Shown here: piece after piece, positions 1-64,000 of the stretch | How positions within the stretch are numbered: the first letter of the stretch is position 1 | Layout: each line of letters starts with the position of its first letter | NCBI GenBank assembly: GCA_016180645.1 | Contig: JACPAV010000005.1 | Location: 1-64,000 of the forward strand | Reading direction: 5' to 3' | Length of the DNA: 64,000 nucleotides | Source: Nitrospirota bacterium | Lineage (GTDB): Bacteria > JACPQY01 | Position numbers and translations under genes: made by a program | The notes under the pieces: model-generated | What the model saw: the letters and a program-made list of their open reading frames with translations, nothing else | Told to the model about the DNA's origin: nothing | Database searches by the model: none

Positions 1-2824
1 CGCCCCTCCCCTCACGCTCACCAGCGTCGAGGGCGATACGGCCTCAACGTACTACGACACGGTAAACGACTCCAACACGGACATCGTCCTCACCTCCACG
101 GATGCCGTGTCCGGAACATCGGTCTGCCGCTGGTACACAACCGACTCGGGCTACGACGCGGGTACCGGCAACGCCTGCGGAGCCGGCACCAGCTGCTCTT
201 TCACCGGGGCGAATAACGCGGATACCGTCTACACCCGATACATCGCCTGCGTCGATGCAGCCGGGAACGGGAACTCAACGGCGAACAACCTGGACATCAC
301 GTGGACGAACGACTGGACCGCGCCGACGTTCGCCGGCCTCACGAGCGCCACGGCCACTTCCGAAAGCAACGTCAACCTTGCATGGTCGGCCGCTACGGAC
401 ACGCTGACCGCGCAGGGCGCCATCGTCTACCAAATCTGCCGCGAGCCGCCTCAATCGAATTGCCAGGGAAGTTTTAACGCGACGTTTACGACCTCCGCCG
501 GGGCCGTCATCTACGGCGACGGCTCGCTCACGACCGGCAGCGCGGTCTACTACGTTGTCCGCGCCCGCGACGAAGCGGGCAATGTGGACACCAATACCGT
601 CGAAAAGTACGCAGTGACGTGGTCGACCAAGATCGCCCAGGCCATCGCCAACTACTTCAGCTACCAAACCTGCGCCATTCTTGCCGGCGGGACGGTAAAC
701 TGCTGGGGCCGCAATGACTACGGTCAGCTCGGGGACGGGACGACCGTGCAAAAAACGACCCCTGTCGCCGCTACCGGCCTGGCGGGCGTCGTGGCCGTCG
801 CAGGGGGCTTCTATCACACCTGTTCCCTTCTTTCCGATGGGACTGTGAAATGCACGGGCCGCAATAACAGCGGTCAACTTGGGGACGGGACGACGGTCGA
901 CAAGTCAACACCCGTCGCCGTTTCCTCGCTATCCGGGGTACTGGCGATCGCGGGGGGATCTGAACACTCTTGCTCCCTTCATTCCGACGGCACGGTGAAG
1001 TGCTGGGGGTGGAATAGCCAGGGTCAGTTTGGGGATGGGACAGCGGTGAACAAATCGACCCCGGTGGCCGTGTCCAGCCTATCGGGCGCGGTGAACATTG
1101 CAGCGGGCTACGAGCACACCTGTTCGCTCCTTTCCGACGGCACGGTGAAATGCTGGGGGCGCAATGACCGTGGTCAGCTTGGGGACGGCACGACGGGGAA
1201 CATCTCGACCCCCGTGGATGTGAGCAGCCTATCGAGCGTTGTCGCCGTCTCGGGGGGAGACACGTTTACTTGTTCCCTGCTTGCCGATGGTACGGTGAAG
1301 TGCTGGGGGTACAATCTTGACGGTGAGCTTGGGGACGGGACGACGGCGAACAAATCGACCCCCGTGGCCGTGAGCAGCCTCACGAACGTCGTGGACGTCA
1401 ATGGAGGCTACGAGTCCGCCTGCGCCCTTCTTGCGGATGGGACGGTGAAATGCTGGGGCAGAAATCAGAACGGTCAGATTGGGGACGGCACGACCACGAG
1501 CCGAACGACCCCCGTGGCCGTCAGCAGCCTGTCGGGTGCCGTGTCCATCGCGGTGGGCGTCAATACCACCTGTTCCCTCCTTTCCGACGGCACGGTGAAA
1601 TGCTGGGGACTCAATGGCAACGGTCAGCTTGGGGACGGGACGACAACGAACAGAACGACCCCCGTAACCGTCTCCATGCCCGCCGGCCCGATGGGCGCAA
1701 AACTCCCGCGCCTCCACGAATCCACCGCCTCCGGCGCCCCCGCCCGCCCGTGGCGGCTCGGGCTGGCAACCGGCGGCAATCACACTTGTGCGCTCCTCTC
1801 GGACGGACGCGCCAAGTGCTGGGGGCGCAATCATGCCGGGCAAGTCGGGGACGGCTCGGGAAGCAGCCGCACGTCCCCTGTGTTCGTTACGTCTCTCTCA
1901 GCCGCTGTGGCCCTGGCCACGGGAGATTGGCATAGTTGCGCTCTCCTCGCCGATGGGACGGTGAAATGCTGGGGCCAAAATGACGTCGGACAAGTCGGCG
2001 ACGGCAGCACGGCCAACAAGGCCACCCCCGTGGCGGTCTCCAGTTTGTCCGCCGTGGTGTCTGCGACCGGCGGCTCGTATTTCACCTGCGCGCTCCTCTC
2101 AGACGGCACGGTGAAATGCTGGGGACACAACGTGTACGGCCAACTCGGCGACGGCACCACCGCCAACAAGTCCACCCCCATCCAAGTGTCAAGCCTGTCG
2201 AGCGGGGTCGCCATAGAAGGCGGTGGGACCCAGGCCTGCGTGCTTCTGTCGGACGGCACGGTGAAATGCTGGGGACGCAACTTCTACGGCCAACTCGGCG
2301 ATGGAACCACCACGGACAAGAACACCCCCGTCGCCGTTTCTTCCCTCAGCGGCGTGGTCGCCCTCTCGGCAGGCAGTGGAGACTTCGCCGAACGCACGTG
2401 TGCTCTCCTGTCCGACGGCGCCGTCAAGTGCTGGGGCAACAACTCCTACGGCCAGCTTGGAGATGGGTCAGTCGTCACCAAGTCGACGCCGACAGCGGTC
2501 TCCACCCTCACGGGCGCGGTCGCGATCGCAGGAGGTGGGGGCCATTCCTGCGCCCTGCTCGTAGACGGTTCCGCCCATTGCTGGGGCCGGAACGACTACG
2601 GCCAGGTAGGCGACGGTACCACTGCGGGCCGCACGACACCCGTTCCCGTTACAAGCCTGACCAACGTCGTGGCCATCTCCGGTGGCGGCGGCTCCTACGC
2701 CCACACCTGTGCGCTTCTTTCGGACGGCACTCTGAAGTGCTGGGGTGGGAACGATTACGGCCAAGTGGGCGACGGCACCACCGCCAACAAATCCACCCCC
2801 GTTCCGGTCCAAAACCTCCCCTGA
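1..2824 (+). CDS. Large surface/secreted protein with an FnIII-like domain and two 7-repeat RCC1/BLIP-II beta-propellers (5' partial)
   Basis: Frame is open from position 2. Fourteen ~50-aa repeats of the form HTCxLLSDGTVKCWGxNxxGQLGDGT fall in two blocks of 7. They are preceded by an FnIII-like segment (VNLAWSAATD...YYVVRARDEAGN). Confidence 0.9.
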   Translation, partial: APPLTLTSVEGDTASTYYDTVNDSNTDIVLTSTDAVSGTSVCRWYTTDSGYDAGTGNACGAGTSCSFTGANNADTVYTRYIACVDAAGNGNSTANNLDITWTNDWTAPTFAGLTSATATSESNVNLAWSAATDTLTAQGAIVYQICREPPQSNCQGSFNATFTTSAGAVIYGDGSLTTGSAVYYVVRARDEAGNVDTNTVEKYAVTWSTKIAQAIANYFSYQTCAILAGGTVNCWGRNDYGQLGDGTTVQKTTPVAATGLAGVVAVAGGFYHTCSLLSDGTVKCTGRNNSGQLGDGTTVDKSTPVAVSSLSGVLAIAGGSEHSCSLHSDGTVKCWGWNSQGQFGDGTAVNKSTPVAVSSLSGAVNIAAGYEHTCSLLSDGTVKCWGRNDRGQLGDGTTGNISTPVDVSSLSSVVAVSGGDTFTCSLLADGTVKCWGYNLDGELGDGTTANKSTPVAVSSLTNVVDVNGGYESACALLADGTVKCWGRNQNGQIGDGTTTSRTTPVAVSSLSGAVSIAVGVNTTCSLLSDGTVKCWGLNGNGQLGDGTTTNRTTPVTVSMPAGPMGAKLPRLHESTASGAPARPWRLGLATGGNHTCALLSDGRAKCWGRNHAGQVGDGSGSSRTSPVFVTSLSAAVALATGDWHSCALLADGTVKCWGQNDVGQVGDGSTANKATPVAVSSLSAVVSATGGSYFTCALLSDGTVKCWGHNVYGQLGDGTTANKSTPIQVSSLSSGVAIEGGGTQACVLLSDGTVKCWGRNFYGQLGDGTTTDKNTPVAVSSLSGVVALSAGSGDFAERTCALLSDGAVKCWGNNSYGQLGDGSVVTKSTPTAVSTLTGAVAIAGGGGHSCALLVDGSAHCWGRNDYGQVGDGTTAGRTTPVPVTSLTNVVAISGGGGSYAHTCALLSDGTLKCWGGNDYGQVGDGTTANKSTPVPVQNLP

Positions 2825-2835
2825 TTCTCCTCTTG

Positions 2836-2890
2836 GTAGGCGCACCCTTTACGGGTGCGTCCTCGGACGCAGGCTGAAGCCTGCGGCTAC
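2836..2890. repeat. Inverted REP pair (REPIN-like), GTAG-CCGC family
   Basis: GTAGGCGCACCCTTTACGGGTGCG followed by inverted CGCAGGCTGAAGCCTGCGGCTAC; GTAG tetranucleotide plus hairpin, between convergent genes. Confidence 0.75.
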
Positions 2891-2905
2891 CGGTCCAGTG
2901 TATAC

Positions 2906-2961
2906 ATAATGGGTGACAGTATACTCTATTTCAAACAATAGAGTATACTGTCACCGATTAT
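2906..2961. repeat. AT-rich palindromic element, copy 1
   Basis: Perfect 19-bp arms GGTGACAGTATACTCTATT / AATAGAGTATACTGTCACC; a second copy lies at 61153-61209. Confidence 0.85.
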
Positions 2962-4013
2962 CACACGTGGAAGAGGATGTTCAGGACGTCCCCGTCCTTC
3001 ACAACGTATTCCTTGCCCTCCTGCCGGAGTTTTCCCTGTCTCCTGGCCTCGGCCAAGGTCTTGAGCGCAAGAAGGTCGGAACACGTCACCACCTCCGCAC
3101 GGATAAATCCCTTCTCAAGATCCGAATGAATACGCCCCGCGGCCTTCTGGGCGTTCGCTCCTTGCTGGACGCTCCACGCGCGAACTTCATCCTCCCCCAC
3201 CGTCAAGAATGAAATGAAGTTGAGCGTTTTGTAGATATGCCGGACGAACCGGTTCAGAGCCGGCTCCTTCATGCCCAAATCCGTTAGAAACTCCTTCTGG
3301 TCATCCGGACCCAATTGCGCGATCTCCATCTCCATGGCGCCCTGGAGCGTGAAGAGATCGATCTTCAACTCCCCGAGGGTCCGTTCGGCTGAGGAAAGGT
3401 CCACTTTCTTGTCACCGGTATTGGCCACCGCCAGGATCGGCTTCGTGGTCACAAAAGTAAGCCCGGATAGAACCTTCAGGTCCGCCTCCGGAACGAAATC
3501 CGGCCCGATCGGAAGATTCCCCAACAGGCGCTGTCCCATCCTCTCCAGGATCTCGTATTCCCGGCTGCCCTTCTTCCCCTCCTTTTCCAATCGCTGCATG
3601 CGCTTCTCCACCACTTCGTAGTCGCTGAAGACCAGCGACTCCACCATCTTCTTCAGATCCGCGGCGGCATCCACTTTTCCCGAGGGATGAGGAACGGAAT
3701 CGGACTCGAAGGCGCGGACGACAATCACCAGCATGTCGAGGTTTCGGATTTGGGCGAGCGCATCGGAGGCAAGGCCGCCCGTTTCATCGAACCCCACTTG
3801 CAAGTCTTTCAGGACGATCTTGGCGTACACGGTTTTCTTTGGGCGAAACAACGCCAGGAGGTCATCCACGCGCGGATCCGGAACGTTAATGTCCGCGATG
3901 TTCACATCCTTCTTCCCGCCCGCATAGGCAGAAGTGGCGGCGTTCCGGCCGGTCACCGCATTATAGATGGTGGTCTTGCCCGACAAGGGCAGTCCGATGA
4001 GTCCTGTCTCCAT
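2961..4013 (-). CDS. ychF: YchF/Obg-family ATPase (divergent, DUF933 C-terminus)
   Basis: P-loop GLPLSGKTT, VPDPRVD, and C-terminal FLTVGEDEVRAW, AGRIHSDLEKGFIRAEV, EGKEYVVKDGD. Confidence 0.85.
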   Translation of the reverse strand: METGLIGLPLSGKTTIYNAVTGRNAATSAYAGGKKDVNIADINVPDPRVDDLLALFRPKKTVYAKIVLKDLQVGFDETGGLASDALAQIRNLDMLVIVVRAFESDSVPHPSGKVDAAADLKKMVESLVFSDYEVVEKRMQRLEKEGKKGSREYEILERMGQRLLGNLPIGPDFVPEADLKVLSGLTFVTTKPILAVANTGDKKVDLSSAERTLGELKIDLFTLQGAMEMEIAQLGPDDQKEFLTDLGMKEPALNRFVRHIYKTLNFISFLTVGEDEVRAWSVQQGANAQKAAGRIHSDLEKGFIRAEVVTCSDLLALKTLAEARRQGKLRQEGKEYVVKDGDVLNILFHV

Positions 4014-4019
4014 GGGGCT

Positions 4020-5183
4020 CTATCGCGAACGGACTTCGACGAGGGCTTCGGGGCGCGGCGCAGATAGAAAGTCCAGGCCGGCTGGCTCCCCCTTCAAATG
4101 GGCGCTGAAGAAGGCCGTAACGTAGGCCTGGCCGATGGATCGCGCGATGGCGGGGTCAAGATAGGTGAACTTTTCGCCCGGCTTCGTTTGGCGCTCCCCT
4201 TCGCCGCAGCCGGCGGGGTATCGATCCGTGACCTTGCATATATCCGAGAAGGACATGTGGCCGGCGTCGGCCACCTCCACCTTCCACGCGGGCTGATTCG
4301 CGGTATCGAAGTTCTTCCGGATGTAGGTGTTGCCGATTTCGTAAACCATGTTGTCCTCCTTCGCCAGGAGAAACAGGACCGGAACACGAATCACGGCCAT
4401 CGTGGGTCCGGGGAGCAGCGGATTTTCCATTGGCACGGCGATGGCCAGGCCGGCTTTGAACCGCGAATCCTGATTCAGGACGAGACCCGCGGTGGCCCCC
4501 CCGAAGCTGTGTCCAAAGATGCCCACGCGACTTGAATCGAATCGGCCTCGCAGCGCCGCAGGCACCTCGGCAGAGTCCGCGTCCACTAAAACATCCAGCA
4601 GAAACTCCATATCCCGTGCCCGTGTTTCGAGAAAGTCCGGCGTCAGGAACGCGGCCGATCCCTTGAGACTGTCGAAGAGCGTTCCACCCGTGTGATCCGG
4701 AGCCGCCACGGCAATCCCGTGGCTCGCCAAGCGCTCGGCCAACGAGAAGGACGAAAAGCGCGTACAGCTCATGCAGTGGGAAAAGAGCACAAGGGGCCAC
4801 GGAGCCGTCGATGTATCCGCTTCGGCATCGGTAGCCGAATGTTTCACCAGGGTCGGTCCAGGCTGAGGCGCGGCGCGAAGCAGGCCCGCGTATGTGTCGT
4901 GGTCGGCCCCAGGGACCAGGAATTGCTCCGCCGGCTCCCCCACGCTCGCCCCAGCTCTGGCAGACCCGACGGCCGGATACCACACCTCCACCCAGAAGGT
5001 GCGGGACCGAGCCGCGTCGGTCACCTCGAAGTGCGCATTCCCGACCGGATACGGTCCGGGCGACTCGTACTTCAACGGGGACGGGGAATCTATGGAGCAG
5101 CCCACGAGCAATGCCGCCGCCGTAATGGTCTTTCCGATGGCTTCCAGCAGAATAGGTTTCCGGCGAACATCATCCGCGGGCAT
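4020..5183 (-). CDS. Alpha/beta-hydrolase lipoprotein (PAF-acetylhydrolase/dienelactone-hydrolase-like)
   Basis: Lipobox-like LLVGC; PGPYPVG; LASHGIAVAAPDH; nucleophile elbow GHSFGG; AGHMSFSD. Start placed at ATG 5183, since the upstream extension runs through palindromic repeats. Confidence 0.8.
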   Translation of the reverse strand: MPADDVRRKPILLEAIGKTITAAALLVGCSIDSPSPLKYESPGPYPVGNAHFEVTDAARSRTFWVEVWYPAVGSARAGASVGEPAEQFLVPGADHDTYAGLLRAAPQPGPTLVKHSATDAEADTSTAPWPLVLFSHCMSCTRFSSFSLAERLASHGIAVAAPDHTGGTLFDSLKGSAAFLTPDFLETRARDMEFLLDVLVDADSAEVPAALRGRFDSSRVGIFGHSFGGATAGLVLNQDSRFKAGLAIAVPMENPLLPGPTMAVIRVPVLFLLAKEDNMVYEIGNTYIRKNFDTANQPAWKVEVADAGHMSFSDICKVTDRYPAGCGEGERQTKPGEKFTYLDPAIARSIGQAYVTAFFSAHLKGEPAGLDFLSAPRPEALVEVRSR

Positions 5184-5216
5184 AAAGCCTGCGCCTGCCA
5201 CGGATACAGATTCCTG

Positions 5217-5312
5217 GTAGCCGCGGGCCATGTTACATGCCGCACCATCCGTGGTGCGGCGACATATCATGGTCCCATACCATCCGTGGCATGGGGCTTC
5301 AGCCCGCGTCAT
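5217..5312. repeat. REP (GTAGCCGCGGGCTTCAGCCCGCG) interrupted by an insertion of two CCA-TCCG-TGG hairpins
   Basis: The two halves match the intact copy at 18397-18419. Inserted hairpins: GCCGCACCA-TCCG-TGGTGCGGC and CCCATACCA-TCCG-TGGCATGGG. Confidence 0.6.
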
Positions 5313-5394
5313 TGCGCCGCAGGTCTTCCATTGTCCGATCATGGCGCCATTGTTCACAACGCCACCCCAAAATCCAGCCCTGAGCCCCCACCTC

Positions 5395-5435
5395 TTGACA
5401 AATTACGGTGACTCTGATTCACTGACGTTATGTCA
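5395..5435 (+). promoter_or_regulatory. Sigma-70-like promoter of tetR with two tandem TGAC-N5-(G/T)TCA operator-like boxes
   Basis: TTGACA at 5395-5400, 17-nt spacer, weak -10 TTCACT. Boxes TGACTCTGATTCA (5409-5421) and TGACGTTATGTCA (5423-5435) overlap the -10 and the start codon. Confidence 0.55.
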
Positions 5436-6086
5436 CCCACTGAAGCCGTCCGTACACCCTCCGAATCCCGCGCCCCACGGAGCCGGAAGGCCCGAAAAGC
5501 CGCGACCCGGGATTCACTCAAACGCGCCGCCCTGAGTTGCTTCGCGGAAAAGGGCTACGCCCAGACCCAGATCGCCGATATTGCCGACCGTTGCGCCGTA
5601 GCGCACGGCACGTTCTACGTGCACTTTTCGAGCAAGGAGCAACTCATCGAGGAGCTGCTCCAGCAATTCAACGCGGGCCTAGTCGAACGCCTCCGGCCGA
5701 TCTGGAGCCCAGGCCGTCCGCTCGACCTCCGCCGCACCGTCCGGCAGACCGCCAGGGCATTCCTGGATTACTGGGCCGACCACCGCGACCTCGTCCATGC
5801 CTATGCCCAGCGGGCGGCCGCCGGCCTCAGCGTGGAGTCGCTGCGGGATGGCATCAACCCTCCCGTCGCACAGTTTCTCATCGGGGCACTCAAGTCCGTC
5901 GCTCCGGACTCGAAAGCCGACCATCCCAGCCTCGAACTCACCGCGCATGCTCTCCTGTCCATGTGGCTCCGCATCGGGATGCAGGCGCTGTTCAATCCCT
6001 CCGTAACTCGACGGGAAGCGGAGGACACACTCGTCCGACTCACCTTGGGCTCTCTCCAATCCTGGATGAATCCCAAAAATCGATAG
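5430..6086 (+). CDS. TetR/AcrR family transcriptional regulator
   Basis: N-terminal HTH AALSCFAEKGYAQTQIADIADRCAVAHGTFYVHFSSKEQL. Confidence 0.92.
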   Translation: MSPTEAVRTPSESRAPRSRKARKAATRDSLKRAALSCFAEKGYAQTQIADIADRCAVAHGTFYVHFSSKEQLIEELLQQFNAGLVERLRPIWSPGRPLDLRRTVRQTARAFLDYWADHRDLVHAYAQRAAAGLSVESLRDGINPPVAQFLIGALKSVAPDSKADHPSLELTAHALLSMWLRIGMQALFNPSVTRREAEDTLVRLTLGSLQSWMNPKNR

Positions 6087-6098
6087 GGGGAAGTCACC

Positions 6099-7481
6099 AT
6101 GAACCAACTCGATCACCCGCCGGCCGGTTCCACCGGACCGTTTCCGCCGCCTCCAGTAACGTCCAGGTCGCGTGAGATTCCGGTTCAGAGGGAGCCGTCG
6201 AGTCCGCAGCCCCCTCGGGCGAGTGCTCTGACCCAATCCTATGCCGCGATGCAGCCACGCCCGCTGGCGGAATTCAATCTTTACCGCCCCAAGCCCGGCC
6301 ATCCCGATTGGCCGAGGCTCGCCGCCGAGGCGAAACAGCTCGCAGACGAGATTCTGCCCACGCTCGAACGTCCGCGCACCGGTCGCCACGACCTCGGGCG
6401 AAAATTGGGAAGCTACCGCACGGTCGTCCGGAATTACCTGGACAATCGCCGACGTGCCAAAGCGGGTCGGGAGGATCTGCGTCCCCTCTACTTCATCTGG
6501 ACCACCCTCCGCTCCTGCAATTTCAGTTGCACGTATTGCGACGATCATCAGGGCCACAAATACCCGGACCTACCGAATGACGGCGTTCTCAACACGGAAC
6601 AAGGCATCCGCCTCCTGGAGATCATGCGCACGCGCACCCCGTCGGTCTACTTCGCCGGCGGCGAACCCACCATGCGGCAGGACCTGCCCACGCTTACCCG
6701 CGCGGCCCGTAATCTGAACTACTACCCCATCATCATCAACACCAACGCCAGCCTCATCCACCGATGGCTGAAAAAGGAATCCTGGAAAACCTGGCTGGCC
6801 GATACGGACTTCATCGTGGTAAGTCTCGATGCGCTCGATCTTTCTCTCCTCAACGACATGTGGATTTATGGACGATCCCAGGACGTTCTCCGCAATCTGC
6901 TCCTCCTCCGCGAACTGGCCGAACCGATGAACTTCAAGCTCATGGTCAACACAGTCATCCAGCCCGGCCATCTCCAGGAAGCGGGGGCGGTTCTGGATTT
7001 CGCGAACGATCTGGGCATCACGTTCTGTCCCGTTCCTATGAATATCGGGCCGACCATCAATGCGGCGCTCAAGGGCGACGGCGAATACCTCGCGCTGGCC
7101 GACCGGATCCTGGAGCGAAAACAGCAGGGCTATCCGATTACCGGCTCCCTGCGCATGAACCGGCGGTTGCTCCACTCGGAACCCCTCAACTGCCGGAACA
7201 CGGTCAAGCCCCACATCGATTTCGACGGCCGCCTGGTCTGGCCCTGCAAGGCCACGGTGAACGTGAAACCGGAATACATCAACGTGCTCGATTTCAAGGA
7301 TGTGGACACGCTGTACGACTATGCCGCTTCGAAGGTGAACCCGACGAAATTCCACGGTCCCGCCTGCAACCAGTGCGGCGCGAACTGCAACTGGGCCCAG
7401 AACTATACGACGGATACCTATTTCAACGGCCTCGTCCACCCTTTGAGCATGGTCCGGGATGCCTTCGAGTTCCTGAGCTGA
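6099..7481 (+). CDS. Radical SAM protein with C-terminal SPASM/twitch-like cysteines
   Basis: CNFSCTYC (CxxxCxxC), GGEP, NTN, VSLD; C-terminal CRN...DGRLVWPC...CNQCGANC; RBS-like GGGGGA upstream. Confidence 0.88.
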   Translation: MNQLDHPPAGSTGPFPPPPVTSRSREIPVQREPSSPQPPRASALTQSYAAMQPRPLAEFNLYRPKPGHPDWPRLAAEAKQLADEILPTLERPRTGRHDLGRKLGSYRTVVRNYLDNRRRAKAGREDLRPLYFIWTTLRSCNFSCTYCDDHQGHKYPDLPNDGVLNTEQGIRLLEIMRTRTPSVYFAGGEPTMRQDLPTLTRAARNLNYYPIIINTNASLIHRWLKKESWKTWLADTDFIVVSLDALDLSLLNDMWIYGRSQDVLRNLLLLRELAEPMNFKLMVNTVIQPGHLQEAGAVLDFANDLGITFCPVPMNIGPTINAALKGDGEYLALADRILERKQQGYPITGSLRMNRRLLHSEPLNCRNTVKPHIDFDGRLVWPCKATVNVKPEYINVLDFKDVDTLYDYAASKVNPTKFHGPACNQCGANCNWAQNYTTDTYFNGLVHPLSMVRDAFEFLS

Positions 7482-7495
7482 TTCCAGGACGACCC

Positions 7496-7582
7496 ATGCT
7501 CACTTTCTTGACGATTGCGGTGGGACTACTCCTGCGGTCCATGGCGCGCCGCAGAAAGGCGCGCAACCGCCCCTCTGCATGA
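7496..7582 (+). CDS. Possible 28-aa small membrane peptide (MLTFLTIAVGLLLRSMARRRKARNRPSA)
   Basis: AGGA upstream; fills the intergenic gap; its TGA overlaps the next ATG (ATGA); hydrophobic N-half and basic C-half. Confidence 0.35.
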   Translation: MLTFLTIAVGLLLRSMARRRKARNRPSA

Positions 7583-8355
7583 CTCTCGGCCTGGACGCCC
7601 TCACAATCGCGACCGTCAGCCTGCTGATTTGCGCAGCCGCCGATCGCCTCCGTTGGATGCAAATGTTGGTCCCGGCCATCATCGCCTTCCGCATGCTGGC
7701 CGTCTGGGGAATGATTCGCCGCCGTCCATCACACTCCCTCACAGCCGAGATCGTGTTCTTTTCTGTCTGCCTCATCCTGGGGGCGTTCAACGACTGGAAC
7801 ACGGTTGTGCGCCATCGCGTATACGACTACCTCGTGCCGAGCGATCTGGTTCCCTGGTCGTCGATCCCTTCGTGGATGCTGCTCTATTGGGGAATGATTC
7901 TTCGATTCATGCACACCCTCTCCGTGCAACCCTTTTTCCAATCCCCGCGTACAGGGAAGCCCGCCGCACCCCGGTTCATCGACCGGTGGCGTGTCCCCAT
8001 CGAGATCGCACTCGTGCTCGTCACGCGACAGGCCATCTATCGCTTCCCCCTCGACCCCGTGCTCTCCTGGCTGCCGTTTGCCGCCGCGCTGATCCTCTTT
8101 CTCCTCTTGTTCCCACTCGGTCGGGGCGAACGGCGGCTCTTCGCGTTTCTCGCGATCGGCGGCCCCCTCGTGGAGATCCTCTACATCCGAGTGGGCGCTC
8201 TTCATCAATACCCTCTGGGGGGGTTGGGAGGCGTACCCCTTTGGATCGCCCTTTGGTGGATTCTGGCCGGGTTGATCTGGAAGGATCTCTCCCCGCCCAT
8301 CTTCGGTTTCATCGCGAGAGCGTTTCCCGTGGCAAACACCCGCGCCCCAGCCTAA
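7579..8355 (+). CDS. Polytopic membrane protein of unknown function (DUF2878-like)
   Basis: About 7 hydrophobic segments; internally repeated motifs IPSWMLLYW and VPLWIALWW. Confidence 0.7.
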   Translation: MTLGLDALTIATVSLLICAAADRLRWMQMLVPAIIAFRMLAVWGMIRRRPSHSLTAEIVFFSVCLILGAFNDWNTVVRHRVYDYLVPSDLVPWSSIPSWMLLYWGMILRFMHTLSVQPFFQSPRTGKPAAPRFIDRWRVPIEIALVLVTRQAIYRFPLDPVLSWLPFAAALILFLLLFPLGRGERRLFAFLAIGGPLVEILYIRVGALHQYPLGGLGGVPLWIALWWILAGLIWKDLSPPIFGFIARAFPVANTRAPA

Positions 8356-8421
8356 GATAGGCTACTCTGCGAAGCGCTTCGTAGCACGAGCGCACTCGCG
8401 GATCCGATCACTCGATACATC

Positions 8422-10266
8422 ATGCGTCGAACGGTTTTCCTGTCCATCTCGATCCTGATGGCCTCTTGCCAGGCATCGCACAAGCCCGCCCCGTATGAGA
8501 TCCTCGTCCTCGAAGGCTCACCCTATGAGCGCGGTCTCCGGCACGGGCGCCTCCTATCCAGCAAGATTCGCTCGATCTACACGCAGATGTTTACCGCCTC
8601 GATCCTCCCGTACCTCAATCGCCTTCAACCCGACATTGCGGAGTTCCTCTTCGAGTACAAGAAACCCCTCTACCTCGATGGGAATTTCTCCTACCAGGTT
8701 CTGCTCCAGAGCGCGCGCAAGCTTGCCGAGTCCATCCCTGCTCCCTACCTTGAGGAGATGCAAGGCATCGCCGACGGCTCCGGTTTTGACTTCGACAAGG
8801 TATTGCTGCTCAACACGTTTGTGGATTCGATGCAGGATCTTCGATCGATCGCGCTCTACCTCGACCGAGTTCAGGCACCCGATCTCCTCAGCGTAGAGGT
8901 CCAGCCGGGCGCCGAATCGGATTCCCTGGACAACAACGGCAACGGCGCCGTGGACGAACCCGGAGATAACCGCCTTGACCCCTACGAACCCTCGCCCTAC
9001 GCCGGCCTGGTGGAGATACCCTCGGGGTCTCGCTTTCAATTCCGTCTGAGGGACCCGCAAGGCGTCGATCCGTCCACGGTCAGAATTCAGCTCGGGACAG
9101 CCGTCTATGAGAGCGACAACCCGGCTCTGTCCTATGTCACCGCCGGAACCGACCTGGACGTGTTCTTCGCACCGCCCACTCCACTCCCCGAGGCCTCCAT
9201 GGTGCCGATCATCCTTCAAGCCGGCGACCGCTCCAGATCGGAAGAGCCGCCCCCCGCTCATGCCAGGTTCATGCGGGACGAGCGCCTCGTCTTCACGACG
9301 CGCGGCTTCGGAAAGCTCCCCCACGAGGTGGAGAACCGCGGCGAAAGGGATGGGCGAACCCAGCCGACCTCGATCGCTTTCGGTCTGAGAGGCACGGCTA
9401 CCGCGGATTCCCGAGTGCTGGCCGCCCAGCATTTCGCCCTGCTCGACAACAACGCCATGCATCGCCACGCGGTCCTCTTCATCCACAAACCGGACGTCGG
9501 TCGACCTTTCGCCGTGCTCGGATGGTCCGGAGGCATCGGCGCCTTCTCCGGCATGAATGCCGCCGGTCTCGTCTTCATGGTGAATCCCTCGGACACGCTC
9601 AACAACCCCGTCACCCGACAGTTCCAGGAGCTTCTGTTCGCCGCCAACCTCCTCGCCCGGGGTGTTCCCATGTTCGTCACGGCCCGCGAGGTCCTGAGCC
9701 GCTTCGGGTCCGCCCAGCAGGCCGCGCTACATCTCGAAGAAACGGAGCACGCGTACGGCTGGAACATCCTCTTGGCCGATGCCGGAGGCGACCTGGTCGC
9801 CGTTGAACTCGACTCCGCCATCGGCGGAGATGTGGACCCACGAGGCGTCCGCTATTCCCCGGACCAAACGGAGCCGGCGAACCTCGACCCGTGGGGCCGC
9901 CGATGGGCGAGCGTCGGCCCGGACGATCTTCGAATCGCGACACACTATCGCAGGAACACCGAAGACATCCGCCTGGAGCTTCTCGGGCTGCAGGTCAAGC
10001 CCCAACGATACTGGAGTTCATTCTACTTTCGCTCGCTGCGCGCCTACTATGTCCTCGGCGAACGAATCGCGGCCTCCTACGGAACGCTCGACGTGCCTGC
10101 CTTGGAGGCGCTCCTGCGCGAAAAAGATCTCATCGACCAGCGCGACAGCATGAACGCGGCGATCTACGAGCCGGAATCGCTCAGGATGCATTTCGCCGTC
10201 GGCCAGGTCCCGGCCACCGCGGGACCGTTCACGTCCATTCCCCTCGGCCCCCTGTTCACGCCGTGA
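8422..10266 (+). CDS. C45/AAT-like Ntn-hydrolase lipoprotein with an inserted domain
   Basis: Lipobox-like LMASC; GSPYERGLRHG; YLEEMQGIADG; GAFSGMNAAGL; GWNILLAD; DSLDNNGNGAVDE calcium-binding-like loop in the insert. Confidence 0.75.
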   Translation: MRRTVFLSISILMASCQASHKPAPYEILVLEGSPYERGLRHGRLLSSKIRSIYTQMFTASILPYLNRLQPDIAEFLFEYKKPLYLDGNFSYQVLLQSARKLAESIPAPYLEEMQGIADGSGFDFDKVLLLNTFVDSMQDLRSIALYLDRVQAPDLLSVEVQPGAESDSLDNNGNGAVDEPGDNRLDPYEPSPYAGLVEIPSGSRFQFRLRDPQGVDPSTVRIQLGTAVYESDNPALSYVTAGTDLDVFFAPPTPLPEASMVPIILQAGDRSRSEEPPPAHARFMRDERLVFTTRGFGKLPHEVENRGERDGRTQPTSIAFGLRGTATADSRVLAAQHFALLDNNAMHRHAVLFIHKPDVGRPFAVLGWSGGIGAFSGMNAAGLVFMVNPSDTLNNPVTRQFQELLFAANLLARGVPMFVTAREVLSRFGSAQQAALHLEETEHAYGWNILLADAGGDLVAVELDSAIGGDVDPRGVRYSPDQTEPANLDPWGRRWASVGPDDLRIATHYRRNTEDIRLELLGLQVKPQRYWSSFYFRSLRAYYVLGERIAASYGTLDVPALEALLREKDLIDQRDSMNAAIYEPESLRMHFAVGQVPATAGPFTSIPLGPLFTP

Positions 10267-10319
10267 CACGATTTCCCCTTTCGCGCCTTCTCGCGACTGG
10301 GGTAGAATCCAAGCGCGTC

Positions 10320-11813
10320 ATGAGCCTTCTCCGTCCATTGCTGAAACTCGCCATCCTCTCGACATGGGTCTTCCTCCTCTACACTCTCTACCAACGCACA
10401 CGCACGCCTTCCCTGGCTTCCGCCGAGATTCCCGTTTCGGAAGCCGAATGGAAGGAACCGGCGCGCGAATACTGGATGGGCGTCTACTACAAGGACCAGA
10501 AAATCGGCTACACCACCACCACGTGGACGCCGAATGAGAACGGTTACGACGTGATCGAGCGCGCCTTCCTCTCACCGAAGATCATGGGTGAGAAAAAAGA
10601 GATCCGCACCGCCACCCGCGCCGCGCTCGGAAAAGACTACGCGCTTCAAACGGTGGACTTCAAGATGGAATCCGGGCCCGCCGCGTTCTTCCTCACGGCC
10701 AAAGTGGAAGGAAAGCAGATTCATGTCACCCTACATTCCGGCGCCGACAAAACCGAGCAGGACATCGCCCTCACCGATTCCCCCCGCCTCCCCCTCACGG
10801 TGCGGGCCATGATGGGCCAGCGGAAGATCCGGCCCGGCGACAAGTACCGTGTCTCCGTCTTCGACCCTTCAATCGTCGGCCAGGCCGACCTGGTGGTTGA
10901 GGTCCTGGCGCCGGAGCCCGTTCTCGTCGGCGGACAGACGATCAGCGCCTTCAAGGTTCATGAAACCATCGGAACGGTCGAGACGTGGAGCTGGGTGACG
11001 GAGGAAGGCGAAACCCTGAAAGAGGAGAGTCCGATGGGGTTCACCACCCTTCGCGAGTCGCGCGAGGAAGCGTTGTACCGGCGTTGGCCCACGGGGGAGG
11101 ACGTGGACCTGATCGTGTCCACGTCGATTCCCGTCTCCACTTATATCGCCAAGCCAAGAGCACTTGCCCTGCTGAAGCTGAAACTCCGCACCCCCCATCT
11201 CGATCGATTGGGAAACTTGAGCGAACGTCAGACGCTATCCGGAGATGTATTGACGATAGTGAGAGAAAAAGAGGTCGGCACGCTCACGGGCCGAATCCCG
11301 ATCAAAGGCCGCGGCCTCGGCCCGTCTCTGGCGCCGGAGGTCCTGATTCCAAGTGATGACCAGGAAATCAAGCTGTACTCCCAAGGGGCACTTGGGGCGG
11401 AGCGGGCCGGAAATCGCGCCGCCCGGAAACTGGCCGAGTTCGTGTATGATCACCTCGAGAAAACGCCCCTCATCAGCATCCCCGATGCCAAACAGGTGCT
11501 CCATCTCCGAAAGGGAGACTGCAATGAACACGCCGTTCTCTTCGCCGCCCTCGCCCGCGCCGCCGGCATCCCCACCAAGGTCGCCGTGGGCATCGTCTAC
11601 ACGGAGGGGTCGTTCTTCTACCACGCCTGGAACGAGGTGTACCTGACCGATGCGCGGAATCGCGGCCGCTGGGTGACCGTCGATTCCACCTTCAACCAAA
11701 TCCCGGCGGATGTCACCCACGTCAAGATGGCTGAGGGCGGACTCGACAAGCAGCTTCATGTCATGAACTTCGTCGGCAATCTTTCAATAGAAGTGCTGGA
11801 GACCGCTCCATGA
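10320..11813 (+). CDS. Transglutaminase-like domain protein with N-terminal membrane anchor
   Basis: GDCNEHAVLFAALARAAGIP, YHAWNEVY, WVTVDST (Cys-His-Asp triad). Start placed at ATG 10320. Confidence 0.88.
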   Translation: MSLLRPLLKLAILSTWVFLLYTLYQRTRTPSLASAEIPVSEAEWKEPAREYWMGVYYKDQKIGYTTTTWTPNENGYDVIERAFLSPKIMGEKKEIRTATRAALGKDYALQTVDFKMESGPAAFFLTAKVEGKQIHVTLHSGADKTEQDIALTDSPRLPLTVRAMMGQRKIRPGDKYRVSVFDPSIVGQADLVVEVLAPEPVLVGGQTISAFKVHETIGTVETWSWVTEEGETLKEESPMGFTTLRESREEALYRRWPTGEDVDLIVSTSIPVSTYIAKPRALALLKLKLRTPHLDRLGNLSERQTLSGDVLTIVREKEVGTLTGRIPIKGRGLGPSLAPEVLIPSDDQEIKLYSQGALGAERAGNRAARKLAEFVYDHLEKTPLISIPDAKQVLHLRKGDCNEHAVLFAALARAAGIPTKVAVGIVYTEGSFFYHAWNEVYLTDARNRGRWVTVDSTFNQIPADVTHVKMAEGGLDKQLHVMNFVGNLSIEVLETAP

Positions 11814-11838
11814 CCTCTCTTCGACTACTCCAGTTGCG

Positions 11839-11866
11839 CAATCTGAAATCTCAAATCTCAAATCCC
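11839..11866 (+). repeat. Heptamer tandem repeat (AAATCTC)x4, imperfect
   Basis: CAATCTG AAATCTC AAATCTC AAATCCC just upstream of the ABC ATPase start. Confidence 0.7.
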
Positions 11867-11880
11867 CCGGCGGTCATGTC

Positions 11881-12623
<743 letters not shown>

Positions 12624-12627
<4 letters not shown>

Positions 12628-14318
12628 CGCTCCTTCGCCTCCATCTCCCGGGCTGGTACGCATTCTGGAATGCAGCTCGCCGTCCCACCCGCGACTCCAA
12701 GATCAAGGCTGTGGCCCTCCTCCTCGGAGCAAGCGGCTTTTGGGCCGCGATCTTCTTCTCCTTTCTGCGGCTCCTTCGCCATTTCCAGTCGACCGAACTG
12801 GTGGGAGACATTCTCATCTCAAAACTTCTCATGATGATGACGCTCCTCTTCCTCGCCCTGCTCCTGTACAGCAGCGTCGTCGTCGCCGTCTCCACGCTCC
12901 TGCTCTCCAAAGACCTCGAACTGCTCCAAGCCCTTCCCGTGCCGTCCGAGGCCCTGTTCCAGAAAAAGTTCCTGGAGACACTCCTTCACAGCTCGTGGAT
13001 GTTCCTCCTCTTCGCTCTCCCCATTTTCTACGCATACGCCTTCCTCTACCGGGCCGGACCGGCCTTCTACCCCGCGCTCGGCGCCGGGCTTCTGGCCTTC
13101 CTCGTGATCCCCGCGGCCGTGGCGGTGGCCATCATCCTTCTTCTGGGCCTGGCGTTTCCCGCTCGACGAACGCGCGATGCCGCCTTCGTCGGAAGCATCA
13201 GCCTCTTCGCGGCCCTCTATCTTGTCATTCGTTTCATGCGGCCCGAAAAACTGGTCGACCCCTCTTCTTTCAAAAGCATGATGGGCTACATCGCCTCCCT
13301 CAGAGCGCCAAGCTCACCCTGGCTGCCGAGCACCTGGCTGGCTCATTCGATCTTGGACAGCCTGGCCGGCCGGTGGGACGAGGTCGCCTTCTACCTCGGC
13401 CTGCTCGTAACGACCGCCGCTTCACTTTTCATCCTGATCTCCGCGGTGATGCGTCGAGCCTACCCCACACTCCTCTCGAAAGCGCAGGAGACCCGGCGCA
13501 GCACTCCCACGAACACCCGAAAAGGACAGGCCATCCTCGGTCGACTTCTCCGTCCCCTCCCGCGCCCCCTCGGATCCGTCGTCTACAAAGAGATTCGCAC
13601 CTTCTTCCGCGATCCCTCCCAGTGGTCGCAAATCATCCTGATCGGAGCCCTGATCGTTGCGTACCTCTACAATTTCCATGCGCTCCCTCGTGAGCGGTTC
13701 CCCATCTCGCAGTTCGCCCTCGAAACGATCGTCTCTTTTCTCAATCTCGGGCTCTGCGGCTTCGTCATGGCGGCGATGGCGGCCCGGTTCGTCTTTCCCC
13801 TGATCAGTCTGGAAGGACGCGCCTTCTGGCTTCTTCGCACGGCGCCGGTCTCCGCTCGGCACCTCTTTGCGGCCAAGTTCTTCGTCGGGTTCGTACCCCT
13901 CACGGCACTGGGCCTGGTGCTGACCGTGGCCTCCAACGTGATCCTCGGCTCGAGCCGATTCATGCACTTGCTGTCCGCCACGACCACTTTCCTGTCGGGC
14001 ATTGCCATTGTGGCCCTCGCGTTGTGCTTCGGAACACTCTACCCGCGGTTTCACGTCGAGAATCCCGCCCGCATCTCCACGGGGTTCGGCGGCCTGATGT
14101 ACATGATCGCGTCGATGCTCCTGCTGGCGCTTGTGGCCGCGCTGGAGGCCTGGCCCGTTTATCTCTACTACCTTTCGCAGTTCAAGGGATGGACGATTCA
14201 GACCCACCAGTGGCTGGGCATGGGCGCCTCTTTCGCGGCGGCCCTCGCCCTTCTTGTGGCCACCACCACCCTGTCCCTCCGGCTCGGGATTCGGCGATTG
14301 GGCACACTTGAGCCCTGA
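12624..14318 (+). CDS. ABC-2-type transporter permease
   Basis: About 12 TM segments; KEIRTFFRDPSQW; SLEGRAFWLLRTAP; ATGA overlap with the ATPase gene. Confidence 0.85.
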
Positions 14319-14347
14319 CACCAGGAGTCCCTCGGCGGCGAGTTGGC

Positions 14348-14377
14348 TTGCGAAGAGCGCTCTTCTGCCGATATAAT
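14348..14377 (+). promoter_or_regulatory. Sigma-70-like promoter containing a perfect 14-bp palindrome
   Basis: TTGCGA, 18 nt, TATAAT; palindrome GAAGAGCGCTCTTC at 14352-14365. Confidence 0.5.
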
Positions 14378-14517
14378 ATACAAAGTGCATCAGCCTCGCG
14401 CGCAGGCTCGGGCCGGCCCCGCACATCCCGGAAAACAGGTGACGGAAAAACAGCACATGGAACGACCCCCATCATCCGGCAGGAGGAACCTCAGCTCGGC
14501 ACGAGGCCCGGTGCGGA

Positions 14518-16584
14518 TTGGATAAGGCATCTCTCTTCTCTCAAGGTCAAAAGTACCTCCAGAAGGGCCAGCACGAAAAGGCCCTCAAGGAATTCGAGAA
14601 GATCCTCGAAATCGATCCGGAAGACGCCAAGATCCACATCCAGATCGGCGACATTTACAACCGCCTCGGACGGCGCGAAGAGTCCCTCGAAGCGTATTTC
14701 AAGGCGGCGGATCTTTTCGTCCAGGCCGGATTCGGGCAAAAAGCCATCGCCGTCTTCAAACAGGCGCTCAACCTCGATCCCGGGTCCTCGGAAATCCATC
14801 TCAAGCTCGCCGATCTCTATCTCAAGGCCAACCTGATCCCCGAGGCCGTCAAGCATTTCGAGTTGGTCGCCCAAACCTGCGAATCCGACGGGCTCCTCGA
14901 CGATGCCCTGGACATCTACTCCCAGCTCTTCGCCCTCGACCCCCAGCGAAAACATTTCCTGCTCAAGCAAGGGGAGATTCTCTTCAAGAAGGGCGAAACG
15001 CAACAGGCCGTACGCCTTCTTGAGCCGTTGGAGAAGGGCTATGCGGCCGAGAAGAACACCGAGTTGCTCGTTTCTCTCTTCGAACTCACTCTCACCTATG
15101 ATCCGGCAAACCTCCACGCCCTGGGAGAACTCACGCGCCAGTTGGCATCCGACAAGCAACACGCGCGGATTGTTGAACTCCTCCAGAAGCCCGTGGAGAA
15201 CGGCGTCATCCAGAATACGGCCGTGCATCTTCGCCTGTGTGACGCGCTGGACCAAACAGGAAACAAGCCGGGATCTCTGCGTCAGTACCTTGCCTTGTAC
15301 AATCGGTGCCAGCTTCACGATCCCGAACCGGAGCTTCTAAAAAAGATTCTCACTCAAATCGTGCGGCTGGACCCGGAGAATCAGCAGGCGAAGATCGATC
15401 TCCGCGATCTCTCCACCAAGGCGCAGATGTCCGAGGAGACGGTCCCGGTGGCGGAGGCGGCGCTCATGGGCCGGCCGCCGTATGATGGAAACGTTCCTTG
15501 GCGCGCGGCCGAAGCCTCCCCGGCACCCACGGCACAACAGTGGGCCGACAAGATCGATCTCCTCCTGAAATACAAGATTCGCGATCTGGCTGAGAACTGT
15601 TTGCGGGAGGCACAACAACGCTTCCCCGCCGATGCCCTTCTTCAAGCGAAAGCCGCTGAAATGGGATCAGCTCCGACGCCCCCGGCACCGGCGGAGCCGC
15701 TCGATGAGATCGAGATCCTCGAGGAATCCCCGATGGAAATCACGGCTCAACAAGTCGCCGCCACGACCGGCGTCCCTGCCGAACCCGCTGCTCTCCCTTT
15801 CCAGGAACCGTTGGAAGAGCCGATTCTGTTGGAAGAAGAGCCGCCGTCTCCCTCGTCGCTGGGCGTGGATGCAGGCTTGTCGCCTTCTCCACCTCCTGAT
15901 TTTTCTTCCGGCGCGGTCGACTGGGGGGGTGGATCCAGCGCAGCGCCATCGGAACTGGACCTCTCCCCCATGTCCGAGATTTCCACCGAGTTCGGTGCCG
16001 AACCCCCGCCGGCGGCAGGGCCCGCCACGCCATCCGAGCATGTTCACCCGCCCACCGCCGGGTCGGCAGGGCTGAGCCAAGCGGAGGATGCCTACCAGCA
16101 GGCGCTTGCGTTCTATTTCCTCGGCCGCCATCGAGAGGCCATCGAGGTCCTCTCCGCGGGCGGCGATGGATCTGATACCCGCGATGTGCGCAGCCTGGTT
16201 CTCAAGCTTTCGTGCCGTCGGGAAGCCTCGGAGTGGGTGGAACTGGTCGAGGATGCAGCCCAAGCGCTGTCCATTCACGGGCACGACGAGGAGCGGAAAT
16301 TGTACTTGCTTTGCGAGGCGGCCATGGCCTATGAACGATTGGGACAAATCCAAGATGCCATCGGCTGCTACCAAGAGATCCTCCGCCTCCGGCCCGACGA
16401 ACCTGACGCCTCGGAGGCGCTCGGCCGTCTCGGGCCTGCTCCGGAGGATGGCGCACCCGTCTTCGAGGAATCGCCGGCACCCACCCCGGAAACGGTTGTC
16501 TCTCCGCTGGAGGACCTCCCCCCGGCCGCTCGGCCGGACCCATCGACTGCTGTTCTCCCGCGCTTCAATATCGCGTATATCTGA
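14518..16584 (+). CDS. Tetratricopeptide repeat protein
   Basis: N- and C-terminal TPRs (KALKEFEKILEIDPED; AIGCYQEILRLRPD) around an acidic Pro-rich linker; TTG start. Confidence 0.85.
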   Translation: MDKASLFSQGQKYLQKGQHEKALKEFEKILEIDPEDAKIHIQIGDIYNRLGRREESLEAYFKAADLFVQAGFGQKAIAVFKQALNLDPGSSEIHLKLADLYLKANLIPEAVKHFELVAQTCESDGLLDDALDIYSQLFALDPQRKHFLLKQGEILFKKGETQQAVRLLEPLEKGYAAEKNTELLVSLFELTLTYDPANLHALGELTRQLASDKQHARIVELLQKPVENGVIQNTAVHLRLCDALDQTGNKPGSLRQYLALYNRCQLHDPEPELLKKILTQIVRLDPENQQAKIDLRDLSTKAQMSEETVPVAEAALMGRPPYDGNVPWRAAEASPAPTAQQWADKIDLLLKYKIRDLAENCLREAQQRFPADALLQAKAAEMGSAPTPPAPAEPLDEIEILEESPMEITAQQVAATTGVPAEPAALPFQEPLEEPILLEEEPPSPSSLGVDAGLSPSPPPDFSSGAVDWGGGSSAAPSELDLSPMSEISTEFGAEPPPAAGPATPSEHVHPPTAGSAGLSQAEDAYQQALAFYFLGRHREAIEVLSAGGDGSDTRDVRSLVLKLSCRREASEWVELVEDAAQALSIHGHDEERKLYLLCEAAMAYERLGQIQDAIGCYQEILRLRPDEPDASEALGRLGPAPEDGAPVFEESPAPTPETVVSPLEDLPPAARPDPSTAVLPRFNIAYI

Positions 16585-16587
16585 GCT

Positions 16588-17592
16588 GTGGCTTATCTGA
16601 GTTTCTACCACCTCAAGGAGGAGCCTTTCTCGAATGCTCCGCTGAAACATTTCTTTTTTGAGAACGAGGAGCACAACCGCGCGTTGACCCGTCTCCTTCA
16701 CGCCGCGGCCGCGATGAAGGGGCTCGCCATTCTCGTCGGCGAGGTCGGCTCGGGGAAAACCACACTGGCCCGCCGGATTCTCGATGAACTCTCAGAGGCC
16801 GAATACATCGCCAGCCTCCTGGTCATCGTCCACCCGAATGTCACGCGCGACTGGCTTCTCCGAAAAGTCGCCATCCAACTTGGCGTCGAGCATCCCTACG
16901 AGGACAAGGTCCCCCTCATGGGTCAGCTGTTTGAACGACTCGTCCACATTCAGCAGGAAAAGAAGAAAGCGGTCGTGATCATCGATGAGGCCCAGATGCT
17001 CCGCGACAAGGAGATCTTCGAGGAGATCCGCGGGATGCTCAACCTCGAAACCGGCGAAGGCAAACTCATCACCTTCATCATGTTCGGCCTTCCCGAACTG
17101 GAGTCGGCCGTTTACGCGGACCAGCCCCTCGCCCAGCGCGTGTCGATGCGCCTGACCCTGCGCCCTTTCGACGATGTGACCACCCGCAGCTACATCGTCT
17201 ATCGCATGACGGTGGCCGGATCCGCCCAGCACCCTTTTACCGAGGAGGCCTTGGACGCGATCTACCACTACACGAAGGGCATTCCGCGTCTCATCAACAA
17301 CATCTGCGACAACGCCCTCCTCGAGGGCTACCTTCGGAAAATGTCGAACATCGATCTCGATCTGATCCGGGAGATCGCGTTGGACCTGCGCCTGACGGAG
17401 AGTGAGCAAGCCCAGATCACTCAGGCCGCCCCGTCCTTCACTCCTGCCGTCGTGCGCCCCTCGCCCGCATCCACACCCGCGATTGCCGCCGCCCCCTATC
17501 GACTGGATTTTTCCGTTCTGGCCGAGGATGAGCCGTCGAAGGAGCGCGCCGACCTCGACCAGATCATCCACAGCCTCGAAAGCAAGCGATAG
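16588..17592 (+). CDS. ExeA/GspA family AAA ATPase
   Basis: YLSFYHLKEEPFSNAP, GEVGSGKTT, IIDEAQ, GLPEL, GIPRLINNICDNALL. Confidence 0.88.
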   Translation: MAYLSFYHLKEEPFSNAPLKHFFFENEEHNRALTRLLHAAAAMKGLAILVGEVGSGKTTLARRILDELSEAEYIASLLVIVHPNVTRDWLLRKVAIQLGVEHPYEDKVPLMGQLFERLVHIQQEKKKAVVIIDEAQMLRDKEIFEEIRGMLNLETGEGKLITFIMFGLPELESAVYADQPLAQRVSMRLTLRPFDDVTTRSYIVYRMTVAGSAQHPFTEEALDAIYHYTKGIPRLINNICDNALLEGYLRKMSNIDLDLIREIALDLRLTESEQAQITQAAPSFTPAVVRPSPASTPAIAAAPYRLDFSVLAEDEPSKERADLDQIIHSLESKR

Positions 17593-17611
17593 CGAGGCGC
17601 GGGTGCGCGGG

Positions 17612-18376
17612 ATGCGAGTCGCCGTGCTTTCCCTCGCCGTCGCGTGGACCGCCTCGGCGCGCGTCGCACAAAGTCAGTCCTTCGATCCGGGAAAGATTGC
17701 CGAGCACCGCGACTTCGAGAGACTCACCCTCGACGTGGCTGAAGCCTTGGCCCTGCCCCACGCCGCCGAGCCGGAGAACCTGGGACGTCGATGGCTGGGA
17801 GAACTGCTCCTGACCGTTCGCCGTGTCGACCCGGATTCGTCCGCCTGGTTCCAGGCCGCCCCGAACAACGATCCTTCCTCGTACCTCATCTCGCCCAGAA
17901 TCATGGCCACCGTGGGCATTCCCTATCGGTTCGATGTCTCACTCGCAACGGGCTTGGTCGGTCGATACCCCTCCAGTGGTTTTGGCCTGAAGCATCTCCT
18001 GGTCGAGGGGACCCCCCGCGCTCCCGGAATCGCCGTCGGCGCCACGGCGGCCGCGTTGTGGGGCGAGTCAAGCTACTTTCCCGCGGTCGCCTCGATCTAT
18101 TCGCATTTCGCCTGGCGAACGGCCATCGGCCATTGGGCGCTCGGCGCCCGTCAGCTCCTGATTACCGCCCGTGGAAAGCGGGGATCGTCGGGCGGGGAGG
18201 AAGTCAATACCCCACTCTTCCAACTGTATCTCGCTTACCAGTGGGGAATGGAATTCGGGCGGCGTAGCGATATCGGCCTGCGCGCCGATGCGACCCTCAC
18301 CCGCCTGCCCCTGCCCTTCTCCAAAGGACCGACGCAGGTCGGGCAGTGGACCGGCGGCGTCTACCTGCGACGCTAG
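17612..18376 (+). CDS. Hypothetical exported protein, possibly an outer-membrane beta protein
   Basis: Signal-peptide-like MRVAVLSLAVAWTASA; amphipathic strand pattern; start placed at ATG 17612. Confidence 0.55.
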   Translation: MRVAVLSLAVAWTASARVAQSQSFDPGKIAEHRDFERLTLDVAEALALPHAAEPENLGRRWLGELLLTVRRVDPDSSAWFQAAPNNDPSSYLISPRIMATVGIPYRFDVSLATGLVGRYPSSGFGLKHLLVEGTPRAPGIAVGATAAALWGESSYFPAVASIYSHFAWRTAIGHWALGARQLLITARGKRGSSGGEEVNTPLFQLYLAYQWGMEFGRRSDIGLRADATLTRLPLPFSKGPTQVGQWTGGVYLRR

Positions 18377-18396
18377 GATCACGACTCTACTTCCGG

Positions 18397-18419
18397 GTAG
18401 CCGCGGGCTTCAGCCCGCG
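18397..18419 (+). repeat. Single REP, GTAG-CCGC family
   Basis: GTAGCCGCGGGCTTCAGCCCGCG between convergent genes; same family as 2868-2890. Confidence 0.7.
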
Positions 18420-18437
18420 TCATCGCGCGGGTGGCGA

Positions 18438-19016
18438 CTATCGGACCGACGGGCGCTGACTTTCAGCCGCTCGTTTCACGTCCTTTAGAATTACCGTCAC
18501 GATAGCAGAGAGGACGCCGCCGTCCGCCCCGGGAAGGCGCTCGATCAGCTTGCCCACGAACCAGCCGAGCGCCGTCACATCGGCGCCCATCGCATGGGTA
18601 AGGAGACAGGACTTGTTGTGGTCCAGCGGGTGAACGGCCCAGTAGCCCTCAAACCGTGAGGTGTTTCCCCGGACGAGTGAAAACTCAATCCTTCGGGATG
18701 GCTCCTCACGCATTTCCACCTCCATGTCGATCCCGAGTTTGACGGCCAGGATCGACAGGCCGCATTTCATTCTCACCAGAGTCTTCCGGCCCGTCTGCTT
18801 TCGGATCTCCTCGGCCAGAATCACGCGAATGAACTCGGGGTGTCGCTCGTAGCTCCGGATCAGATCCCACACCGTATCCGACCCCACTCCCACCTCGATG
18901 GCGCCCGTCACATAGGGGCCCGCCCCATCCTCGTGCACCCACAGCACCGGCCCGTGGCCGTTCGTGCCCTCCAACGCCCTCCGTCCTAGATCTTTCGACA
19001 CGTCGAACAAGCTCAC
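18438..19016 (-). CDS. SRPBCC/polyketide cyclase-like (START fold) protein
   Basis: VWDLIRSYERHPEFI and IEFSLVRGNTSRFEGYW. Confidence 0.75.
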   Translation of the reverse strand: MSLFDVSKDLGRRALEGTNGHGPVLWVHEDGAGPYVTGAIEVGVGSDTVWDLIRSYERHPEFIRVILAEEIRKQTGRKTLVRMKCGLSILAVKLGIDMEVEMREEPSRRIEFSLVRGNTSRFEGYWAVHPLDHNKSCLLTHAMGADVTALGWFVGKLIERLPGADGGVLSAIVTVILKDVKRAAESQRPSVR

Positions 19017-19519
19017 GCATTGCCTCCGTTCGGGTTGCGAACACCTGGGCGACCCCCATGCACCGCCTCAAACAGCCGGGATTCCGCCTTTCGCATGGCG
19101 CTGGCTTTGGGACCGCCCCGTTCGTGCTCGTGGCCCAGTATGTGAAGTAGTCCGTGGATGACGAGCTGCGTCAGGCGACTATCCAGCGCTATTCCCGCGG
19201 CTTCCGCCTCCGCCCTCGCGCGATCCACGGAGATCGCGATATCGCCCAAGGGGATCGGCACTCCACGCAATCGGCCCGCTGCGAGCGACCGAATTTCTGA
19301 AAAACCACCCTTCCATTGCCCGAAAGAAATGACATTGGTCCGCGTGTTCAGGCCGAAGTGTTTTCGATGAAGCGACTTGAGCGCGTCGTCGGAAAGGAGA
19401 AGGACATTCAATTCCGAATGGGGAGGCAATTTCAGAAGCTCCAACAAGCGCAGGGCGCGGGCCTGGAGCCGCCCGGCGTCAACTTCTCGGCGGCTCTTCC
19501 GCAGGACCGTTACGACCAT
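19013..19519 (-). CDS. ybeY: rRNA maturation RNase YbeY
   Basis: TNVISF, LGDIAIS, HGLLHILGHEH zinc motif; directly downstream of phoH. Confidence 0.9.
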   Translation of the reverse strand: MVVTVLRKSRREVDAGRLQARALRLLELLKLPPHSELNVLLLSDDALKSLHRKHFGLNTRTNVISFGQWKGGFSEIRSLAAGRLRGVPIPLGDIAISVDRARAEAEAAGIALDSRLTQLVIHGLLHILGHEHERGGPKASAMRKAESRLFEAVHGGRPGVRNPNGGNA

Positions 19520-20489
19520 TCTTCCGCCGCGGCCCCCCGGTCCTCGTTTCGTACCGCTCATAGGCCCGAATGACTTCCTGCACGAGCGGATGGCGAACGA
19601 CGTCCCGGTCGCTGAACCGGATGACGCCGATCCCCGGAACTTCATGCAGCACCTCCTCGGCTTGGACAAGTCCCGAGGTCATGTCCAGGGGCAGATCGAT
19701 CTGCGTGATGTCTCCCGTAATGACGGCCTTGGAATTGTATCCGAGACGCGTGAGGAACATTTTCATCTGCTCGGGAGTTGTGTTCTGCGCTTCGTCCAGG
19801 ATGACGAAGGTGTCGTTCAGCGTCCGGCCGCGCATGAACGCCAGCGGCGCCACCTCGATCACGCCCTTTTCGACCATCCGGCGCGCCCGCTCGAACTCGA
19901 CCATGTCGTGAAGCGCGTCGTACAGCGGCCGGAGATAGGGATTCACTTTCTCCAGAATATCGCCGGGAAGGAACCCGAGCTTCTCGCCCGCCTCGATGGC
20001 CGGCCGCGTGAGCGCGATGCGATGCACTTTTCCGTTCTTCAAGAACCCCAGGGCCATCGCCATGGCGAGGTAGGTCTTCCCGGTTCCCGCGGGGCCGATG
20101 CCGATGACGATGTCGAACTGGCGGATCGCCTCCACATAGGCCTTTTGCGTGAGGCTGCGCGGCGTGATCTTGAGGCTCTGGCCGGTAAAGTACACTTCGT
20201 CCGCAAAGACTCTCTCCACCGCCTCCTGCCCGCGATCGCGATAGATGTCCACCACGCGCTCCAGATCGCCGTCCATCAGCGAGTACCCCTTGTGGAGAAG
20301 TTTCGACATTACCGCGAGCAGATCGCGCACCTCCTGAACCACCTTTTCATCGCCGGTGACGGCCAGATGGTGCCCGCGGCTGGTGACTTTGATCCCGAAG
20401 ATTTTTTCGAGGAGACGCAGGTTCTCGCTCCCCCGCCCCAGAATCATCCGGGCGGTGGCGTTGTCCGTGAGTTCGATCTCAGTCATCAT
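19479..20489 (-). CDS. phoH: PhoH-like ATPase (YbeZ)
   Basis: GPAGTGKTYLA, RPAIEAGEKLGFLPG, PLAFMRGRTL, DEAQN, GDITQIDLP. Start placed at 20489 because the upstream part is repeat-derived. Confidence 0.95.
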   Translation of the reverse strand: MMTEIELTDNATARMILGRGSENLRLLEKIFGIKVTSRGHHLAVTGDEKVVQEVRDLLAVMSKLLHKGYSLMDGDLERVVDIYRDRGQEAVERVFADEVYFTGQSLKITPRSLTQKAYVEAIRQFDIVIGIGPAGTGKTYLAMAMALGFLKNGKVHRIALTRPAIEAGEKLGFLPGDILEKVNPYLRPLYDALHDMVEFERARRMVEKGVIEVAPLAFMRGRTLNDTFVILDEAQNTTPEQMKMFLTRLGYNSKAVITGDITQIDLPLDMTSGLVQAEEVLHEVPGIGVIRFSDRDVVRHPLVQEVIRAYERYETRTGGPRRKNGRNGPAEEPPRS

Positions 20490-20493
20490 CGCT

Positions 20494-20567
20494 CGTGGTT
20501 CGACAAGCTCACCACGACGAACGGACTTCATGAAATCCTTGCGTCGTCCTGAGCCTGTCGAAGGACG
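20494..20567. repeat. Inverted pair of TTCGAC-x-AGCTCA type REP-like hairpins
   Basis: CGTGGTTCGACAAGCTCACCACG and CGTCCTGAGCCTGTCGAAGGACG; related units occur inside the element at 52885-53019. Confidence 0.7.
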
Positions 20568-20588
20568 TGTGCCTGATGGCTCCCACCG

Positions 20589-20966
20589 TCATCGCATCGG
20601 CTCGAACACGAAGAAACCTTCTTCAACGCCGCTGGCGTAGGTTTCGTAGAGATACGGCTCGCCCCAAGGAAACGTCATGTCGCCGGGTTTCACGATTCCG
20701 TCCTGGATCAACTCGTTCAGCTCCCCCGGCAGCCGGCCCTTCTCCCAATAGAAGGTGTCCACGGCATCCCTGACGTTCAGCTTCTGGAGCCCGCTCATCC
20801 ACCTCTGGATCACGTCGAAGGGTGGGGCCGAATGGCGCGGGCCGCCGGACGCCCCCACGAGCCCTCGGAGGGCAAGAAACACCACCGCCACGGCTGCGGC
20901 CCCAAGCACCAGGTGCTTCAGGACCTCAACCGAGTGCTGTGCGACCCGTCCTAATCGTTCCCGCAA
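20589..20966 (-). CDS. Small membrane-anchored protein with a T2SS GspG-like C-terminal segment (start uncertain)
   Basis: TM segment, then AVDTFYWEKGRLPGELNELIQDG...FPWGEPYLY. Confidence 0.55.
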   Translation of the reverse strand: MRERLGRVAQHSVEVLKHLVLGAAAVAVVFLALRGLVGASGGPRHSAPPFDVIQRWMSGLQKLNVRDAVDTFYWEKGRLPGELNELIQDGIVKPGDMTFPWGEPYLYETYASGVEEGFFVFEPMR

Positions 20967-22785
20967 GGTAAAATACCCAGAGAATGAATCCGATCCCGGT
21001 GAATCCCCATACGCCGTCCCACACCCAGGCCTGAAGGATCGGGGCAAAGAGCCGGTTCGGCGCAAGCCAGGCTCCCAGGATCAATGACCACATGAAAAGA
21101 CCGATCAACCCTTTGACCCATTTCCCATTCAAGAATTGTCCTCCGCCGAGGAGCAAAACGGAAGCCGCCAGCCGGACCCGTGCCGTCCGCGCCCCGTAGC
21201 GCCGGATCTCGGCGTCCTTCTCTTCCCGGCTCCGGCCTTCCACCTCCACCCGCTTTCCGTACAGAAGGTGACATTCAGGACACAGCGCGGCGCCTTCCTG
21301 CGACTCCTTGCACCACCGGCACGCCTCGCATCCGCAGCGCTTACAGGAGAACGAGAGGGACCATCCACCCAGAAACACCGCGGCCAGCAGCGAGATCGCC
21401 GCCGCTCCCGCGAAAGCGATCATGCCCTGAATCGGCGCCAGTCTCGGCGCGAACGACTCCCAAAGCGTCTGGAACCCGGCCACGCCCTGCTGAGATCCCT
21501 CCTCCCAGCCCACACGGAGAATCGTTCGCAAGGGTATCGGCTCATCGACCACGAATCGATTGGGGTTATCCGACGACTTCGCGATCAACCCCTGAACGAA
21601 CTCCCGGTCCAGCCCTCCCGCCGTGGCGATCTCCTGCTCCCCCTCCGCCGGCAGCAGGAGTTTTCGGACGAGTACTTGGGATAGGTTGTAGTGGTAGAGA
21701 GCCGCGGCGGGACTCTCTCCGATGGCGGCGCGATAGTCCGTGACGGCCGCTTTGAAATCGGAGAGGGCCACCCTGGCGCCCGCCAAGTTGTTGAGAACCA
21801 CGGCCTTCAATTCCGGATCGGCGCGATGGGGTTTCAGCACATCCGCCGCCGCCTTGAAATCCCCGCGCCGCTTGAACTCGGCCCCCAGGAGGAGAGCTTC
21901 GGTGGGAGAAAGATTTCCGCTCTTCGAAGTCCACCGCTCCTCGACCCCCCGCACGAAGGCGTGAGATCCGGTTGTGTCCCGCCACGAAGACATTTCGACG
22001 AACCGGGGCGATCCGAGTCCTGCACAGAGGACGGCCGCTCTTTCCCCGGCCCACGGGACTGCCGCCAACAGCACGGCCAAGGCCCCTGCGGCGTATCGCT
22101 CCCGCCGTTGCCCGAGAATTCCGACCAGCAAAAGCGCCGCGAGAACGGCGAATCCAGGACCCCATTGCACGAGGAAGAGAAATCCGCCCCAAAGCAGCAG
22201 CCGTATCGGAAAAGCCGGCAGGGGCACAGGCACGGCCTGGGCGATGAGATGGGCCACCGATTGAATCGGCCGGCGAAGCAGGAGTGTCAAGACGGTGAGG
22301 ATGAACAGCCCGATGGCGGTAGCCGCGAGCATTACCCCATACAGGATCCAACGCGCCACGAAGGTAGCGCTGTTGGAGGCTTGAACCAGGCCCTTGACGA
22401 CCATGAGGAGCGCCGTGACCACGTCGAACGGCTGGTGCCTCAGATGAATCGTGGCGCGGACCAACTCCACGTCCAGAAGCTGAGGAGACATCTTTCCGGC
22501 GTAGTCCAGGTACAACTGAGTCCGTTGCTGGTCGCGCTCCCTCTCCGCCTTCAGTCCCGCCCGGAGAAGGCTCTGGCTGACGGTAAAAAGATTGCGGATC
22601 CCCGAATCCGACTGCCATTGATAGATCTTGTCCAACCCCGCCTGGACTTGCTGGAGGTCCCCCAACTGCATCGCCTCCCGCCCGGCCGCCCAGGCTTCCG
22701 CGACGCGCGTATCGGGCCGGCTGTAGTCCTCCGTGCCCACGGTGCCGACCCACAGGGCCAATCCCAAGAGGTGCGCAAAACTCAT
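20926..22785 (-). CDS. TPR-containing membrane protein with a Cys-rich, zinc-finger-like segment
   Basis: Multiple TM helices; TPR LNNLAGA...YHYNLSQ; CKRCG, CRWC, CPEC. Confidence 0.75.
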   Translation of the reverse strand: MSFAHLLGLALWVGTVGTEDYSRPDTRVAEAWAAGREAMQLGDLQQVQAGLDKIYQWQSDSGIRNLFTVSQSLLRAGLKAERERDQQRTQLYLDYAGKMSPQLLDVELVRATIHLRHQPFDVVTALLMVVKGLVQASNSATFVARWILYGVMLAATAIGLFILTVLTLLLRRPIQSVAHLIAQAVPVPLPAFPIRLLLWGGFLFLVQWGPGFAVLAALLLVGILGQRRERYAAGALAVLLAAVPWAGERAAVLCAGLGSPRFVEMSSWRDTTGSHAFVRGVEERWTSKSGNLSPTEALLLGAEFKRRGDFKAAADVLKPHRADPELKAVVLNNLAGARVALSDFKAAVTDYRAAIGESPAAALYHYNLSQVLVRKLLLPAEGEQEIATAGGLDREFVQGLIAKSSDNPNRFVVDEPIPLRTILRVGWEEGSQQGVAGFQTLWESFAPRLAPIQGMIAFAGAAAISLLAAVFLGGWSLSFSCKRCGCEACRWCKESQEGAALCPECHLLYGKRVEVEGRSREEKDAEIRRYGARTARVRLAASVLLLGGGQFLNGKWVKGLIGLFMWSLILGAWLAPNRLFAPILQAWVWDGVWGFTGIGFILWVFYLAGTIRTGRTALG

Positions 22786-24206
22786 TTGGAAGCTGTTTGC
22801 AGCCGGCTTACGCCGTCCAACTGCTTCTCCACCGGCTCACCGAGCGCCTCCAGAAGAGTCGGGTAGAGATCGGCCGTGCGCATCGGTTCCGGTCTAACCT
22901 TAATGTTAAGAATGAGAGGAGTCATCATATGCTCCCGAATGAACGAGCCATGTGAGGAATGGTGCTCGGGCCATTCATAGCGGTATCGCAGGTCAGATCC
23001 CCTTCGAGCGGAAACGATCACATCACCCGTTCGCGCGGAGGAAAAAATCTGCTCCATTTGCACCAGGCCATCAGGATAGTCGGAATCGACGGTCGCGTGA
23101 AGCGCCTCTTCGTCGTCCCCAAACGCAACCTTTCCGAATTTCAGAGGATCGGCATCGACCGGCGCATACGAGATTCCCGACTTGCTCCTTCGGATTTTCG
23201 CATGGCCATCCCGGTTCAGCACTCGAACTCCCCCGCCCGCTTCTCGCAAGGCCAGAAAGTCCACCTCGTCCCGTCCGCACAGGGCGTTCAGAAATTTCCT
23301 CTGCGCCGGGGTCAGATCGTCGTAGGCGTGCGCCGGACCCCACGAATCACCTCGCCGCAGATAGAGATGGGCCATCGCATTCCCGGAAACCATCACGGCG
23401 CATTCGGCGTTCCGCCAGTGGCGGTAGATCCGGGGATAGGAAAACGTTTTCAGCCCGTGTTCCTCACAAAACGTGGTCAATTCCAAATGCCGGTTCACCG
23501 GCGTCATTCCGTGATCGCTGATGACCCCCAGGATCGACCGATCCAGTCGGCCTGATCGGTTCAATCCTTCGCAGATTCGCCCGATGAACGCATCGAATTG
23601 CCTGTAGACTCGGAGAACGCGTTCATCGACCGAATCGATATGATGGGACAGCTCGTCCACGGCCATGAAGGCCCCGAACACAAACCGTTCCCCCGCGTCC
23701 ACCGCCCGCGCGAATCGCGCCCGGGCCACGGAATCCACCGCCTCCCAGTGCTCCGTGTAGTGCGCATAGGTGAAGAGCAGCGCTTTGGAGAGCCGCCCGC
23801 GCTCATGCCCCACGCCCTTCCGGGACGAGATGGGTGAGAAGACGTTGACGCCGCCGCGCAGACGGTCGAACAGGGTTGTGGTTCCCTCCAGCAGATCCGT
23901 GTTCATGAGAAAACTCTCCCAACCGACATAGCTTCTCACCCTCCGAGAGGACCACGAACGTTCTTCGTACTCCTTCCGGTCCATCCATCGGATCCCCGGA
24001 AGATTGCAGTGACCGGGAAATCTCCCCGTGAGAAACGGCAGATAGGCCGGGCCGGTGGTGGAAGGGAAACAGGTCACCGCCTCGGTAAACGTCCCCGGCT
24101 CCACCAACCATTTCCGGATCTGCGGAAGTTGACCCTCGCTGAGAAGGCGCCGCATGACGTCCGGCCTGGCGCCATCCAGAAGGAAAAGGAAAACGCGCTC
24201 TTTCAG
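22782..24206 (-). CDS. Alkaline phosphatase superfamily protein (nucleotide pyrophosphatase/phosphodiesterase type)
   Basis: In-frame VFLFLLDGARPD upstream of the listed ATG, then FPSTT, DELSH, SDHG, SHGS. The true start is probably non-canonical (CTG 24206 or ATT 24215). Confidence 0.85.
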   Translation of the reverse strand: MKERVFLFLLDGARPDVMRRLLSEGQLPQIRKWLVEPGTFTEAVTCFPSTTGPAYLPFLTGRFPGHCNLPGIRWMDRKEYEERSWSSRRVRSYVGWESFLMNTDLLEGTTTLFDRLRGGVNVFSPISSRKGVGHERGRLSKALLFTYAHYTEHWEAVDSVARARFARAVDAGERFVFGAFMAVDELSHHIDSVDERVLRVYRQFDAFIGRICEGLNRSGRLDRSILGVISDHGMTPVNRHLELTTFCEEHGLKTFSYPRIYRHWRNAECAVMVSGNAMAHLYLRRGDSWGPAHAYDDLTPAQRKFLNALCGRDEVDFLALREAGGGVRVLNRDGHAKIRRSKSGISYAPVDADPLKFGKVAFGDDEEALHATVDSDYPDGLVQMEQIFSSARTGDVIVSARRGSDLRYRYEWPEHHSSHGSFIREHMMTPLILNIKVRPEPMRTADLYPTLLEALGEPVEKQLDGVSRLQTASK

Positions 24207-24219
24207 AGGGTTAATAGAG

Positions 24220-25455
24220 TTATGCCCCGTACTTCTTGAGCTTCATGGCATGCGCGAGCAGAAGCGGCATGAGACACTTCATCGGGATGATGCCCAGCGA
24301 GCCGCCATTGCAGGAAGTCTCCGAGAACCGGTCCAACCCGTCGCCCCCCCCCCATTTGTTCCAAACCAGGACCGGCACCGGATGCCAACTGTGGCCCTTC
24401 ATGGGGACCGGCGAGGAGTGGTCGCCGGAAATCGCCAACGCATCGAATCCGGCCCCCAGGAGGACCGGCAGCGCCTTGTCCACCTGTTCGATGGCGGCCA
24501 CCTTCTGTTCGAAGTTTCCATCCTCGCCCGCCTGGTCCGTGGCCTTCCAGTGAAAGTAGACGAACGTCTGCCGCCGATCCATCGCCAGAAGGCATTTCTG
24601 CTCTCCCTCCATGCTGGGCGGATCGACTTTCGCGACCGCCATGCCGACCAGCCGCGCCAGACCGCGGTACATGGGATAGGTGGCGATGCAGGTGGGCTCC
24701 AAGCCGAACTTCTCCTTCATCGATGGAATCTCCGGCTTCTTTGAAAATCCCCGCAGGAGCGCTCCGTTGGCTTTGGGCTCTTTCCGCAGAAGTTTCCCCA
24801 CCTCCTCGACGAATCGATTGACCGCCTTCGCAGCCTTCGCCGCCGACTTGGATCGCGCCTGAACCGCCGGGATCGGCTTTCCTTCCTTCTGCGGGTCGGC
24901 ATCCGAGAGATCCGCCGAAAGCCCCTTTCCACGGAACACCACACAAAATCGGTGCGACATCCCCGGCTCGATGATGACGCGGCAGCCGTCGATCTCCGAA
25001 ACGGCCTTCCGGATACGCGCGCACAATTCCTGCGTTTTCTCCGTGGGAATCCGACCCGCCCGGCGATCCGACACTTTGCCCGAGGGATCCACCGTGCAGA
25101 AGTTCCCGCGCGCGGCGACATCCCCCTCCGCCAGCGGCACGTCGAGTCCCACCGCCTCCAACACGCCCCGGCCAATCTGAAACTCGATGGGATCATATCC
25201 GAACAGCGCAAGATGGCCCGGACCGCTCCCGGGCGTGATCCCCGGAAGGACCGGCACGAGACGGCCCAGCGCGCTTTCTTTGGCCAACCGATCCAGCTCC
25301 GGCGTCCGGGCCGCTTCGAGCGGCGTGCGCGGAAGCTCACGGCTCCGCATGTCGCCCAGCCCATCCATCACGATGAGAAGAATTCGGCTCTCCGTTACTT
25401 GGACGAGATCGCCCAGGATGGCGGAGTAGTCCGCGGAGAACGGGTCGGCCATCAC
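24220..25455 (-). CDS. apgM: 2,3-bisphosphoglycerate-independent phosphoglycerate mutase, archaeal (ApgM) type
   Basis: MDGLGD, TPLEAARTPELD, TPGSGPGHLALFGYDP, GRGVLEAVG, DRRAGRI, GDHSSP, HSWHPVP. Confidence 0.92.
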   Translation of the reverse strand: MMADPFSADYSAILGDLVQVTESRILLIVMDGLGDMRSRELPRTPLEAARTPELDRLAKESALGRLVPVLPGITPGSGPGHLALFGYDPIEFQIGRGVLEAVGLDVPLAEGDVAARGNFCTVDPSGKVSDRRAGRIPTEKTQELCARIRKAVSEIDGCRVIIEPGMSHRFCVVFRGKGLSADLSDADPQKEGKPIPAVQARSKSAAKAAKAVNRFVEEVGKLLRKEPKANGALLRGFSKKPEIPSMKEKFGLEPTCIATYPMYRGLARLVGMAVAKVDPPSMEGEQKCLLAMDRRQTFVYFHWKATDQAGEDGNFEQKVAAIEQVDKALPVLLGAGFDALAISGDHSSPVPMKGHSWHPVPVLVWNKWGGGDGLDRFSETSCNGGSLGIIPMKCLMPLLLAHAMKLKKYGA

Positions 25456-25512
25456 GTTGGACGTGACACGTCCGCGGTCAGCATTCAGCGCCGCATGCCC
25501 CGGTGGCGCCGC

Positions 25513-26811
25513 CTACGCCAGGCTCAGGCGCAGGCCGTTGATGGTGCCGCACGAAGGACAGGCGTCTTGATACCCGGCGGGCGCCGGGCGCTTGCAGGTC
25601 TCGCAGGTGTAGGAAAGAACAAGCTGGTTTTCGGGTCCCAGGCTCTTGCGATACTCCACGCACGCCTTCTCGAAATTCTGCCGGCGATAGTGGGCTTCGC
25701 CGGAGAGCAGGTGTGCATCCAACGGCGTGTTCTGTCCGCTCTCCTCCAGTTCATGAAGCTGGTCGAGCGATTCGTCGATCAACCCAAGACGCAGGAGCAG
25801 GTTCGAGTAGAGCATCCGCACCGTCAGGGAGTCCGCGTGCTCAGCCACGGCTTTCCGGTACAGGCGGATCATCCGATTCGGTTCATGCCGCCCGATCCAA
25901 AGGTCTTCGATCGCGGGCAGGTAGAGCGGAGCGCCGGAGCGCGCGTAGCATTTTTCCAGATGCTCGGCGGCATCCTCCCCACGGTCCTGCTTTTGAAGGA
26001 TGGTCGACCACAGAAGGTGAGCCGGAACAAAATCCGAGTGGTCCGAGAACTCGCTCTTGAGGACGCGCAAGGCGCCGTCCGAGTCCCCCGCGGAATCGAG
26101 CGATTTGGCGCGCAGGAACGCCGTCTCCTTTTGCAGGGTATCCAATTCCGCCGGATTGCCCCCCATCTTGATGGCCTTCTCCACCGTTTCCAGCGCGTCC
26201 TCCCACCGTTCGGAGTTTCGATAGCACCGGGCGAGAAGCGTCCACCATTCGTGCCGGCGACCGTCCTGGCTGATGATCCGCCTTAACTCCTCCGCGGCGC
26301 TTAGATGTTCCCCGTTCTGCATCAGCACCTGGGCCAGCTTGAAGGCATAGTCGAGATTTTTCGGCTCGCGCGCCACCAGCGCCGCTATTCTCTTCTTCGC
26401 GCCGGCCGTGTCTCCGAGTTTGAGAAAGGCCTCCACCTCCGCCACCCGCGCGGGGGCATAGTCGGGAAAAACGTCCAGCGACTGCGCAAACTGCTCCCGG
26501 GCCACGGCCACGTCGCCCATGAGGAGACGCATCATGCCCTTCCGGTAGAACTCGTCGGCCACGGCCTTCTTCCGATCCGTCTTGCGGGCCGACCATCGCC
26601 GCATCGCCCTTCGACCGCGGTTGATCGAAGAGGTGACGCCGGCCAGGATCGCTCCTCCCAAGGCCGCCAGAAAAACCAGAACGCCCAGCGGCATGGCCGT
26701 TCCCTCCACGCCCTGCCGCAAAACGACGACGATCTCGTCCTTAAACCAGTCGTTCAGCCAGTAGAGATAGGCGGAGCCTCCGAGCAGGAGAACGAGAAAG
26801 ACAAACCACAT
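25513..26811 (-). CDS. LapA/LapB-like lipopolysaccharide assembly protein
   Basis: Two N-terminal TMs (LapA-like), TPR array, C-terminal rubredoxin-like YTCETC...CPSCG. Confidence 0.75.
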   Translation of the reverse strand: MWFVFLVLLLGGSAYLYWLNDWFKDEIVVVLRQGVEGTAMPLGVLVFLAALGGAILAGVTSSINRGRRAMRRWSARKTDRKKAVADEFYRKGMMRLLMGDVAVAREQFAQSLDVFPDYAPARVAEVEAFLKLGDTAGAKKRIAALVAREPKNLDYAFKLAQVLMQNGEHLSAAEELRRIISQDGRRHEWWTLLARCYRNSERWEDALETVEKAIKMGGNPAELDTLQKETAFLRAKSLDSAGDSDGALRVLKSEFSDHSDFVPAHLLWSTILQKQDRGEDAAEHLEKCYARSGAPLYLPAIEDLWIGRHEPNRMIRLYRKAVAEHADSLTVRMLYSNLLLRLGLIDESLDQLHELEESGQNTPLDAHLLSGEAHYRRQNFEKACVEYRKSLGPENQLVLSYTCETCKRPAPAGYQDACPSCGTINGLRLSLA

Positions 26812-26839
26812 GGCCGATGAAAAGAAAGGGGCTCGCTCG

Positions 26840-27307
26840 CTAGGATCGGGAGTCTAACGGAGCGACCGGGATGGGGCCCGACGATTGTTGTTTCATGGTC
26901 AATCGCGGCGCATTATACCACAGCCCTTCAATATCATAGTACTCTCGCACCGATCCGTGAAAGAGGTGAACCACCACGTCCGACCAATCGATCAGCGCCC
27001 ACTGCGTCGATCGAAGGCCCTCGCATCCGAGCGGGCGGACGCCTTCCTCCCGAAGTCGCTGCAACAGCCCCTCGGCCATGGCGGAAATGTGCCGGTCGGA
27101 AGACCCGCTCGCCACCACAATGTAGTCCGTATAGGAGCAGAGGGCACGCACGTCCAGGACGACGATATTCTGGGCCTGTTTCTCCTCCAGGCAATCCACG
27201 CAGCGCCGGAGAAGGGCATCCGGAGTGAGGTGGCCGTTTCGGATCCCGGTCTTGGGAGATCCAAGATGGGAAGCGGCCTCGGCCGTGCCCGCGTGCGGGT
27301 GGGTCAA
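26840..27307 (-). CDS. rsfS: Ribosome silencing factor
   Basis: EEKQAQNIVVLDV, TDYIVVASGSS, WALIDWSDVVVHLF, REYYDIEGLW; follows nadD. Start uncertain (TTG 27307). Confidence 0.92.
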   Translation of the reverse strand: MTHPHAGTAEAASHLGSPKTGIRNGHLTPDALLRRCVDCLEEKQAQNIVVLDVRALCSYTDYIVVASGSSDRHISAMAEGLLQRLREEGVRPLGCEGLRSTQWALIDWSDVVVHLFHGSVREYYDIEGLWYNAPRLTMKQQSSGPIPVAPLDSRS

Positions 27308-27314
27308 CCCCGAA

Positions 27315-27965
27315 CTAGCGATAAAGACGATGCTCCTGAATGTAGCGTTCGACGGCGGGGGGAGTGAGAAACCGGATCGATCGGCCTTCCTTGACCGCTT
27401 GACGCACCGCGCTGGCCGAAACATCGAAAGGCGTCACTCTGACCAGCGCAAGCGTCTTGTTCGCCTTGTTCCTGTACACGCCTTTCGCAGCATCATACCC
27501 GTAGAGGCGCCGAACTTCAAGCGGGATCCACGATGCCCCCTTCCGCTCTTTCCGGCCGGGACGCTCCATGACCACGATATCGCAGTCGTCGAGGACCTCG
27601 CGGAATCTTTTCCACGTCCCGATTTCAGCGAAGCTGTCCACTCCGAGAATGAGGAACAGCCGTGCGCCGACACGCGAGGCCTGGAGCTGCCTCAACGTCT
27701 CGACGGTGAACGAAGGGCCTCCGCGCCTTCCTTCGATGTCCGACACCTGGATAACGGCGTTTCGACCCAAAGCCAGCCGAAGCATGGACAGCCTGTGATT
27801 GAATGGAGCCGGGTGGCGATCCGACTTGTGGGGAGGCCGGCGATTGGGAATGATGAACACCTTGTCGAACCGCATCCGGTCCTGGACCTCCTGGATCGAG
27901 CGGAGGTGGCCGAAGTGAACGGGATCGAAGGTGCCGCCGAAGACGGCGATCCGAAGGGGCTTCAA
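27315..27965 (-). CDS. nadD: Nicotinate-nucleotide adenylyltransferase
   Basis: FGGTFDPVHFGH, PPHK, SFTVETL, ILGVDS, VSASAVR. Confidence 0.95.
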   Translation of the reverse strand: MKPLRIAVFGGTFDPVHFGHLRSIQEVQDRMRFDKVFIIPNRRPPHKSDRHPAPFNHRLSMLRLALGRNAVIQVSDIEGRRGGPSFTVETLRQLQASRVGARLFLILGVDSFAEIGTWKRFREVLDDCDIVVMERPGRKERKGASWIPLEVRRLYGYDAAKGVYRNKANKTLALVRVTPFDVSASAVRQAVKEGRSIRFLTPPAVERYIQEHRLYR

Positions 27966-27972
27966 GCTTCGC

Positions 27973-29235
27973 CTACGTGCGGATCTGGCCGTTCCCGTAG
28001 ACCACGAACTTCTGCGTGGTGAGACCCTGGAGCCCCATGGGGCCGTAGGCATGGATCTTGGACGTGCTGATCCCCACCTCCGCCCCCAGGCCGAGTTCGT
28101 ACCCGTCGCTGAATCGCGTGGAAGCGTTCACCACCACGGTGGAGGACTCCACCTCCCGGACGAACCGTTCGGCGCGCGCGTAGTCTCTCGTCACGATGCT
28201 CTCCGTGTGGAGCGATCCGTACTTCCGGATGTGCGCCATCGCTTCGTCCAGTCCGTCCACCACCCGCACGGCGAGAATCAGGCCGAGGTATTCCTCATAC
28301 CAGTCGGCCTCCACGGCGGCCTTCGCCGCCGGCAGGATCGCCTGCGTCCTCGGGCATCCTCGAATCTCCACGCCCTGCGCCGCCAGTGCCGCACCCGCAT
28401 CTCTCAGAAAGGGCACAGCGACTTCCTCATGCACCAACAGCGTTTCCATTGCATTGCATACGGCGGGGCGCTGGACTTTGGCATTCAGGCAGATCTCACG
28501 CGCCATCGCGAGATCTGCGAATTCATCCACGTAGACATGGCAAACGCCCTTGTAGTGCTTCACCACCGGAATCCGCGACTTCTCCGCCACGCTCCGGATG
28601 AGCGCCTCGCCGCCGCGCGGTACAATCAAATCGATGTACTGCTCGAGCTTCAGCAATTCGTCCACGAACGCGTGGTCCGTCTCCCCCACCAGCTGAATTC
28701 CATTCTCAGGAAGATCCACTCGCCGAAGTTCCTCCCTCATCAACTCCGCGATGAAACGGTTTGAACGGAGGGCCTCCGAGCCGCCCCGCAGCACGACGGC
28801 GTTTCCGGACTTCACGCACAGCCCGGCGGCATCCGACGTTACGTTCGGCCGTGCCTCGTAAATAATCCCGACCACCCCCAGGGGGATGCGCATCCGTCCC
28901 ACGCGCAGACCGTTCGGCCTCACCCACATGCCGGAAATCTCGCCGACCGGATCCGGGAGGGCCGCAATCTCACGAAGACTGGCCGCCATCCCCATGACCC
29001 GTCTGGGGTCCAGCGTCAGCCGGTCCACCAGGGCCGCTGCCGTCCCCGCGCGGCGGGCCGCGGAAACGTCGTCGCCATTGGCTTGCAAGAGCGCATCCTG
29101 GGAGCCGCCCAAACGATCGGCAACCGCCGTCAAGAAACGATTCTTCACGCTCACCCCCGCACGGGCCATGCCCGCGGCCGCCTCCCGCGCCTTCGAACCG
29201 ATTTCCCTCGCCAATATGGAAAAATCCCGCGCCAT
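27973..29235 (-). CDS. proA: Gamma-glutamyl phosphate reductase
   Basis: PLGVVGIIYEARPNVT, KSGNAVVLRGG, CNAMETLL, VNASTRFSDG, GISTSKIHAYGPMGL. Confidence 0.97.
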   Translation of the reverse strand: MARDFSILAREIGSKAREAAAGMARAGVSVKNRFLTAVADRLGGSQDALLQANGDDVSAARRAGTAAALVDRLTLDPRRVMGMAASLREIAALPDPVGEISGMWVRPNGLRVGRMRIPLGVVGIIYEARPNVTSDAAGLCVKSGNAVVLRGGSEALRSNRFIAELMREELRRVDLPENGIQLVGETDHAFVDELLKLEQYIDLIVPRGGEALIRSVAEKSRIPVVKHYKGVCHVYVDEFADLAMAREICLNAKVQRPAVCNAMETLLVHEEVAVPFLRDAGAALAAQGVEIRGCPRTQAILPAAKAAVEADWYEEYLGLILAVRVVDGLDEAMAHIRKYGSLHTESIVTRDYARAERFVREVESSTVVVNASTRFSDGYELGLGAEVGISTSKIHAYGPMGLQGLTTQKFVVYGNGQIRT

Positions 29236-29251
29236 CCGGCGATGGTAACAG

Positions 29252-32200
29252 ATGCCCGGATTGAAGAAAACCGGACCCCGGAGTAAAGTCATTTCCGTGG
29301 GTGATCGATCGGGATTGTTGGACCGAGTTCTTCGCCGAGCTTTGGTCAAACTTGTGTCGCTTGGATTGCGACAGGGAGCGGCAGCACTCCCGCTCGCGCT
29401 GATCCTCCCCTTTTACCTTTGCGCCGTTCTTTCCGAATTCGACGTTGCCCTTCTCCCCCCACCGCCCCTACCGGGGGTCGCCATCCTCGGGGCGGCCTTA
29501 ATGGTATTCCTCCTCGCCGGAATGCCGCGTGTCCTGCCGCGTCTCCCCCGTCTCCGCAGGCTCGCATGGCTGGAGAACGCCTCGGGGCTGCCCTACCAGC
29601 CGCTACGCACCCTGGCACACCTGCGTGTCCCCACAAAGGGAGCCGACGGCGACCCCTTCCGCCACGCCGCCGTTCAGTTCGCCGAGGCTCAGACCTCCAG
29701 GATGGATCTGTCTCGCGTTGTCGAAACGGATCGCCGTGTTTCCCGCCGCCTTTTCCAGGCGTCCCTCGCCGCCACGCTTCTGGCATCCGCCGCCGCCGTT
29801 CTCTCGCCGGAGCGCCACGTGGAGTGGCTGGCGCTCATGCTGCCCGCACGGATCGCCCAGATGCTGCCCTATGCCTCGGTGAAACACTTGGCCCTGCAAC
29901 GCGTCGCCGTCCGGGTCCATCCCCCGGCGTACGCCGCCTGGCCTCCCGAAGAGAAGGTCCTCGGCGTCCCGGAACTCCAAGTGCTGAAAGGGAGCAGGGT
30001 CGAATTGACCGCTTCCACCCGGGAGCATCTGCGCACCGCCTCTCTTTCCTCCAGCGCAGGGACCAACCTGCCGGCACAGGTTTCCGGTTCGGATGTCTTC
30101 GCCTCCTTCGATGTCCTGGCCGAACAAAGTCTTCGCATCGAGGGCCTGGGACTCAAGGGTGAAAAATGGGTCAGCCCCTCCGCCGCAAATCTCAAGCTGA
30201 TTGAGGACCGGCGCCCGCACGTCGCCTTGCTTCAACCGCCGGCTGACATGACGGCGGAGGAGACCGGAAGGATCCCCATCCAGTACTCGGCGGATGACGA
30301 TTTCGGTCTGCGGCGTTTCGAGCTGGTGCTCTTCCGCGGGAAGGAGGAATCGCCCATGCCTCTCGAACGGTTGGAAGGCGAACCCTCAAGCGCGTCCGGC
30401 ACCTACATCCTCGAACTCATACAGCTCCAGCCGAAGCCGGGAGAGCTGATCGGCATCGGCGTGCGCGCGTGGGACAACGACACGGTCTCCGGCCCCAAGT
30501 TCGGGACGTCCGACATTCGCTTCCTTGAGATTCTCAGCGGCGATCACGAGCACCGGGCGAAACTGGAGAAGCTGAAGGCCGTCTGGGAAAGCCTGATCCA
30601 GACCTTGGGACTCGAACTGCCCACCACCGTGGCCGGAATGGACGGCCCCGGCCGGCTCACCGCCCACCAAACCATCGATGCGAGACTCCGCGAGACGTCG
30701 CAGTACCTCGGCGACGTCCTGGGCGGGATCGCGGACGACGAACGCATGTCCGCCGATTGGATCCAGATCCTGGCGGTCATGAAACAGGACATCGAGACGG
30801 TCAATCGCGAGAAGGCGCTCTTCCTGGCCCAAAATCCGGAGATTCTGGGTGTTCCGTCTTCCCCCCGCCGCTCCGCCGAGGATGAAATGAAACCCGGTGA
30901 GGGCGAAACGCCCGACCTCTCGCCCCCGCCGCTGTTCGTCCAGAAAGTTCAGCCCGAAGTACAGGAGTTGGAGGAAGATGTCCTCTTGCTCGACCGGTTC
31001 TTCGACATGCAGGCCCTCACCGACGCCTACACCGGTTTCAACGACGCCCTCCACCAGCAGGAAACGCTGACCGATCTTTTGAAGCAAGCCAACCTGCGGG
31101 ATCCGAAGGCCTCGGCCGCCTTGGAGCGCAAGCTTCAGGAGCTGGAACGGACGCTGGCGTCGCTGTACGAGAAGCTCATGAAAACCGCCAGGCAGATTCC
31201 CGACGAACTGCTGAATCCGGAGGCGATGCAGTCGCTAAAAACCGCGCAACTGGGGGATCTGATGGCCCAGATTCGCGAAGCTCTTCGAAGCGGCGACTCC
31301 GAAAAAGCCCAAAAACTGCTGGCTCAACTGCGGGACGAATTGCAGAAACTGATGACGACGGTGGATTCCGCCCAGAAGGGCGCGCAGCGAATGGATGAGG
31401 CGCAGTACGAAAAAGCCAAATCCATGTACCAGTCCCTTGAGCAGCTTGAGAAAGACCAGTCCCAGTTGCGCCAGGAAACGTTCGAGCAGTCCAAGGCAGG
31501 TCAATCGGGCGACGCGCGGGATGCCAAGGTCTGGATTCGACAGGCCCTCGAACAGATCCAGCGGCATCTCCAGAGCGCGGAGCAGTCTCTCTCCGGCATG
31601 GAATCGGCCCACGGCGCAACGGATTGGACCGGTCGGATGCGAATGAGTCTCGAAAACGCCCTCGCCCTCCGGGCCCAACTCGCCGAGCAGCTCGATCGGG
31701 TTGCCCCGCGCGAACTCCTCCCTCCCGCGCGAAGCCTCGAGATGGCCCTCCAGGGCGCGGATCAGCTCACGCGTTGGCCGCCGGCCGAAATTCAGAAGGC
31801 GGATCCGCCCCGGAAACTGGCGTCCGACGTCCGCGACGCGGAGCATGTTGCCAAGGAGCTGGTTCAATTCCTTCAGGCGCCGCCCGAAACCGCCCCGTCG
31901 CCAAGGGTTTCATCCGGACGCGAGCCACAGGGCGAACAAGGGGCGCCCAGCGGGCGATCGAACGGGCCGGGGTTGACCGAGCGTCAAGGACGCCTGGCCC
32001 AGAGCACCGGCGATCTCTCCAAGAAGCTTGAGGAGCTCTCCGGCTCCGTCCCCTTCGTGGGCAAGAATCCTTCCTCGAAGCTGGGACAGGCCGCGGAGGA
32101 TATGAAGTCCGCCCAACAGGCTCTTGGACGAAACGGCTATTCGGACGCGCTGACGCCGCAGGACCAAGCCATCCAGAAAATTCGCGAAGCCAAGGGGAAC

Positions 32201-32461
32201 CTTCAGCAAGCCCTCAACGGGATGAGCTCGGGCGCGCCCGGCATGTCCATGCCGTTCCCCTCGGCATGGCCGTGGGGTTCCCGACCTTCACATCAGGAAG
32301 GCAAGTACGGCGCTCCCACCCAGAAGGTTCAGATCCCCACCTCCGACCAGCACAAGGTCCCCAAGGAATTCCGCGAGGATCTCCTGGAGGCGATGAAGGA
32401 AAAATATCCCGACAAGTACGAAAAACCCGTCAAGAAATACTACGAAGAACTCCTGAAATAG
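29252..32461 (+). CDS. DUF4175-like membrane-anchored coiled-coil protein
   Basis: N-terminal TMs, Ig-like region with ADDDFGL and AWDNDTVSGPK, long Q/E-rich coiled coil, C-terminal VPKEFREDLLEAMK...YYEELLK. Confidence 0.8.
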   Translation: MPGLKKTGPRSKVISVGDRSGLLDRVLRRALVKLVSLGLRQGAAALPLALILPFYLCAVLSEFDVALLPPPPLPGVAILGAALMVFLLAGMPRVLPRLPRLRRLAWLENASGLPYQPLRTLAHLRVPTKGADGDPFRHAAVQFAEAQTSRMDLSRVVETDRRVSRRLFQASLAATLLASAAAVLSPERHVEWLALMLPARIAQMLPYASVKHLALQRVAVRVHPPAYAAWPPEEKVLGVPELQVLKGSRVELTASTREHLRTASLSSSAGTNLPAQVSGSDVFASFDVLAEQSLRIEGLGLKGEKWVSPSAANLKLIEDRRPHVALLQPPADMTAEETGRIPIQYSADDDFGLRRFELVLFRGKEESPMPLERLEGEPSSASGTYILELIQLQPKPGELIGIGVRAWDNDTVSGPKFGTSDIRFLEILSGDHEHRAKLEKLKAVWESLIQTLGLELPTTVAGMDGPGRLTAHQTIDARLRETSQYLGDVLGGIADDERMSADWIQILAVMKQDIETVNREKALFLAQNPEILGVPSSPRRSAEDEMKPGEGETPDLSPPPLFVQKVQPEVQELEEDVLLLDRFFDMQALTDAYTGFNDALHQQETLTDLLKQANLRDPKASAALERKLQELERTLASLYEKLMKTARQIPDELLNPEAMQSLKTAQLGDLMAQIREALRSGDSEKAQKLLAQLRDELQKLMTTVDSAQKGAQRMDEAQYEKAKSMYQSLEQLEKDQSQLRQETFEQSKAGQSGDARDAKVWIRQALEQIQRHLQSAEQSLSGMESAHGATDWTGRMRMSLENALALRAQLAEQLDRVAPRELLPPARSLEMALQGADQLTRWPPAEIQKADPPRKLASDVRDAEHVAKELVQFLQAPPETAPSPRVSSGREPQGEQGAPSGRSNGPGLTERQGRLAQSTGDLSKKLEELSGSVPFVGKNPSSKLGQAAEDMKSAQQALGRNGYSDALTPQDQAIQKIREAKGNLQQALNGMSSGAPGMSMPFPSAWPWGSRPSHQEGKYGAPTQKVQIPTSDQHKVPKEFREDLLEAMKEKYPDKYEKPVKKYYEELLK

Positions 32462-32670
32462 CCCCTGCGTGTCAGCGCGAAATCCCAGTTCCCGGAAGCC
32501 GCAGCATCGCGGAGTAGGAATGGGGTCGGTCGTCATGGCCAAATGGCCACCTGCGAACGATGAAAATGCCTCCCTCTGTAGCCGAGGTGACCGAATCGGT
32601 CCTTCCGGCCCCGTACCCGGAGCGCCATGGATGGCTGCGCAGGCGTGACCGCTGAACGCTTATTTCTACT

Positions 32671-32767
32671 TAGAGCCTCTAACAGAATGCCGATTCGTAG
32701 GGGAGCATCTTCAGATGCTCCCTCTTGTCGGGAGGGTCTGAAGACCCTCCCCTACGCATTCTGTTAG
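32671..32767. repeat. REP pair (classes A+B) enclosed by a 12-bp outer inverted repeat
   Basis: GTAGGGGAGCATCTTCAGATGCTCCC (32697-32722) plus inverted GGGAGGGTCTGAAGACCCTCCCCTAC (32730-32755), flanked by CTAACAGAATGC / GCATTCTGTTAG. Confidence 0.85.
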
Positions 32768-34770
32768 CCTTGCCCCTGCCCTTCTCCTTGATCGTGCGGA
32801 ACCGTGACCGTGGCCGTGGCGGTAGTGGAGTTTCCGGAGCTGTCCGTCGCTTGATACGTCAGCGTGTAGATTCTCCCCGTGCCGGTTCCGGAGCGTTCGG
32901 CGCGAAGCTGGAGGCCGCCCGCTGTCTGGATGTCGTTCTCCGTGTCGCCGTCGCCCAGACCGTTGTCCGGCTCATTACTCGTCGCAGAGCCGAGGACCAC
33001 GGCGGGGCTTGCGTCGCAAACGTCGGACACGCTGAAGGCGGCCGTAATCGGAACCATCTTGTGATTCGGCGGCCAGAGCGAACTGGGCGAGACCGAAACT
33101 GAGAGCGTCGGCGCCGTCGTATCCGAGACCGTCACCAGCACGTCATCCGTATCCGAGAGCCCGTCGCTGTCTGTGACTTTCAGCGTAATCGCATGGCTTC
33201 CGAGCGACATCGTTGCGCTCGCCGTTTCGCCCGTCGCGACAAGCGTCGTCCCCTCGAACCATTCGAACGTCACAATATCGTCGTTCGTGCCGGGCGAGGA
33301 ATCGGGATCACTCGAAGCCGAACCATCGAGAGCGATCAACGCCCCGCCGGACGACACACACTCGGCTAAGATGTCTGCCCCTGCACTCGCTGTGGGCGGC
33401 TGATTTGAAGGAGGGACGAAACCTTCGTCAAACAGTTCAGCGCTTGCGAGGAGAGGGTACGAACTTCCGTAATAGCCGCCGGCGACAAGAACTTTCCCCG
33501 TCAAGAGCAAAACCGCGGGGTGACTGAATCGTCTGAATGTCATCGATCCGGCCATAGTCCACGCGCCCGCGGCCGGGTCATAGATCTCCGAAGAAGCCAG
33601 AATGCTCCCTCCCTCCGATCGACCACCAGCGACAAGGACCCTACCTGAGGTCAGCAGCGTAGCACTGAGCCATTGCCGGCCAAAACTCATCGATCCAGTG
33701 CTCGTCCAAACACCGGTCGAGGGGTCATAAACCTCGGCAGATCGCTCAACATAAGGACTAAGACCGCCCGCCGCCAACACCCTTCCCGATGGCAGGAGAG
33801 TCAATGTAAAGTCGACCCTGGGGTTTAGCATAGCGCCTGTGGGCAGCCATGACATTGTAGTGGGGTCCAGCAGTTCGGAGGATGAGTCGTACCACGCGGT
33901 GACGCCGCCGGCAATCAGAACCTGCCCCGATGCCAGCAGCACGGCTGAGTGCGACCGCCGAGGTTTGGTCAGGTGAGCCACTTGAGTCCAAGTTCCGGTG
34001 GAACGCTCATACACTTCCACTGAGTCTGTCGTGCCAAAAGGATTCAGTCCCCCAGCCACCACGACCTTACCCGATGCGAGCAGAGTTGCGGAATGATCCT
34101 GTCTGGCCACTTGCAAATTCCCCGTTCGAGACCACACGCTCGTAACAGGATCATACAGCTCCGTAGCCATCAGGGGATAGTGGCCCCCGGCCATGACAAG
34201 CACCTCACCTGTAGGTAGCAGCACAGCGCCATGCAAATACCTCCCGAACGACATACTTGCGGTTGAAGACCAGCTTTCAGATGGTGGATCATACAATTCA
34301 GCCGACCTAAACGCCGCGTTCACCCCGTCGTGACCACCCGCCACCAGGACTTTGCCGCTTGGCAGCAATGTGGCGGAATGAAGGATGCGTGGCACAGCCA
34401 TCGAGCCCGTGGACGACCAGCCGGGGTCGATGACGATGGGGGGCGTGAGGCCGCCCAAATCCACGTGGGTCGCGATCCTCAGCGAGTCACCCAGAATCAG
34501 ACGCCGGCCTTTTTCGTCCGCTTCGCCCACGCCCTTCAATGCCACCTTGCCGTTCCTCGCCTCTCCCAGCGAGTCCATGGCCACGGAATAATGGAAACGA
34601 ACCACCGGAACGCCACGGACATCGAAGAATTCCAGGTAACTCCCCGCATCATGCACGGTCACGATTCCGGCAGGCAACGTCACCGCGTACTCTGAAGACG
34701 CCTCCGTGTCAGCAGTCGGAACGATCTCGAACTCTTCGAGACGGCTCGTATCGGCCTTCAAGTTCTTCAT
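32764..34770 (-). CDS. Kelch-repeat protein with PKD-like and LWPPNHKM-type C-terminal domains, probably 5'-truncated
   Basis: Seven repeats HSATLLxSGKVLVAGG...AELYDP; NQPPTASAGAD, LWPPNHKM, LRAERSGTGTGRIY. No signal peptide; the frame runs straight into the REP array. Confidence 0.8.
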   Translation of the reverse strand: MKNLKADTSRLEEFEIVPTADTEASSEYAVTLPAGIVTVHDAGSYLEFFDVRGVPVVRFHYSVAMDSLGEARNGKVALKGVGEADEKGRRLILGDSLRIATHVDLGGLTPPIVIDPGWSSTGSMAVPRILHSATLLPSGKVLVAGGHDGVNAAFRSAELYDPPSESWSSTASMSFGRYLHGAVLLPTGEVLVMAGGHYPLMATELYDPVTSVWSRTGNLQVARQDHSATLLASGKVVVAGGLNPFGTTDSVEVYERSTGTWTQVAHLTKPRRSHSAVLLASGQVLIAGGVTAWYDSSSELLDPTTMSWLPTGAMLNPRVDFTLTLLPSGRVLAAGGLSPYVERSAEVYDPSTGVWTSTGSMSFGRQWLSATLLTSGRVLVAGGRSEGGSILASSEIYDPAAGAWTMAGSMTFRRFSHPAVLLLTGKVLVAGGYYGSSYPLLASAELFDEGFVPPSNQPPTASAGADILAECVSSGGALIALDGSASSDPDSSPGTNDDIVTFEWFEGTTLVATGETASATMSLGSHAITLKVTDSDGLSDTDDVLVTVSDTTAPTLSVSVSPSSLWPPNHKMVPITAAFSVSDVCDASPAVVLGSATSNEPDNGLGDGDTENDIQTAGGLQLRAERSGTGTGRIYTLTYQATDSSGNSTTATATVTVPHDQGEGQGQG

Positions 34771-34772
34771 GC

Positions 34773-35023
34773 GTAGGGGAGCATCTTCAGATGCTCCCAG
34801 TTCGGGAGGGTCTAAAGACCCTCCCCTACGATTTGGTACTTCAGATGCTCCCAAGACGGGCTTCATGCGTAGGGGAGCATCTTTAGATGCTCCCAAGACG
34901 GGCGGATCTGAAGATCCGCCCCTACGAATTGCTCCCTCTTTCGGGAGGGTCTAAAGACCCTCCCCTACGATTCGGCGCCAAGAATCGGCGCCAATCCGGG
35001 AGGGTTTGAACACCGTCCCCTAC
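34773..35023. repeat. REP array downstream of RAYT (6 full REPs plus 1 partial)
   Basis: A 34773-34798, B 34804-34829, partial A 34839-34852, A 34869-34894, C 34900-34925, B 34943-34968, D 34998-35023. Confidence 0.93.
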
Positions 35024-35490
35024 ATGGTCTTCCAATCGGCCCAAACGAACGAACCGGAATGTGGGAACCGGCGGTAGTCGGATACGAGACCGCGACGGAC
35101 CGGGTTCTCCCAAATGTACCTCGCAACTTTCTCAATGCTCTCTTCCAATCGAAGCGCATGGTCGTAGAACGACCGCTGCCAGAGCGGTGCAGGCACGCCG
35201 ACTTTCCGGCCCTCATGAGTCGTCAGGATCTTGAACATGCGGACAAACTCGACCACGTCGCCACCTGCCGGACATCGCAGCAGGAGATGCAAATGGTCCG
35301 GCATGAAACAATAGGCAAACACCTCGGCGCACAGCGAATCAGCCGCGCGCCGGAGCAAGGGCACAAACACATCCACCAACTCCGCTCGCTCAAGATGCTT
35401 GGCGCGATCCGCGGTGCACAGCGTCAAAGAAAACGCGTGACCTTGGCGGTAAGCCGCCCGATCAAGCCGTATCCGTCTGCGCTCCCCCAT
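35020..35490 (-). mobile_element. rayT: REP-associated tyrosine transposase (RAYT/TnpA-REP, Y1 HUH family)
   Basis: RRIRL, AYCFMPDHLH (HUH), LWQRSFYDH, RYIWENPVRRGL (catalytic Tyr), FPHS; flanked on both sides by GTAG REPs. Confidence 0.93.
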
Positions 35491-35517
35491 GGAGTCAGTC
35501 TACCGCAGATTGATCTC

Positions 35518-35902
35518 GTAGGGGAGCATCTTTAGATGCTCCCAAGACGGGCGGATCTAAAGATCCGCCCCTACGAATTGCTCCCTCTTTCGGGAGGGTC
35601 TAAAGATCCGCCCCTACGATTCGGCGCCGAGAATCGGCGCTGATCCGGGAGGATGTAAACACCCTCCCCTACAAATAAACCAACATCGCCAACGCTCCTC
35701 GTAGGGGAGCATCTTTAGATGCTCCCAAGAGGGGCGGATCTAAAGATCCGCCCCTACGATTTGCTACCCTCCCGTGTTCGGGCTCCTCGTAGGGGAGCAT
35801 CTTCAGATGCTCCCTCTTGCATGCTCCCTCTTTCGGGAGGGTCTAAAGACCCTCCCCTACGATTCGGCGCCAAGAGGGGCGGATTTGAAGATCCGCCCCT
35901 AC
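35518..35902. repeat. REP array upstream of RAYT (9 REPs)
   Basis: A 35518-35543, C 35549-35574, B/C chimera 35592-35617, D-like 35647-35672, A 35701-35726, C 35732-35757, A 35789-35814, B 35835-35860, C 35877-35902. Confidence 0.93.
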
Positions 35903-36024
35903 GGACTGATAGCAAGGCCAAATGGGAAACCGGTTACACGCTGTGAACCCAAGGTTACAGTCGCCGTCCTCCCCTCTTGCTTGACACTCCATGTACTATT
36001 AACCACTTGCCACTTACCGTCCTG

Positions 36025-36040
36025 TGGTACGGGGCTTGCT
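36025..36040 (+). promoter_or_regulatory. Sigma-54 (-24/-12) promoter of the pilin genes
   Basis: TGGTAC-GGGGC-TTGCT matches TGGCAC-N5-TTGCW with exact GG-N10-GC spacing, about 60 nt before the ATG. RBS AAGGAGGT at 36086-36093. Confidence 0.8.
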
Positions 36041-36099
36041 CTTTGCTCCACCAGATGAAACTTTCAGCACGAGCAACATACCACGAAGGAGGTGCGCCT

Positions 36100-36759
36100 A
36101 TGAGCCGCACAACCCCCAACAGAACTTTCATTTCATCCGATCCTGCGTCACGCGTCACGCGTCAAGCGTCACGGGCGCGAAGCCGCGCCGGTTTCACTCT
36201 GATCGAGCTGATCATGATCATTATCTTGATCGCGATTCTCGCTTCGATCGCGGTGCCCCGCTTCGTGAACCTCTCGCGGCAGGCCGACATCGCCGCCACG
36301 CGCGGCGCCTTGGGCGCCATCCGAGCCGCCATGGTGATGGACTATGCCAGCCGAACCTTGGTGTCCAGGGGCATCCCCAGATTCGCCAACGTGGTCTATC
36401 ACAGTTGGTTCATGGAGCTGCACGTACCGACGAATGAACTCACCAATACCAGCCTGCTTGCCAACGCCGGCTGGGGCGCTGAAGACGCCGCCATCACTGG
36501 TCAAACCGACCAGATCTCCATCGTCGAAAACATGGACTCCACCAACGCGCCCAGCGTCGCCAATCTCAATGCCCGAGGCACCGCCTCCGCCGCTTCCGTT
36601 CTCTGCTGCTCGGCGACCTGGACCTGCCCCGCCACCAACAACCCAGGCACCATCGCCTGGGTCTACGAAAGCTACGGGGAGTTCGAGGGCGTCGTGAAGG
36701 CGTGCGGCGACAATTCGGCCGCCACCGGATACACCGACGACCAAACGGATGCGTGGTAA
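36100..36759 (+). CDS. Type IV pilin (MSHA-like), copy 1
   Basis: Prepilin cleavage site G|FTLIEL with E5; hydrophobic helix ending AVPRFVNL; four C-terminal Cys; 31-aa leader; strong RBS. Confidence 0.92.
   Translation: MSRTTPNRTFISSDPASRVTRQASRARSRAGFTLIELIMIIILIAILASIAVPRFVNLSRQADIAATRGALGAIRAAMVMDYASRTLVSRGIPRFANVVYHSWFMELHVPTNELTNTSLLANAGWGAEDAAITGQTDQISIVENMDSTNAPSVANLNARGTASAASVLCCSATWTCPATNNPGTIAWVYESYGEFEGVVKACGDNSAATGYTDDQTDAW
36145..36172 (+). repeat. Heptamer repeat (GCGTCAC)x4 in the pilin 1 leader
   Basis: GCGTCAC GCGTCAC GCGTCAA GCGTCAC. Confidence 0.85.
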
Positions 36760-36785
36760 ACCAGGCGGAAACGGGAGGAATGCCC

Positions 36786-37445
36786 ATGAAACACTCAGCA
36801 CCCAGCACTCAGCACTCCGCGCTCATGAGCGGGTCACGAGTCACGAGTCACGAGTCACGGCGGCGAAGCCGCTCGGGTTTTACACTCGTTGAACTGGTGC
36901 TCGTGGTCATCCTGATCGCGATTCTCGCCTCGATTGCCGTTCCCCGATTCGTGAACCTGGCGCGGCAGGCCGACATCGCCGCCACCCGCGGCGCCCTCGG
37001 CGCCGTCCGAGGCGCGATCGTAATGGACTATGCCAGCCGCACGCTGGTCAGCCGGGGCGTCCCCAGATTCGCCAACGTGGTCTACCACAGTTGGTTCATG
37101 GAGTTGCACGTGCCCGTGAACGAGCTCACCAATACCAGCTTGCTTGCCAATGCCGGCTGGGGCGCCGAAGACGCGGCCATCACAGGCCAAGTCGATCAGA
37201 TCTCCATCGCCGAAAACATGGACTCCACCAACGCGCCCACCGTCGCCAATCTCAATGCCAGGGCCACCGCCTCCGCCGCCTCCGTCCTCTGCTGCTCGGT
37301 GGCTTGGACGTGCCCCGCCACCAACAACCCGGGCACCATTGCCTGGGTCTACGAAAGCTACGGCGACTTCGAGGGCATCGTGAAGGCATGTGGGGACAAC
37401 AACGGAAGCACCGGATTCACCGACGACCTGACGGACGCGTGGTAG
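36786..37445 (+). CDS. Type IV pilin (MSHA-like), copy 2
   Basis: G|FTLVEL; mature part differs from copy 1 at about 24 of 188 residues by manual alignment; GGAGG RBS 7 nt upstream. Confidence 0.92.
   Translation: MKHSAPSTQHSALMSGSRVTSHESRRRSRSGFTLVELVLVVILIAILASIAVPRFVNLARQADIAATRGALGAVRGAIVMDYASRTLVSRGVPRFANVVYHSWFMELHVPVNELTNTSLLANAGWGAEDAAITGQVDQISIAENMDSTNAPTVANLNARATASAASVLCCSVAWTCPATNNPGTIAWVYESYGDFEGIVKACGDNNGSTGFTDDLTDAW
36791..36860 (+). repeat. Two heptamer tracts in the pilin 2 leader: (GCACTCA)x4-5 and (GTCACGA)x4
   Basis: ACACTCA GCACCCA GCACTCA GCACTCC GCGCTCA, then GTCACGA GTCACGA GTCACGA GTCACGG. Confidence 0.85.
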
Positions 37446-37496
37446 GCACGAGGACGTGAGGCGCGAGACGCAAGACGAAAGGCGCAGGGAGAAGGG

Positions 37497-37715
37497 ATGA
37501 ACATCAACACGGGGAGTGTGGCTGCGATGAGCATGGAGTTTGAAGCCGTCACACTCCCCCTGTACCCCAGGCTCGCAATTGCACCCTCCCGGCCCAAGCC
37601 TTTCTCCACGAAGGATCTCATGGCCCTCAAGCGCGAAACCCCGCCCGCGCCCGAAGGAATCCTCGACAAGGTTTTCTCTTCCCTCGACCGCCTCTTCGCT
37701 CCCAGCCCGCTGTAG
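37497..37715 (+). CDS. Small hypothetical protein (72 aa)
   Basis: Purine-rich RBS-like GGGAGAAGGG; fills the gap after pilin 2; followed by a degenerate class A REP hairpin (37731-37750). Confidence 0.4.
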   Translation: MNINTGSVAAMSMEFEAVTLPLYPRLAIAPSRPKPFSTKDLMALKRETPPAPEGILDKVFSSLDRLFAPSPL

Positions 37716-37831
37716 AGCGCACATCCCTGAGGAGCATCCTCACATGCTCCCATCAGGAACGCGGAGGTCCGATCCGCGACGAAATGTTTATGTTGTGACT
37801 CCCCGTGCGTCAGGAGGTAGAATCAGCTTTC

Positions 37832-38800
37832 ATGACAGCCTTGAGCGGCAAGACGATCTTCCTGACCGGAGGGGCCGGGTTCATCGGGGCCGAACTGGCC
37901 GGCCGTCTGCTCGACCATAACCGCCTCATCGTCTACGACACGCTCGGACGCAACTCAATCCGGACCAAAACCTTTTTCCCCCATGCGAATCTGAAACTCA
38001 TCGAGGGTACCGTCCTGGATGCCGCCTCTCTGCACCGTAGCATGGAGGGAGCCGATATTGTCGTTCACCTCGCGGCCGTCGCCGGCATCGACACAGTCCT
38101 CAAGAGCCCCACGCAGACCATGCGCGTCAACCTCCTGGGGACGTCCTTCGTTTTGGATGCGGCCCGCGAACTCGGCGTGCGCGATCGCGTGGTGATCTTC
38201 TCCACCAGCGAAGTGTTCGGTACCTACGCTTACCGCGTAAGCGAGTCCGATACCACCACTTCGGGCGCGGTCGGCGAAGCGCGATGGATCTACGCGGTGA
38301 GCAAGCTGGCCGGGGAACACATGGCCTTTGCCGCATTCAAAGAATTCGCTCTTCCCGTCGTCATCGTGCGTCCCTTCAACGTCTACGGTCCCGGCCAAAT
38401 CGGCGAAGGCGCCGTCCACGTCTTCGTAAAACGCGCCATCGCGGGCGAGGACCTTGAAATCCACGGGGACGGCGACCAGATCCGATCCTGGGTCTACATC
38501 GACGACATGGTGGACGCGCTTCTTCTGCTCTTGCAGCACCCCTCGGCCGTGGGAGAATCTTTCAACATCGGCAATCCGAGGGGAACGGTGACGATCAATA
38601 CGCTCGCGGAGATGGTCGTATCGCTGGCGGAATCCCGCTCACGGATCGTCCACGCGCCCCGCCGCCATGCGGACGTCGAACTCCGGATCCCCAGCATCGA
38701 GAAGGCCAGGCAGATGCTCGGCTTCCAGCCGAAAGTCGACTTGAAGGACGGCCTGTTGAAAACCATCCGATGGTATCGCGAACAGCGGGATGGAAATTGA
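37832..38800 (+). CDS. NAD-dependent nucleotide-sugar epimerase/dehydratase (extended SDR)
   Basis: TGGAGFIG, VHLAA, STSEVFG, YAVSK, RPFNVYGPG, GDGDQIRSW. Confidence 0.92.
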   Translation: MTALSGKTIFLTGGAGFIGAELAGRLLDHNRLIVYDTLGRNSIRTKTFFPHANLKLIEGTVLDAASLHRSMEGADIVVHLAAVAGIDTVLKSPTQTMRVNLLGTSFVLDAARELGVRDRVVIFSTSEVFGTYAYRVSESDTTTSGAVGEARWIYAVSKLAGEHMAFAAFKEFALPVVIVRPFNVYGPGQIGEGAVHVFVKRAIAGEDLEIHGDGDQIRSWVYIDDMVDALLLLLQHPSAVGESFNIGNPRGTVTINTLAEMVVSLAESRSRIVHAPRRHADVELRIPSIEKARQMLGFQPKVDLKDGLLKTIRWYREQRDGN

Positions 38801-39809
38801 ACGAATGCAGGCCGCCATCCGCCGGCTCCAGCTCGATCTCTCCGGGCTGACCGTGCTCACCGAAGCCGCCTCCGGCCCGTACCGGCCTACACCCGTTCTC
38901 GCCGCCCTGGCCGGCGCCCGGAAGACCTACGCCGTCACCCGCGATTCAGGATTTGGCAAGGGCACAGAAATCGTCGAGTCCACTTTGGCTCTGGCGCGCG
39001 CCTGCTCCGTGGCCGGCGCCGTCGAGTTCCTCTTCGGCGACCTCGAAGCCGGCCTGCGCGAGGCCGACATCGTGACCAACCTTGGGTTCGTCCGTCCCAT
39101 CGACCGCGCGATGGTCGCCCGAATGAAACCGACCGGCGTCGTCCCCTACATGGCCGAAGCCTGGGAATTCCGTCCAGGCGACGTCGATCTCGATGCGTGC
39201 CGGGAGCGCGGAATTCCCGTGATGGGGACAAACGAGAGCCATCCGGGGGTCAATACCCTGCGGGCCTGCGGTCCACTCTGCGAATCCATGATGACTCGGG
39301 CCGGTGTCGCCGCCAAAGATGCCCGCGTGGTCGTCATCAGCAACGATCCCTTCGGCCCCGTTCTCGTCGATCATCTCACCTCCGCCGGCTCGATCGTCAC
39401 CCTCCTCCCCCGCCCCTCCCCACACGCGATTCAGAAGGCCGACGCCCTCGTCATGGCCTGCTATCGCTCCGACCGCTTCATCCTGGGATCGCGCGGCGAC
39501 ATGACACCGGAGCAACTGAAATCCCTCGCTCCGGCGATCCGCGTAATCCAATTCACCGGCGGGGCGGACGCCGAGGCCCTGAACCGCATGGACATCGCGT
39601 GCTTTCCCCCCGAGCAGGTGCCATTCCGAAGGATGGGCCGGACGCTGGCCGAGCTCGATCCCGGATTGGTCATCGACCTCCATGCCGCGGGGCTCAAGGT
39701 GGGGGAAGCCATGGCCCAGGCACGACGCCTGGGATTGTCCGGTCAGGATTTCGTACGTTACGTGACCGAGCATTCCCCCGCGCAACCCATGGACGGAGGC
39801 ACGCCTTGA
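38790..39809 (+). CDS. Hypothetical enzyme, loosely similar to the 2-hydroxyacid-dehydrogenase Rossmann fold
   Basis: Overlaps both neighbours; ADIVTNLGFVRPID, MKPTGVV, DVDLDACRERGIPVMGTN. Confidence 0.6.
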   Translation: MEIERMQAAIRRLQLDLSGLTVLTEAASGPYRPTPVLAALAGARKTYAVTRDSGFGKGTEIVESTLALARACSVAGAVEFLFGDLEAGLREADIVTNLGFVRPIDRAMVARMKPTGVVPYMAEAWEFRPGDVDLDACRERGIPVMGTNESHPGVNTLRACGPLCESMMTRAGVAAKDARVVVISNDPFGPVLVDHLTSAGSIVTLLPRPSPHAIQKADALVMACYRSDRFILGSRGDMTPEQLKSLAPAIRVIQFTGGADAEALNRMDIACFPPEQVPFRRMGRTLAELDPGLVIDLHAAGLKVGEAMAQARRLGLSGQDFVRYVTEHSPAQPMDGGTP

Positions 39810-40783
39810 GCGCCGTGATGGAACGTCCCCGGATCATGGCTGAGGAAGCCGGGCCGGGGACCGAGGCCGAATGGGACCGGCTCATCGACGAATGCGCCAA
39901 CGGCGTTCTCTACCAGAAGTCGGCCTTCCTCGCGCACTACGCCCACAAGGCCGAGAGGGTGGTGCGCCTGCTTTTCAGGAGTGGCGGGCGCTCCTTGGGA
40001 TTGCTGGCCGGGGGAATCGTCCCATCCGCCGGGCGCCGCGAACTGGCTGCGCCGTTCTCGGCCTCCTTCGGCGGCATCAGCCACACACCCGGACTCAGTC
40101 TAGGCGAGGCCGTCGCCTTGGTGGATGAACTGATCCGAGCCGCCGGCCGATATGGCGTTCAGTCCATCCGGCTGGCGCAGCCGCCGTCGATCTATTCCAC
40201 TGAGACCGACGACCGGCTGGACTTCGCCCTCCTGCACGCGGGATTCACGCCGGCAACGGCCGATCTTACCCTCTACCTCTCGGGCGGCAATCGCACCACG
40301 CGGTCCTCCGTCGTCCGAAATGTGAAGCGGGCTGAAAACAACGGCCTTGAGTTCCGTGAAACGGACGACGCCGCCGCCGTGTGGGACTTGCTTCACCGAT
40401 GGAAAGAATCCCGGAAACTTCCCTTGAGCGTGTCACGGGGCGACCTCGCCGCTCTGAAGGCTGCGTTCCCCGATCACATTCGTGCCTTTCTCACCCTTTC
40501 CGGAAACCGGCCCATCGGGGCCATGGTGCTCTACCAACTGAACCGCAGAACGGCGCTGGCCTTCGCGTGGGACGAGGACGAGGACTACCGGTCATCAAGA
40601 CCGAACGATTTCATGCTCACGCGAGTGATCAATGTCGCTCTCACCGGGGGAACGGCCTGTCTCGACCTCGGCACGGTGACCCTCCAGGGAGAACCCGTCT
40701 GGGGCGTCACTCGATTCAAAGAAAACTTTGGCCCGCGCGGCGCGCTCCGCAAGACCTACGTGCTGGTCCTTCCCAAGGCATGA
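39806..40783 (+). CDS. GNAT family (FemAB-like) acyltransferase
   Basis: WDRLIDECANGVLYQ, PFSASFGG, RNVKRAE, LDLG, GVTRFKENFG; TTG start overlaps the upstream stop. Confidence 0.8.
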   Translation: MSAVMERPRIMAEEAGPGTEAEWDRLIDECANGVLYQKSAFLAHYAHKAERVVRLLFRSGGRSLGLLAGGIVPSAGRRELAAPFSASFGGISHTPGLSLGEAVALVDELIRAAGRYGVQSIRLAQPPSIYSTETDDRLDFALLHAGFTPATADLTLYLSGGNRTTRSSVVRNVKRAENNGLEFRETDDAAAVWDLLHRWKESRKLPLSVSRGDLAALKAAFPDHIRAFLTLSGNRPIGAMVLYQLNRRTALAFAWDEDEDYRSSRPNDFMLTRVINVALTGGTACLDLGTVTLQGEPVWGVTRFKENFGPRGALRKTYVLVLPKA

Positions 40784-42480
40784 AGACCTTCCTCGGTATC
40801 AACATGTCGGGGCGCGATTCATCCGCCGCCCTCGTTTCAGAAGGCAAGGTCCATTTCGCCGTGAGGGAGGAACGCCTGAACCGTGAGAAGAAGACGCGGA
40901 AGTTTCCCCTCCTGGCCATCCGCGAGTGCCTTCGCGCCGGCGGCATCGGCTTGGCCGATGTCGACCGCGTCGCCGTTTCGTGGAATCCCGCCATCAACCT
41001 CGAGCGGTTCAACAGCGCGCAATCCGGGACCGCACGATACAAGCCGGAGCACCTTTATGCCGTCCCCAACCACCTCTTTACATTCCTCGATCCCGACGAA
41101 GGACTTCGCACCGACGAGATCTTCCACTTCGCGAGCGGGAGGCAGCTTGCCGTTCAGTATGTGAACCACCACCTCGCCCATGCCGCCGACGTCTTCCTCC
41201 TTTCTCCCTATGATGAGTCGGCCATCCTCATCATGGATGCCTACGGGGAAAAGCATTCGGTCACCTTTGCCCTCGGGCGCGGTTCGAGCTTCCAGGTGCT
41301 CCAGACGGTGCTCTTTCCGCACAGCCTGGGTTCGTTCTACGGCGCCATGACCCAGTATCTAGGCTTCACGCCGGATTTGGACGAATGGAAGGTCATGGGC
41401 GCCGGCGCCTACGGCGACCCGCAACGATTCATCGAGTTCTTCCGGGGGCTCTTCCGCCGCCTGGATAACGGCGCCTTCGAATTGGATCTTTCCTACTTCG
41501 ATTTTCCCCTCTTCACGCGGCCGACGCTGTACTCGGACAAACTCGTGGCCGCCCTCGGCGCGGTACGACATCGCGAGCATGACCTCGAACAACGACACTT
41601 CGACGTCGCCGCGGCCGTGCAGCAGGTCACCGAAGAAATCGCCTTCCACATGCTTGCCCACCTGCATCGGCTGACCGGCCTGAAGGCCGTATGCATCAGC
41701 GGGGGGGTGGCGATGAACTGCCTGCTCAACGGGAAGGTCACCTCGCGGACGCCATTCGAAAAGGTGTGGATCGGCTCCTCTCCGGACGACGGCGGCACAA
41801 GCGTCGGTGCGGCTCTCTACAGCGCTTCCCTCTCTTCGACATTCCCAAGGCATCCGGCCGAACACAACTATTGGGGCACCGAATACGACGCCTCGGAAAT
41901 CCGCTCGGAACTGGCGAAATACGGCCTCCGGTATTCCGAAGTGAAAGACCCCCATCTTGAGGCCGCCCGGCGTGTGGCGCGTGGAGAGATTGTGGCCTGG
42001 TTTCAAGGCCGGATGGAGTTTGGGGAGAGAGCCCTGGGCAATCGCAGCATTCTTGCGGACCCTCGCGACCCCGCCATGAAAGACAAGATCAACCGGGCGA
42101 TCAAGTATCGCGAAGCCTTCCGTCCTTTTGCCCCTTCCGTTCCGGAGGAGCAAGCCCATGAATTCTTCGAGCACGCCGACTACGTTCCTTTCATGGAGAA
42201 GGCTCTCGTCGTGCGGCCGTCCAAGCGCTCCGTCCTGCCGGCCGTCACCCATCAGGATGGAACAGCACGACTCCAAACCGTGCGGAAATCCGCGAATCCC
42301 TCGTTCTGGAGCCTGATCGACGCGTTCGGTAAGATGACCGGCGTACCTGTCCTCCTGAATACCAGCTTCAATCTTCAAGGCGAACCCATCGTCGGTACGC
42401 CGAAAGACGCCATCCGGACCTTCTATTCGTCCGGCCTGGACGCGCTGTTCCTGGGCAACACCCTCCTCGTGAAGTCATAG
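40780..42480 (+). CDS. Carbamoyltransferase (NodU/CmcH family)
   Basis: EERLNREK, HHLAHA, SLGSFY, EWKVMG, GGVAMNC, WFQGRMEFGERALGNRSILADPR, RPFAPSV, LLNTSFN. Confidence 0.95.
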   Translation: MKTFLGINMSGRDSSAALVSEGKVHFAVREERLNREKKTRKFPLLAIRECLRAGGIGLADVDRVAVSWNPAINLERFNSAQSGTARYKPEHLYAVPNHLFTFLDPDEGLRTDEIFHFASGRQLAVQYVNHHLAHAADVFLLSPYDESAILIMDAYGEKHSVTFALGRGSSFQVLQTVLFPHSLGSFYGAMTQYLGFTPDLDEWKVMGAGAYGDPQRFIEFFRGLFRRLDNGAFELDLSYFDFPLFTRPTLYSDKLVAALGAVRHREHDLEQRHFDVAAAVQQVTEEIAFHMLAHLHRLTGLKAVCISGGVAMNCLLNGKVTSRTPFEKVWIGSSPDDGGTSVGAALYSASLSSTFPRHPAEHNYWGTEYDASEIRSELAKYGLRYSEVKDPHLEAARRVARGEIVAWFQGRMEFGERALGNRSILADPRDPAMKDKINRAIKYREAFRPFAPSVPEEQAHEFFEHADYVPFMEKALVVRPSKRSVLPAVTHQDGTARLQTVRKSANPSFWSLIDAFGKMTGVPVLLNTSFNLQGEPIVGTPKDAIRTFYSSGLDALFLGNTLLVKS

Positions 42481-42497
42481 GATACCACGCGCATCCA

Positions 42498-43376
42498 TTG
42501 AATCGATCCGCCTCTTCAGAAAGCCAGCGAGACATCTACGACTCACGCAATCTCGCCACGCCTCGGGGCGCGTGGGAAGAAATATTCGCCTGCCAACTGA
42601 TCTATCGACGAGACCTCCTTCTCGAAACACTGAAAACTCTGAGCATTACTCCTCCCTCCGGGGAGTCCGTCTGGGTATACGTGGGCGGCGGTGAAGGAAC
42701 TCAATGCATGGTCCTGAGCGCCATCGGGGGCACACACCTCAGCCTGGACATCTCGCCCACCCAGCTCCTGCTGGGCCGCTGGCTCATGACCCGTGTAGCC
42801 GATCGCTACATCCCCGGCCTGCGCTCCGATCGGGTGTTTTTCGCGTGCGCGGACGCCCTCAAGCCGCTCCCCGTCCACCGTCTCCAGGCGGATGTTGCCT
42901 ACGGTCTGGGCGTGATGAATCACCTTCCCCCCCAGGCTTGGGCCGATCACCTGCGCGAGTTGAGGGGAATCCTGAAGCCCGGCGGTACGATCTTTCACGT
43001 CCTTCCCAATCTCGACTGCGAAGTCTATTCCCGGCCGATTTTCACGCGCCAGTTTGCCGACTCGGGCAGCATGCAGTATTGGACGCAATTCGTGAGCGAA
43101 GACAACGCGGTGGCCGCCTTTCGGGAGGCCGGACTTTCCGACATCAGAACCGCGAAGCTTTGGAGATACGATCACGATGCCGGTTTGCGATACCTGCGAA
43201 TCCCGGAAGTCGTCTGCCGGCGCATCGTTCAACGATTCGGATCCAGGATCTCCTTTCGAATCGTCCCCGCCCTCCAGCGATGGGCCAGACGGAGCGCCGA
43301 GGCAGGCCGCTGGACAGGGAGGCCGTGGACTCTGCGGCAGCCTCGTCATCTTGCCGTCGCGGGAACATGCCGATGA
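42498..43376 (+). CDS. Class I SAM-dependent methyltransferase
   Basis: YVGGGEG, LDIS, ADA, VMNHLP, LKPGG. Confidence 0.75.
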   Translation: MNRSASSESQRDIYDSRNLATPRGAWEEIFACQLIYRRDLLLETLKTLSITPPSGESVWVYVGGGEGTQCMVLSAIGGTHLSLDISPTQLLLGRWLMTRVADRYIPGLRSDRVFFACADALKPLPVHRLQADVAYGLGVMNHLPPQAWADHLRELRGILKPGGTIFHVLPNLDCEVYSRPIFTRQFADSGSMQYWTQFVSEDNAVAAFREAGLSDIRTAKLWRYDHDAGLRYLRIPEVVCRRIVQRFGSRISFRIVPALQRWARRSAEAGRWTGRPWTLRQPRHLAVAGTCR

Positions 43377-44842
43377 AGGGCCGCCCTCCGCTGCACACCC
43401 CTCCGAGCGACAAGCCGGACGACCCGCCATCCGTGGATCGCCAGGGGGGCAATCTGATCGCTGAATCGGCGATCTATGCGGTCGGTATCGTCTTGTCCAG
43501 AGGTCTTGGCCTTCTCCTCACACCCATACTCACGCGAGCCCTTCCTGCGGATGAGTTCGGCAGGATGGATTTGTACCAGATCGGGGCGATTCTGGTTTCG
43601 CTCGCTTTGTCGCTCCAAATGGAATCCGCGCTGTTGCGGTACTACACCTCACGCGATGTCGATGCGCGGGTCCTCTTCTCGACCGCCGTGCTCCTCCAGC
43701 TTGGTTTCGGAATTGGGCTCACCGTCATGGTGGTGTGTTCGAATGCGTGGATAGGACGCCTCTACCCTCCCGTCCTCACTCCGCCGAACCTGCTGGCCGC
43801 CGCCGTTTCCGTGCCGGCCGGAACGCTCTACACGTTGGGCCTCACCCTGGTTCGAGCGCGGCGCGAGCCGCTACCCGCCTCGCTGATCATCGGACTGAAC
43901 ACGGGTCTCAACGTGGCCGGCGTCGTCGGGTTCGTGCTCTACCTGCGCCTCGGCATCACGGGGGTGTTTCTCGCGAAGATCGCCGCGGACGCGATCTCCT
44001 TCCTTGTCATTTGGCGCCGCCATCGCGACCATTTTCTTCCCGTGGTCTCGACCGCCCTCTGTGGGCGGTTGATACGATTCGGCCTGCCCCTTGTGCCCGA
44101 CGGCTTTCTGACCCTTCTCAAGCTCCATGCAAGCAAAGTCTTCCTGGCCACCCTCGTCTCGATGGAAGACGTCGGGCTCCTTGCCGTCGCGGGAAGGATC
44201 GCCACCGCCGTCCAGATCGCCGTTCTGGCCTTCCGTCAGGCCTGGCTTCCCTACGCCCTCTCCATAGCAGAACGGCCGGGCGCGGCCGAGCGGTACTCCG
44301 TCGCGGCCTCCCTCTACCTTCGCCTCTCCTTCGCCCTCGTACTGTTGCTTGCCCTCCTGGCACCTGAACTCATACGCGTGCTTGCCGGGGGGAAGTACGC
44401 CGCGGCGGTTTCCCTCGTGGCTCCTTTGGGCGCCGCCGCCGCCATCGGGGGTTTGCCCTATCTGTACAACATCGGCCTCCTTCTCGCCGAGAAAACCATC
44501 TACTATACCTACTCCGCCGTATGGTCGGCCGTCACCGTCATTCTCGCCGCATGGTTCCTTATCTCCCGGTGGGGACTCCCGGGTGCACCGGTGGCCAACA
44601 TTCTTGGAAGTCTGAGCCTCACCCTGGCCGTGCTCCACTACGCCCAACGCGTGCATCCCCTACCCTATGGGATGAAGTCGCTGATCGGGTTTATGATAGG
44701 CGTATGCGGTATCGCGGCTCTGGGCATGTCCGGTGTGGCTGCTTCCCTACCCCTTGGAATTCGGATTCCGGCGGCGGTGGCGACTATCGTGTACTCGGCA
44801 GGGTTGGCCATCACAGCCTACAAAGGAACTAAGTCGTCATGA
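43373..44842 (+). CDS. Wzx-type oligosaccharide flippase
   Basis: About 12-14 TMs; LLLTPILTRALPADEFG, LIRFGLPLVP, AFRQAWLP. Confidence 0.88.
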   Translation: MKGRPPLHTPPSDKPDDPPSVDRQGGNLIAESAIYAVGIVLSRGLGLLLTPILTRALPADEFGRMDLYQIGAILVSLALSLQMESALLRYYTSRDVDARVLFSTAVLLQLGFGIGLTVMVVCSNAWIGRLYPPVLTPPNLLAAAVSVPAGTLYTLGLTLVRARREPLPASLIIGLNTGLNVAGVVGFVLYLRLGITGVFLAKIAADAISFLVIWRRHRDHFLPVVSTALCGRLIRFGLPLVPDGFLTLLKLHASKVFLATLVSMEDVGLLAVAGRIATAVQIAVLAFRQAWLPYALSIAERPGAAERYSVAASLYLRLSFALVLLLALLAPELIRVLAGGKYAAAVSLVAPLGAAAAIGGLPYLYNIGLLLAEKTIYYTYSAVWSAVTVILAAWFLISRWGLPGAPVANILGSLSLTLAVLHYAQRVHPLPYGMKSLIGFMIGVCGIAALGMSGVAASLPLGIRIPAAVATIVYSAGLAITAYKGTKSS

Positions 44843-46350
44843 AAATCCTGCTCCTGATTCCGCCGTCTTACATCCGACCCGATCTGGGGACACCCGTCTG
44901 GGCAACGCGTGAGTACAAAGACGGCTTCTTCAACGAGCCCCACAATCCCTACCTGGCCGCCAGCATCCTCGGCGTCCTTCGCGCCCATCTTCCGGAAGCC
45001 GAACTTCACGTATTGGACGCCCAACTCGACAATCTGGACTTTGAAACCGTACGGTCCCGAATCATGGCTCTCACGCCCGATCTCATCCTCACGCTTCTCA
45101 ATTTCGCCTGCCTCGATCAGGACAGACGGTACACCGACCTCCCTTTTACCACCCTCGCCATCAACCAAGCCTATCTCGATCATGCGGAGGCGGTGGAGCT
45201 CTACGATCTGCGCGCGTCCTGCTACACGAAGACGGAAATCGAATACACCGTGCTGGAAGCGGCGAGGGAACTCGCCTCCACGGGACGCATCGATCGAACC
45301 GCCGGGCTGCTCATCAGGCAGACCGACGGCGCCGGAGCCACACTGCGGGACACCGGAGATCGGCCCCTCAAGGACTTATCCGAATTTCCCTTCCCGGCGT
45401 TTGATCTGCTCCCAACCCAGCGCTACATGCAACGGCAATTCGACTACGAGGGCACGCGCTACGTCTTCCTCTACACCACTCGCGGATGCCCCTTCGGTTG
45501 CACCTTCTGCCAGGCCGGAACCAAAGCCTACCGAACCGTCCGGAAGAAGACGCCCGAGCAGGTCCTGGCCGAAATCGAGTATTTCCTCAAGCTGGGCCTC
45601 GATCATTTCTACTTCTACGATGACGAGTTCGCCATCGACATGAACCGCGCGAAAGAGATCTGCCGCCTCATCCTGAGCCGGGAGCTTAACATTCGTTTTG
45701 CATGCTACAACACCACGAACCTGGTGGATGAAGAACTCGTTCAACTCCTATCCCAGGCCGGCTGCCGCCTCATCCGATACGGATTGGAAACGGGCGACAT
45801 GGACATCCAGCAGGCCATGAAAACCTACGTCAACGAGGAGGAACTTGTCCGTGCATTCGACCTGACCCATCGGTACGGTCTTTTCGTGGACGCTTTCGTC
45901 ATGGTCGGGCTGCCTGGAGAAACCCCACACTCCCTCAAGAAAACCCTCTCCCTGCTCAAGCGTGTACGGCCGGATCGGATCACCACGTCCATCCTGCTCC
46001 CCAAGCCATACAGCGTCATGTATCGCGAACTGAAACATTCGGGCAGGCTCCTGGAACCCTACTGGCACCGTCATCTCTTTTCCGAAGGATTGACCTATGT
46101 CCATGACAGCTATCGGTCTCGCCTTGAACTGAGGAGGGCGGAGAAATGGATTCGGACGCAATACTCCCGCTTTGCCGCGTGGGATGACCTCGTCAGGAAC
46201 CGCACCGGAAAAAACCTGTATACGCGCCTCGTCCGGTACGCCGGAACATTCCCGCCGGCGAGGGCGGCGATCGACCAAATCAAGGATTACCCCGCTCTGG
46301 TCCGCCCCCTGAAGCTGTTCTATCAGCCGACCAGCAAGTTTGAGGTCTGA
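44839..46350 (+). CDS. B12-binding-domain-type radical SAM protein 1
   Basis: TTRGCPFGCTFC, FYDDEF, GLETG, MVGLPGET; N-terminal domain resembles a degenerate cobalamin-binding fold. Confidence 0.9.
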   Translation: MKILLLIPPSYIRPDLGTPVWATREYKDGFFNEPHNPYLAASILGVLRAHLPEAELHVLDAQLDNLDFETVRSRIMALTPDLILTLLNFACLDQDRRYTDLPFTTLAINQAYLDHAEAVELYDLRASCYTKTEIEYTVLEAARELASTGRIDRTAGLLIRQTDGAGATLRDTGDRPLKDLSEFPFPAFDLLPTQRYMQRQFDYEGTRYVFLYTTRGCPFGCTFCQAGTKAYRTVRKKTPEQVLAEIEYFLKLGLDHFYFYDDEFAIDMNRAKEICRLILSRELNIRFACYNTTNLVDEELVQLLSQAGCRLIRYGLETGDMDIQQAMKTYVNEEELVRAFDLTHRYGLFVDAFVMVGLPGETPHSLKKTLSLLKRVRPDRITTSILLPKPYSVMYRELKHSGRLLEPYWHRHLFSEGLTYVHDSYRSRLELRRAEKWIRTQYSRFAAWDDLVRNRTGKNLYTRLVRYAGTFPPARAAIDQIKDYPALVRPLKLFYQPTSKFEV

Positions 46351-46352
46351 TC

Positions 46353-47891
46353 ATGCGTCTCCTCACGCTCATTCCGCCGCAGCCGCGCTCGCTGCCGGCC
46401 TCCTGGTTCCTGCGAGAAGAGAGGCACGCGGCCAAGGACAACACACCCATGCCCCCCTACATGGCGCCCTCGATCCTCGGCATGGTCCGCAGCCGCTTTC
46501 CAGAGATCGAACTCCCCGTCATGGACTGCATGGTGGGCGACCCTGCGCCGGGCGAGATCCGACAACAAGTCCATGCTCTCAAGCCCGACCTCGTCCTCGC
46601 CATCCTCGCCGCGAATCACCTCTCCGAAGCCGAAGAAAGGCAATGCGCGGAGCTTCCATACCCCACCATCACGATCGTCACTCCGGCCGGCGCGGATCCC
46701 CGCGAGTATGTCCCGCTGTACGGCCTGAACTCCCGCTACTTTGTCCACACGGACGAGGTGGAAACGGCGGTCGCCGAGGGGCTCCGCGAATGGCTCCAGT
46801 CCGGCGATATTCGCCGGACGCCCGGGTTCGTCGTCCGTGAGAACGGCGGACTCCACTTCACCGGCCCCATGCCGCACACAGACATGAGCGCCTACCCCCT
46901 CCCGGCGTTCGATCTCTTTCCGCAGGAGCGATACCGCGCCCTCCAGGATCAAGTCACCTTCCATCGTCCGCAGTACGCCGCCAGTGCCCTGATCAACACC
47001 ATGAAGGGCTGCCCTTTCACGTGCGCTTTTTGCGTCGTCGGGGCGCCGGAAAGCAAGCCACGCGTGAAAAACGCCGATCAGATCGTCGGCGAAATCCGTG
47101 TTCTTCACGACCGGTTCGGCTGGAGGCGTTTTGTGTTCATGGACTCCGAGTTTGCCGCGAAAACGCGCGTGGCGAAGGACGTCTGTCGCGGGATCATCGC
47201 CTCCGACCTGCGCGTATCGTTCGACATCAAGAACCGCATCGAAATGTGGGACGACGAATACCTGGCCCTTCTGAAGCAGGCCGGCTGCGAGGCCATCCAC
47301 TACGGGATCGAGACGGCTGATCCAAAACTTCAGAAGGTCATCACCAAGCACCTGGATCTGGATCGCGCGCGCAAGGCCATCGCCGCCACGAAGGCCCACG
47401 GGATTAAAGTCCACCTCTACATGATGATGGGGATACCCGGTGAAGACCGTGAGTCACTGGCGCTAAACGCCCAGTTCGTTGCGGACACAAAGCCGGACGG
47501 CATCGCCTGGGGTTTCCTGTTTCCGGAAGTCGGAAGCCCTCTCCATGCGCGGCTCCGGGACGAGAAGAAACTGACCGTGGCCGATTGGGCGGAGTACCGC
47601 CGATTCGACCGACTGACCTTCAAGCACGACACCTACCGCAACATCGACGATCTCCGAAAGGCAGAGCTGTGGATGATGTGCCGGTACCGGAAGGCCCTTT
47701 CGTATGATCCGGCACTCCCTGCTCGATCGCGCCTGGCCTATTTTCTCTACTCCCTTCTGGGCAGCATGTACTACGTTTGTTGGGACACCATCAACAGATA
47801 TCCATCGCTCGCCGGATTCAAGGACCGACTCAAACACCGGTTTCTCAGGGGAGTCCGCAGAGCCCTGCCGGGACATGCCGAGCCGCTGTGA
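46353..47891 (+). CDS. B12-binding-domain-type radical SAM protein 2 (paralog)
   Basis: TMKGCPFTCAFC, FMDSEF, GIETA, MMGIPGED; same architecture as protein 1. Confidence 0.9.
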   Translation: MRLLTLIPPQPRSLPASWFLREERHAAKDNTPMPPYMAPSILGMVRSRFPEIELPVMDCMVGDPAPGEIRQQVHALKPDLVLAILAANHLSEAEERQCAELPYPTITIVTPAGADPREYVPLYGLNSRYFVHTDEVETAVAEGLREWLQSGDIRRTPGFVVRENGGLHFTGPMPHTDMSAYPLPAFDLFPQERYRALQDQVTFHRPQYAASALINTMKGCPFTCAFCVVGAPESKPRVKNADQIVGEIRVLHDRFGWRRFVFMDSEFAAKTRVAKDVCRGIIASDLRVSFDIKNRIEMWDDEYLALLKQAGCEAIHYGIETADPKLQKVITKHLDLDRARKAIAATKAHGIKVHLYMMMGIPGEDRESLALNAQFVADTKPDGIAWGFLFPEVGSPLHARLRDEKKLTVADWAEYRRFDRLTFKHDTYRNIDDLRKAELWMMCRYRKALSYDPALPARSRLAYFLYSLLGSMYYVCWDTINRYPSLAGFKDRLKHRFLRGVRRALPGHAEPL

Positions 47892-49432
47892 ATTTGGCCG
47901 TCGCCCTGGTCATTCTTGCGGCGTTCGTTCTCCGAATCGTTCCGAGGATGGTCCGCCCCTACGCCGTACCATCGGACACGTACTACCATCTGTCCGCTGC
48001 GGAGGGGATCCGCCGGAATCGCTTCAGAATTCCGCGGTTCCTGCCCGGATACGGACTGCGCACGCCCTTCGACTATCCCCCGCTTTTCCACTATCTCCTG
48101 GCCTGCCTGCCCAAATCGCTCCGGGAAAAAAGCGAACGGTACTGGGGTCCGTGCATCGACACCTTTCGCATACCGCTCCTCTATTTCGGAACGGAATGGG
48201 CAGCGCCCGGCTGGCTTTCTCCGCGTGATCGCTTCTGGCTGGCCATTCTCATCGCGACGAGCCCCGCCCTCCTTCAAGTAGGGACCGGACCCCGCGCCTA
48301 CCAAGCCACGCCGCGCACGCTCGCCGAATTGCTGTTCGACGCCACACTCCTGACCGCACTGTGGTCGCTGCACCAGACCTCACCCTTCGCCGCGATCCTC
48401 CCCGCGATCTCGGGTGGCCTTCTTCTCCTCACCTCGAAGTTTTCCCTCCAGATTCTTCTCCCGGTATCCGTGGCCGCAGGCCTGGCAGGTCATTCGCCCG
48501 GACTGGCGGCGCTCCCTCTCACGGCGGCGATGGCCGCCACATTACTCTCACGAGGCTACTACCTCAGAGTCCTCCGGGGTCAGGTGGGACACCTCTATTT
48601 CTTCAAGACGGTCACCTCCAGAAAGTATCCGGGTGTCTTCGAAAAGAATCGTCTACAGGACCTGCTGCATCTCCCGACTCTTTTCAGAAACAGCCCCGGT
48701 AAGGCCGCCCGGGTGGTTTTTCAAACCAATTCCTACTTGATCGCAGCAATCCGGCACCCCGCCCTCTGGATGCTCCCGATCCTTCTCCTCGGGGGAACAT
48801 CCCTCCAATCGGCCCCTTCCGCCCAACTGTTCGTCGCCGTCACCCTCGGCGCTCTGGCGGCTTTTCTCCTGACGTCGCTCCGTCCGTTCCTATTCCTCGG
48901 CGAGCCGGAACGGTATCTCGATCACGCGGCGCTGGGGCCGCTGGCCCTGGTTGTCTCTCTAACCCCTTCAACCCGCATCGTAGGTCTCATCCTGGGGTAC
49001 CAGCTCCTAATCTACGCGGCCTACTTCTTCCTCTTCTTGAAGTTGTTTCCCGACCAGCCCGAACAGCGTCAGGCCAGAGCGGAAGCGGCCGCCTTTCTCC
49101 GAAACCACCGGGAGCCCCTTCGAATCCTTTCCATCGGACCCACCTACGAACTCGCCTATACATGCGGTCATGAGATCCTTTTCCCAAGCGGCAACTACTC
49201 CGCCGCCTATATGACGAAAACGGAATTCGACTCTCTCTACGTTCTCTACGGTTACCCCCCGCAGGACTGGCGGTCACTCATGAGACGGTACAAGCTGAAT
49301 GCCGTCTATGCCTCCAAGTCCACCCTGCAACATGCCGGGAGCATCGGTATCCGGTACGATTTTGTCGGCGTTCGACCCGCGTATGAGAACGACCAGGCGC
49401 TCATCTTTCTGAATCCCGGGAACGGCGCCTGA
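47888..49432 (+). CDS. Polytopic membrane protein, GT-C-fold glycosyltransferase/oligosaccharyltransferase-like
   Basis: TM1 followed by SDTYYH and DYPPLFHYLLA; many TMs; GEPERY; C-terminal soluble domain. GTG start overlaps the upstream stop. Confidence 0.65.
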   Translation: MNLAVALVILAAFVLRIVPRMVRPYAVPSDTYYHLSAAEGIRRNRFRIPRFLPGYGLRTPFDYPPLFHYLLACLPKSLREKSERYWGPCIDTFRIPLLYFGTEWAAPGWLSPRDRFWLAILIATSPALLQVGTGPRAYQATPRTLAELLFDATLLTALWSLHQTSPFAAILPAISGGLLLLTSKFSLQILLPVSVAAGLAGHSPGLAALPLTAAMAATLLSRGYYLRVLRGQVGHLYFFKTVTSRKYPGVFEKNRLQDLLHLPTLFRNSPGKAARVVFQTNSYLIAAIRHPALWMLPILLLGGTSLQSAPSAQLFVAVTLGALAAFLLTSLRPFLFLGEPERYLDHAALGPLALVVSLTPSTRIVGLILGYQLLIYAAYFFLFLKLFPDQPEQRQARAEAAAFLRNHREPLRILSIGPTYELAYTCGHEILFPSGNYSAAYMTKTEFDSLYVLYGYPPQDWRSLMRRYKLNAVYASKSTLQHAGSIGIRYDFVGVRPAYENDQALIFLNPGNGA

Positions 49433-51105
49433 TGAACCGCAATTCACTGGCCGCCCTCGGCACGGCTTTCCTGTTTTTGCTCCCCCGGTGGTTGGGTCTG
49501 GGCCAATCCTACTACCAGGACGACGCAAAGATCCCCTTGATTGTTGATCCCGCCTTCGGGCGACAGGGGGCGAATCCCCATCCGCCGCTCGGCGAGGCGC
49601 TTCAGGCCGGATTCGGAGCCATCGCCGGCTACGATCATCTCCGTTGGCTCCCGTTCCTGTTCAGCGCGGGCAACCTTCTTCTGGTGTACCGACTCGCGCG
49701 AACGTGGGCCGGTCCAGCCGCGGCAGGATGGGCGGCGTTTGTTCTCGCGGCGACCTTCTATTCGATCCTCGGGTCCACCATGCTCGACGTGGACGGCGCC
49801 ATCATGCCGTTTTTCGGCCTTCTTGCCATGCTGTCTTACTCCAAGGGCCGCGATACATCGGCTCGCACACTCTGGCGATCCCAGATTCCCACGGCGCTGG
49901 CCTGCGCCGCCGGACTGCTCCTTAAGTTTATCTTTCTCCTCGTTCCCGCGGCCCTGGTCCTTGACGCCTTCTTGAGCCGGCCTAAGCTGAACCGGGATCG
50001 GCTCCAATCGTTTCTTCTGCCGGTTGTCGTGGGCACCGTGGCGTTCGGCGCCGGGCTGGCCCTCCTGAGGCTGCTCTATGGAGGCTCGGACGTCACACAC
50101 GCCATCGAGTTCGCAAGTGGGTTCGAATTCTTCAGGTTCGACCGGATCTCGGTCGCTCACAAGGCCTTCGAGTTCATCAAGTGTCTCCTCTATGCCTCAC
50201 CTTGGGTTTTGATCTGTCTCCCGGCGCTTCGACCACTCTGGAGAACCGCGCGTCCGGCGTTCCTCTTCATTTTGCTCTACGTCCTGGTCCATGCGGTTGT
50301 GCTGAGGCTTGAGGGAAGAGCGATCGATCGATACTTCGGAATGACCGTGCCTTTCGCCGCTGTCCTGACGGGCATCGCCGCATCGAACCTCCTGCCCGCA
50401 CCGCGTTCATGGACGCGAAAGACGGCCGCCGGGCTCTTAGTCCCCGCGGCACTGGCCATTCTGCCGCTGATCTTCCTGATCCCTGCCGGTCGGATCATCC
50501 CACTCTACCCGAAGACCGGATTCGTATCGGCCCTTGCCCGAGGCGACTGGACGACACTGATCCCATTCCGCGGTGGAAACGGCCCCGCGGGATTCTACAT
50601 TCCGATGGGATTCGCCGTCATTTCCTGGCTCCTGGCGTCACTGTCGCTTGCGGTTTTGGTCCTCAGCCGTGGTAGCCGAATCAGAATCACATGCCTTCTG
50701 ATCCTCGTTTTCCTCGGGTTCTCATACAATGCCGTATTTGCCGAAGAGTTTGCGCTGGGTCTCCGCTATGGCAATCCTAGCCGGCTCGCGAATCGCGTTC
50801 TGGGAGAGGTCACATCGATGCGGAATGTTCCCCGCGTTATCACCTACGATGACATTGGCCTGTACGAACTGTCGGTGTCCCGCCAATATGCCGGGCGCTT
50901 CTATGGCGTTCCTGAATACTGGGAATCCAATCGAAAAAAGCTGGCGGCGGCACGGGACGCTCGCATCCTCGTCGTCCACTTTCCCATCCTCGATCCCCAT
51001 GGCCCATACTGGCGATACTTGTCCGGATGCCTGCGACTTCGAGAATGGCGCCACCGGCGGATGGAAGCGTTTCTCGCCGACTGCTCCGGCGCCGCCCTAC
51101 CGTAG
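49432..51105 (+). CDS. GT-C (ArnT/PMT-like) membrane glycosyltransferase
   Basis: QSYYQDD, HPPLG, LRWLPFLFS, DVDG, GLLLKF, DRYF; many TMs. Confidence 0.78.
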   Translation: MNRNSLAALGTAFLFLLPRWLGLGQSYYQDDAKIPLIVDPAFGRQGANPHPPLGEALQAGFGAIAGYDHLRWLPFLFSAGNLLLVYRLARTWAGPAAAGWAAFVLAATFYSILGSTMLDVDGAIMPFFGLLAMLSYSKGRDTSARTLWRSQIPTALACAAGLLLKFIFLLVPAALVLDAFLSRPKLNRDRLQSFLLPVVVGTVAFGAGLALLRLLYGGSDVTHAIEFASGFEFFRFDRISVAHKAFEFIKCLLYASPWVLICLPALRPLWRTARPAFLFILLYVLVHAVVLRLEGRAIDRYFGMTVPFAAVLTGIAASNLLPAPRSWTRKTAAGLLVPAALAILPLIFLIPAGRIIPLYPKTGFVSALARGDWTTLIPFRGGNGPAGFYIPMGFAVISWLLASLSLAVLVLSRGSRIRITCLLILVFLGFSYNAVFAEEFALGLRYGNPSRLANRVLGEVTSMRNVPRVITYDDIGLYELSVSRQYAGRFYGVPEYWESNRKKLAAARDARILVVHFPILDPHGPYWRYLSGCLRLREWRHRRMEAFLADCSGAALP

Positions 51106-52215
51106 ACCCTCGACCAGCGAAAGAAGACTCCCTGCCACGGCGCGGACATGGTGGGGTCGGGCGGCCGCCCTCGCGAGGCGCGCAAATCTTCGGACCTCAT
51201 GGTCGTCCGTCAGCAGCCTGACGACCCCATCCGCAAAACGCCCCACGTCACCCGGGGGCACGCAGAACGGAGCCAACGGACCTTCAAACAGATCCCCCGT
51301 GCCCCCCGCGCTCGTAGCGACAACGGGCAGGCCCATGGCAAAAGCTTCCAGGACGTTCCGGGGAACCCCCGCCCTGAGCGAGGGGACGACGAGCACATCG
51401 GACGCCGCAAACCAATTCTTCATCTCCGAATGCGCAACCCATCCCCGGAAGTCCATGACATTCCTCACGCCCAGCCTCGTCGCCTCAGATTCCACGGGCT
51501 TCCGCGCGGGACCATCTCCGGCCACGATCCAGCGGACCCCGGCAACGCGCCGCCCCACCCGCCGAACCAATTCGGGAAGGAGCATGCACCCCCGATCGAC
51601 AGACAATCGATGAGCAAACAGGACCCATCTCCTCCTCACCGGCAGCCGCAGTTTGCTCTGGAGCTCCGACTTCGGGCCTTTCACGGCACCCCAGGGATCC
51701 ACCCATGAGGGCAACACGGTCACCCGCTCCTCCTTCAGTCCGAACCGGGCTACGTACTCCCTGCGCAACGTTGCCGTGCCCGTGAGAACCAGGTCCGCGG
51801 ATCGGAGCGCGCCGCGGAGGATCCACCCGCTCCCCCACGGGTCCTCTCTGGCGTAGAGCCAGGGTTCCCCACAATGCCAATACAGTGCTTTCCCCCCCCA
51901 GCGCCGCGTCACCCATCGCGCCGCAAACAGTCCCAAGTAAGAGTAATGCACGAAGAAGGTTTCACAGCCCTCCTTCCGGGCCCGCCGGAGCTGGGCCACC
52001 GCGCGCATCCAACCCCCCGGCGCGCTCAAGGTCCTCCCCCATCGGCCGGATGCGGCTTCCGGGGCCGCAGACAGGCTGATCAGAACAGCGCCTCCCCTCT
52101 GCCGCCGATTCAATTCGCGCACAAGAGCACCCACGTGATCGAAGTGATCGTGGCCCCGAGGATTCTTGTGAGGCAGCACGAAACATATCCTGGGGAGGTC
52201 GGTTTTGGATTTCAC
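51097..52215 (-). CDS. Glycosyltransferase family 4
   Basis: VAGDGP, FRGWV, ASDVLVVPS, VLEAFAMGLPVVATSAGG. Confidence 0.9.
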   Translation of the reverse strand: MKSKTDLPRICFVLPHKNPRGHDHFDHVGALVRELNRRQRGGAVLISLSAAPEAASGRWGRTLSAPGGWMRAVAQLRRARKEGCETFFVHYSYLGLFAARWVTRRWGGKALYWHCGEPWLYAREDPWGSGWILRGALRSADLVLTGTATLRREYVARFGLKEERVTVLPSWVDPWGAVKGPKSELQSKLRLPVRRRWVLFAHRLSVDRGCMLLPELVRRVGRRVAGVRWIVAGDGPARKPVESEATRLGVRNVMDFRGWVAHSEMKNWFAASDVLVVPSLRAGVPRNVLEAFAMGLPVVATSAGGTGDLFEGPLAPFCVPPGDVGRFADGVVRLLTDDHEVRRFARLARAAARPHHVRAVAGSLLSLVEGLR

Positions 52216-52242
52216 GGCCCGGCAGTGCTACAGTGTATCAGA

Positions 52243-52884
52243 GTGACAGCGGGCCACCAGCTCCATATCCTCAACCCGCGCCAGCGCGAGTTGCTCGAAC
52301 ACTTCCAACCCTACCTGCGGGGTCGTATCCTCGATATCGGTTGTCGTGACTTGAATCTTGCACGACACCTTCCATCCGGCTGCGTCTACGTGGGCATGGA
52401 TACCGGTTCGGGAGGGACCGTCCGGGCCACGGGGGAAGGCCCTTTCCTTCCCTTCAAGGATCGCGCCGTGGACGTCACACTGGCCATCGCCGTTCTTGAA
52501 CACGTGGATGACCCCTATCGACTCTTCGGCGAACTCGCTCGCATCACACGGCGCACCATCCTCATCAATCTACCCAATCTCTACGAACTGTCGTATCGTA
52601 TTCGATACCTCCTCGGACTATCGCCCAACGGCAAATACGGCCTACCACCCGACCCCCCCGCTGACCGCCACAAGTGGTTGCTCAGTCACACCGAGGCCGC
52701 TCGGTTTGTGCAGGCCGCCGCCGACCGACACGCCCTGACGATCACCCGGTCGTTCCCCTCGTTCCGCCGATATTTTCGTCTCTTTGAACGCCTCTCCCTC
52801 CGGTGGCCGAACGCCACGGTCTGGGAATCCTGGTGGGTTCTGGAGCGGTCCTCAGCCAAGCCTAAACCGATCCCGATCCGCTAG
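52243..52884 (+). CDS. Class I SAM-dependent methyltransferase
   Basis: ILDIGC, YVGMD, LPFKD, VLEHVDDP; start placed at GTG 52243. Confidence 0.8.
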   Translation: MTAGHQLHILNPRQRELLEHFQPYLRGRILDIGCRDLNLARHLPSGCVYVGMDTGSGGTVRATGEGPFLPFKDRAVDVTLAIAVLEHVDDPYRLFGELARITRRTILINLPNLYELSYRIRYLLGLSPNGKYGLPPDPPADRHKWLLSHTEAARFVQAAADRHALTITRSFPSFRRYFRLFERLSLRWPNATVWESWWVLERSSAKPKPIPIR

Positions 52885-53019
52885 GAGCGTGTTGGGATAG
52901 CTCAAATACCCTGAGTCAATCGAAGGGCTCACCACGAACGGTACTTTGAATCGAATCAATATATGCCGCTCGCCCTGAGCGCCGTCGAAGGGTGGAAACG
53001 GAACTATCCCAACACACTC
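52885..53019. mobile_element. 135-bp MITE with 16-bp terminal inverted repeats and CTAG flanks
   Basis: GAGCGTGTTGGGATAG ... CTATCCCAACACACTC (15/16 match); CTAG on both sides; internal REP-like hairpins. Confidence 0.8.
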
Positions 53020-53196
53020 CTAGGTGATATCCCGCACATAGCGGGCCACAATCGCCGGGATCCATCCCGATGATCCTCGGCACGACTACCCAACATGTCA
53101 CCCAAGATTCTCGGTCTCCCGTTGTCAATCGAAGCGCACGGTCTGAGATGGAGTCCTATTGTTATGTCAACATGTTAACGCGCCCGCCTAGCACCA

Positions 53197-53212
53197 TGGC
53201 ACAGGGTTTGCG
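53197..53212 (+). promoter_or_regulatory. Sigma-54 (-24/-12) promoter
   Basis: TGGCAC-AGGGT-TTGCG, 36 nt before the ATG of the PseB-like gene. Confidence 0.75.
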
Positions 53213-53248
53213 CAAAACGCGTCCAGAGGTCAATGCTTCTCTGACTGT

Positions 53249-54244
53249 ATGACGGGAAACACGACTCTGAATTGGAATGGCTCCACGATCCTCATCACAG
53301 GAGGGTCCGGATCTCTCGGCAGCTTCCTGGTCGACTATCTGCTCGAGCATCGCCGGCCCAAGCAAATTCGCATTCTCTCCAACGATCCCGCGGAACAGTC
53401 GGCCCTCAGACGGAGGCTGGAAGACGATCGAGTGGCCTTCTACATTGCCGACATCCGCGAGCCCGGTTCTTTGGCGGACGCTTTGTCCGGCGTCGATTTA
53501 CTTGTCCACGCCGCGGCCCTGAAAGACGTATCGGCTTGTGAAGCCAGGCCCTTCGACGCTTCTGAAATCAACATAGCGGGATCCCAAAACGTTGCCCGCG
53601 CGTGCATCGAGGCGGACGTGAAGAGCGCCCTCCTGATTTCGACCGACAAGGCGGTCAACCCCACCACCGTCTACGGAGCAACCAAGCTCTGCGCCGAGCG
53701 GGTCTTCGTCGCCGCCAATTTCGACCGCGACCACTATCGCGCCACGCACCTTTCCGTCGTCCGTTTCGGGAACCTGGCCGGGACGAAGGGGAGCGCCATC
53801 CCCGTCCTCCTCGCCCAGCGGCGAAAAGGCACCCTCCGGCTCACCGATCCGAAAATGACGCGCTTCTGGATCTCTCTTGAACTCGCCTCTGCCTTCATCG
53901 TTCAATGTCTTGAATCCATGGAGGGCGGCGAAGTGTTCGTCCCACGCACTCAGAGTGTGCGCCTCACGGATCTGGCGGATACCATCGCTCCGGACGGCGA
54001 TGTGGCCTGGGTCGGCGCCCGGCCCGGCGAGAAGATTCATGAAGTCCTCCTCGCCGCGCAGGAGAGCACGCACGCGCTGGACCTCGGAAGCTTTTACGTC
54101 ATTCAGCCGCACAACCCTGCCTGGACGTGCGCGAACTGGAAGAAGGGACGCCCGCTCCCCAGCGGATTTTCATTCCGCTCGGACCTGAATGATCGCTGGG
54201 TGGCGGCGGAACAGATTCAGGCGGTGGTCAGCACCGTCCGCTGA
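53249..54244 (+). CDS. PseB/CapD-like UDP-N-acetylglucosamine 4,6-dehydratase (divergent)
   Basis: GGSGSLG, HAAALK, STDKAVNP, YGATK, VRFGN, TDPKMTRFWI, RPGEKIHE. Confidence 0.85.
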   Translation: MTGNTTLNWNGSTILITGGSGSLGSFLVDYLLEHRRPKQIRILSNDPAEQSALRRRLEDDRVAFYIADIREPGSLADALSGVDLLVHAAALKDVSACEARPFDASEINIAGSQNVARACIEADVKSALLISTDKAVNPTTVYGATKLCAERVFVAANFDRDHYRATHLSVVRFGNLAGTKGSAIPVLLAQRRKGTLRLTDPKMTRFWISLELASAFIVQCLESMEGGEVFVPRTQSVRLTDLADTIAPDGDVAWVGARPGEKIHEVLLAAQESTHALDLGSFYVIQPHNPAWTCANWKKGRPLPSGFSFRSDLNDRWVAAEQIQAVVSTVR

Positions 54245-54806
54245 CGGGGTTCCGAACGATCCGGATGGCCCCGCTCCTCCGAGCGTAGCGCGCACCGCAC
54301 GCACACGGCTTCCCCGGTGTCATGCGCCGATTGCACCGGCACACGTAGCCCTTCCGGGTCGCTGGATTTCCAGCCACCAGCGCGTACGGCTCCACGTCCC
54401 GATGGACCACGGCGCCGGCCGCGACGAACGACCATTCACCGATCTTCACACCGCACACAATCGTGGCGTTGGCGCCGATGGTGGCCCCACGCGAAACGTG
54501 AGTCGGCAGAAACTCTTCCCGCGGAGTCTTGAATCCAGGCATGGAGCGGGGTCGTCGATCGTTCGTGAACACGGCAAAAGGCCCAAGGAACGCGCCATCC
54601 TCCACGGTCACGCCCTCCCACAGGGCGACGCCGTTCTTGACCGTGACATGATCCCCCACCACCACGCCCGACTCCACATAGCAGTGCTCTCCGATATTGC
54701 AGTCTTTCCCGATCCGGGCGCCCTTCATGACGTGGGCGAAGGCCCAGACGCGGCTTCCCGCTCCAATAGAACGGCTCTCCACGAAGGCTTTGGGATGAAT
54801 GAAAAC
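54228..54806 (-). CDS. Hexapeptide-repeat sugar N-acetyltransferase (WbpD/FdtC-like); start unclear
   Basis: VFIHPKAFVE, IGKDCNIG, VFTND, GATIGANATI, AGNPA, C-terminal CRC...CACG. Confidence 0.88.
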   Translation of the reverse strand, partial: VFIHPKAFVESRSIGAGSRVWAFAHVMKGARIGKDCNIGEHCYVESGVVVGDHVTVKNGVALWEGVTVEDGAFLGPFAVFTNDRRPRSMPGFKTPREEFLPTHVSRGATIGANATIVCGVKIGEWSFVAAGAVVHRDVEPYALVAGNPATRKGYVCRCNRRMTPGKPCACGARYARRSGAIRIVRNPVSGRC

Positions 54807-54809
54807 TCG

Positions 54810-54837
54810 GGCTGACCGCTGACCGCTGATCGCTGAT
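54810..54837 (-). repeat. Heptamer repeat (GGTCAGC/GATCAGC)x4
   Basis: Plus strand reads GGCTGAC CGCTGAC CGCTGAT CGCTGAT, between the cyclophilin stop and the acetyltransferase. Confidence 0.8.
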
Positions 54838-54839
54838 CC

Positions 54840-55421
54840 CTACTTCAGTCGGATGTCCTTGATCTTGTCCCCGCGCTGGATCGCCCTTACGATGTCCATG
54901 CCGTCCGTCACCTGCCCAAGTACGGTGTACTGGCCGTCCAAGTGGGGCTGGGGGCTGAGACAGATGTAGAATTGACTTCCGTTGGATTCCTTCTTGGGAT
55001 TCACCATGTCCGGTTGCCGGGCCATTCCCACCGTTCCCTCCACGTGCTTGTGCTGCGTTATTTCCGCGGGGATGGTGTAGAACTCCGGTTTCGCGTCGCT
55101 CTCTTTGACCGTGTTGGCGGCCTCGATCCCGTACTTCCCAGCCAGATCATAGCCCGGGCCGCCCGTACCGTCCCCACGCGGGTCCCCGCCTTGGACCACG
55201 AAACCCGGCTCCACCCGGTGGAACGTCAATCCGTCAAAGAAATCCTTCTTGACCAGGGTCCGGAAGTTGTCCGCGGTCTTCGGCGCCTCCTTGTCCGCGA
55301 GTTCAATGGTGAAGGATCCTCTTTCCAATTGGACCACGGCCTTCCTCTTCTTCGCGCACCCCGAAGCGCCCACGGCCAACAGGCCCAGCATCAATCCCGC
55401 CACCCATGTCCGATTCAGCAT
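54840..55421 (-). CDS. Cyclophilin-type peptidyl-prolyl isomerase, lipoprotein
   Basis: Lipobox ASGC, FHRVEPGFVVQGGDP, GMAR, GSQFYI, HLDGQYTVLG; AAGGAGG RBS. Confidence 0.92.
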   Translation of the reverse strand: MLNRTWVAGLMLGLLAVGASGCAKKRKAVVQLERGSFTIELADKEAPKTADNFRTLVKKDFFDGLTFHRVEPGFVVQGGDPRGDGTGGPGYDLAGKYGIEAANTVKESDAKPEFYTIPAEITQHKHVEGTVGMARQPDMVNPKKESNGSQFYICLSPQPHLDGQYTVLGQVTDGMDIVRAIQRGDKIKDIRLK

Positions 55422-55432
55422 GTTCATCCTCC

Positions 55433-55720
55433 TTACCTTGATCCGTGATTCAACCGCTTGAGCAGGAGCGAACTCGCCTTGAAAGTGAGCATCCGCCGGG
55501 GCGGAATCTTGAACGCGACGGGCCGATTCGGGATTTTCACACTGCGGGAATCCCGGCTCTTGACCTGGAAAATGCCGAACCCCCGGATCTCCACCCGCTT
55601 TCCCTTCTTGAGAGACCCGACCAGCTCCTCGAAAGTCCGGTCGACCACCATCCGAACCGCCTCTTTTTCCAGATTGGGATACTCGCGTGCCAGTAGGTCC
55701 ACCAGATCGCTCTTGCGCAA
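55433..55720 (-). CDS. IHF-beta/HU family DNA-binding protein
   Basis: MRKSDLV, RVEIRGFGIF, FKAS; position after rpsA-sppA is typical of ihfB. Confidence 0.85.
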   Translation of the reverse strand: MRKSDLVDLLAREYPNLEKEAVRMVVDRTFEELVGSLKKGKRVEIRGFGIFQVKSRDSRSVKIPNRPVAFKIPPRRMLTFKASSLLLKRLNHGSR

Positions 55721-55723
55721 GAC

Positions 55724-56611
55724 TCACTCCAGATTGAGGACGGAACCGAAAAAGAAGAAATTCTTGAACGCCCGGGCGGCGAAACGGTCTTCAGGCTCGC
55801 CGGTGAGCCAGTCCAGGAGGCTCGGACGGGGCATGGGCGGCCGAACGACTTCCGGCTCACCCTCGATCGAAAGCCGCTTTTGGAGCCACTCGACCGCATC
55901 ATCATACGATCCCAATTCATCCACGAGACCGAGATCGAGCGCCTGGGCGCCGGAGACCGGCCGTCCATCGGCGATCACCGCCAGGGCCTCGGGTGTCAGC
56001 CGCCGCTCGGCCACCACGTCGGACAGGAACTGTTTGTGAACGTCATCCACCAGCTTCTGAAGGACGTCCAAATCCTCCTCCGACGGGGCGCGCAGGGGCG
56101 AGGCGAGGTCCTTTCGGGCCCCGCTCTTGATGACCACCGGATCGACATGGGCCTTGGCGAGAAGGCGCTCCACATGGGTGTATCCGAGAATAACCCCCAC
56201 GTTTCCGGTCAGCGTTCCGGGATTCGAGAAAATTCGAGTCGAAGCGCTCGCCACATAGTATCCACCCGACGTGGCCATGTTGCCGAGCGACGCCACGACC
56301 GGCTTCTCAGCCTTGATCCGGCGGATGAGGGAGTAGATTTCCTGCGAGGGCCCAACGGCTCCCCCTTGTGAATCGATCCGGAGAATGATTCCCTTGACGT
56401 CTTCCCGGCGGCCGAATTTCTTCAGCCACTTCGTCACGTAATCCGAATCCACGATCAGGCCGTCGAGATCGACGCGCGCCAATTTCTTCCCGCCCCCCAT
56501 GCTCAACATCGCTCCTCCGTGGCCCCGGTAGGCCAGCCACAAACCGGCGATGAACAGCGCTGCGAGAGCCGACGCAAGAACCAGTCCCCCGATCCTCGCG
56601 CCTTTCTTCAC
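55724..56611 (-). CDS. sppA: Signal peptide peptidase SppA (S49)
   Basis: LRIDSQGG, KPVVASLGNMATSGGYY, TGNVGV, KSGARKD, ADGR, GLVDELG. Confidence 0.9.
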   Translation of the reverse strand: MKKGARIGGLVLASALAALFIAGLWLAYRGHGGAMLSMGGGKKLARVDLDGLIVDSDYVTKWLKKFGRREDVKGIILRIDSQGGAVGPSQEIYSLIRRIKAEKPVVASLGNMATSGGYYVASASTRIFSNPGTLTGNVGVILGYTHVERLLAKAHVDPVVIKSGARKDLASPLRAPSEEDLDVLQKLVDDVHKQFLSDVVAERRLTPEALAVIADGRPVSGAQALDLGLVDELGSYDDAVEWLQKRLSIEGEPEVVRPPMPRPSLLDWLTGEPEDRFAARAFKNFFFFGSVLNLE

Positions 56612-58278
56612 GCCGGAGTGCCTCCCTCCTCCGTGGCGGGAGTGGTTTCCGTGGGGGTTGGCTCTGCATCTCCCCCGGCCGGCGCCGGCTCGCCCCCGCG
56701 ATCCTCATACGACTTGACGCTGAGCTCCATCCGACGCTTCTTGACATCCACATGGATGACATCGGCCATGACTTCGGCACCCAGATCGAGCCCCTTCCGG
56801 CCTTCCCCCTCCGCGCCCCGCCCCATTTGAGACGTCCGGACCAAGCCCTCCACGCCGTCTTCCAGTTCGACAAAGACGCCTTCCGGCGAAACTTCGCTCA
56901 CGATTCCCTTCACGCCCGTGCCGGGCTTGTACTTGTCGGCCACATTGTTCCACGGATCACCCTGAATCTGCTTCAACCCGAAGGTCATCCGCTTCTTTTG
57001 GCCCTCGATGCGCAGGATCCGCACCGTGATCTCCTCGCCCTTCCGGAAATTCGCGGCAGGCTTAAGGTCTCGACGGTTCCACGTGATATCCGAATTGTGA
57101 ACGAGGCCGGTGAGACCGTCCTCCAATTCAACAAACAATCCAAAATCCTTCACGGCACGGACCACACCCTTCACATCCATCTTCACCGCGTAGTGTTCAT
57201 CCACCGTGTCCCACGGGCTGGATTCCAATTGTTTCAAGGTCAGAATGATCCGGCGCTTCTCCACGTCCATGAACAGGACCATAAAGTCCTTTTCGTCGTC
57301 CTGGTTCAGCACCTCGGAGGGATGTTTGATCTTTTTGTCCCAGCTGATTTCCGCCTTCGGAAGAAGGGCTTCCACATCGGGTTCGATTTCGACGATCGCG
57401 CCGAAGTTCGACACCTTCGTCACCTTGCCGTGGACCACGGAACCCTTGTTGATCCGCTCGATGACGTTCATCCACGGATCCGGCAGGAGCTGCTTGCGGC
57501 CCAAGGTAACCTTCCCGGTATCCGCATCCACCTTGAGGACGACCACCTCCACGTCCTCCCCCGGCTTCAGCACGTCGCCCGGATGGCGAATGCGACTCCA
57601 GGAGATGTCCCGGGTGTACATGAGCCCGTCGATCCCGCCCAGATCCACAAACACGCCGTAGGGCATGATGTTCTTCACCTTCCCGGTCAGTTTCTTCCCC
57701 GGATGGATCTTGACGATGATCTCCTGCTTCATCTTCTCTTTTTCTTTTTGCAATTGGGCCTTGCGCGAGAGGATGATGTTCCGCTTGTCCGGATTGAAGG
57801 CGAGGATCTTGAATTTGAACGATTTACCGACGTACGCGTCGTAATCTTTGACGGGATAAATATCCACCTGGGAGCCCGGGAGGAAGGCCGGCCCTCCGAT
57901 GTCCACGAAGAAGCCGCCCTTTACGCGCTGGGTGATGACCCCCTCGACATCTCCATCCCGTTCGTACGCCTCTTGCAGATCGGCGATCATCCGGGCTCGC
58001 TCGGCTTTGACGTGCGAAAGTTCGATGCCCCCCTCGTCCTGCAAATTCTCCACGAGCACGTCCACTTCATCGCCCAGCTTCACTTTCAGGACCTTATTCA
58101 TGTCCATGCACTCGGAGATGGGGACGAAGCCTTCGGACTTGTATCCGACGTCGACCAGCACGCGGTCGTGCCCGATCTGGACGACTTTTCCCTTGACGAT
58201 CTGGCCGGGGCGGATCGACGGCACGCTCTTCTCGAGGAGTGCCTCGTACTGCGGATCGACTTCGAAATGTACGCTCAT
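56608..58278 (-). CDS. rpsA: 30S ribosomal protein S1
   Basis: Six S1 repeats; VDVGYKSEG, AFLPGSQVD, YGVFVDLGGIDGL; follows cmk. Confidence 0.95.
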   Translation of the reverse strand: MSVHFEVDPQYEALLEKSVPSIRPGQIVKGKVVQIGHDRVLVDVGYKSEGFVPISECMDMNKVLKVKLGDEVDVLVENLQDEGGIELSHVKAERARMIADLQEAYERDGDVEGVITQRVKGGFFVDIGGPAFLPGSQVDIYPVKDYDAYVGKSFKFKILAFNPDKRNIILSRKAQLQKEKEKMKQEIIVKIHPGKKLTGKVKNIMPYGVFVDLGGIDGLMYTRDISWSRIRHPGDVLKPGEDVEVVVLKVDADTGKVTLGRKQLLPDPWMNVIERINKGSVVHGKVTKVSNFGAIVEIEPDVEALLPKAEISWDKKIKHPSEVLNQDDEKDFMVLFMDVEKRRIILTLKQLESSPWDTVDEHYAVKMDVKGVVRAVKDFGLFVELEDGLTGLVHNSDITWNRRDLKPAANFRKGEEITVRILRIEGQKKRMTFGLKQIQGDPWNNVADKYKPGTGVKGIVSEVSPEGVFVELEDGVEGLVRTSQMGRGAEGEGRKGLDLGAEVMADVIHVDVKKRRMELSVKSYEDRGGEPAPAGGDAEPTPTETTPATEEGGTPA

Positions 58279-59003
58279 GGTGTCTTCGAGGGGGCGTATG
58301 GTAGCAGAAAATCCGCCGCATTCAACCCCAAACGTTGGCGAACGCGCCGTTCAAGCCGATCGATGACTTCCTGCTTGCTGAGGCGGGTCGTCCGGATGAA
58401 GAGGCTCCCAGGGGTTTTTCGGAGCGGGGCCAGCGCGCGGGATCGATCCCGGCGGTCGCGCGAGCGAATGTCCGATTCGATCACGCGCAACAAAACCCTT
58501 CGGCCGCCCGCGCGCAGTTCCTTCGCCCGCCTGCGCGCGCGCTCGGTGACGCCCGCCGTCAGATAGATTTTCACCTCGGCATCGGGGAAAACCACGCTGG
58601 CAATGTCTCTTCCTTCCATTACGACGCCGGGATGATAGGCCATGCCCTTCTGCAATGCAACAAGGGTTCTCCGCACCTCCGGAAAGGATGACACCCGAGA
58701 GGCCAGGCTCCCCGCGGCCGAGGATCCCAGCGACGCGGTCACATCCCTGCCGTTCAGGACCACCTTCCCCGCCCCTCCCCCCACGCCTGGAACGAGCCGA
58801 ATGCGACAACCCCTCAGCGCGGTCGTAAGCGCGGACCCATCGTTGAGCAGAGCGAGTCGATCCCTGAAATACAATCCGACAGCCCGATACATCACGCCCG
58901 TGTTCACGTATTTCAGGCCGAGCCTTCCCGCCAAGGCCCTGGCCACGGAGCTTTTTCCCGAGCCGGCCGGGCCGTCGATGGCGATGACGATTCCGCGCCT
59001 CAT
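58275..59003 (-). CDS. cmk: Cytidylate kinase
   Basis: IAIDGPAGSGKSS, TGVMYRA, VMEGRDI, KIYLTA, RDRRD. Confidence 0.95.
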   Translation of the reverse strand: MRRGIVIAIDGPAGSGKSSVARALAGRLGLKYVNTGVMYRAVGLYFRDRLALLNDGSALTTALRGCRIRLVPGVGGGAGKVVLNGRDVTASLGSSAAGSLASRVSSFPEVRRTLVALQKGMAYHPGVVMEGRDIASVVFPDAEVKIYLTAGVTERARRRAKELRAGGRRVLLRVIESDIRSRDRRDRSRALAPLRKTPGSLFIRTTRLSKQEVIDRLERRVRQRLGLNAADFLLPYAPSKTP

Positions 59004-60304
59004 CGCGACACCAGACCGTTCAAGACCCGGGGAAATGAAGGAAAGGACTTCTCGATGCCGGGATGTCGTATGAGCGTGTCACCCACCGCGCGAAGGCCCA
59101 CCACCGCCAGCGCCATGGCCGTGCGATGATCGCCGCATCCATCCAATTCCGCGCCCCGGAGGGTTCGGCCCCCGATCACGCTCCACCCGTCGCTCCGCTC
59201 CTTCGCCTCCGCTCCCATCGCCGACAGCCCGCCAACCAGGGAACGGATACGATCCGTTTCTTTTACTCTGAGCTCGGCCGCGCCTTTCAGGATCGAGCGG
59301 CCCGGTGCAAAGGCCTGCACGGCGCCCACAAGAGGCAACTCATCGATGAGCGGAGCCACGTCCTCGGGTCTGATCTGGACCGGCCTCATCACTCCACTGC
59401 GAACCCCGATCGTTCCCCAAGGTTCCCCACACGATTCGCCCTCCGGAACGATCTCCGTCGCCGCCCCGGCCCTTTCCAGAAATCTGACAAAGGCGAGTCT
59501 TCCGGGATTCAGCAGGCAGCGGCGTATTCGTACGGCCGAGCCCGGCACCAATGCGGCGGCGGCCAGGATAAAGGACGCTGAAGAGAGATCGCCTGGAATC
59601 TCCATTTCGCCCCCCTGGATGTTGGTACCCCCGGACAAGGTGATGGCCTTCCCCTTCCGGCCAATCCGCACACCCTTGCCGACCAGCATCCGCTCGGTGT
59701 GATCACGAGTCGGTTGCGGCTCCACAACCGTGGTCCTTCCTTTGGCTCTGAGACCGGCCAGCAGCACGGCCGACTTCACCTGGGCCGAAGCCACGGGCAT
59801 GCGATATCGAATGCCGCGAAGAGGGCCACCGGAGATGACCACCGGGGGGTAATGTCCCCCCTGGTTGGCCCATACCTTCGCTCCCATCTTGCGGAGTGGA
59901 ATCGCAACGCGGTCCACGGGTCGTTTCCGAAGTCCTTCGCCGGTCTCGATAATGGCCGGAAACGGACAGGCCGCGAGAATTCCCATCAGGAGCCGGAGCG
60001 TGGTCCCCGAATTCCCCGCCTCCAGCGGAACCGAAGGCGGCTTCAAACCTTCCCAACCTTCTCCATACACGCGCACTTCGTTTCCTTCGCCCTCCACACG
60101 GACTCCAAGGGCACGGAGCGCGCTCTTCGTTCGGGCCACATCATCTCCCGGCGGGAGGTTGCGAATAACGCTGGGACCGCGTCCGATGGCGGCTAGGAGC
60201 AACGCACGATGAGCAATCGACTTGTCCCCTTCAAGCTCGACATCCCCGCGGAGGGGCCCCGATCGGCTCACACGAAGGGAGCCGTCCGGTTCAATCCCAA
60301 TCAT
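59000..60304 (-). CDS. aroA: 3-phosphoshikimate 1-carboxyvinyltransferase (EPSP synthase)
   Basis: GDKSIAHR, GNSGTT, ASAQVKS, RDHTERML, LRVKETDRI, GDHR. Confidence 0.96.
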   Translation of the reverse strand: MIGIEPDGSLRVSRSGPLRGDVELEGDKSIAHRALLLAAIGRGPSVIRNLPPGDDVARTKSALRALGVRVEGEGNEVRVYGEGWEGLKPPSVPLEAGNSGTTLRLLMGILAACPFPAIIETGEGLRKRPVDRVAIPLRKMGAKVWANQGGHYPPVVISGGPLRGIRYRMPVASAQVKSAVLLAGLRAKGRTTVVEPQPTRDHTERMLVGKGVRIGRKGKAITLSGGTNIQGGEMEIPGDLSSASFILAAAALVPGSAVRIRRCLLNPGRLAFVRFLERAGAATEIVPEGESCGEPWGTIGVRSGVMRPVQIRPEDVAPLIDELPLVGAVQAFAPGRSILKGAAELRVKETDRIRSLVGGLSAMGAEAKERSDGWSVIGGRTLRGAELDGCGDHRTAMALAVVGLRAVGDTLIRHPGIEKSFPSFPRVLNGLVSR

Positions 60305-61154
60305 TCCGTGATCTCGCGGCTCGCTTGAGGAATTTCTCGATCTCCTCCACGGGTCGGTCCAATAGCTCGGCCAATTGCCCCAGATTTCTAATCACACTCT
60401 CGATCCGCGGGCGCAGAGCCCCGGCGTTCATCTTGAGGAGCGAGGCCCACATGGCCGGAGGGCCGGCCGACACCCGCGTCATGTCCTTGAAACTCCCGCC
60501 GGCCAGTTTCCGAATGGCATCCTGCCTCAACTCGCCGGCCGCGACCTCGGAGAACGAGAAGGAGAGCGCATGCGGTAGGTGGCTGATGAGAGCGACCAGA
60601 TCGTCATGCTCGGTCGGAGACATTTGGATCACCCTCGAACCGACCTCCTCCCACATCCCGACCACGGCCTTGAGCGCATCGGGGCTTGTGGAATCGACCG
60701 GGGTGACGACGCATGCGGCTCCATCAAACAGGCCGCCCTCGGCCTGTTCAACCCCTGACCGCTCCTTGCCGGCCATCGGGTGTGCCCCCACAAATCGGCG
60801 TCCCTCCGCGTGGGTGGCGAACCGCTGTACGATGCTTCCCTTCACGCCTGCCACATCTGTAACCACGGCAGCTGGGGGAAGGACCGACGGCTCCAGAAGC
60901 AAAGCCGCCGTTTCGAGAATCCGGTCGGGTGGAGTACAGAGAATGACGGCGGATGCATCCCGGCACGCCCTCCGAAGGTCGGTGTCCATCGCGTCGATCA
61001 TCTTGTGGTCCACGGCCCACTGAAGCCGGTCGCGATGGCGCCCGACGCCCACGATCGTTCCGGCCAGACCCCGAGCGCGGAGGGCCAGCCCGAGCGATCC
61101 CCCGACCAGCCCCACGCCATGGATCACGACCCGCTCGAACAACCTTGATTCCAT
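60291..61154 (-). CDS. tyrA: Prephenate/arogenate dehydrogenase
   Basis: GVGLVGGS, TDVAGVK, HPMAGKE, HD...SHLPH, GGSFKDMTR. Confidence 0.92.
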   Translation of the reverse strand: MESRLFERVVIHGVGLVGGSLGLALRARGLAGTIVGVGRHRDRLQWAVDHKMIDAMDTDLRRACRDASAVILCTPPDRILETAALLLEPSVLPPAAVVTDVAGVKGSIVQRFATHAEGRRFVGAHPMAGKERSGVEQAEGGLFDGAACVVTPVDSTSPDALKAVVGMWEEVGSRVIQMSPTEHDDLVALISHLPHALSFSFSEVAAGELRQDAIRKLAGGSFKDMTRVSAGPPAMWASLLKMNAGALRPRIESVIRNLGQLAELLDRPVEEIEKFLKRAARSRNDWD

Positions 61155-61209
61155 AATAGGTGACAGTATACTGTTATTGCATCAAATAGAGTATACTGTC
61201 ACCTATTAT
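61153..61209. repeat. AT-rich palindromic element, copy 2
   Basis: ATAATAGGTGACAGTATACT...AGTATACTGTCACCTATTAT, occupying the whole hisC-tyrA gap. Confidence 0.85.
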
Positions 61210-62585
61210 TCAAGAATTGAGGCCAGGGCATTCACCAGCCGCTTGCTTTCAGCCCTCTTTCCCACCGTCACACGAAAGCCGCCTGAAATTCCGAACGACG
61301 CGGTATCTCTCACCCAAATGTTTTGCTGCGCCAGGCGTTCCACCAGCCGCGATGCGCGCCGCGGTGGAATCACCAGAAGAAAGTTTGCCTGGGAAGGAAC
61401 CACCCGCAGCCCCAAGCGCCGGAGCTCCGATTCCAGAAACAGTTTTTCCGATTGATTGCGCTTCCACATCGTGGCCTGCCAACGCCGGTCTCTGATCGCC
61501 GCCGCCGCTGCCGCCTGCGCCACCCGATTGACGTTGAACGGTTGGCGAAGTTTATTCAGGACCCCCGCCATCGCCTTCTCGCACACCGCGAACGCGCAAC
61601 GCAAACCGGCCATCCCGTGACTCTTGGAAAACGTCCGCATCACGATCAGGTTGGGATGTCGCCTCCGCAGTTGCATTCCATCCGGGAAGTCGCCGGCCTC
61701 CGGATACCCCCAGTAGGCCTCATCGAGCAGTACGATAACGTGGGTGGGAAGCGACTTGAGCAGATCTGAAAGCTCACGCCGGGGGATGTAGGTACCGGTC
61801 GGATTGTTCGGATTCGCCAGCACCACAAGGGCGGTTCGCTCACAGACCTTGGCCCGGACGCGGGATATATCGTATTGATAGTCCACCAGGGGGAAGAACA
61901 CCGCTCTCGCTCCACAGGCTCGGGCGGCGATCTCGTAGTACGTGAAGCTGGGGTGCGGCAGAAGCGCTTCTTTGCCGGCGCGCAAGTACATCCGAAAAAT
62001 GAGGTCCATCAATTCATCCGATCCGTTTCCCAGCACGACCTCCTCGGCTTGGACTCGGAGCACTCGGGCGATGGCTCGCCGTGGGTCGGTCGCCCACTTG
62101 TCGGGGTAAAGATGGAGCGATCGTAAGGCGCCGGCCGCCGCCCTGTGCACGGCCGGTGACGCCCCGTAGTTGTTCTCGTTACCCGAGAGCCGCACGAGGT
62201 CCCCTCGCGGTTTGCCGCGCCGCTGGCCCGGCTGGTACTCCGGCAGCCCCCGTATCGCGTCGGCGACCCCGGACAGCCCACCGTTGTTTTCCATCGTCCT
62301 GCCGGTGCCCACGCTCCGCTTCTGAAGATTCAGACAGGCCGTGATAATTTCGTGAAACACGTTTTGAAGACCCTCCGCCGGAAAACTTCCATCGCCCGCG
62401 GAAAGCAGCCGCCGGAAGATTTCCTCCTCTCTCGATCCGGAATAGAGAGGACGCCCCTTGTGTTTCTTGACCTTGGCGACGGCCGCCGCCCAACGCGCCC
62501 GCTCCTCCAGGAGGCGCAGGATTCGAAGGTCCACCTCGTCGATCCTGGATCGGAGGGCCTTCAGCGATCGGACCGTTCCGGGCAT
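61206..62585 (-). CDS. hisC: Chorismate mutase (AroQ) fused to a HisC-type PLP aminotransferase
   Basis: N-terminal LRSRIDEVDLRILRLLEERA...REEEIF; then LSGNEN, GNGSDE, NPNNPTG, DEAY, RTFSKSHGMAGLR. No stop codon between the domains. Confidence 0.88.
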   Translation of the reverse strand: MPGTVRSLKALRSRIDEVDLRILRLLEERARWAAAVAKVKKHKGRPLYSGSREEEIFRRLLSAGDGSFPAEGLQNVFHEIITACLNLQKRSVGTGRTMENNGGLSGVADAIRGLPEYQPGQRRGKPRGDLVRLSGNENNYGASPAVHRAAAGALRSLHLYPDKWATDPRRAIARVLRVQAEEVVLGNGSDELMDLIFRMYLRAGKEALLPHPSFTYYEIAARACGARAVFFPLVDYQYDISRVRAKVCERTALVVLANPNNPTGTYIPRRELSDLLKSLPTHVIVLLDEAYWGYPEAGDFPDGMQLRRRHPNLIVMRTFSKSHGMAGLRCAFAVCEKAMAGVLNKLRQPFNVNRVAQAAAAAAIRDRRWQATMWKRNQSEKLFLESELRRLGLRVVPSQANFLLVIPPRRASRLVERLAQQNIWVRDTASFGISGGFRVTVGKRAESKRLVNALASILE

Positions 62586-62596
62586 GACAGCCCCGC

Positions 62597-63790
62597 TCAC
62601 GAGCCGGAAGCCCGCCGTTCGGCGCCAGGCACCGTCGACGACTCCCCCGCTCGTCTGCAACGAACGACGATCTCCCCTGCCAGGCGCTCGACCGGAGCCT
62701 GCGCGTCGATGGCTCCGCTCTGGATCGCCTCCCTGGGCATTCCGAAGATGACGGCCGTTTCCTCGGACTCCGCAAGCGTCTGCCCGCCCAGCCGTCGAAT
62801 TTCCATCACCCCATGTCGACCGTCATCCCCCATCCCCGTGAGAACCACCCCCACGGCTTCGGCTCCAAAGACCTCGGCCGCGGATTGGAAGAGGCGATCC
62901 ACGGAGGGCACGTAGCGGTCCCCCGGCCCCGTCCGCTCCAGTTTCACGAAGGGCCGCTCTCTCGTTCCCGATACCCGCGCGTGGAAACCGCCGGGCGTGA
63001 TCAGCACCTGCCCCGCGCGGGGCAATACCAAATTCTCGGTCTCTCTCACTTCCAAGGTGCAGACCTTGTTCACGCGCTCCGCGAACGCCTTCGTGAACCC
63101 GGCCGGCATGTGCTGCGCCACGAGGACGGGTGCCGGAAGATCCCCCGGCAATCGGGACAGCACCGTTTGGAGGGCGGTGGGTCCGCCCGTGGAGGCGCCT
63201 ACCACCACGATTCGCCCTTCGCGGCGCGCGCCGGTGGACAACGGCGCGACCGCCTCGGCCGACCGCGGAACTTCCCTCCGAGTCAGTCGGCACACCTTGT
63301 CCATCGAGACCATCCTCGCACCGAGAATTTTCTTCACCAATTCGCTGTGTATGCCGTACAGATCGGGCGAAATCTGGTTCTGCGGCTTGGCTACGAAATC
63401 GATCGCGCCGAGTTCCATCGCCAGGAAGGTCGTCTGGCTGTCCGCCTTTCCGCTGACGACGATGACCGGCGTCGGTCGTCGATTCATGAGAATCCGCAGG
63501 AAGGTGAATCCATCCATCTTCGGCATCTCCAGATCCAGCGTTACCACGTCCGGCGATAAGTCGAGGGCCTTCTTGAGCCCCTCCTCCCCATCCCGCGCCG
63601 ACTCCACGACTTCGATCGACGGCTCGGATTCCAGCATTCTTCGCAGCACCCGGCGGTTGTAGGCGGAATCATCGATGATCAGGACTTTGACGCGAGCGCC
63701 GTCCATCAACCCAGTGCCCGTGGTCGGCCCGGAGGGTCGCCGGTCCAGCGGATCCTCCGATGGGTGTGGGGCCTCGGGGGACGGCATCAC
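62597..63790 (-). CDS. cheB: Chemotaxis response regulator methylesterase
   Basis: REC domain (IIDDS, TLDLEMP, FVAKP) plus GASTGG, QHMP, PSVD, LTGMGDDG. Start may be 63706. Confidence 0.95.
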   Translation of the reverse strand: MMPSPEAPHPSEDPLDRRPSGPTTGTGLMDGARVKVLIIDDSAYNRRVLRRMLESEPSIEVVESARDGEEGLKKALDLSPDVVTLDLEMPKMDGFTFLRILMNRRPTPVIVVSGKADSQTTFLAMELGAIDFVAKPQNQISPDLYGIHSELVKKILGARMVSMDKVCRLTRREVPRSAEAVAPLSTGARREGRIVVVGASTGGPTALQTVLSRLPGDLPAPVLVAQHMPAGFTKAFAERVNKVCTLEVRETENLVLPRAGQVLITPGGFHARVSGTRERPFVKLERTGPGDRYVPSVDRLFQSAAEVFGAEAVGVVLTGMGDDGRHGVMEIRRLGGQTLAESEETAVIFGMPREAIQSGAIDAQAPVERLAGEIVVRCRRAGESSTVPGAERRASGS

Positions 63791-64000
63791 AGCGGCTTCC
63801 GGTAGACCAGATCGTTCGTCAGCTGCACGAATTCGAATCCCGTGGACAGGTTCATCAAGGACTCCGCATGGCCCAACAAGAGGTAGCCTCCGGGAACGAG
63901 CTTGTCGAAGAACGTGTTGACGACTTTGCGCCGGGGCTCCAGATGAAAATACATGATCACATTCCGGCAGAAGATGACGTCCATTTGAGGAAGGAGCGAG
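63787..64000 (-). CDS. cheR: Chemotaxis methyltransferase, C-terminal part (5' end outside window)
   Basis: DVIFCRNVIMYF and GGYLLLGHAES. Confidence 0.92.
   Translation of the reverse strand, partial: SLLPQMDVIFCRNVIMYFHLEPRRKVVNTFFDKLVPGGYLLLGHAESLMNLSTGFEFVQLTNDLVYRKPL

Follow-up and report, generated by a model that had tools for sequence, protein, structure and literature searches.

A REP-bracketed type IV pilin pair beside a putative envelope-glycan decoration cassette in a Nitrospirota bacterium

Kelly et al. 2024 reportedly described pentofuranose systems of the three-component extracytoplasmic type. As set out in the accessible part of PMC11194591, glycosylation of this type begins with a lipid-linked donor made in the cytoplasm, which passes to a dedicated flippase, possibly of the MOP superfamily, and then to a GT-C glycosyltransferase that serves an acceptor in the envelope. 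For type IV pilins, the available portion of the TfpW preprint describes TfpW, which has a DDX motif and ends in a TPR domain and whose gene, like tfpO, directly follows pilA; it further states that TfpO uses ordinary Wzx-flipped O-units and that PglL is unlinked to pilE. The available sections of PMC10920833 place WaaL, Wzy and SEDS in GT-C(B) and name GT66 as the sole CAZy family known for sugar-diphospholipid donors until that paper contributed its new families.

Here we analyse a window of 64,000 nucleotides (contig JACPAV010000005.1, assembly GCA_016180645.1), for which an earlier note had proposed that twin pilins and the glycan genes behind them form one system. We read it instead, with a probability of roughly 0.55, as two separate things: a REP-bracketed pilin pair, and an envelope-glycan decoration cassette (a ten-gene operon and four flanking genes) whose acceptor is likely not the pilins specifically. 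As the note had anticipated, we found no description of this enzyme combination for pilin glycosylation.

The pilin pair and its surroundings

Pilin 1 (36100..36759, + strand, 219 aa) has a 31-aa leader, the motif G|FTLIEL, a C-terminal domain with four Cys, and AGGAGG 7 nt 5' of its ATG, while pilin 2 (36786..37445, + strand, G|FTLVEL) measures 219 aa from 36786, the length of the database record that matches it, or 221 aa from 36780. Their N_methyl matches (22.6 and 27.7 bits) exceed the Pfam cut-off of 21.2 bits and the two are 82% identical, so that the twin pilins of the earlier note are indeed paralogs; these type IV pilin genes, with REP elements on either side, arose by recent duplication. 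Relatives for comparison are lacking for the C-terminal domain, the one match below 1e-30 being the paralog itself.

Palindromic sites of the form GGAGCATC-N5-ATGCTCC occur seven times in the window, all within 32702-37750, against 0.01 expected by chance. Three make up an array upstream of the pilins (35523..35813, no strand), and a REP palindrome at 37731..37750 (no strand) separates the pilin unit from the glycan genes. The upstream neighbour of the pair is a REP-associated tyrosine transposase (RAYT; 35020..35490, minus strand; NF047646 100.5 bits, cut-off 80).

Between the pilins and the first glycan gene on the same strand lies a gap of ~390 bp (37446-37831), which contains the palindrome and a candidate 72-codon ORF (37497..37715, + strand) read from the sequence, and in which no convincing terminator was found. 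Independent contigs (three runs of one study) bridge the stretch 35846-39500 with zero differences, so the adjacency is not an assembly artefact. The pilin pair is probably transcribed on its own, apart from the glycan operon.

The glycan operon and its flanking genes

Ten + strand genes are packed into 37832-51105, with overlaps of 1-4 nt or gaps of 2-17 nt at the junctions from 38800 to 51105, and from this packing they are a probable translationally coupled operon. The overlapping or abutting run of the earlier note holds for these junctions but not for the pilins, and the ten genes are largely what it took them to be. First comes an extended SDR sugar-nucleotide epimerase/dehydratase (37832..38800, alternative start 37805; Epimerase 2.2e-54), which scores under all NCBIfam equivalog cut-offs. 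The oxidoreductase-like protein that follows (38805..39809, alternative start 38790) is D-2-hydroxyacid-dehydrogenase-like (2HADH-like) by its predicted two-domain fold: Pfam and NCBIfam searches gave zero matches, it has 1267 homologs, with a Pfam domain in none of the 120 matches listed, and its AF2 model (pLDDT 96.6) matched DpaA, PHGDH, GHPR and FDH in Foldseek at E ~5e-9 and TM ~0.5. Next are a FemAB-like GNAT acyl/aminoacyl transferase (39806..40783; Acetyltransf_6 3e-8; weak match to TIGR03019 pepcterm_femAB), a NodU/CmcH-family O-carbamoyltransferase (40780..42480; Carbam_trans_C 239 bits, Carbam_trans_N 155 bits), whose nearest solved relatives are NovN (314 bits), then GdmN and TobZ (range 314-257 bits), SAM-dependent methyltransferase 1 (42498..43376; Methyltransf_11 3.7e-7) and a Wzx-type (PST/MOP) flippase with 10 hydrophobic segments (43373..44842; Polysacc_synt_3 42.6 bits, cut-off 23). 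Radical SAM 1 (44839..46350; Radical_SAM 8.9e-26) is class-B-like, carries GCPFGCTFC and matches the PhpK, HpnJ, AprD4 and BchE families partially, every one under its cut-off, with AprD4 as nearest solved relative (76.8 bits); radical SAM 2 (46353..47891) is its paralog (34% identical, E 2e-84). The operon closes with GT-C transferase 1 (47888..49432, 514 aa) and GT-C transferase 2 (49432..51105; PMT_2, GT39/GT83-like, 32.7 bits, cut-off 26.1).

GT-C 1 gave zero matches in Pfam, NCBIfam and PDB sequence searches and has the GT-C fold: its AF2 model (pLDDT 91.4) found STT3 in Foldseek at E 4e-9 and aligned with STT3A at Z 25.6 over 444 residues (VIA), and every one of its closest structures belongs to a GT-C(A) family (STT3 Z 25.6, AglB 23.5, Pmt4 22.1, ArnT 20.6, PglB 19.9). 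GT-C 2 has eight homologs besides itself, one of them a fusion with GT4. The HMM and structure searches that the earlier note had proposed for the pair group both with ArnT, PMT and STT3 within the GT-C fold, the model of GT-C 1 matching STT3 best and GT-C 2 matching PMT_2.

Four sugar genes flank the operon: a GT4 glycosyltransferase convergent with GT-C 2 (51097..52215, minus strand; Glyco_trans_1_4 3e-26), SAM-dependent methyltransferase 2 (52225..52884, + strand, start uncertain; Methyltransf_11 and Methyltransf_23, ~3e-7), a PseB/FnlA-like UDP-HexNAc 4,6-dehydratase (53249..54244, + strand; Polysacc_synt_2 6e-74) and a hexapeptide acetyltransferase (54228..54782, minus strand; Hexapep 4.6e-23). 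All had been noted after the operon and are present there, but the GT4 and the acetyltransferase lie on the minus strand, and the PseB-like label applies to a protein that scores 325 bits with the PseB profile, under the cut-off of 408. The + frame 54189-54815, formerly taken for the acetyltransferase, was rejected, as it matches no family and its translation is rich in Arg, His and Pro.

Among the window ORFs scanned, Wzz and Wza/Wzc are absent, as previously observed, and so are Wzy_C and an initiating phosphoglycosyltransferase; genome-wide searches placed Bac_transf, Glycos_transf_4 and Wzy_C matches on other contigs only. Nor does the window hold a polyprenyl-phosphate sugar synthase (GT2) that would account for the donor of both GT-C enzymes, a point against the reading that we prefer.

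Related loci and the acceptor

At 80 GT-C 1-family loci, window-like genes include SDR (55 loci), Wzx (35), 2HADH-like (20) and rSAM (10), and in 67 of the loci one or more glycan genes from the tested set are present; on a TARA contig the order is SDR - 2HADH-like - x - GT-C 1. Nine loci were annotated in detail: Wzx directly adjoins the GT-C 1 homolog in five, the pair standing alone in one, and one of the nine has an ABC (Wzm/Wzt) export route instead of Wzx, so that a Wzy-type role is not expected there. The best syntenic relative, a cassette in the Desulfobacteraceae MAG OZ245369.1, runs SDR - 2HADH-like - GNAT - carbamoyltransferase - rSAM - Wzx - ... - PMT_2 - ... - rSAM - GT-C 1, with identities to the window of 58% (SDR), 35% (2HADH-like), 32% (GNAT), 36% (carbamoyltransferase), 36% (first rSAM), 31% (Wzx), 40% (second rSAM) and 37% (GT-C 1). 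It sits inside a one-strand polysaccharide cluster of ~45 kb that further encodes another Wzx, a protein with Wzy_C, DegT, AsnB, deacetylases and numerous GT4 enzymes, and where the two flippases would fit a main repeat unit and a separately flipped decoration.

A pilin-motif gene is present at two of the 80 loci and absent from 78, as counted in 10-kb flanks that a window-like placement, 10.4 kb upstream of GT-C 1, would just escape. A longer-range pilin search around GT-C 1 homologs covered five genomes; the nearest N_methyl match to the OZ245369.1 cassette is ~550 kb off, and two Anaerolineae genomes with Wzx and GT-C 1 have zero matches. The cassette is conserved across phyla without pilins, and since related operons elsewhere have none nearby, the pilin link looks like one of neighbourhood, not of partnership. 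The earlier note had itself named homologous loci unlinked to pilins and containing Wzy/Wzz as evidence against that link, which is largely what these loci show; of the acceptors it offered, the pilins or another surface acceptor, the second is the better supported.

In the two-part reading that we prefer, cytoplasmic enzymes (the SDR, the 2HADH-like protein, the FemAB-like GNAT, the O-carbamoyltransferase, the methyltransferases, the two AprD4/class-B-like radical SAM enzymes, the PseB-like dehydratase and the GT4) would tailor a sugar or short oligosaccharide, by steps whose individual chemistry is putative. The glycan would be assembled on a presumed polyprenyl carrier, which a transferase from another part of the genome would prime, then carried over the inner membrane by Wzx and attached to its acceptor at the periplasmic face by the two GT-C(A)-class transferases. 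This acceptor would most likely be a different glycan of the envelope, resembling O-antigen or EPS, or a group of surface proteins, with the neighbouring pilins as one possible target. To this extent the glycan-tailoring locus with Wzx and two GT-C-fold membrane transferases, as first proposed, is supported by gene identities and fold.

We regard as rather doubtful a self-contained Wzx pathway in which GT-C 1 would be a new polymerase, ligase or general oligosaccharyltransferase, using a lipid-PP-oligosaccharide and replacing Wzy, WaaL or PglL. The usual cargo of Wzx is Und-PP-oligosaccharide, and in three of the five Wzx-adjoining loci Wzx and GT-C 1 are the sole polytopic membrane proteins found within ~8 kb, with zero Wzy_C matches at E <= 1e-6 in the nine annotated loci; GT66 (STT3/AglB) is also where GT-C 1 finds its best structural match, with residues 1-514 aligned. 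However, its Z margin for STT3 over PMT and ArnT is just 3-5, its sequence has no WWDYG motif, the OZ245369.1 cluster carries its own Wzy_C, and one locus uses the ABC route. Wzy proteins are frequently missed by Pfam, and membrane proteins of 10-14 segments without a Pfam match are present in three of the nine annotated loci.

It is unlikely that the locus is a dedicated pilin-glycan system in which GT-C 1 and/or GT-C 2 glycosylate Ser/Thr or Asn of both pilins in a TfpW-like manner, even though pilins and operon share a strand ~390 bp apart and a GT-C enzyme glycosylates pilin in the part of the TfpW preprint available. Minor pilins are operonic with a GT-C gene in both genomes of this phylum, which makes GT-C-mediated pilin glycosylation plausible in the lineage, and on contig C54 GT-C and rSAM genes again lie near pilins; of that neighbourhood, however, the sister genome keeps only the TMEM260-like GT-C and not the rSAM pair or the other glycan genes. 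Two of four pilin clusters in this genome lie within 15 kb of both a GT-C and a class-B-like rSAM match, compared with 2.25% of the genome (binomial P ~0.003, post hoc), a count that becomes one of three without the window's own case and zero of four at 10 kb. Against the pilin system stand the loci without pilins described above, the position of the window GT-Cs, 10.4-12 kb off and beyond a REP element where the preprint, as far as available, has tfpW and tfpO directly after pilA, and a pilin C-terminal domain whose one close relative is its own paralog.

A secondary-metabolite cluster (aminoglycoside- or aminocoumarin-like) would suit the natural-product enzymes that are the nearest solved relatives of the carbamoyltransferase and radical SAM 1 but is very improbable, as Wzx, the GT4 and the pair of GT-C membrane transferases indicate lipid-linked glycans, homologous cassettes lie in clusters of O-antigen/EPS type that also carry Wzy_C, DegT, AsnB and numerous GT4 genes, and there are zero PKS, NRPS or aminocyclitol genes among the ORFs scanned.

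Comparison with known systems

The cassette would share a lipid-linked donor, a flippase and GT-C transfer to an envelope acceptor with the GtrABC, pentofuranose and ArnT systems, as these appear in the accessible part of PMC11194591. It differs from them in having no polyprenyl-phosphate sugar synthase (GT2 or PPPRS type), a flippase of the Wzx/PST type instead of GtrA or MATE, two GT-Cs, and far richer tailoring (carbamoylation, two radical SAM enzymes, a FemAB-like GNAT, two methyltransferases). TfpW, which acts on Pseudomonas aeruginosa group IV pilins, is likewise a GT-C-class membrane enzyme, whereas the window GT-Cs are distant from the pilins and without TPR, a comparison by description from the available portion of the preprint. 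TfpO and PglL, as described there, take Und-PP-linked units flipped by Wzx and are able to decorate pilins, but the window has no Wzy_C domain and its transferases are of GT-C(A) type. The alignment of GT-C 1 with STT3, AglB and PglB (GT66) spans the full model and takes in its small C-terminal domain (Z 19.5-25.6), yet at 7-16% identity across all fold-search rows, with zero sequence-level matches and a far smaller C-terminal domain. NovN, GdmN, TobZ and AprD4 act on antibiotics, while their window counterparts stand in a lipid-linked glycan context. With Wzx/Wzy O-antigen/EPS clusters such as that of OZ245369.1, finally, the window has in common the same core cassette in the same order, Wzx, GT4 and sugar-nucleotide enzymes; having no Wzy_C, DegT or AsnB gene and no priming transferase, it resembles the decoration module of such a cluster standing by itself.

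The pilin pair, the glycan run and the interval between them

We read the two pilin genes and the glycan operon that follows them as neighbours and not as one system, and the operon as the decoration module of a Wzx-dependent envelope-glycan pathway, a reading to which we give a probability of about 55%. The host, a Nitrospirota bacterium with a 4.7 Mb genome in 65 contigs (~62% G+C; the window is C25:1-64000), belongs to a phylum with only two species genomes in a set of 199,900, and DNA of the window is present in four groundwater-metagenome runs from one study. The adjacency of pilins and glycan genes is real, because contigs assembled independently from three of the runs bridge the junction (35846-39500) with zero differences.

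The pilin genes (36100-36759 and 36786-37445, both on the plus strand, located by ORF listing and Pfam/NCBIfam scans) encode proteins that are 82% identical, each made up of a Ser/Thr/Arg-rich leader and a mature part of 188 residues, four of them cysteines. Both carry the type IV pilin motif (PF07963, N_methyl: 22.6 and 27.7 bits, cut-off 21.2; TIGR02532: 24.7 bits for pilin 2, cut-off 16.3), with the cleavage sites RAG|FTLIEL and RSG|FTLVEL displaying G-1, F+1 and E+5 ahead of a hydrophobic helix. Type IVa pilin leaders are short, about 5-7 aa, and the leaders of this pair, at 31 residues, are not of that style. In an exhaustive phmmer search only the paralog scored below 1e-30, the remaining matches being confined to the N-terminal region; a 1114-aa repeat protein was rejected as a relative, its match looking compositional. 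The N-X-S/T sequons (an NTS is kept in both pilins) are expected by chance and were set aside.

The leader-coding part of both genes contains heptanucleotide tandem repeats, GCGTCAC x4.1 at 36145-36173, CACTCAG x4.9 at 36792-36825 and GTCACGA x3.9 at 36833-36859. Two of these three types were searched genome-wide and each is unique to this site on this strand, the first having one reverse-strand match on contig C3. Since the gain or loss of a 7-nt unit shifts the frame, the repeats could be phase-variation switches of the pilin genes; length variants were absent from the contigs of the four runs. Contig depth at 36671-37004 is raised 20- to 80-fold in run X1 and less so in the other runs, and a contig from three runs departs from the window sequence at 36862, a divergence that suggests that other DNA in the sample also contains the heptamer stretch.

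The pilins do not abut the glycan run; they are separated from it by about 390 bp, which hold a 72-codon ORF and one REP palindrome. Seven such palindromes (GGAGCATC-N5-ATGCTCC) occur in the window, all at 32702-37750, where they surround a RAYT transposase gene (35020-35490, minus strand) and bracket a Kelch/PKD protein gene and the pilin pair. In public contigs the REP array at 35.5-35.9 kb comes in fragments and at very high depth. A promoter and terminator scan returned sites no more numerous than in shuffled sequence.

The run itself (37832-51105) comprises ten plus-strand genes joined by 1-4-nt overlaps or 2-17-nt gaps, which encode, in order, an extended SDR (37832-38800), a 334-aa protein without a Pfam match (38805-39809; 2HADH-like, for its resemblance to 2-hydroxyacid dehydrogenases), a FemAB-like GNAT, a NodU/CmcH-type carbamoyltransferase, a methyltransferase, a Wzx-type flippase (43373-44842), two radical SAM paralogs that are 34% identical (rSAM 1, 44839-46350; rSAM 2, 46353-47891), the 514-aa membrane transferase GT-C 1, also without a Pfam match (47888-49432), and the PMT_2 protein GT-C 2 (49432-51105). 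Beyond it lie genes for a GT4 (51097-52215), a second methyltransferase, a PseB-like dehydratase and a hexapeptide acetyltransferase. Nearly all the gene identities proposed in the earlier note are borne out by the list of ORFs and by their Pfam and NCBIfam matches, and its term "oxidoreductase-like" for the second run gene is fair at fold level. Two points need adjusting: the GT4 and the acetyltransferase are encoded on the minus strand, the plus frame taken for the acetyltransferase being Arg/His/Pro-rich and matching no family; and the dehydratase falls short of the PseB equivalog (324.9 bits against a cut-off of 407.75), with no PseC, PseH, PseG or PseI-like genes seen. The absence of Wzz and Wza/Wzc holds among the window ORFs scanned, as does that of Wzy_C and a priming phosphoglycosyltransferase; the Bac_transf, WecA/MraY-like and Wzy_C genes of the genome are all on other contigs (PF04932, Wzy_C: four matches, on C3, C17, C2 and C18).

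The flippase belongs to the PST/MOP group (Polysacc_synt_3 and Polysacc_synt: 42.6 and 41 bits, cut-offs 23 and 28.2), and a crude scan finds 10 hydrophobic segments in it, the family having about 10-12 TM. The carbamoyltransferase is of the NodU/CmcH class (Carbam_trans_N 154.9 and Carbam_trans_C 239.3 bits), falls far below the NodU equivalog (152 bits against a cut-off of 1000) and has NovN, GdmN and TobZ as its nearest solved relatives. Both radical SAM proteins match PF04055 (91.5 and 80.6 bits), with CxxxCxxC present as GCPFGCTFC and GCPFTCAFC; there are also partial, sub-cut-off matches to several B12-rSAM NCBIfam models. Since, among solved proteins, the diol-dehydratase AprD4 comes closest to rSAM 1 and cobalamin-dependent methylases rank behind it, and neither paralog matches the B12-binding domain PF02310 at E <= 0.01, the pair may catalyse deoxygenation rather than methylation. 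Elsewhere in the window, the genes at 5430-14318 encode a TetR regulator, a radical SAM protein, a protein of unknown function, an AAT-like acyltransferase-fold protein, a transglutaminase-like protein and the two parts of an ABC transporter pair; together they may form a small cluster for peptide modification. The 2HADH-like protein is modelled with high confidence (pLDDT 96.6) in the two-domain fold of D-2-hydroxyacid dehydrogenases and has at least 1267 relatives, named only "hypothetical protein" at source and without a Pfam domain in the 120 listed. Many loci with both this family and that of GT-C 1 come from Poribacteria, often beside AsnB, DegT and a FemAB-like GNAT.

The two membrane transferases and the proposed pathway

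GT-C 2 scores above the Pfam cut-off for PMT_2 and has only eight relatives in a large protein collection. One of them, an 899-aa protein, combines GT4 and PMT_2 domains in a single chain, and this fusion hints that GT-C 2 and the GT4 encoded convergently beside it may cooperate. GT-C 1 has no sequence match in Pfam, NCBIfam or the PDB, and neither transferase matches a PDB chain at E <= 1; the idea that the two are paralogs was rejected (BLASTP E 0.15). The GT-C 1 family has 30 members in the same collection, none with a Pfam domain, and a contig scan of 185,579 species genomes located relatives at 113 loci.

An AlphaFold model of GT-C 1 (29 family members; pLDDT 91.4) was placed by Foldseek and VIA-align in the GT-C fold, with STT3A, a catalytic subunit of oligosaccharyltransferase, as the best match (Z 25.6 over 444 residues, spanning 1-514), then AglB (23.5), Pmt4 (22.1), ArnT (20.6) and PglB (19.9), and next DPY19, Emb/Aft and ALG enzymes. 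In a protein-language-model atlas, Pfam-less clusters come first, followed by clusters partly labelled PMT_2 or STT3. The classification passages of PMC10920833 assign GT66, GT39, GT83 and GT53 to subclass GT-C(A), and WaaL, SEDS and Wzy polymerases to GT-C(B). Both transferases are on the ArnT/PMT/STT3 side, that is, in GT-C(A), which answers the question, left by the earlier note, of whether they resemble PglL, TfpW, ArnT and STT3 or Wzy and WaaL. WaaL and SEDS are missing from the 50 VIA entries and the Foldseek rows listed for GT-C 1, an absence that excludes no family.

Placement within GT-C(A) is less specific. Because GT-C 1 lacks WWDYG, the C-terminal-domain motif of STT3/PglB/AglB, we do not assign it to GT66; D30, D62 and D91 are invariant or nearly so in the 29-sequence alignment and may include the conserved acidic residue that GT-C(A) enzymes carry in their first periplasmic loop. 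No NCBIfam ArnT model is matched by either transferase; as to the arn partners (ArnB, ArnC and ArnD), DegT, GT2 and a deformylase are absent from the locus; and neither protein has a TPR domain. In a Terriglobia MAG (L023:9971-15343) the GT-C 1 homolog, 758 aa long, is extended at its C-terminus by TPRs and precedes a 965-aa protein in which B12-binding, radical SAM, TPR and methyltransferase domains are fused, a further recurrence of GT-C 1 with class B radical SAM chemistry.

As we picture the pathway, a tailored sugar would be assembled on a polyprenyl carrier primed by an enzyme encoded elsewhere, Wzx would flip this lipid-linked sugar, and the GT-C(A) pair would attach it at the periplasmic face. 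We infer the acceptor, the mono- or diphosphate linkage of the donor and the role of each tailoring enzyme. An account that departs from ours solely in donor and role makes GT-C 1 a new diphosphate-donor polymerase, ligase or oligosaccharyltransferase; the fold ranking, headed by STT3A, is consistent with it, the missing GT66 motif is not what an STT3-type enzyme would show, and we hold it to be unlikely, though the foremost of the alternatives.

Pilins near relatives of the cassette and elsewhere in the genome

Of the 113 GT-C 1 loci, 80 were retrieved together with at most 10 kb of flanking sequence. Genes like those of the window recur among them, with SDR present at 55 loci, Wzx at 35, the 2HADH-like gene at 20 and rSAM at 10; 67 loci carry one or more of the glycan genes tested. 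A pilin-motif gene lies within the flanks of only two of the 80, in one case as pseudopilins of type II secretion encoded on the opposite strand (a Kiritimatiellia MAG), in the other as a single gene (a Planctomycetaceae MAG); the spacing of the window, with pilins 10.4 kb upstream of GT-C 1, would fall just beyond such flanks. Because of this, five of the genomes were searched whole for N_methyl: the closest match in a Desulfobacteraceae MAG (OZ245369.1), the best syntenic relative, is about 550 kb from the locus, and two Anaerolineae genomes with Wzx, GT-C 1, SDR and GT4 have none.

The Desulfobacteraceae locus keeps the core of the window in the same order, SDR (58% identity), 2HADH-like, GNAT, carbamoyltransferase, rSAM and Wzx, followed by AMP-binding, AsnB, GNAT, PMT_2, phosphoesterase, rSAM and GT-C 1, with a GT2 following. 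BLASTP cannot align its PMT_2 protein with GT-C 2, of which it is a counterpart in position and family only. Around the cassette, genes on a single strand make up a cluster of some 45 kb, which further includes another rSAM, a first Wzx, a Wzy_C protein, DegT aminotransferases, deacetylases, acetyltransferases, the GT2 and many GT4; an rSAM paralog in this cluster matches PF02310. Its two flippases would fit a main unit and a separately flipped decoration.

Nine further loci were annotated (116 proteins). Wzx abuts the GT-C 1 homolog in five, in one of them as a stand-alone pair, an ABC-transporter route takes its place in one of the nine, and N_methyl and Wzy_C have no match in any at E <= 1e-6. 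A TARA contig reads SDR, 2HADH-like, one other gene and GT-C 1, and a metagenome scan with the 2HADH-like protein gave three loci, none with a pilin motif. In the sister genome of the phylum, which is 84% complete, GT-C 1 was not found with this query, and the nearest pilin relative (28% identity) is not adjacent to the cassette.

The new pilin-glycan system proposed in the earlier note is not supported. That the locus is nonetheless a glycan system dedicated to the pilins we consider improbable: the scarcity of pilin-motif genes, near two of 80 GT-C 1 loci, speaks against it, and a point in its favour comes from the host genome, where two of four pilin clusters lie within 15 kb of both GT-C and rSAM genes, against 2.25% of the genome (P about 0.003, computed post hoc; none of four at 10 kb, and one of three without the window's own case). 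The genome is unusually rich in both kinds of gene, with 17 PMT_2-like matches (13 above cut-off) and some 15-18 class-B-like rSAM paralogs. At C15:83701-113885, six or seven such paralogs accompany two PMT_2-like genes, and a pilin motif is absent.

The second of these pilin clusters is at C54:52226-61294 (L090:3226-12294), where a pilin/minor-pilin operon with a 1153-aa PilY1-like gene is directly followed by a TMEM260-like (PF11028) GT-C, and downstream by PMT_2-like proteins, two B12-rSAM genes, GT2 and GT4. The seven-gene order of this operon is kept in the sister genome (contig C50; L004:10578-19999), with minor pilins, the PilY1-like gene, a 249-aa protein, the TMEM260-like GT-C and a 251-aa protein in sequence; identity is 41-52% for pilins and PilY1-like gene and 34% for the GT-C, and conservation does not extend to the rSAM pair or the remaining glycan genes. 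Because the order is kept in both genomes, the phylum conserves a GT-C enzyme as part of a pilus operon. On gene order, this enzyme is a better candidate for pilin glycosylation than the cassette of the window, and a TfpW-like candidate. No link between DUF2723 and pili was found in the literature; adjacency of pilA and xap in Geobacter is given no weight as evidence.

A bolder proposal, to which we attach still less credence than to the pilin-dedicated one, is that GT-C 1 founds a Pfam-less GT-C(A) family nearest STT3/AglB, partnered by Wzx in many phyla and using diphosphate-linked glycans, and that here it is an oligosaccharyltransferase placing a carbamoylated, radical-SAM-tailored glycan on the twin pilins and perhaps other surface proteins. 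Compatible with it are the same-strand adjacency, the second pilin-GT-C neighbourhood in the genome, the GT-C in the minor-pilin operon of both phylum genomes and STT3 as best fold match. If true, it would be a third bacterial route of pilin/protein glycosylation beside PglL/TfpO and TfpW/PglB. A secondary-metabolite cluster is very improbable. The readings are not strictly exclusive, because a general glycan can also reach pilins: in the systems outlined in the TfpW preprint, the units that TfpO uses are O-units flipped by Wzx, and there is no linkage between PglL and pilE.

Significance and comparison with known systems

Gene adjacency alone does not establish a pilin-glycosylation system; the locus is a solid, well-defined lead for glycoenzymology. 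It holds two families named in no curated library searched, GT-C 1 and the 2HADH-like protein, whose chemistry, once worked out, would extend the GT-C enzymes by a branch and could explain carbamoylated, or C-methylated or deoxygenated, envelope-glycan sugars of uncultured groundwater and sediment bacteria. The enzyme combination, unfamiliar to the earlier note, is likewise so to us: the literature, taken as papers apart from supplementary family lists, yielded no relevant account of carbamoyltransferase, radical SAM, O-antigen and flippase together.

Among known systems, STT3/PglB/AglB are closest to GT-C 1 in fold, yet their motif is missing from it and no PDB sequence matches. PglL/TfpO and WaaL/Wzy differ from the window in that PF04932 is absent from the locus ORFs. 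As described in the TfpW preprint, tfpW lies immediately downstream of the major pilin and its product has a C-terminal TPR domain, whereas, in a comparison by description, GT-C 1 starts 10.4 kb after pilin 2 and has no TPR. The closest described logic is that of the three-component extracytoplasmic systems and ArnT, as presented in the relevant sections of PMC11194591; the window differs in flippase type, in its rich tailoring set and in having no GT2/PPPRS, the polyprenyl-phosphate sugar synthase, among the locus ORFs. The general kind of system is familiar, and we have not found this variant described. The locus amounts to a compact cassette, shared across phyla, for decorating glycans in the periplasm.
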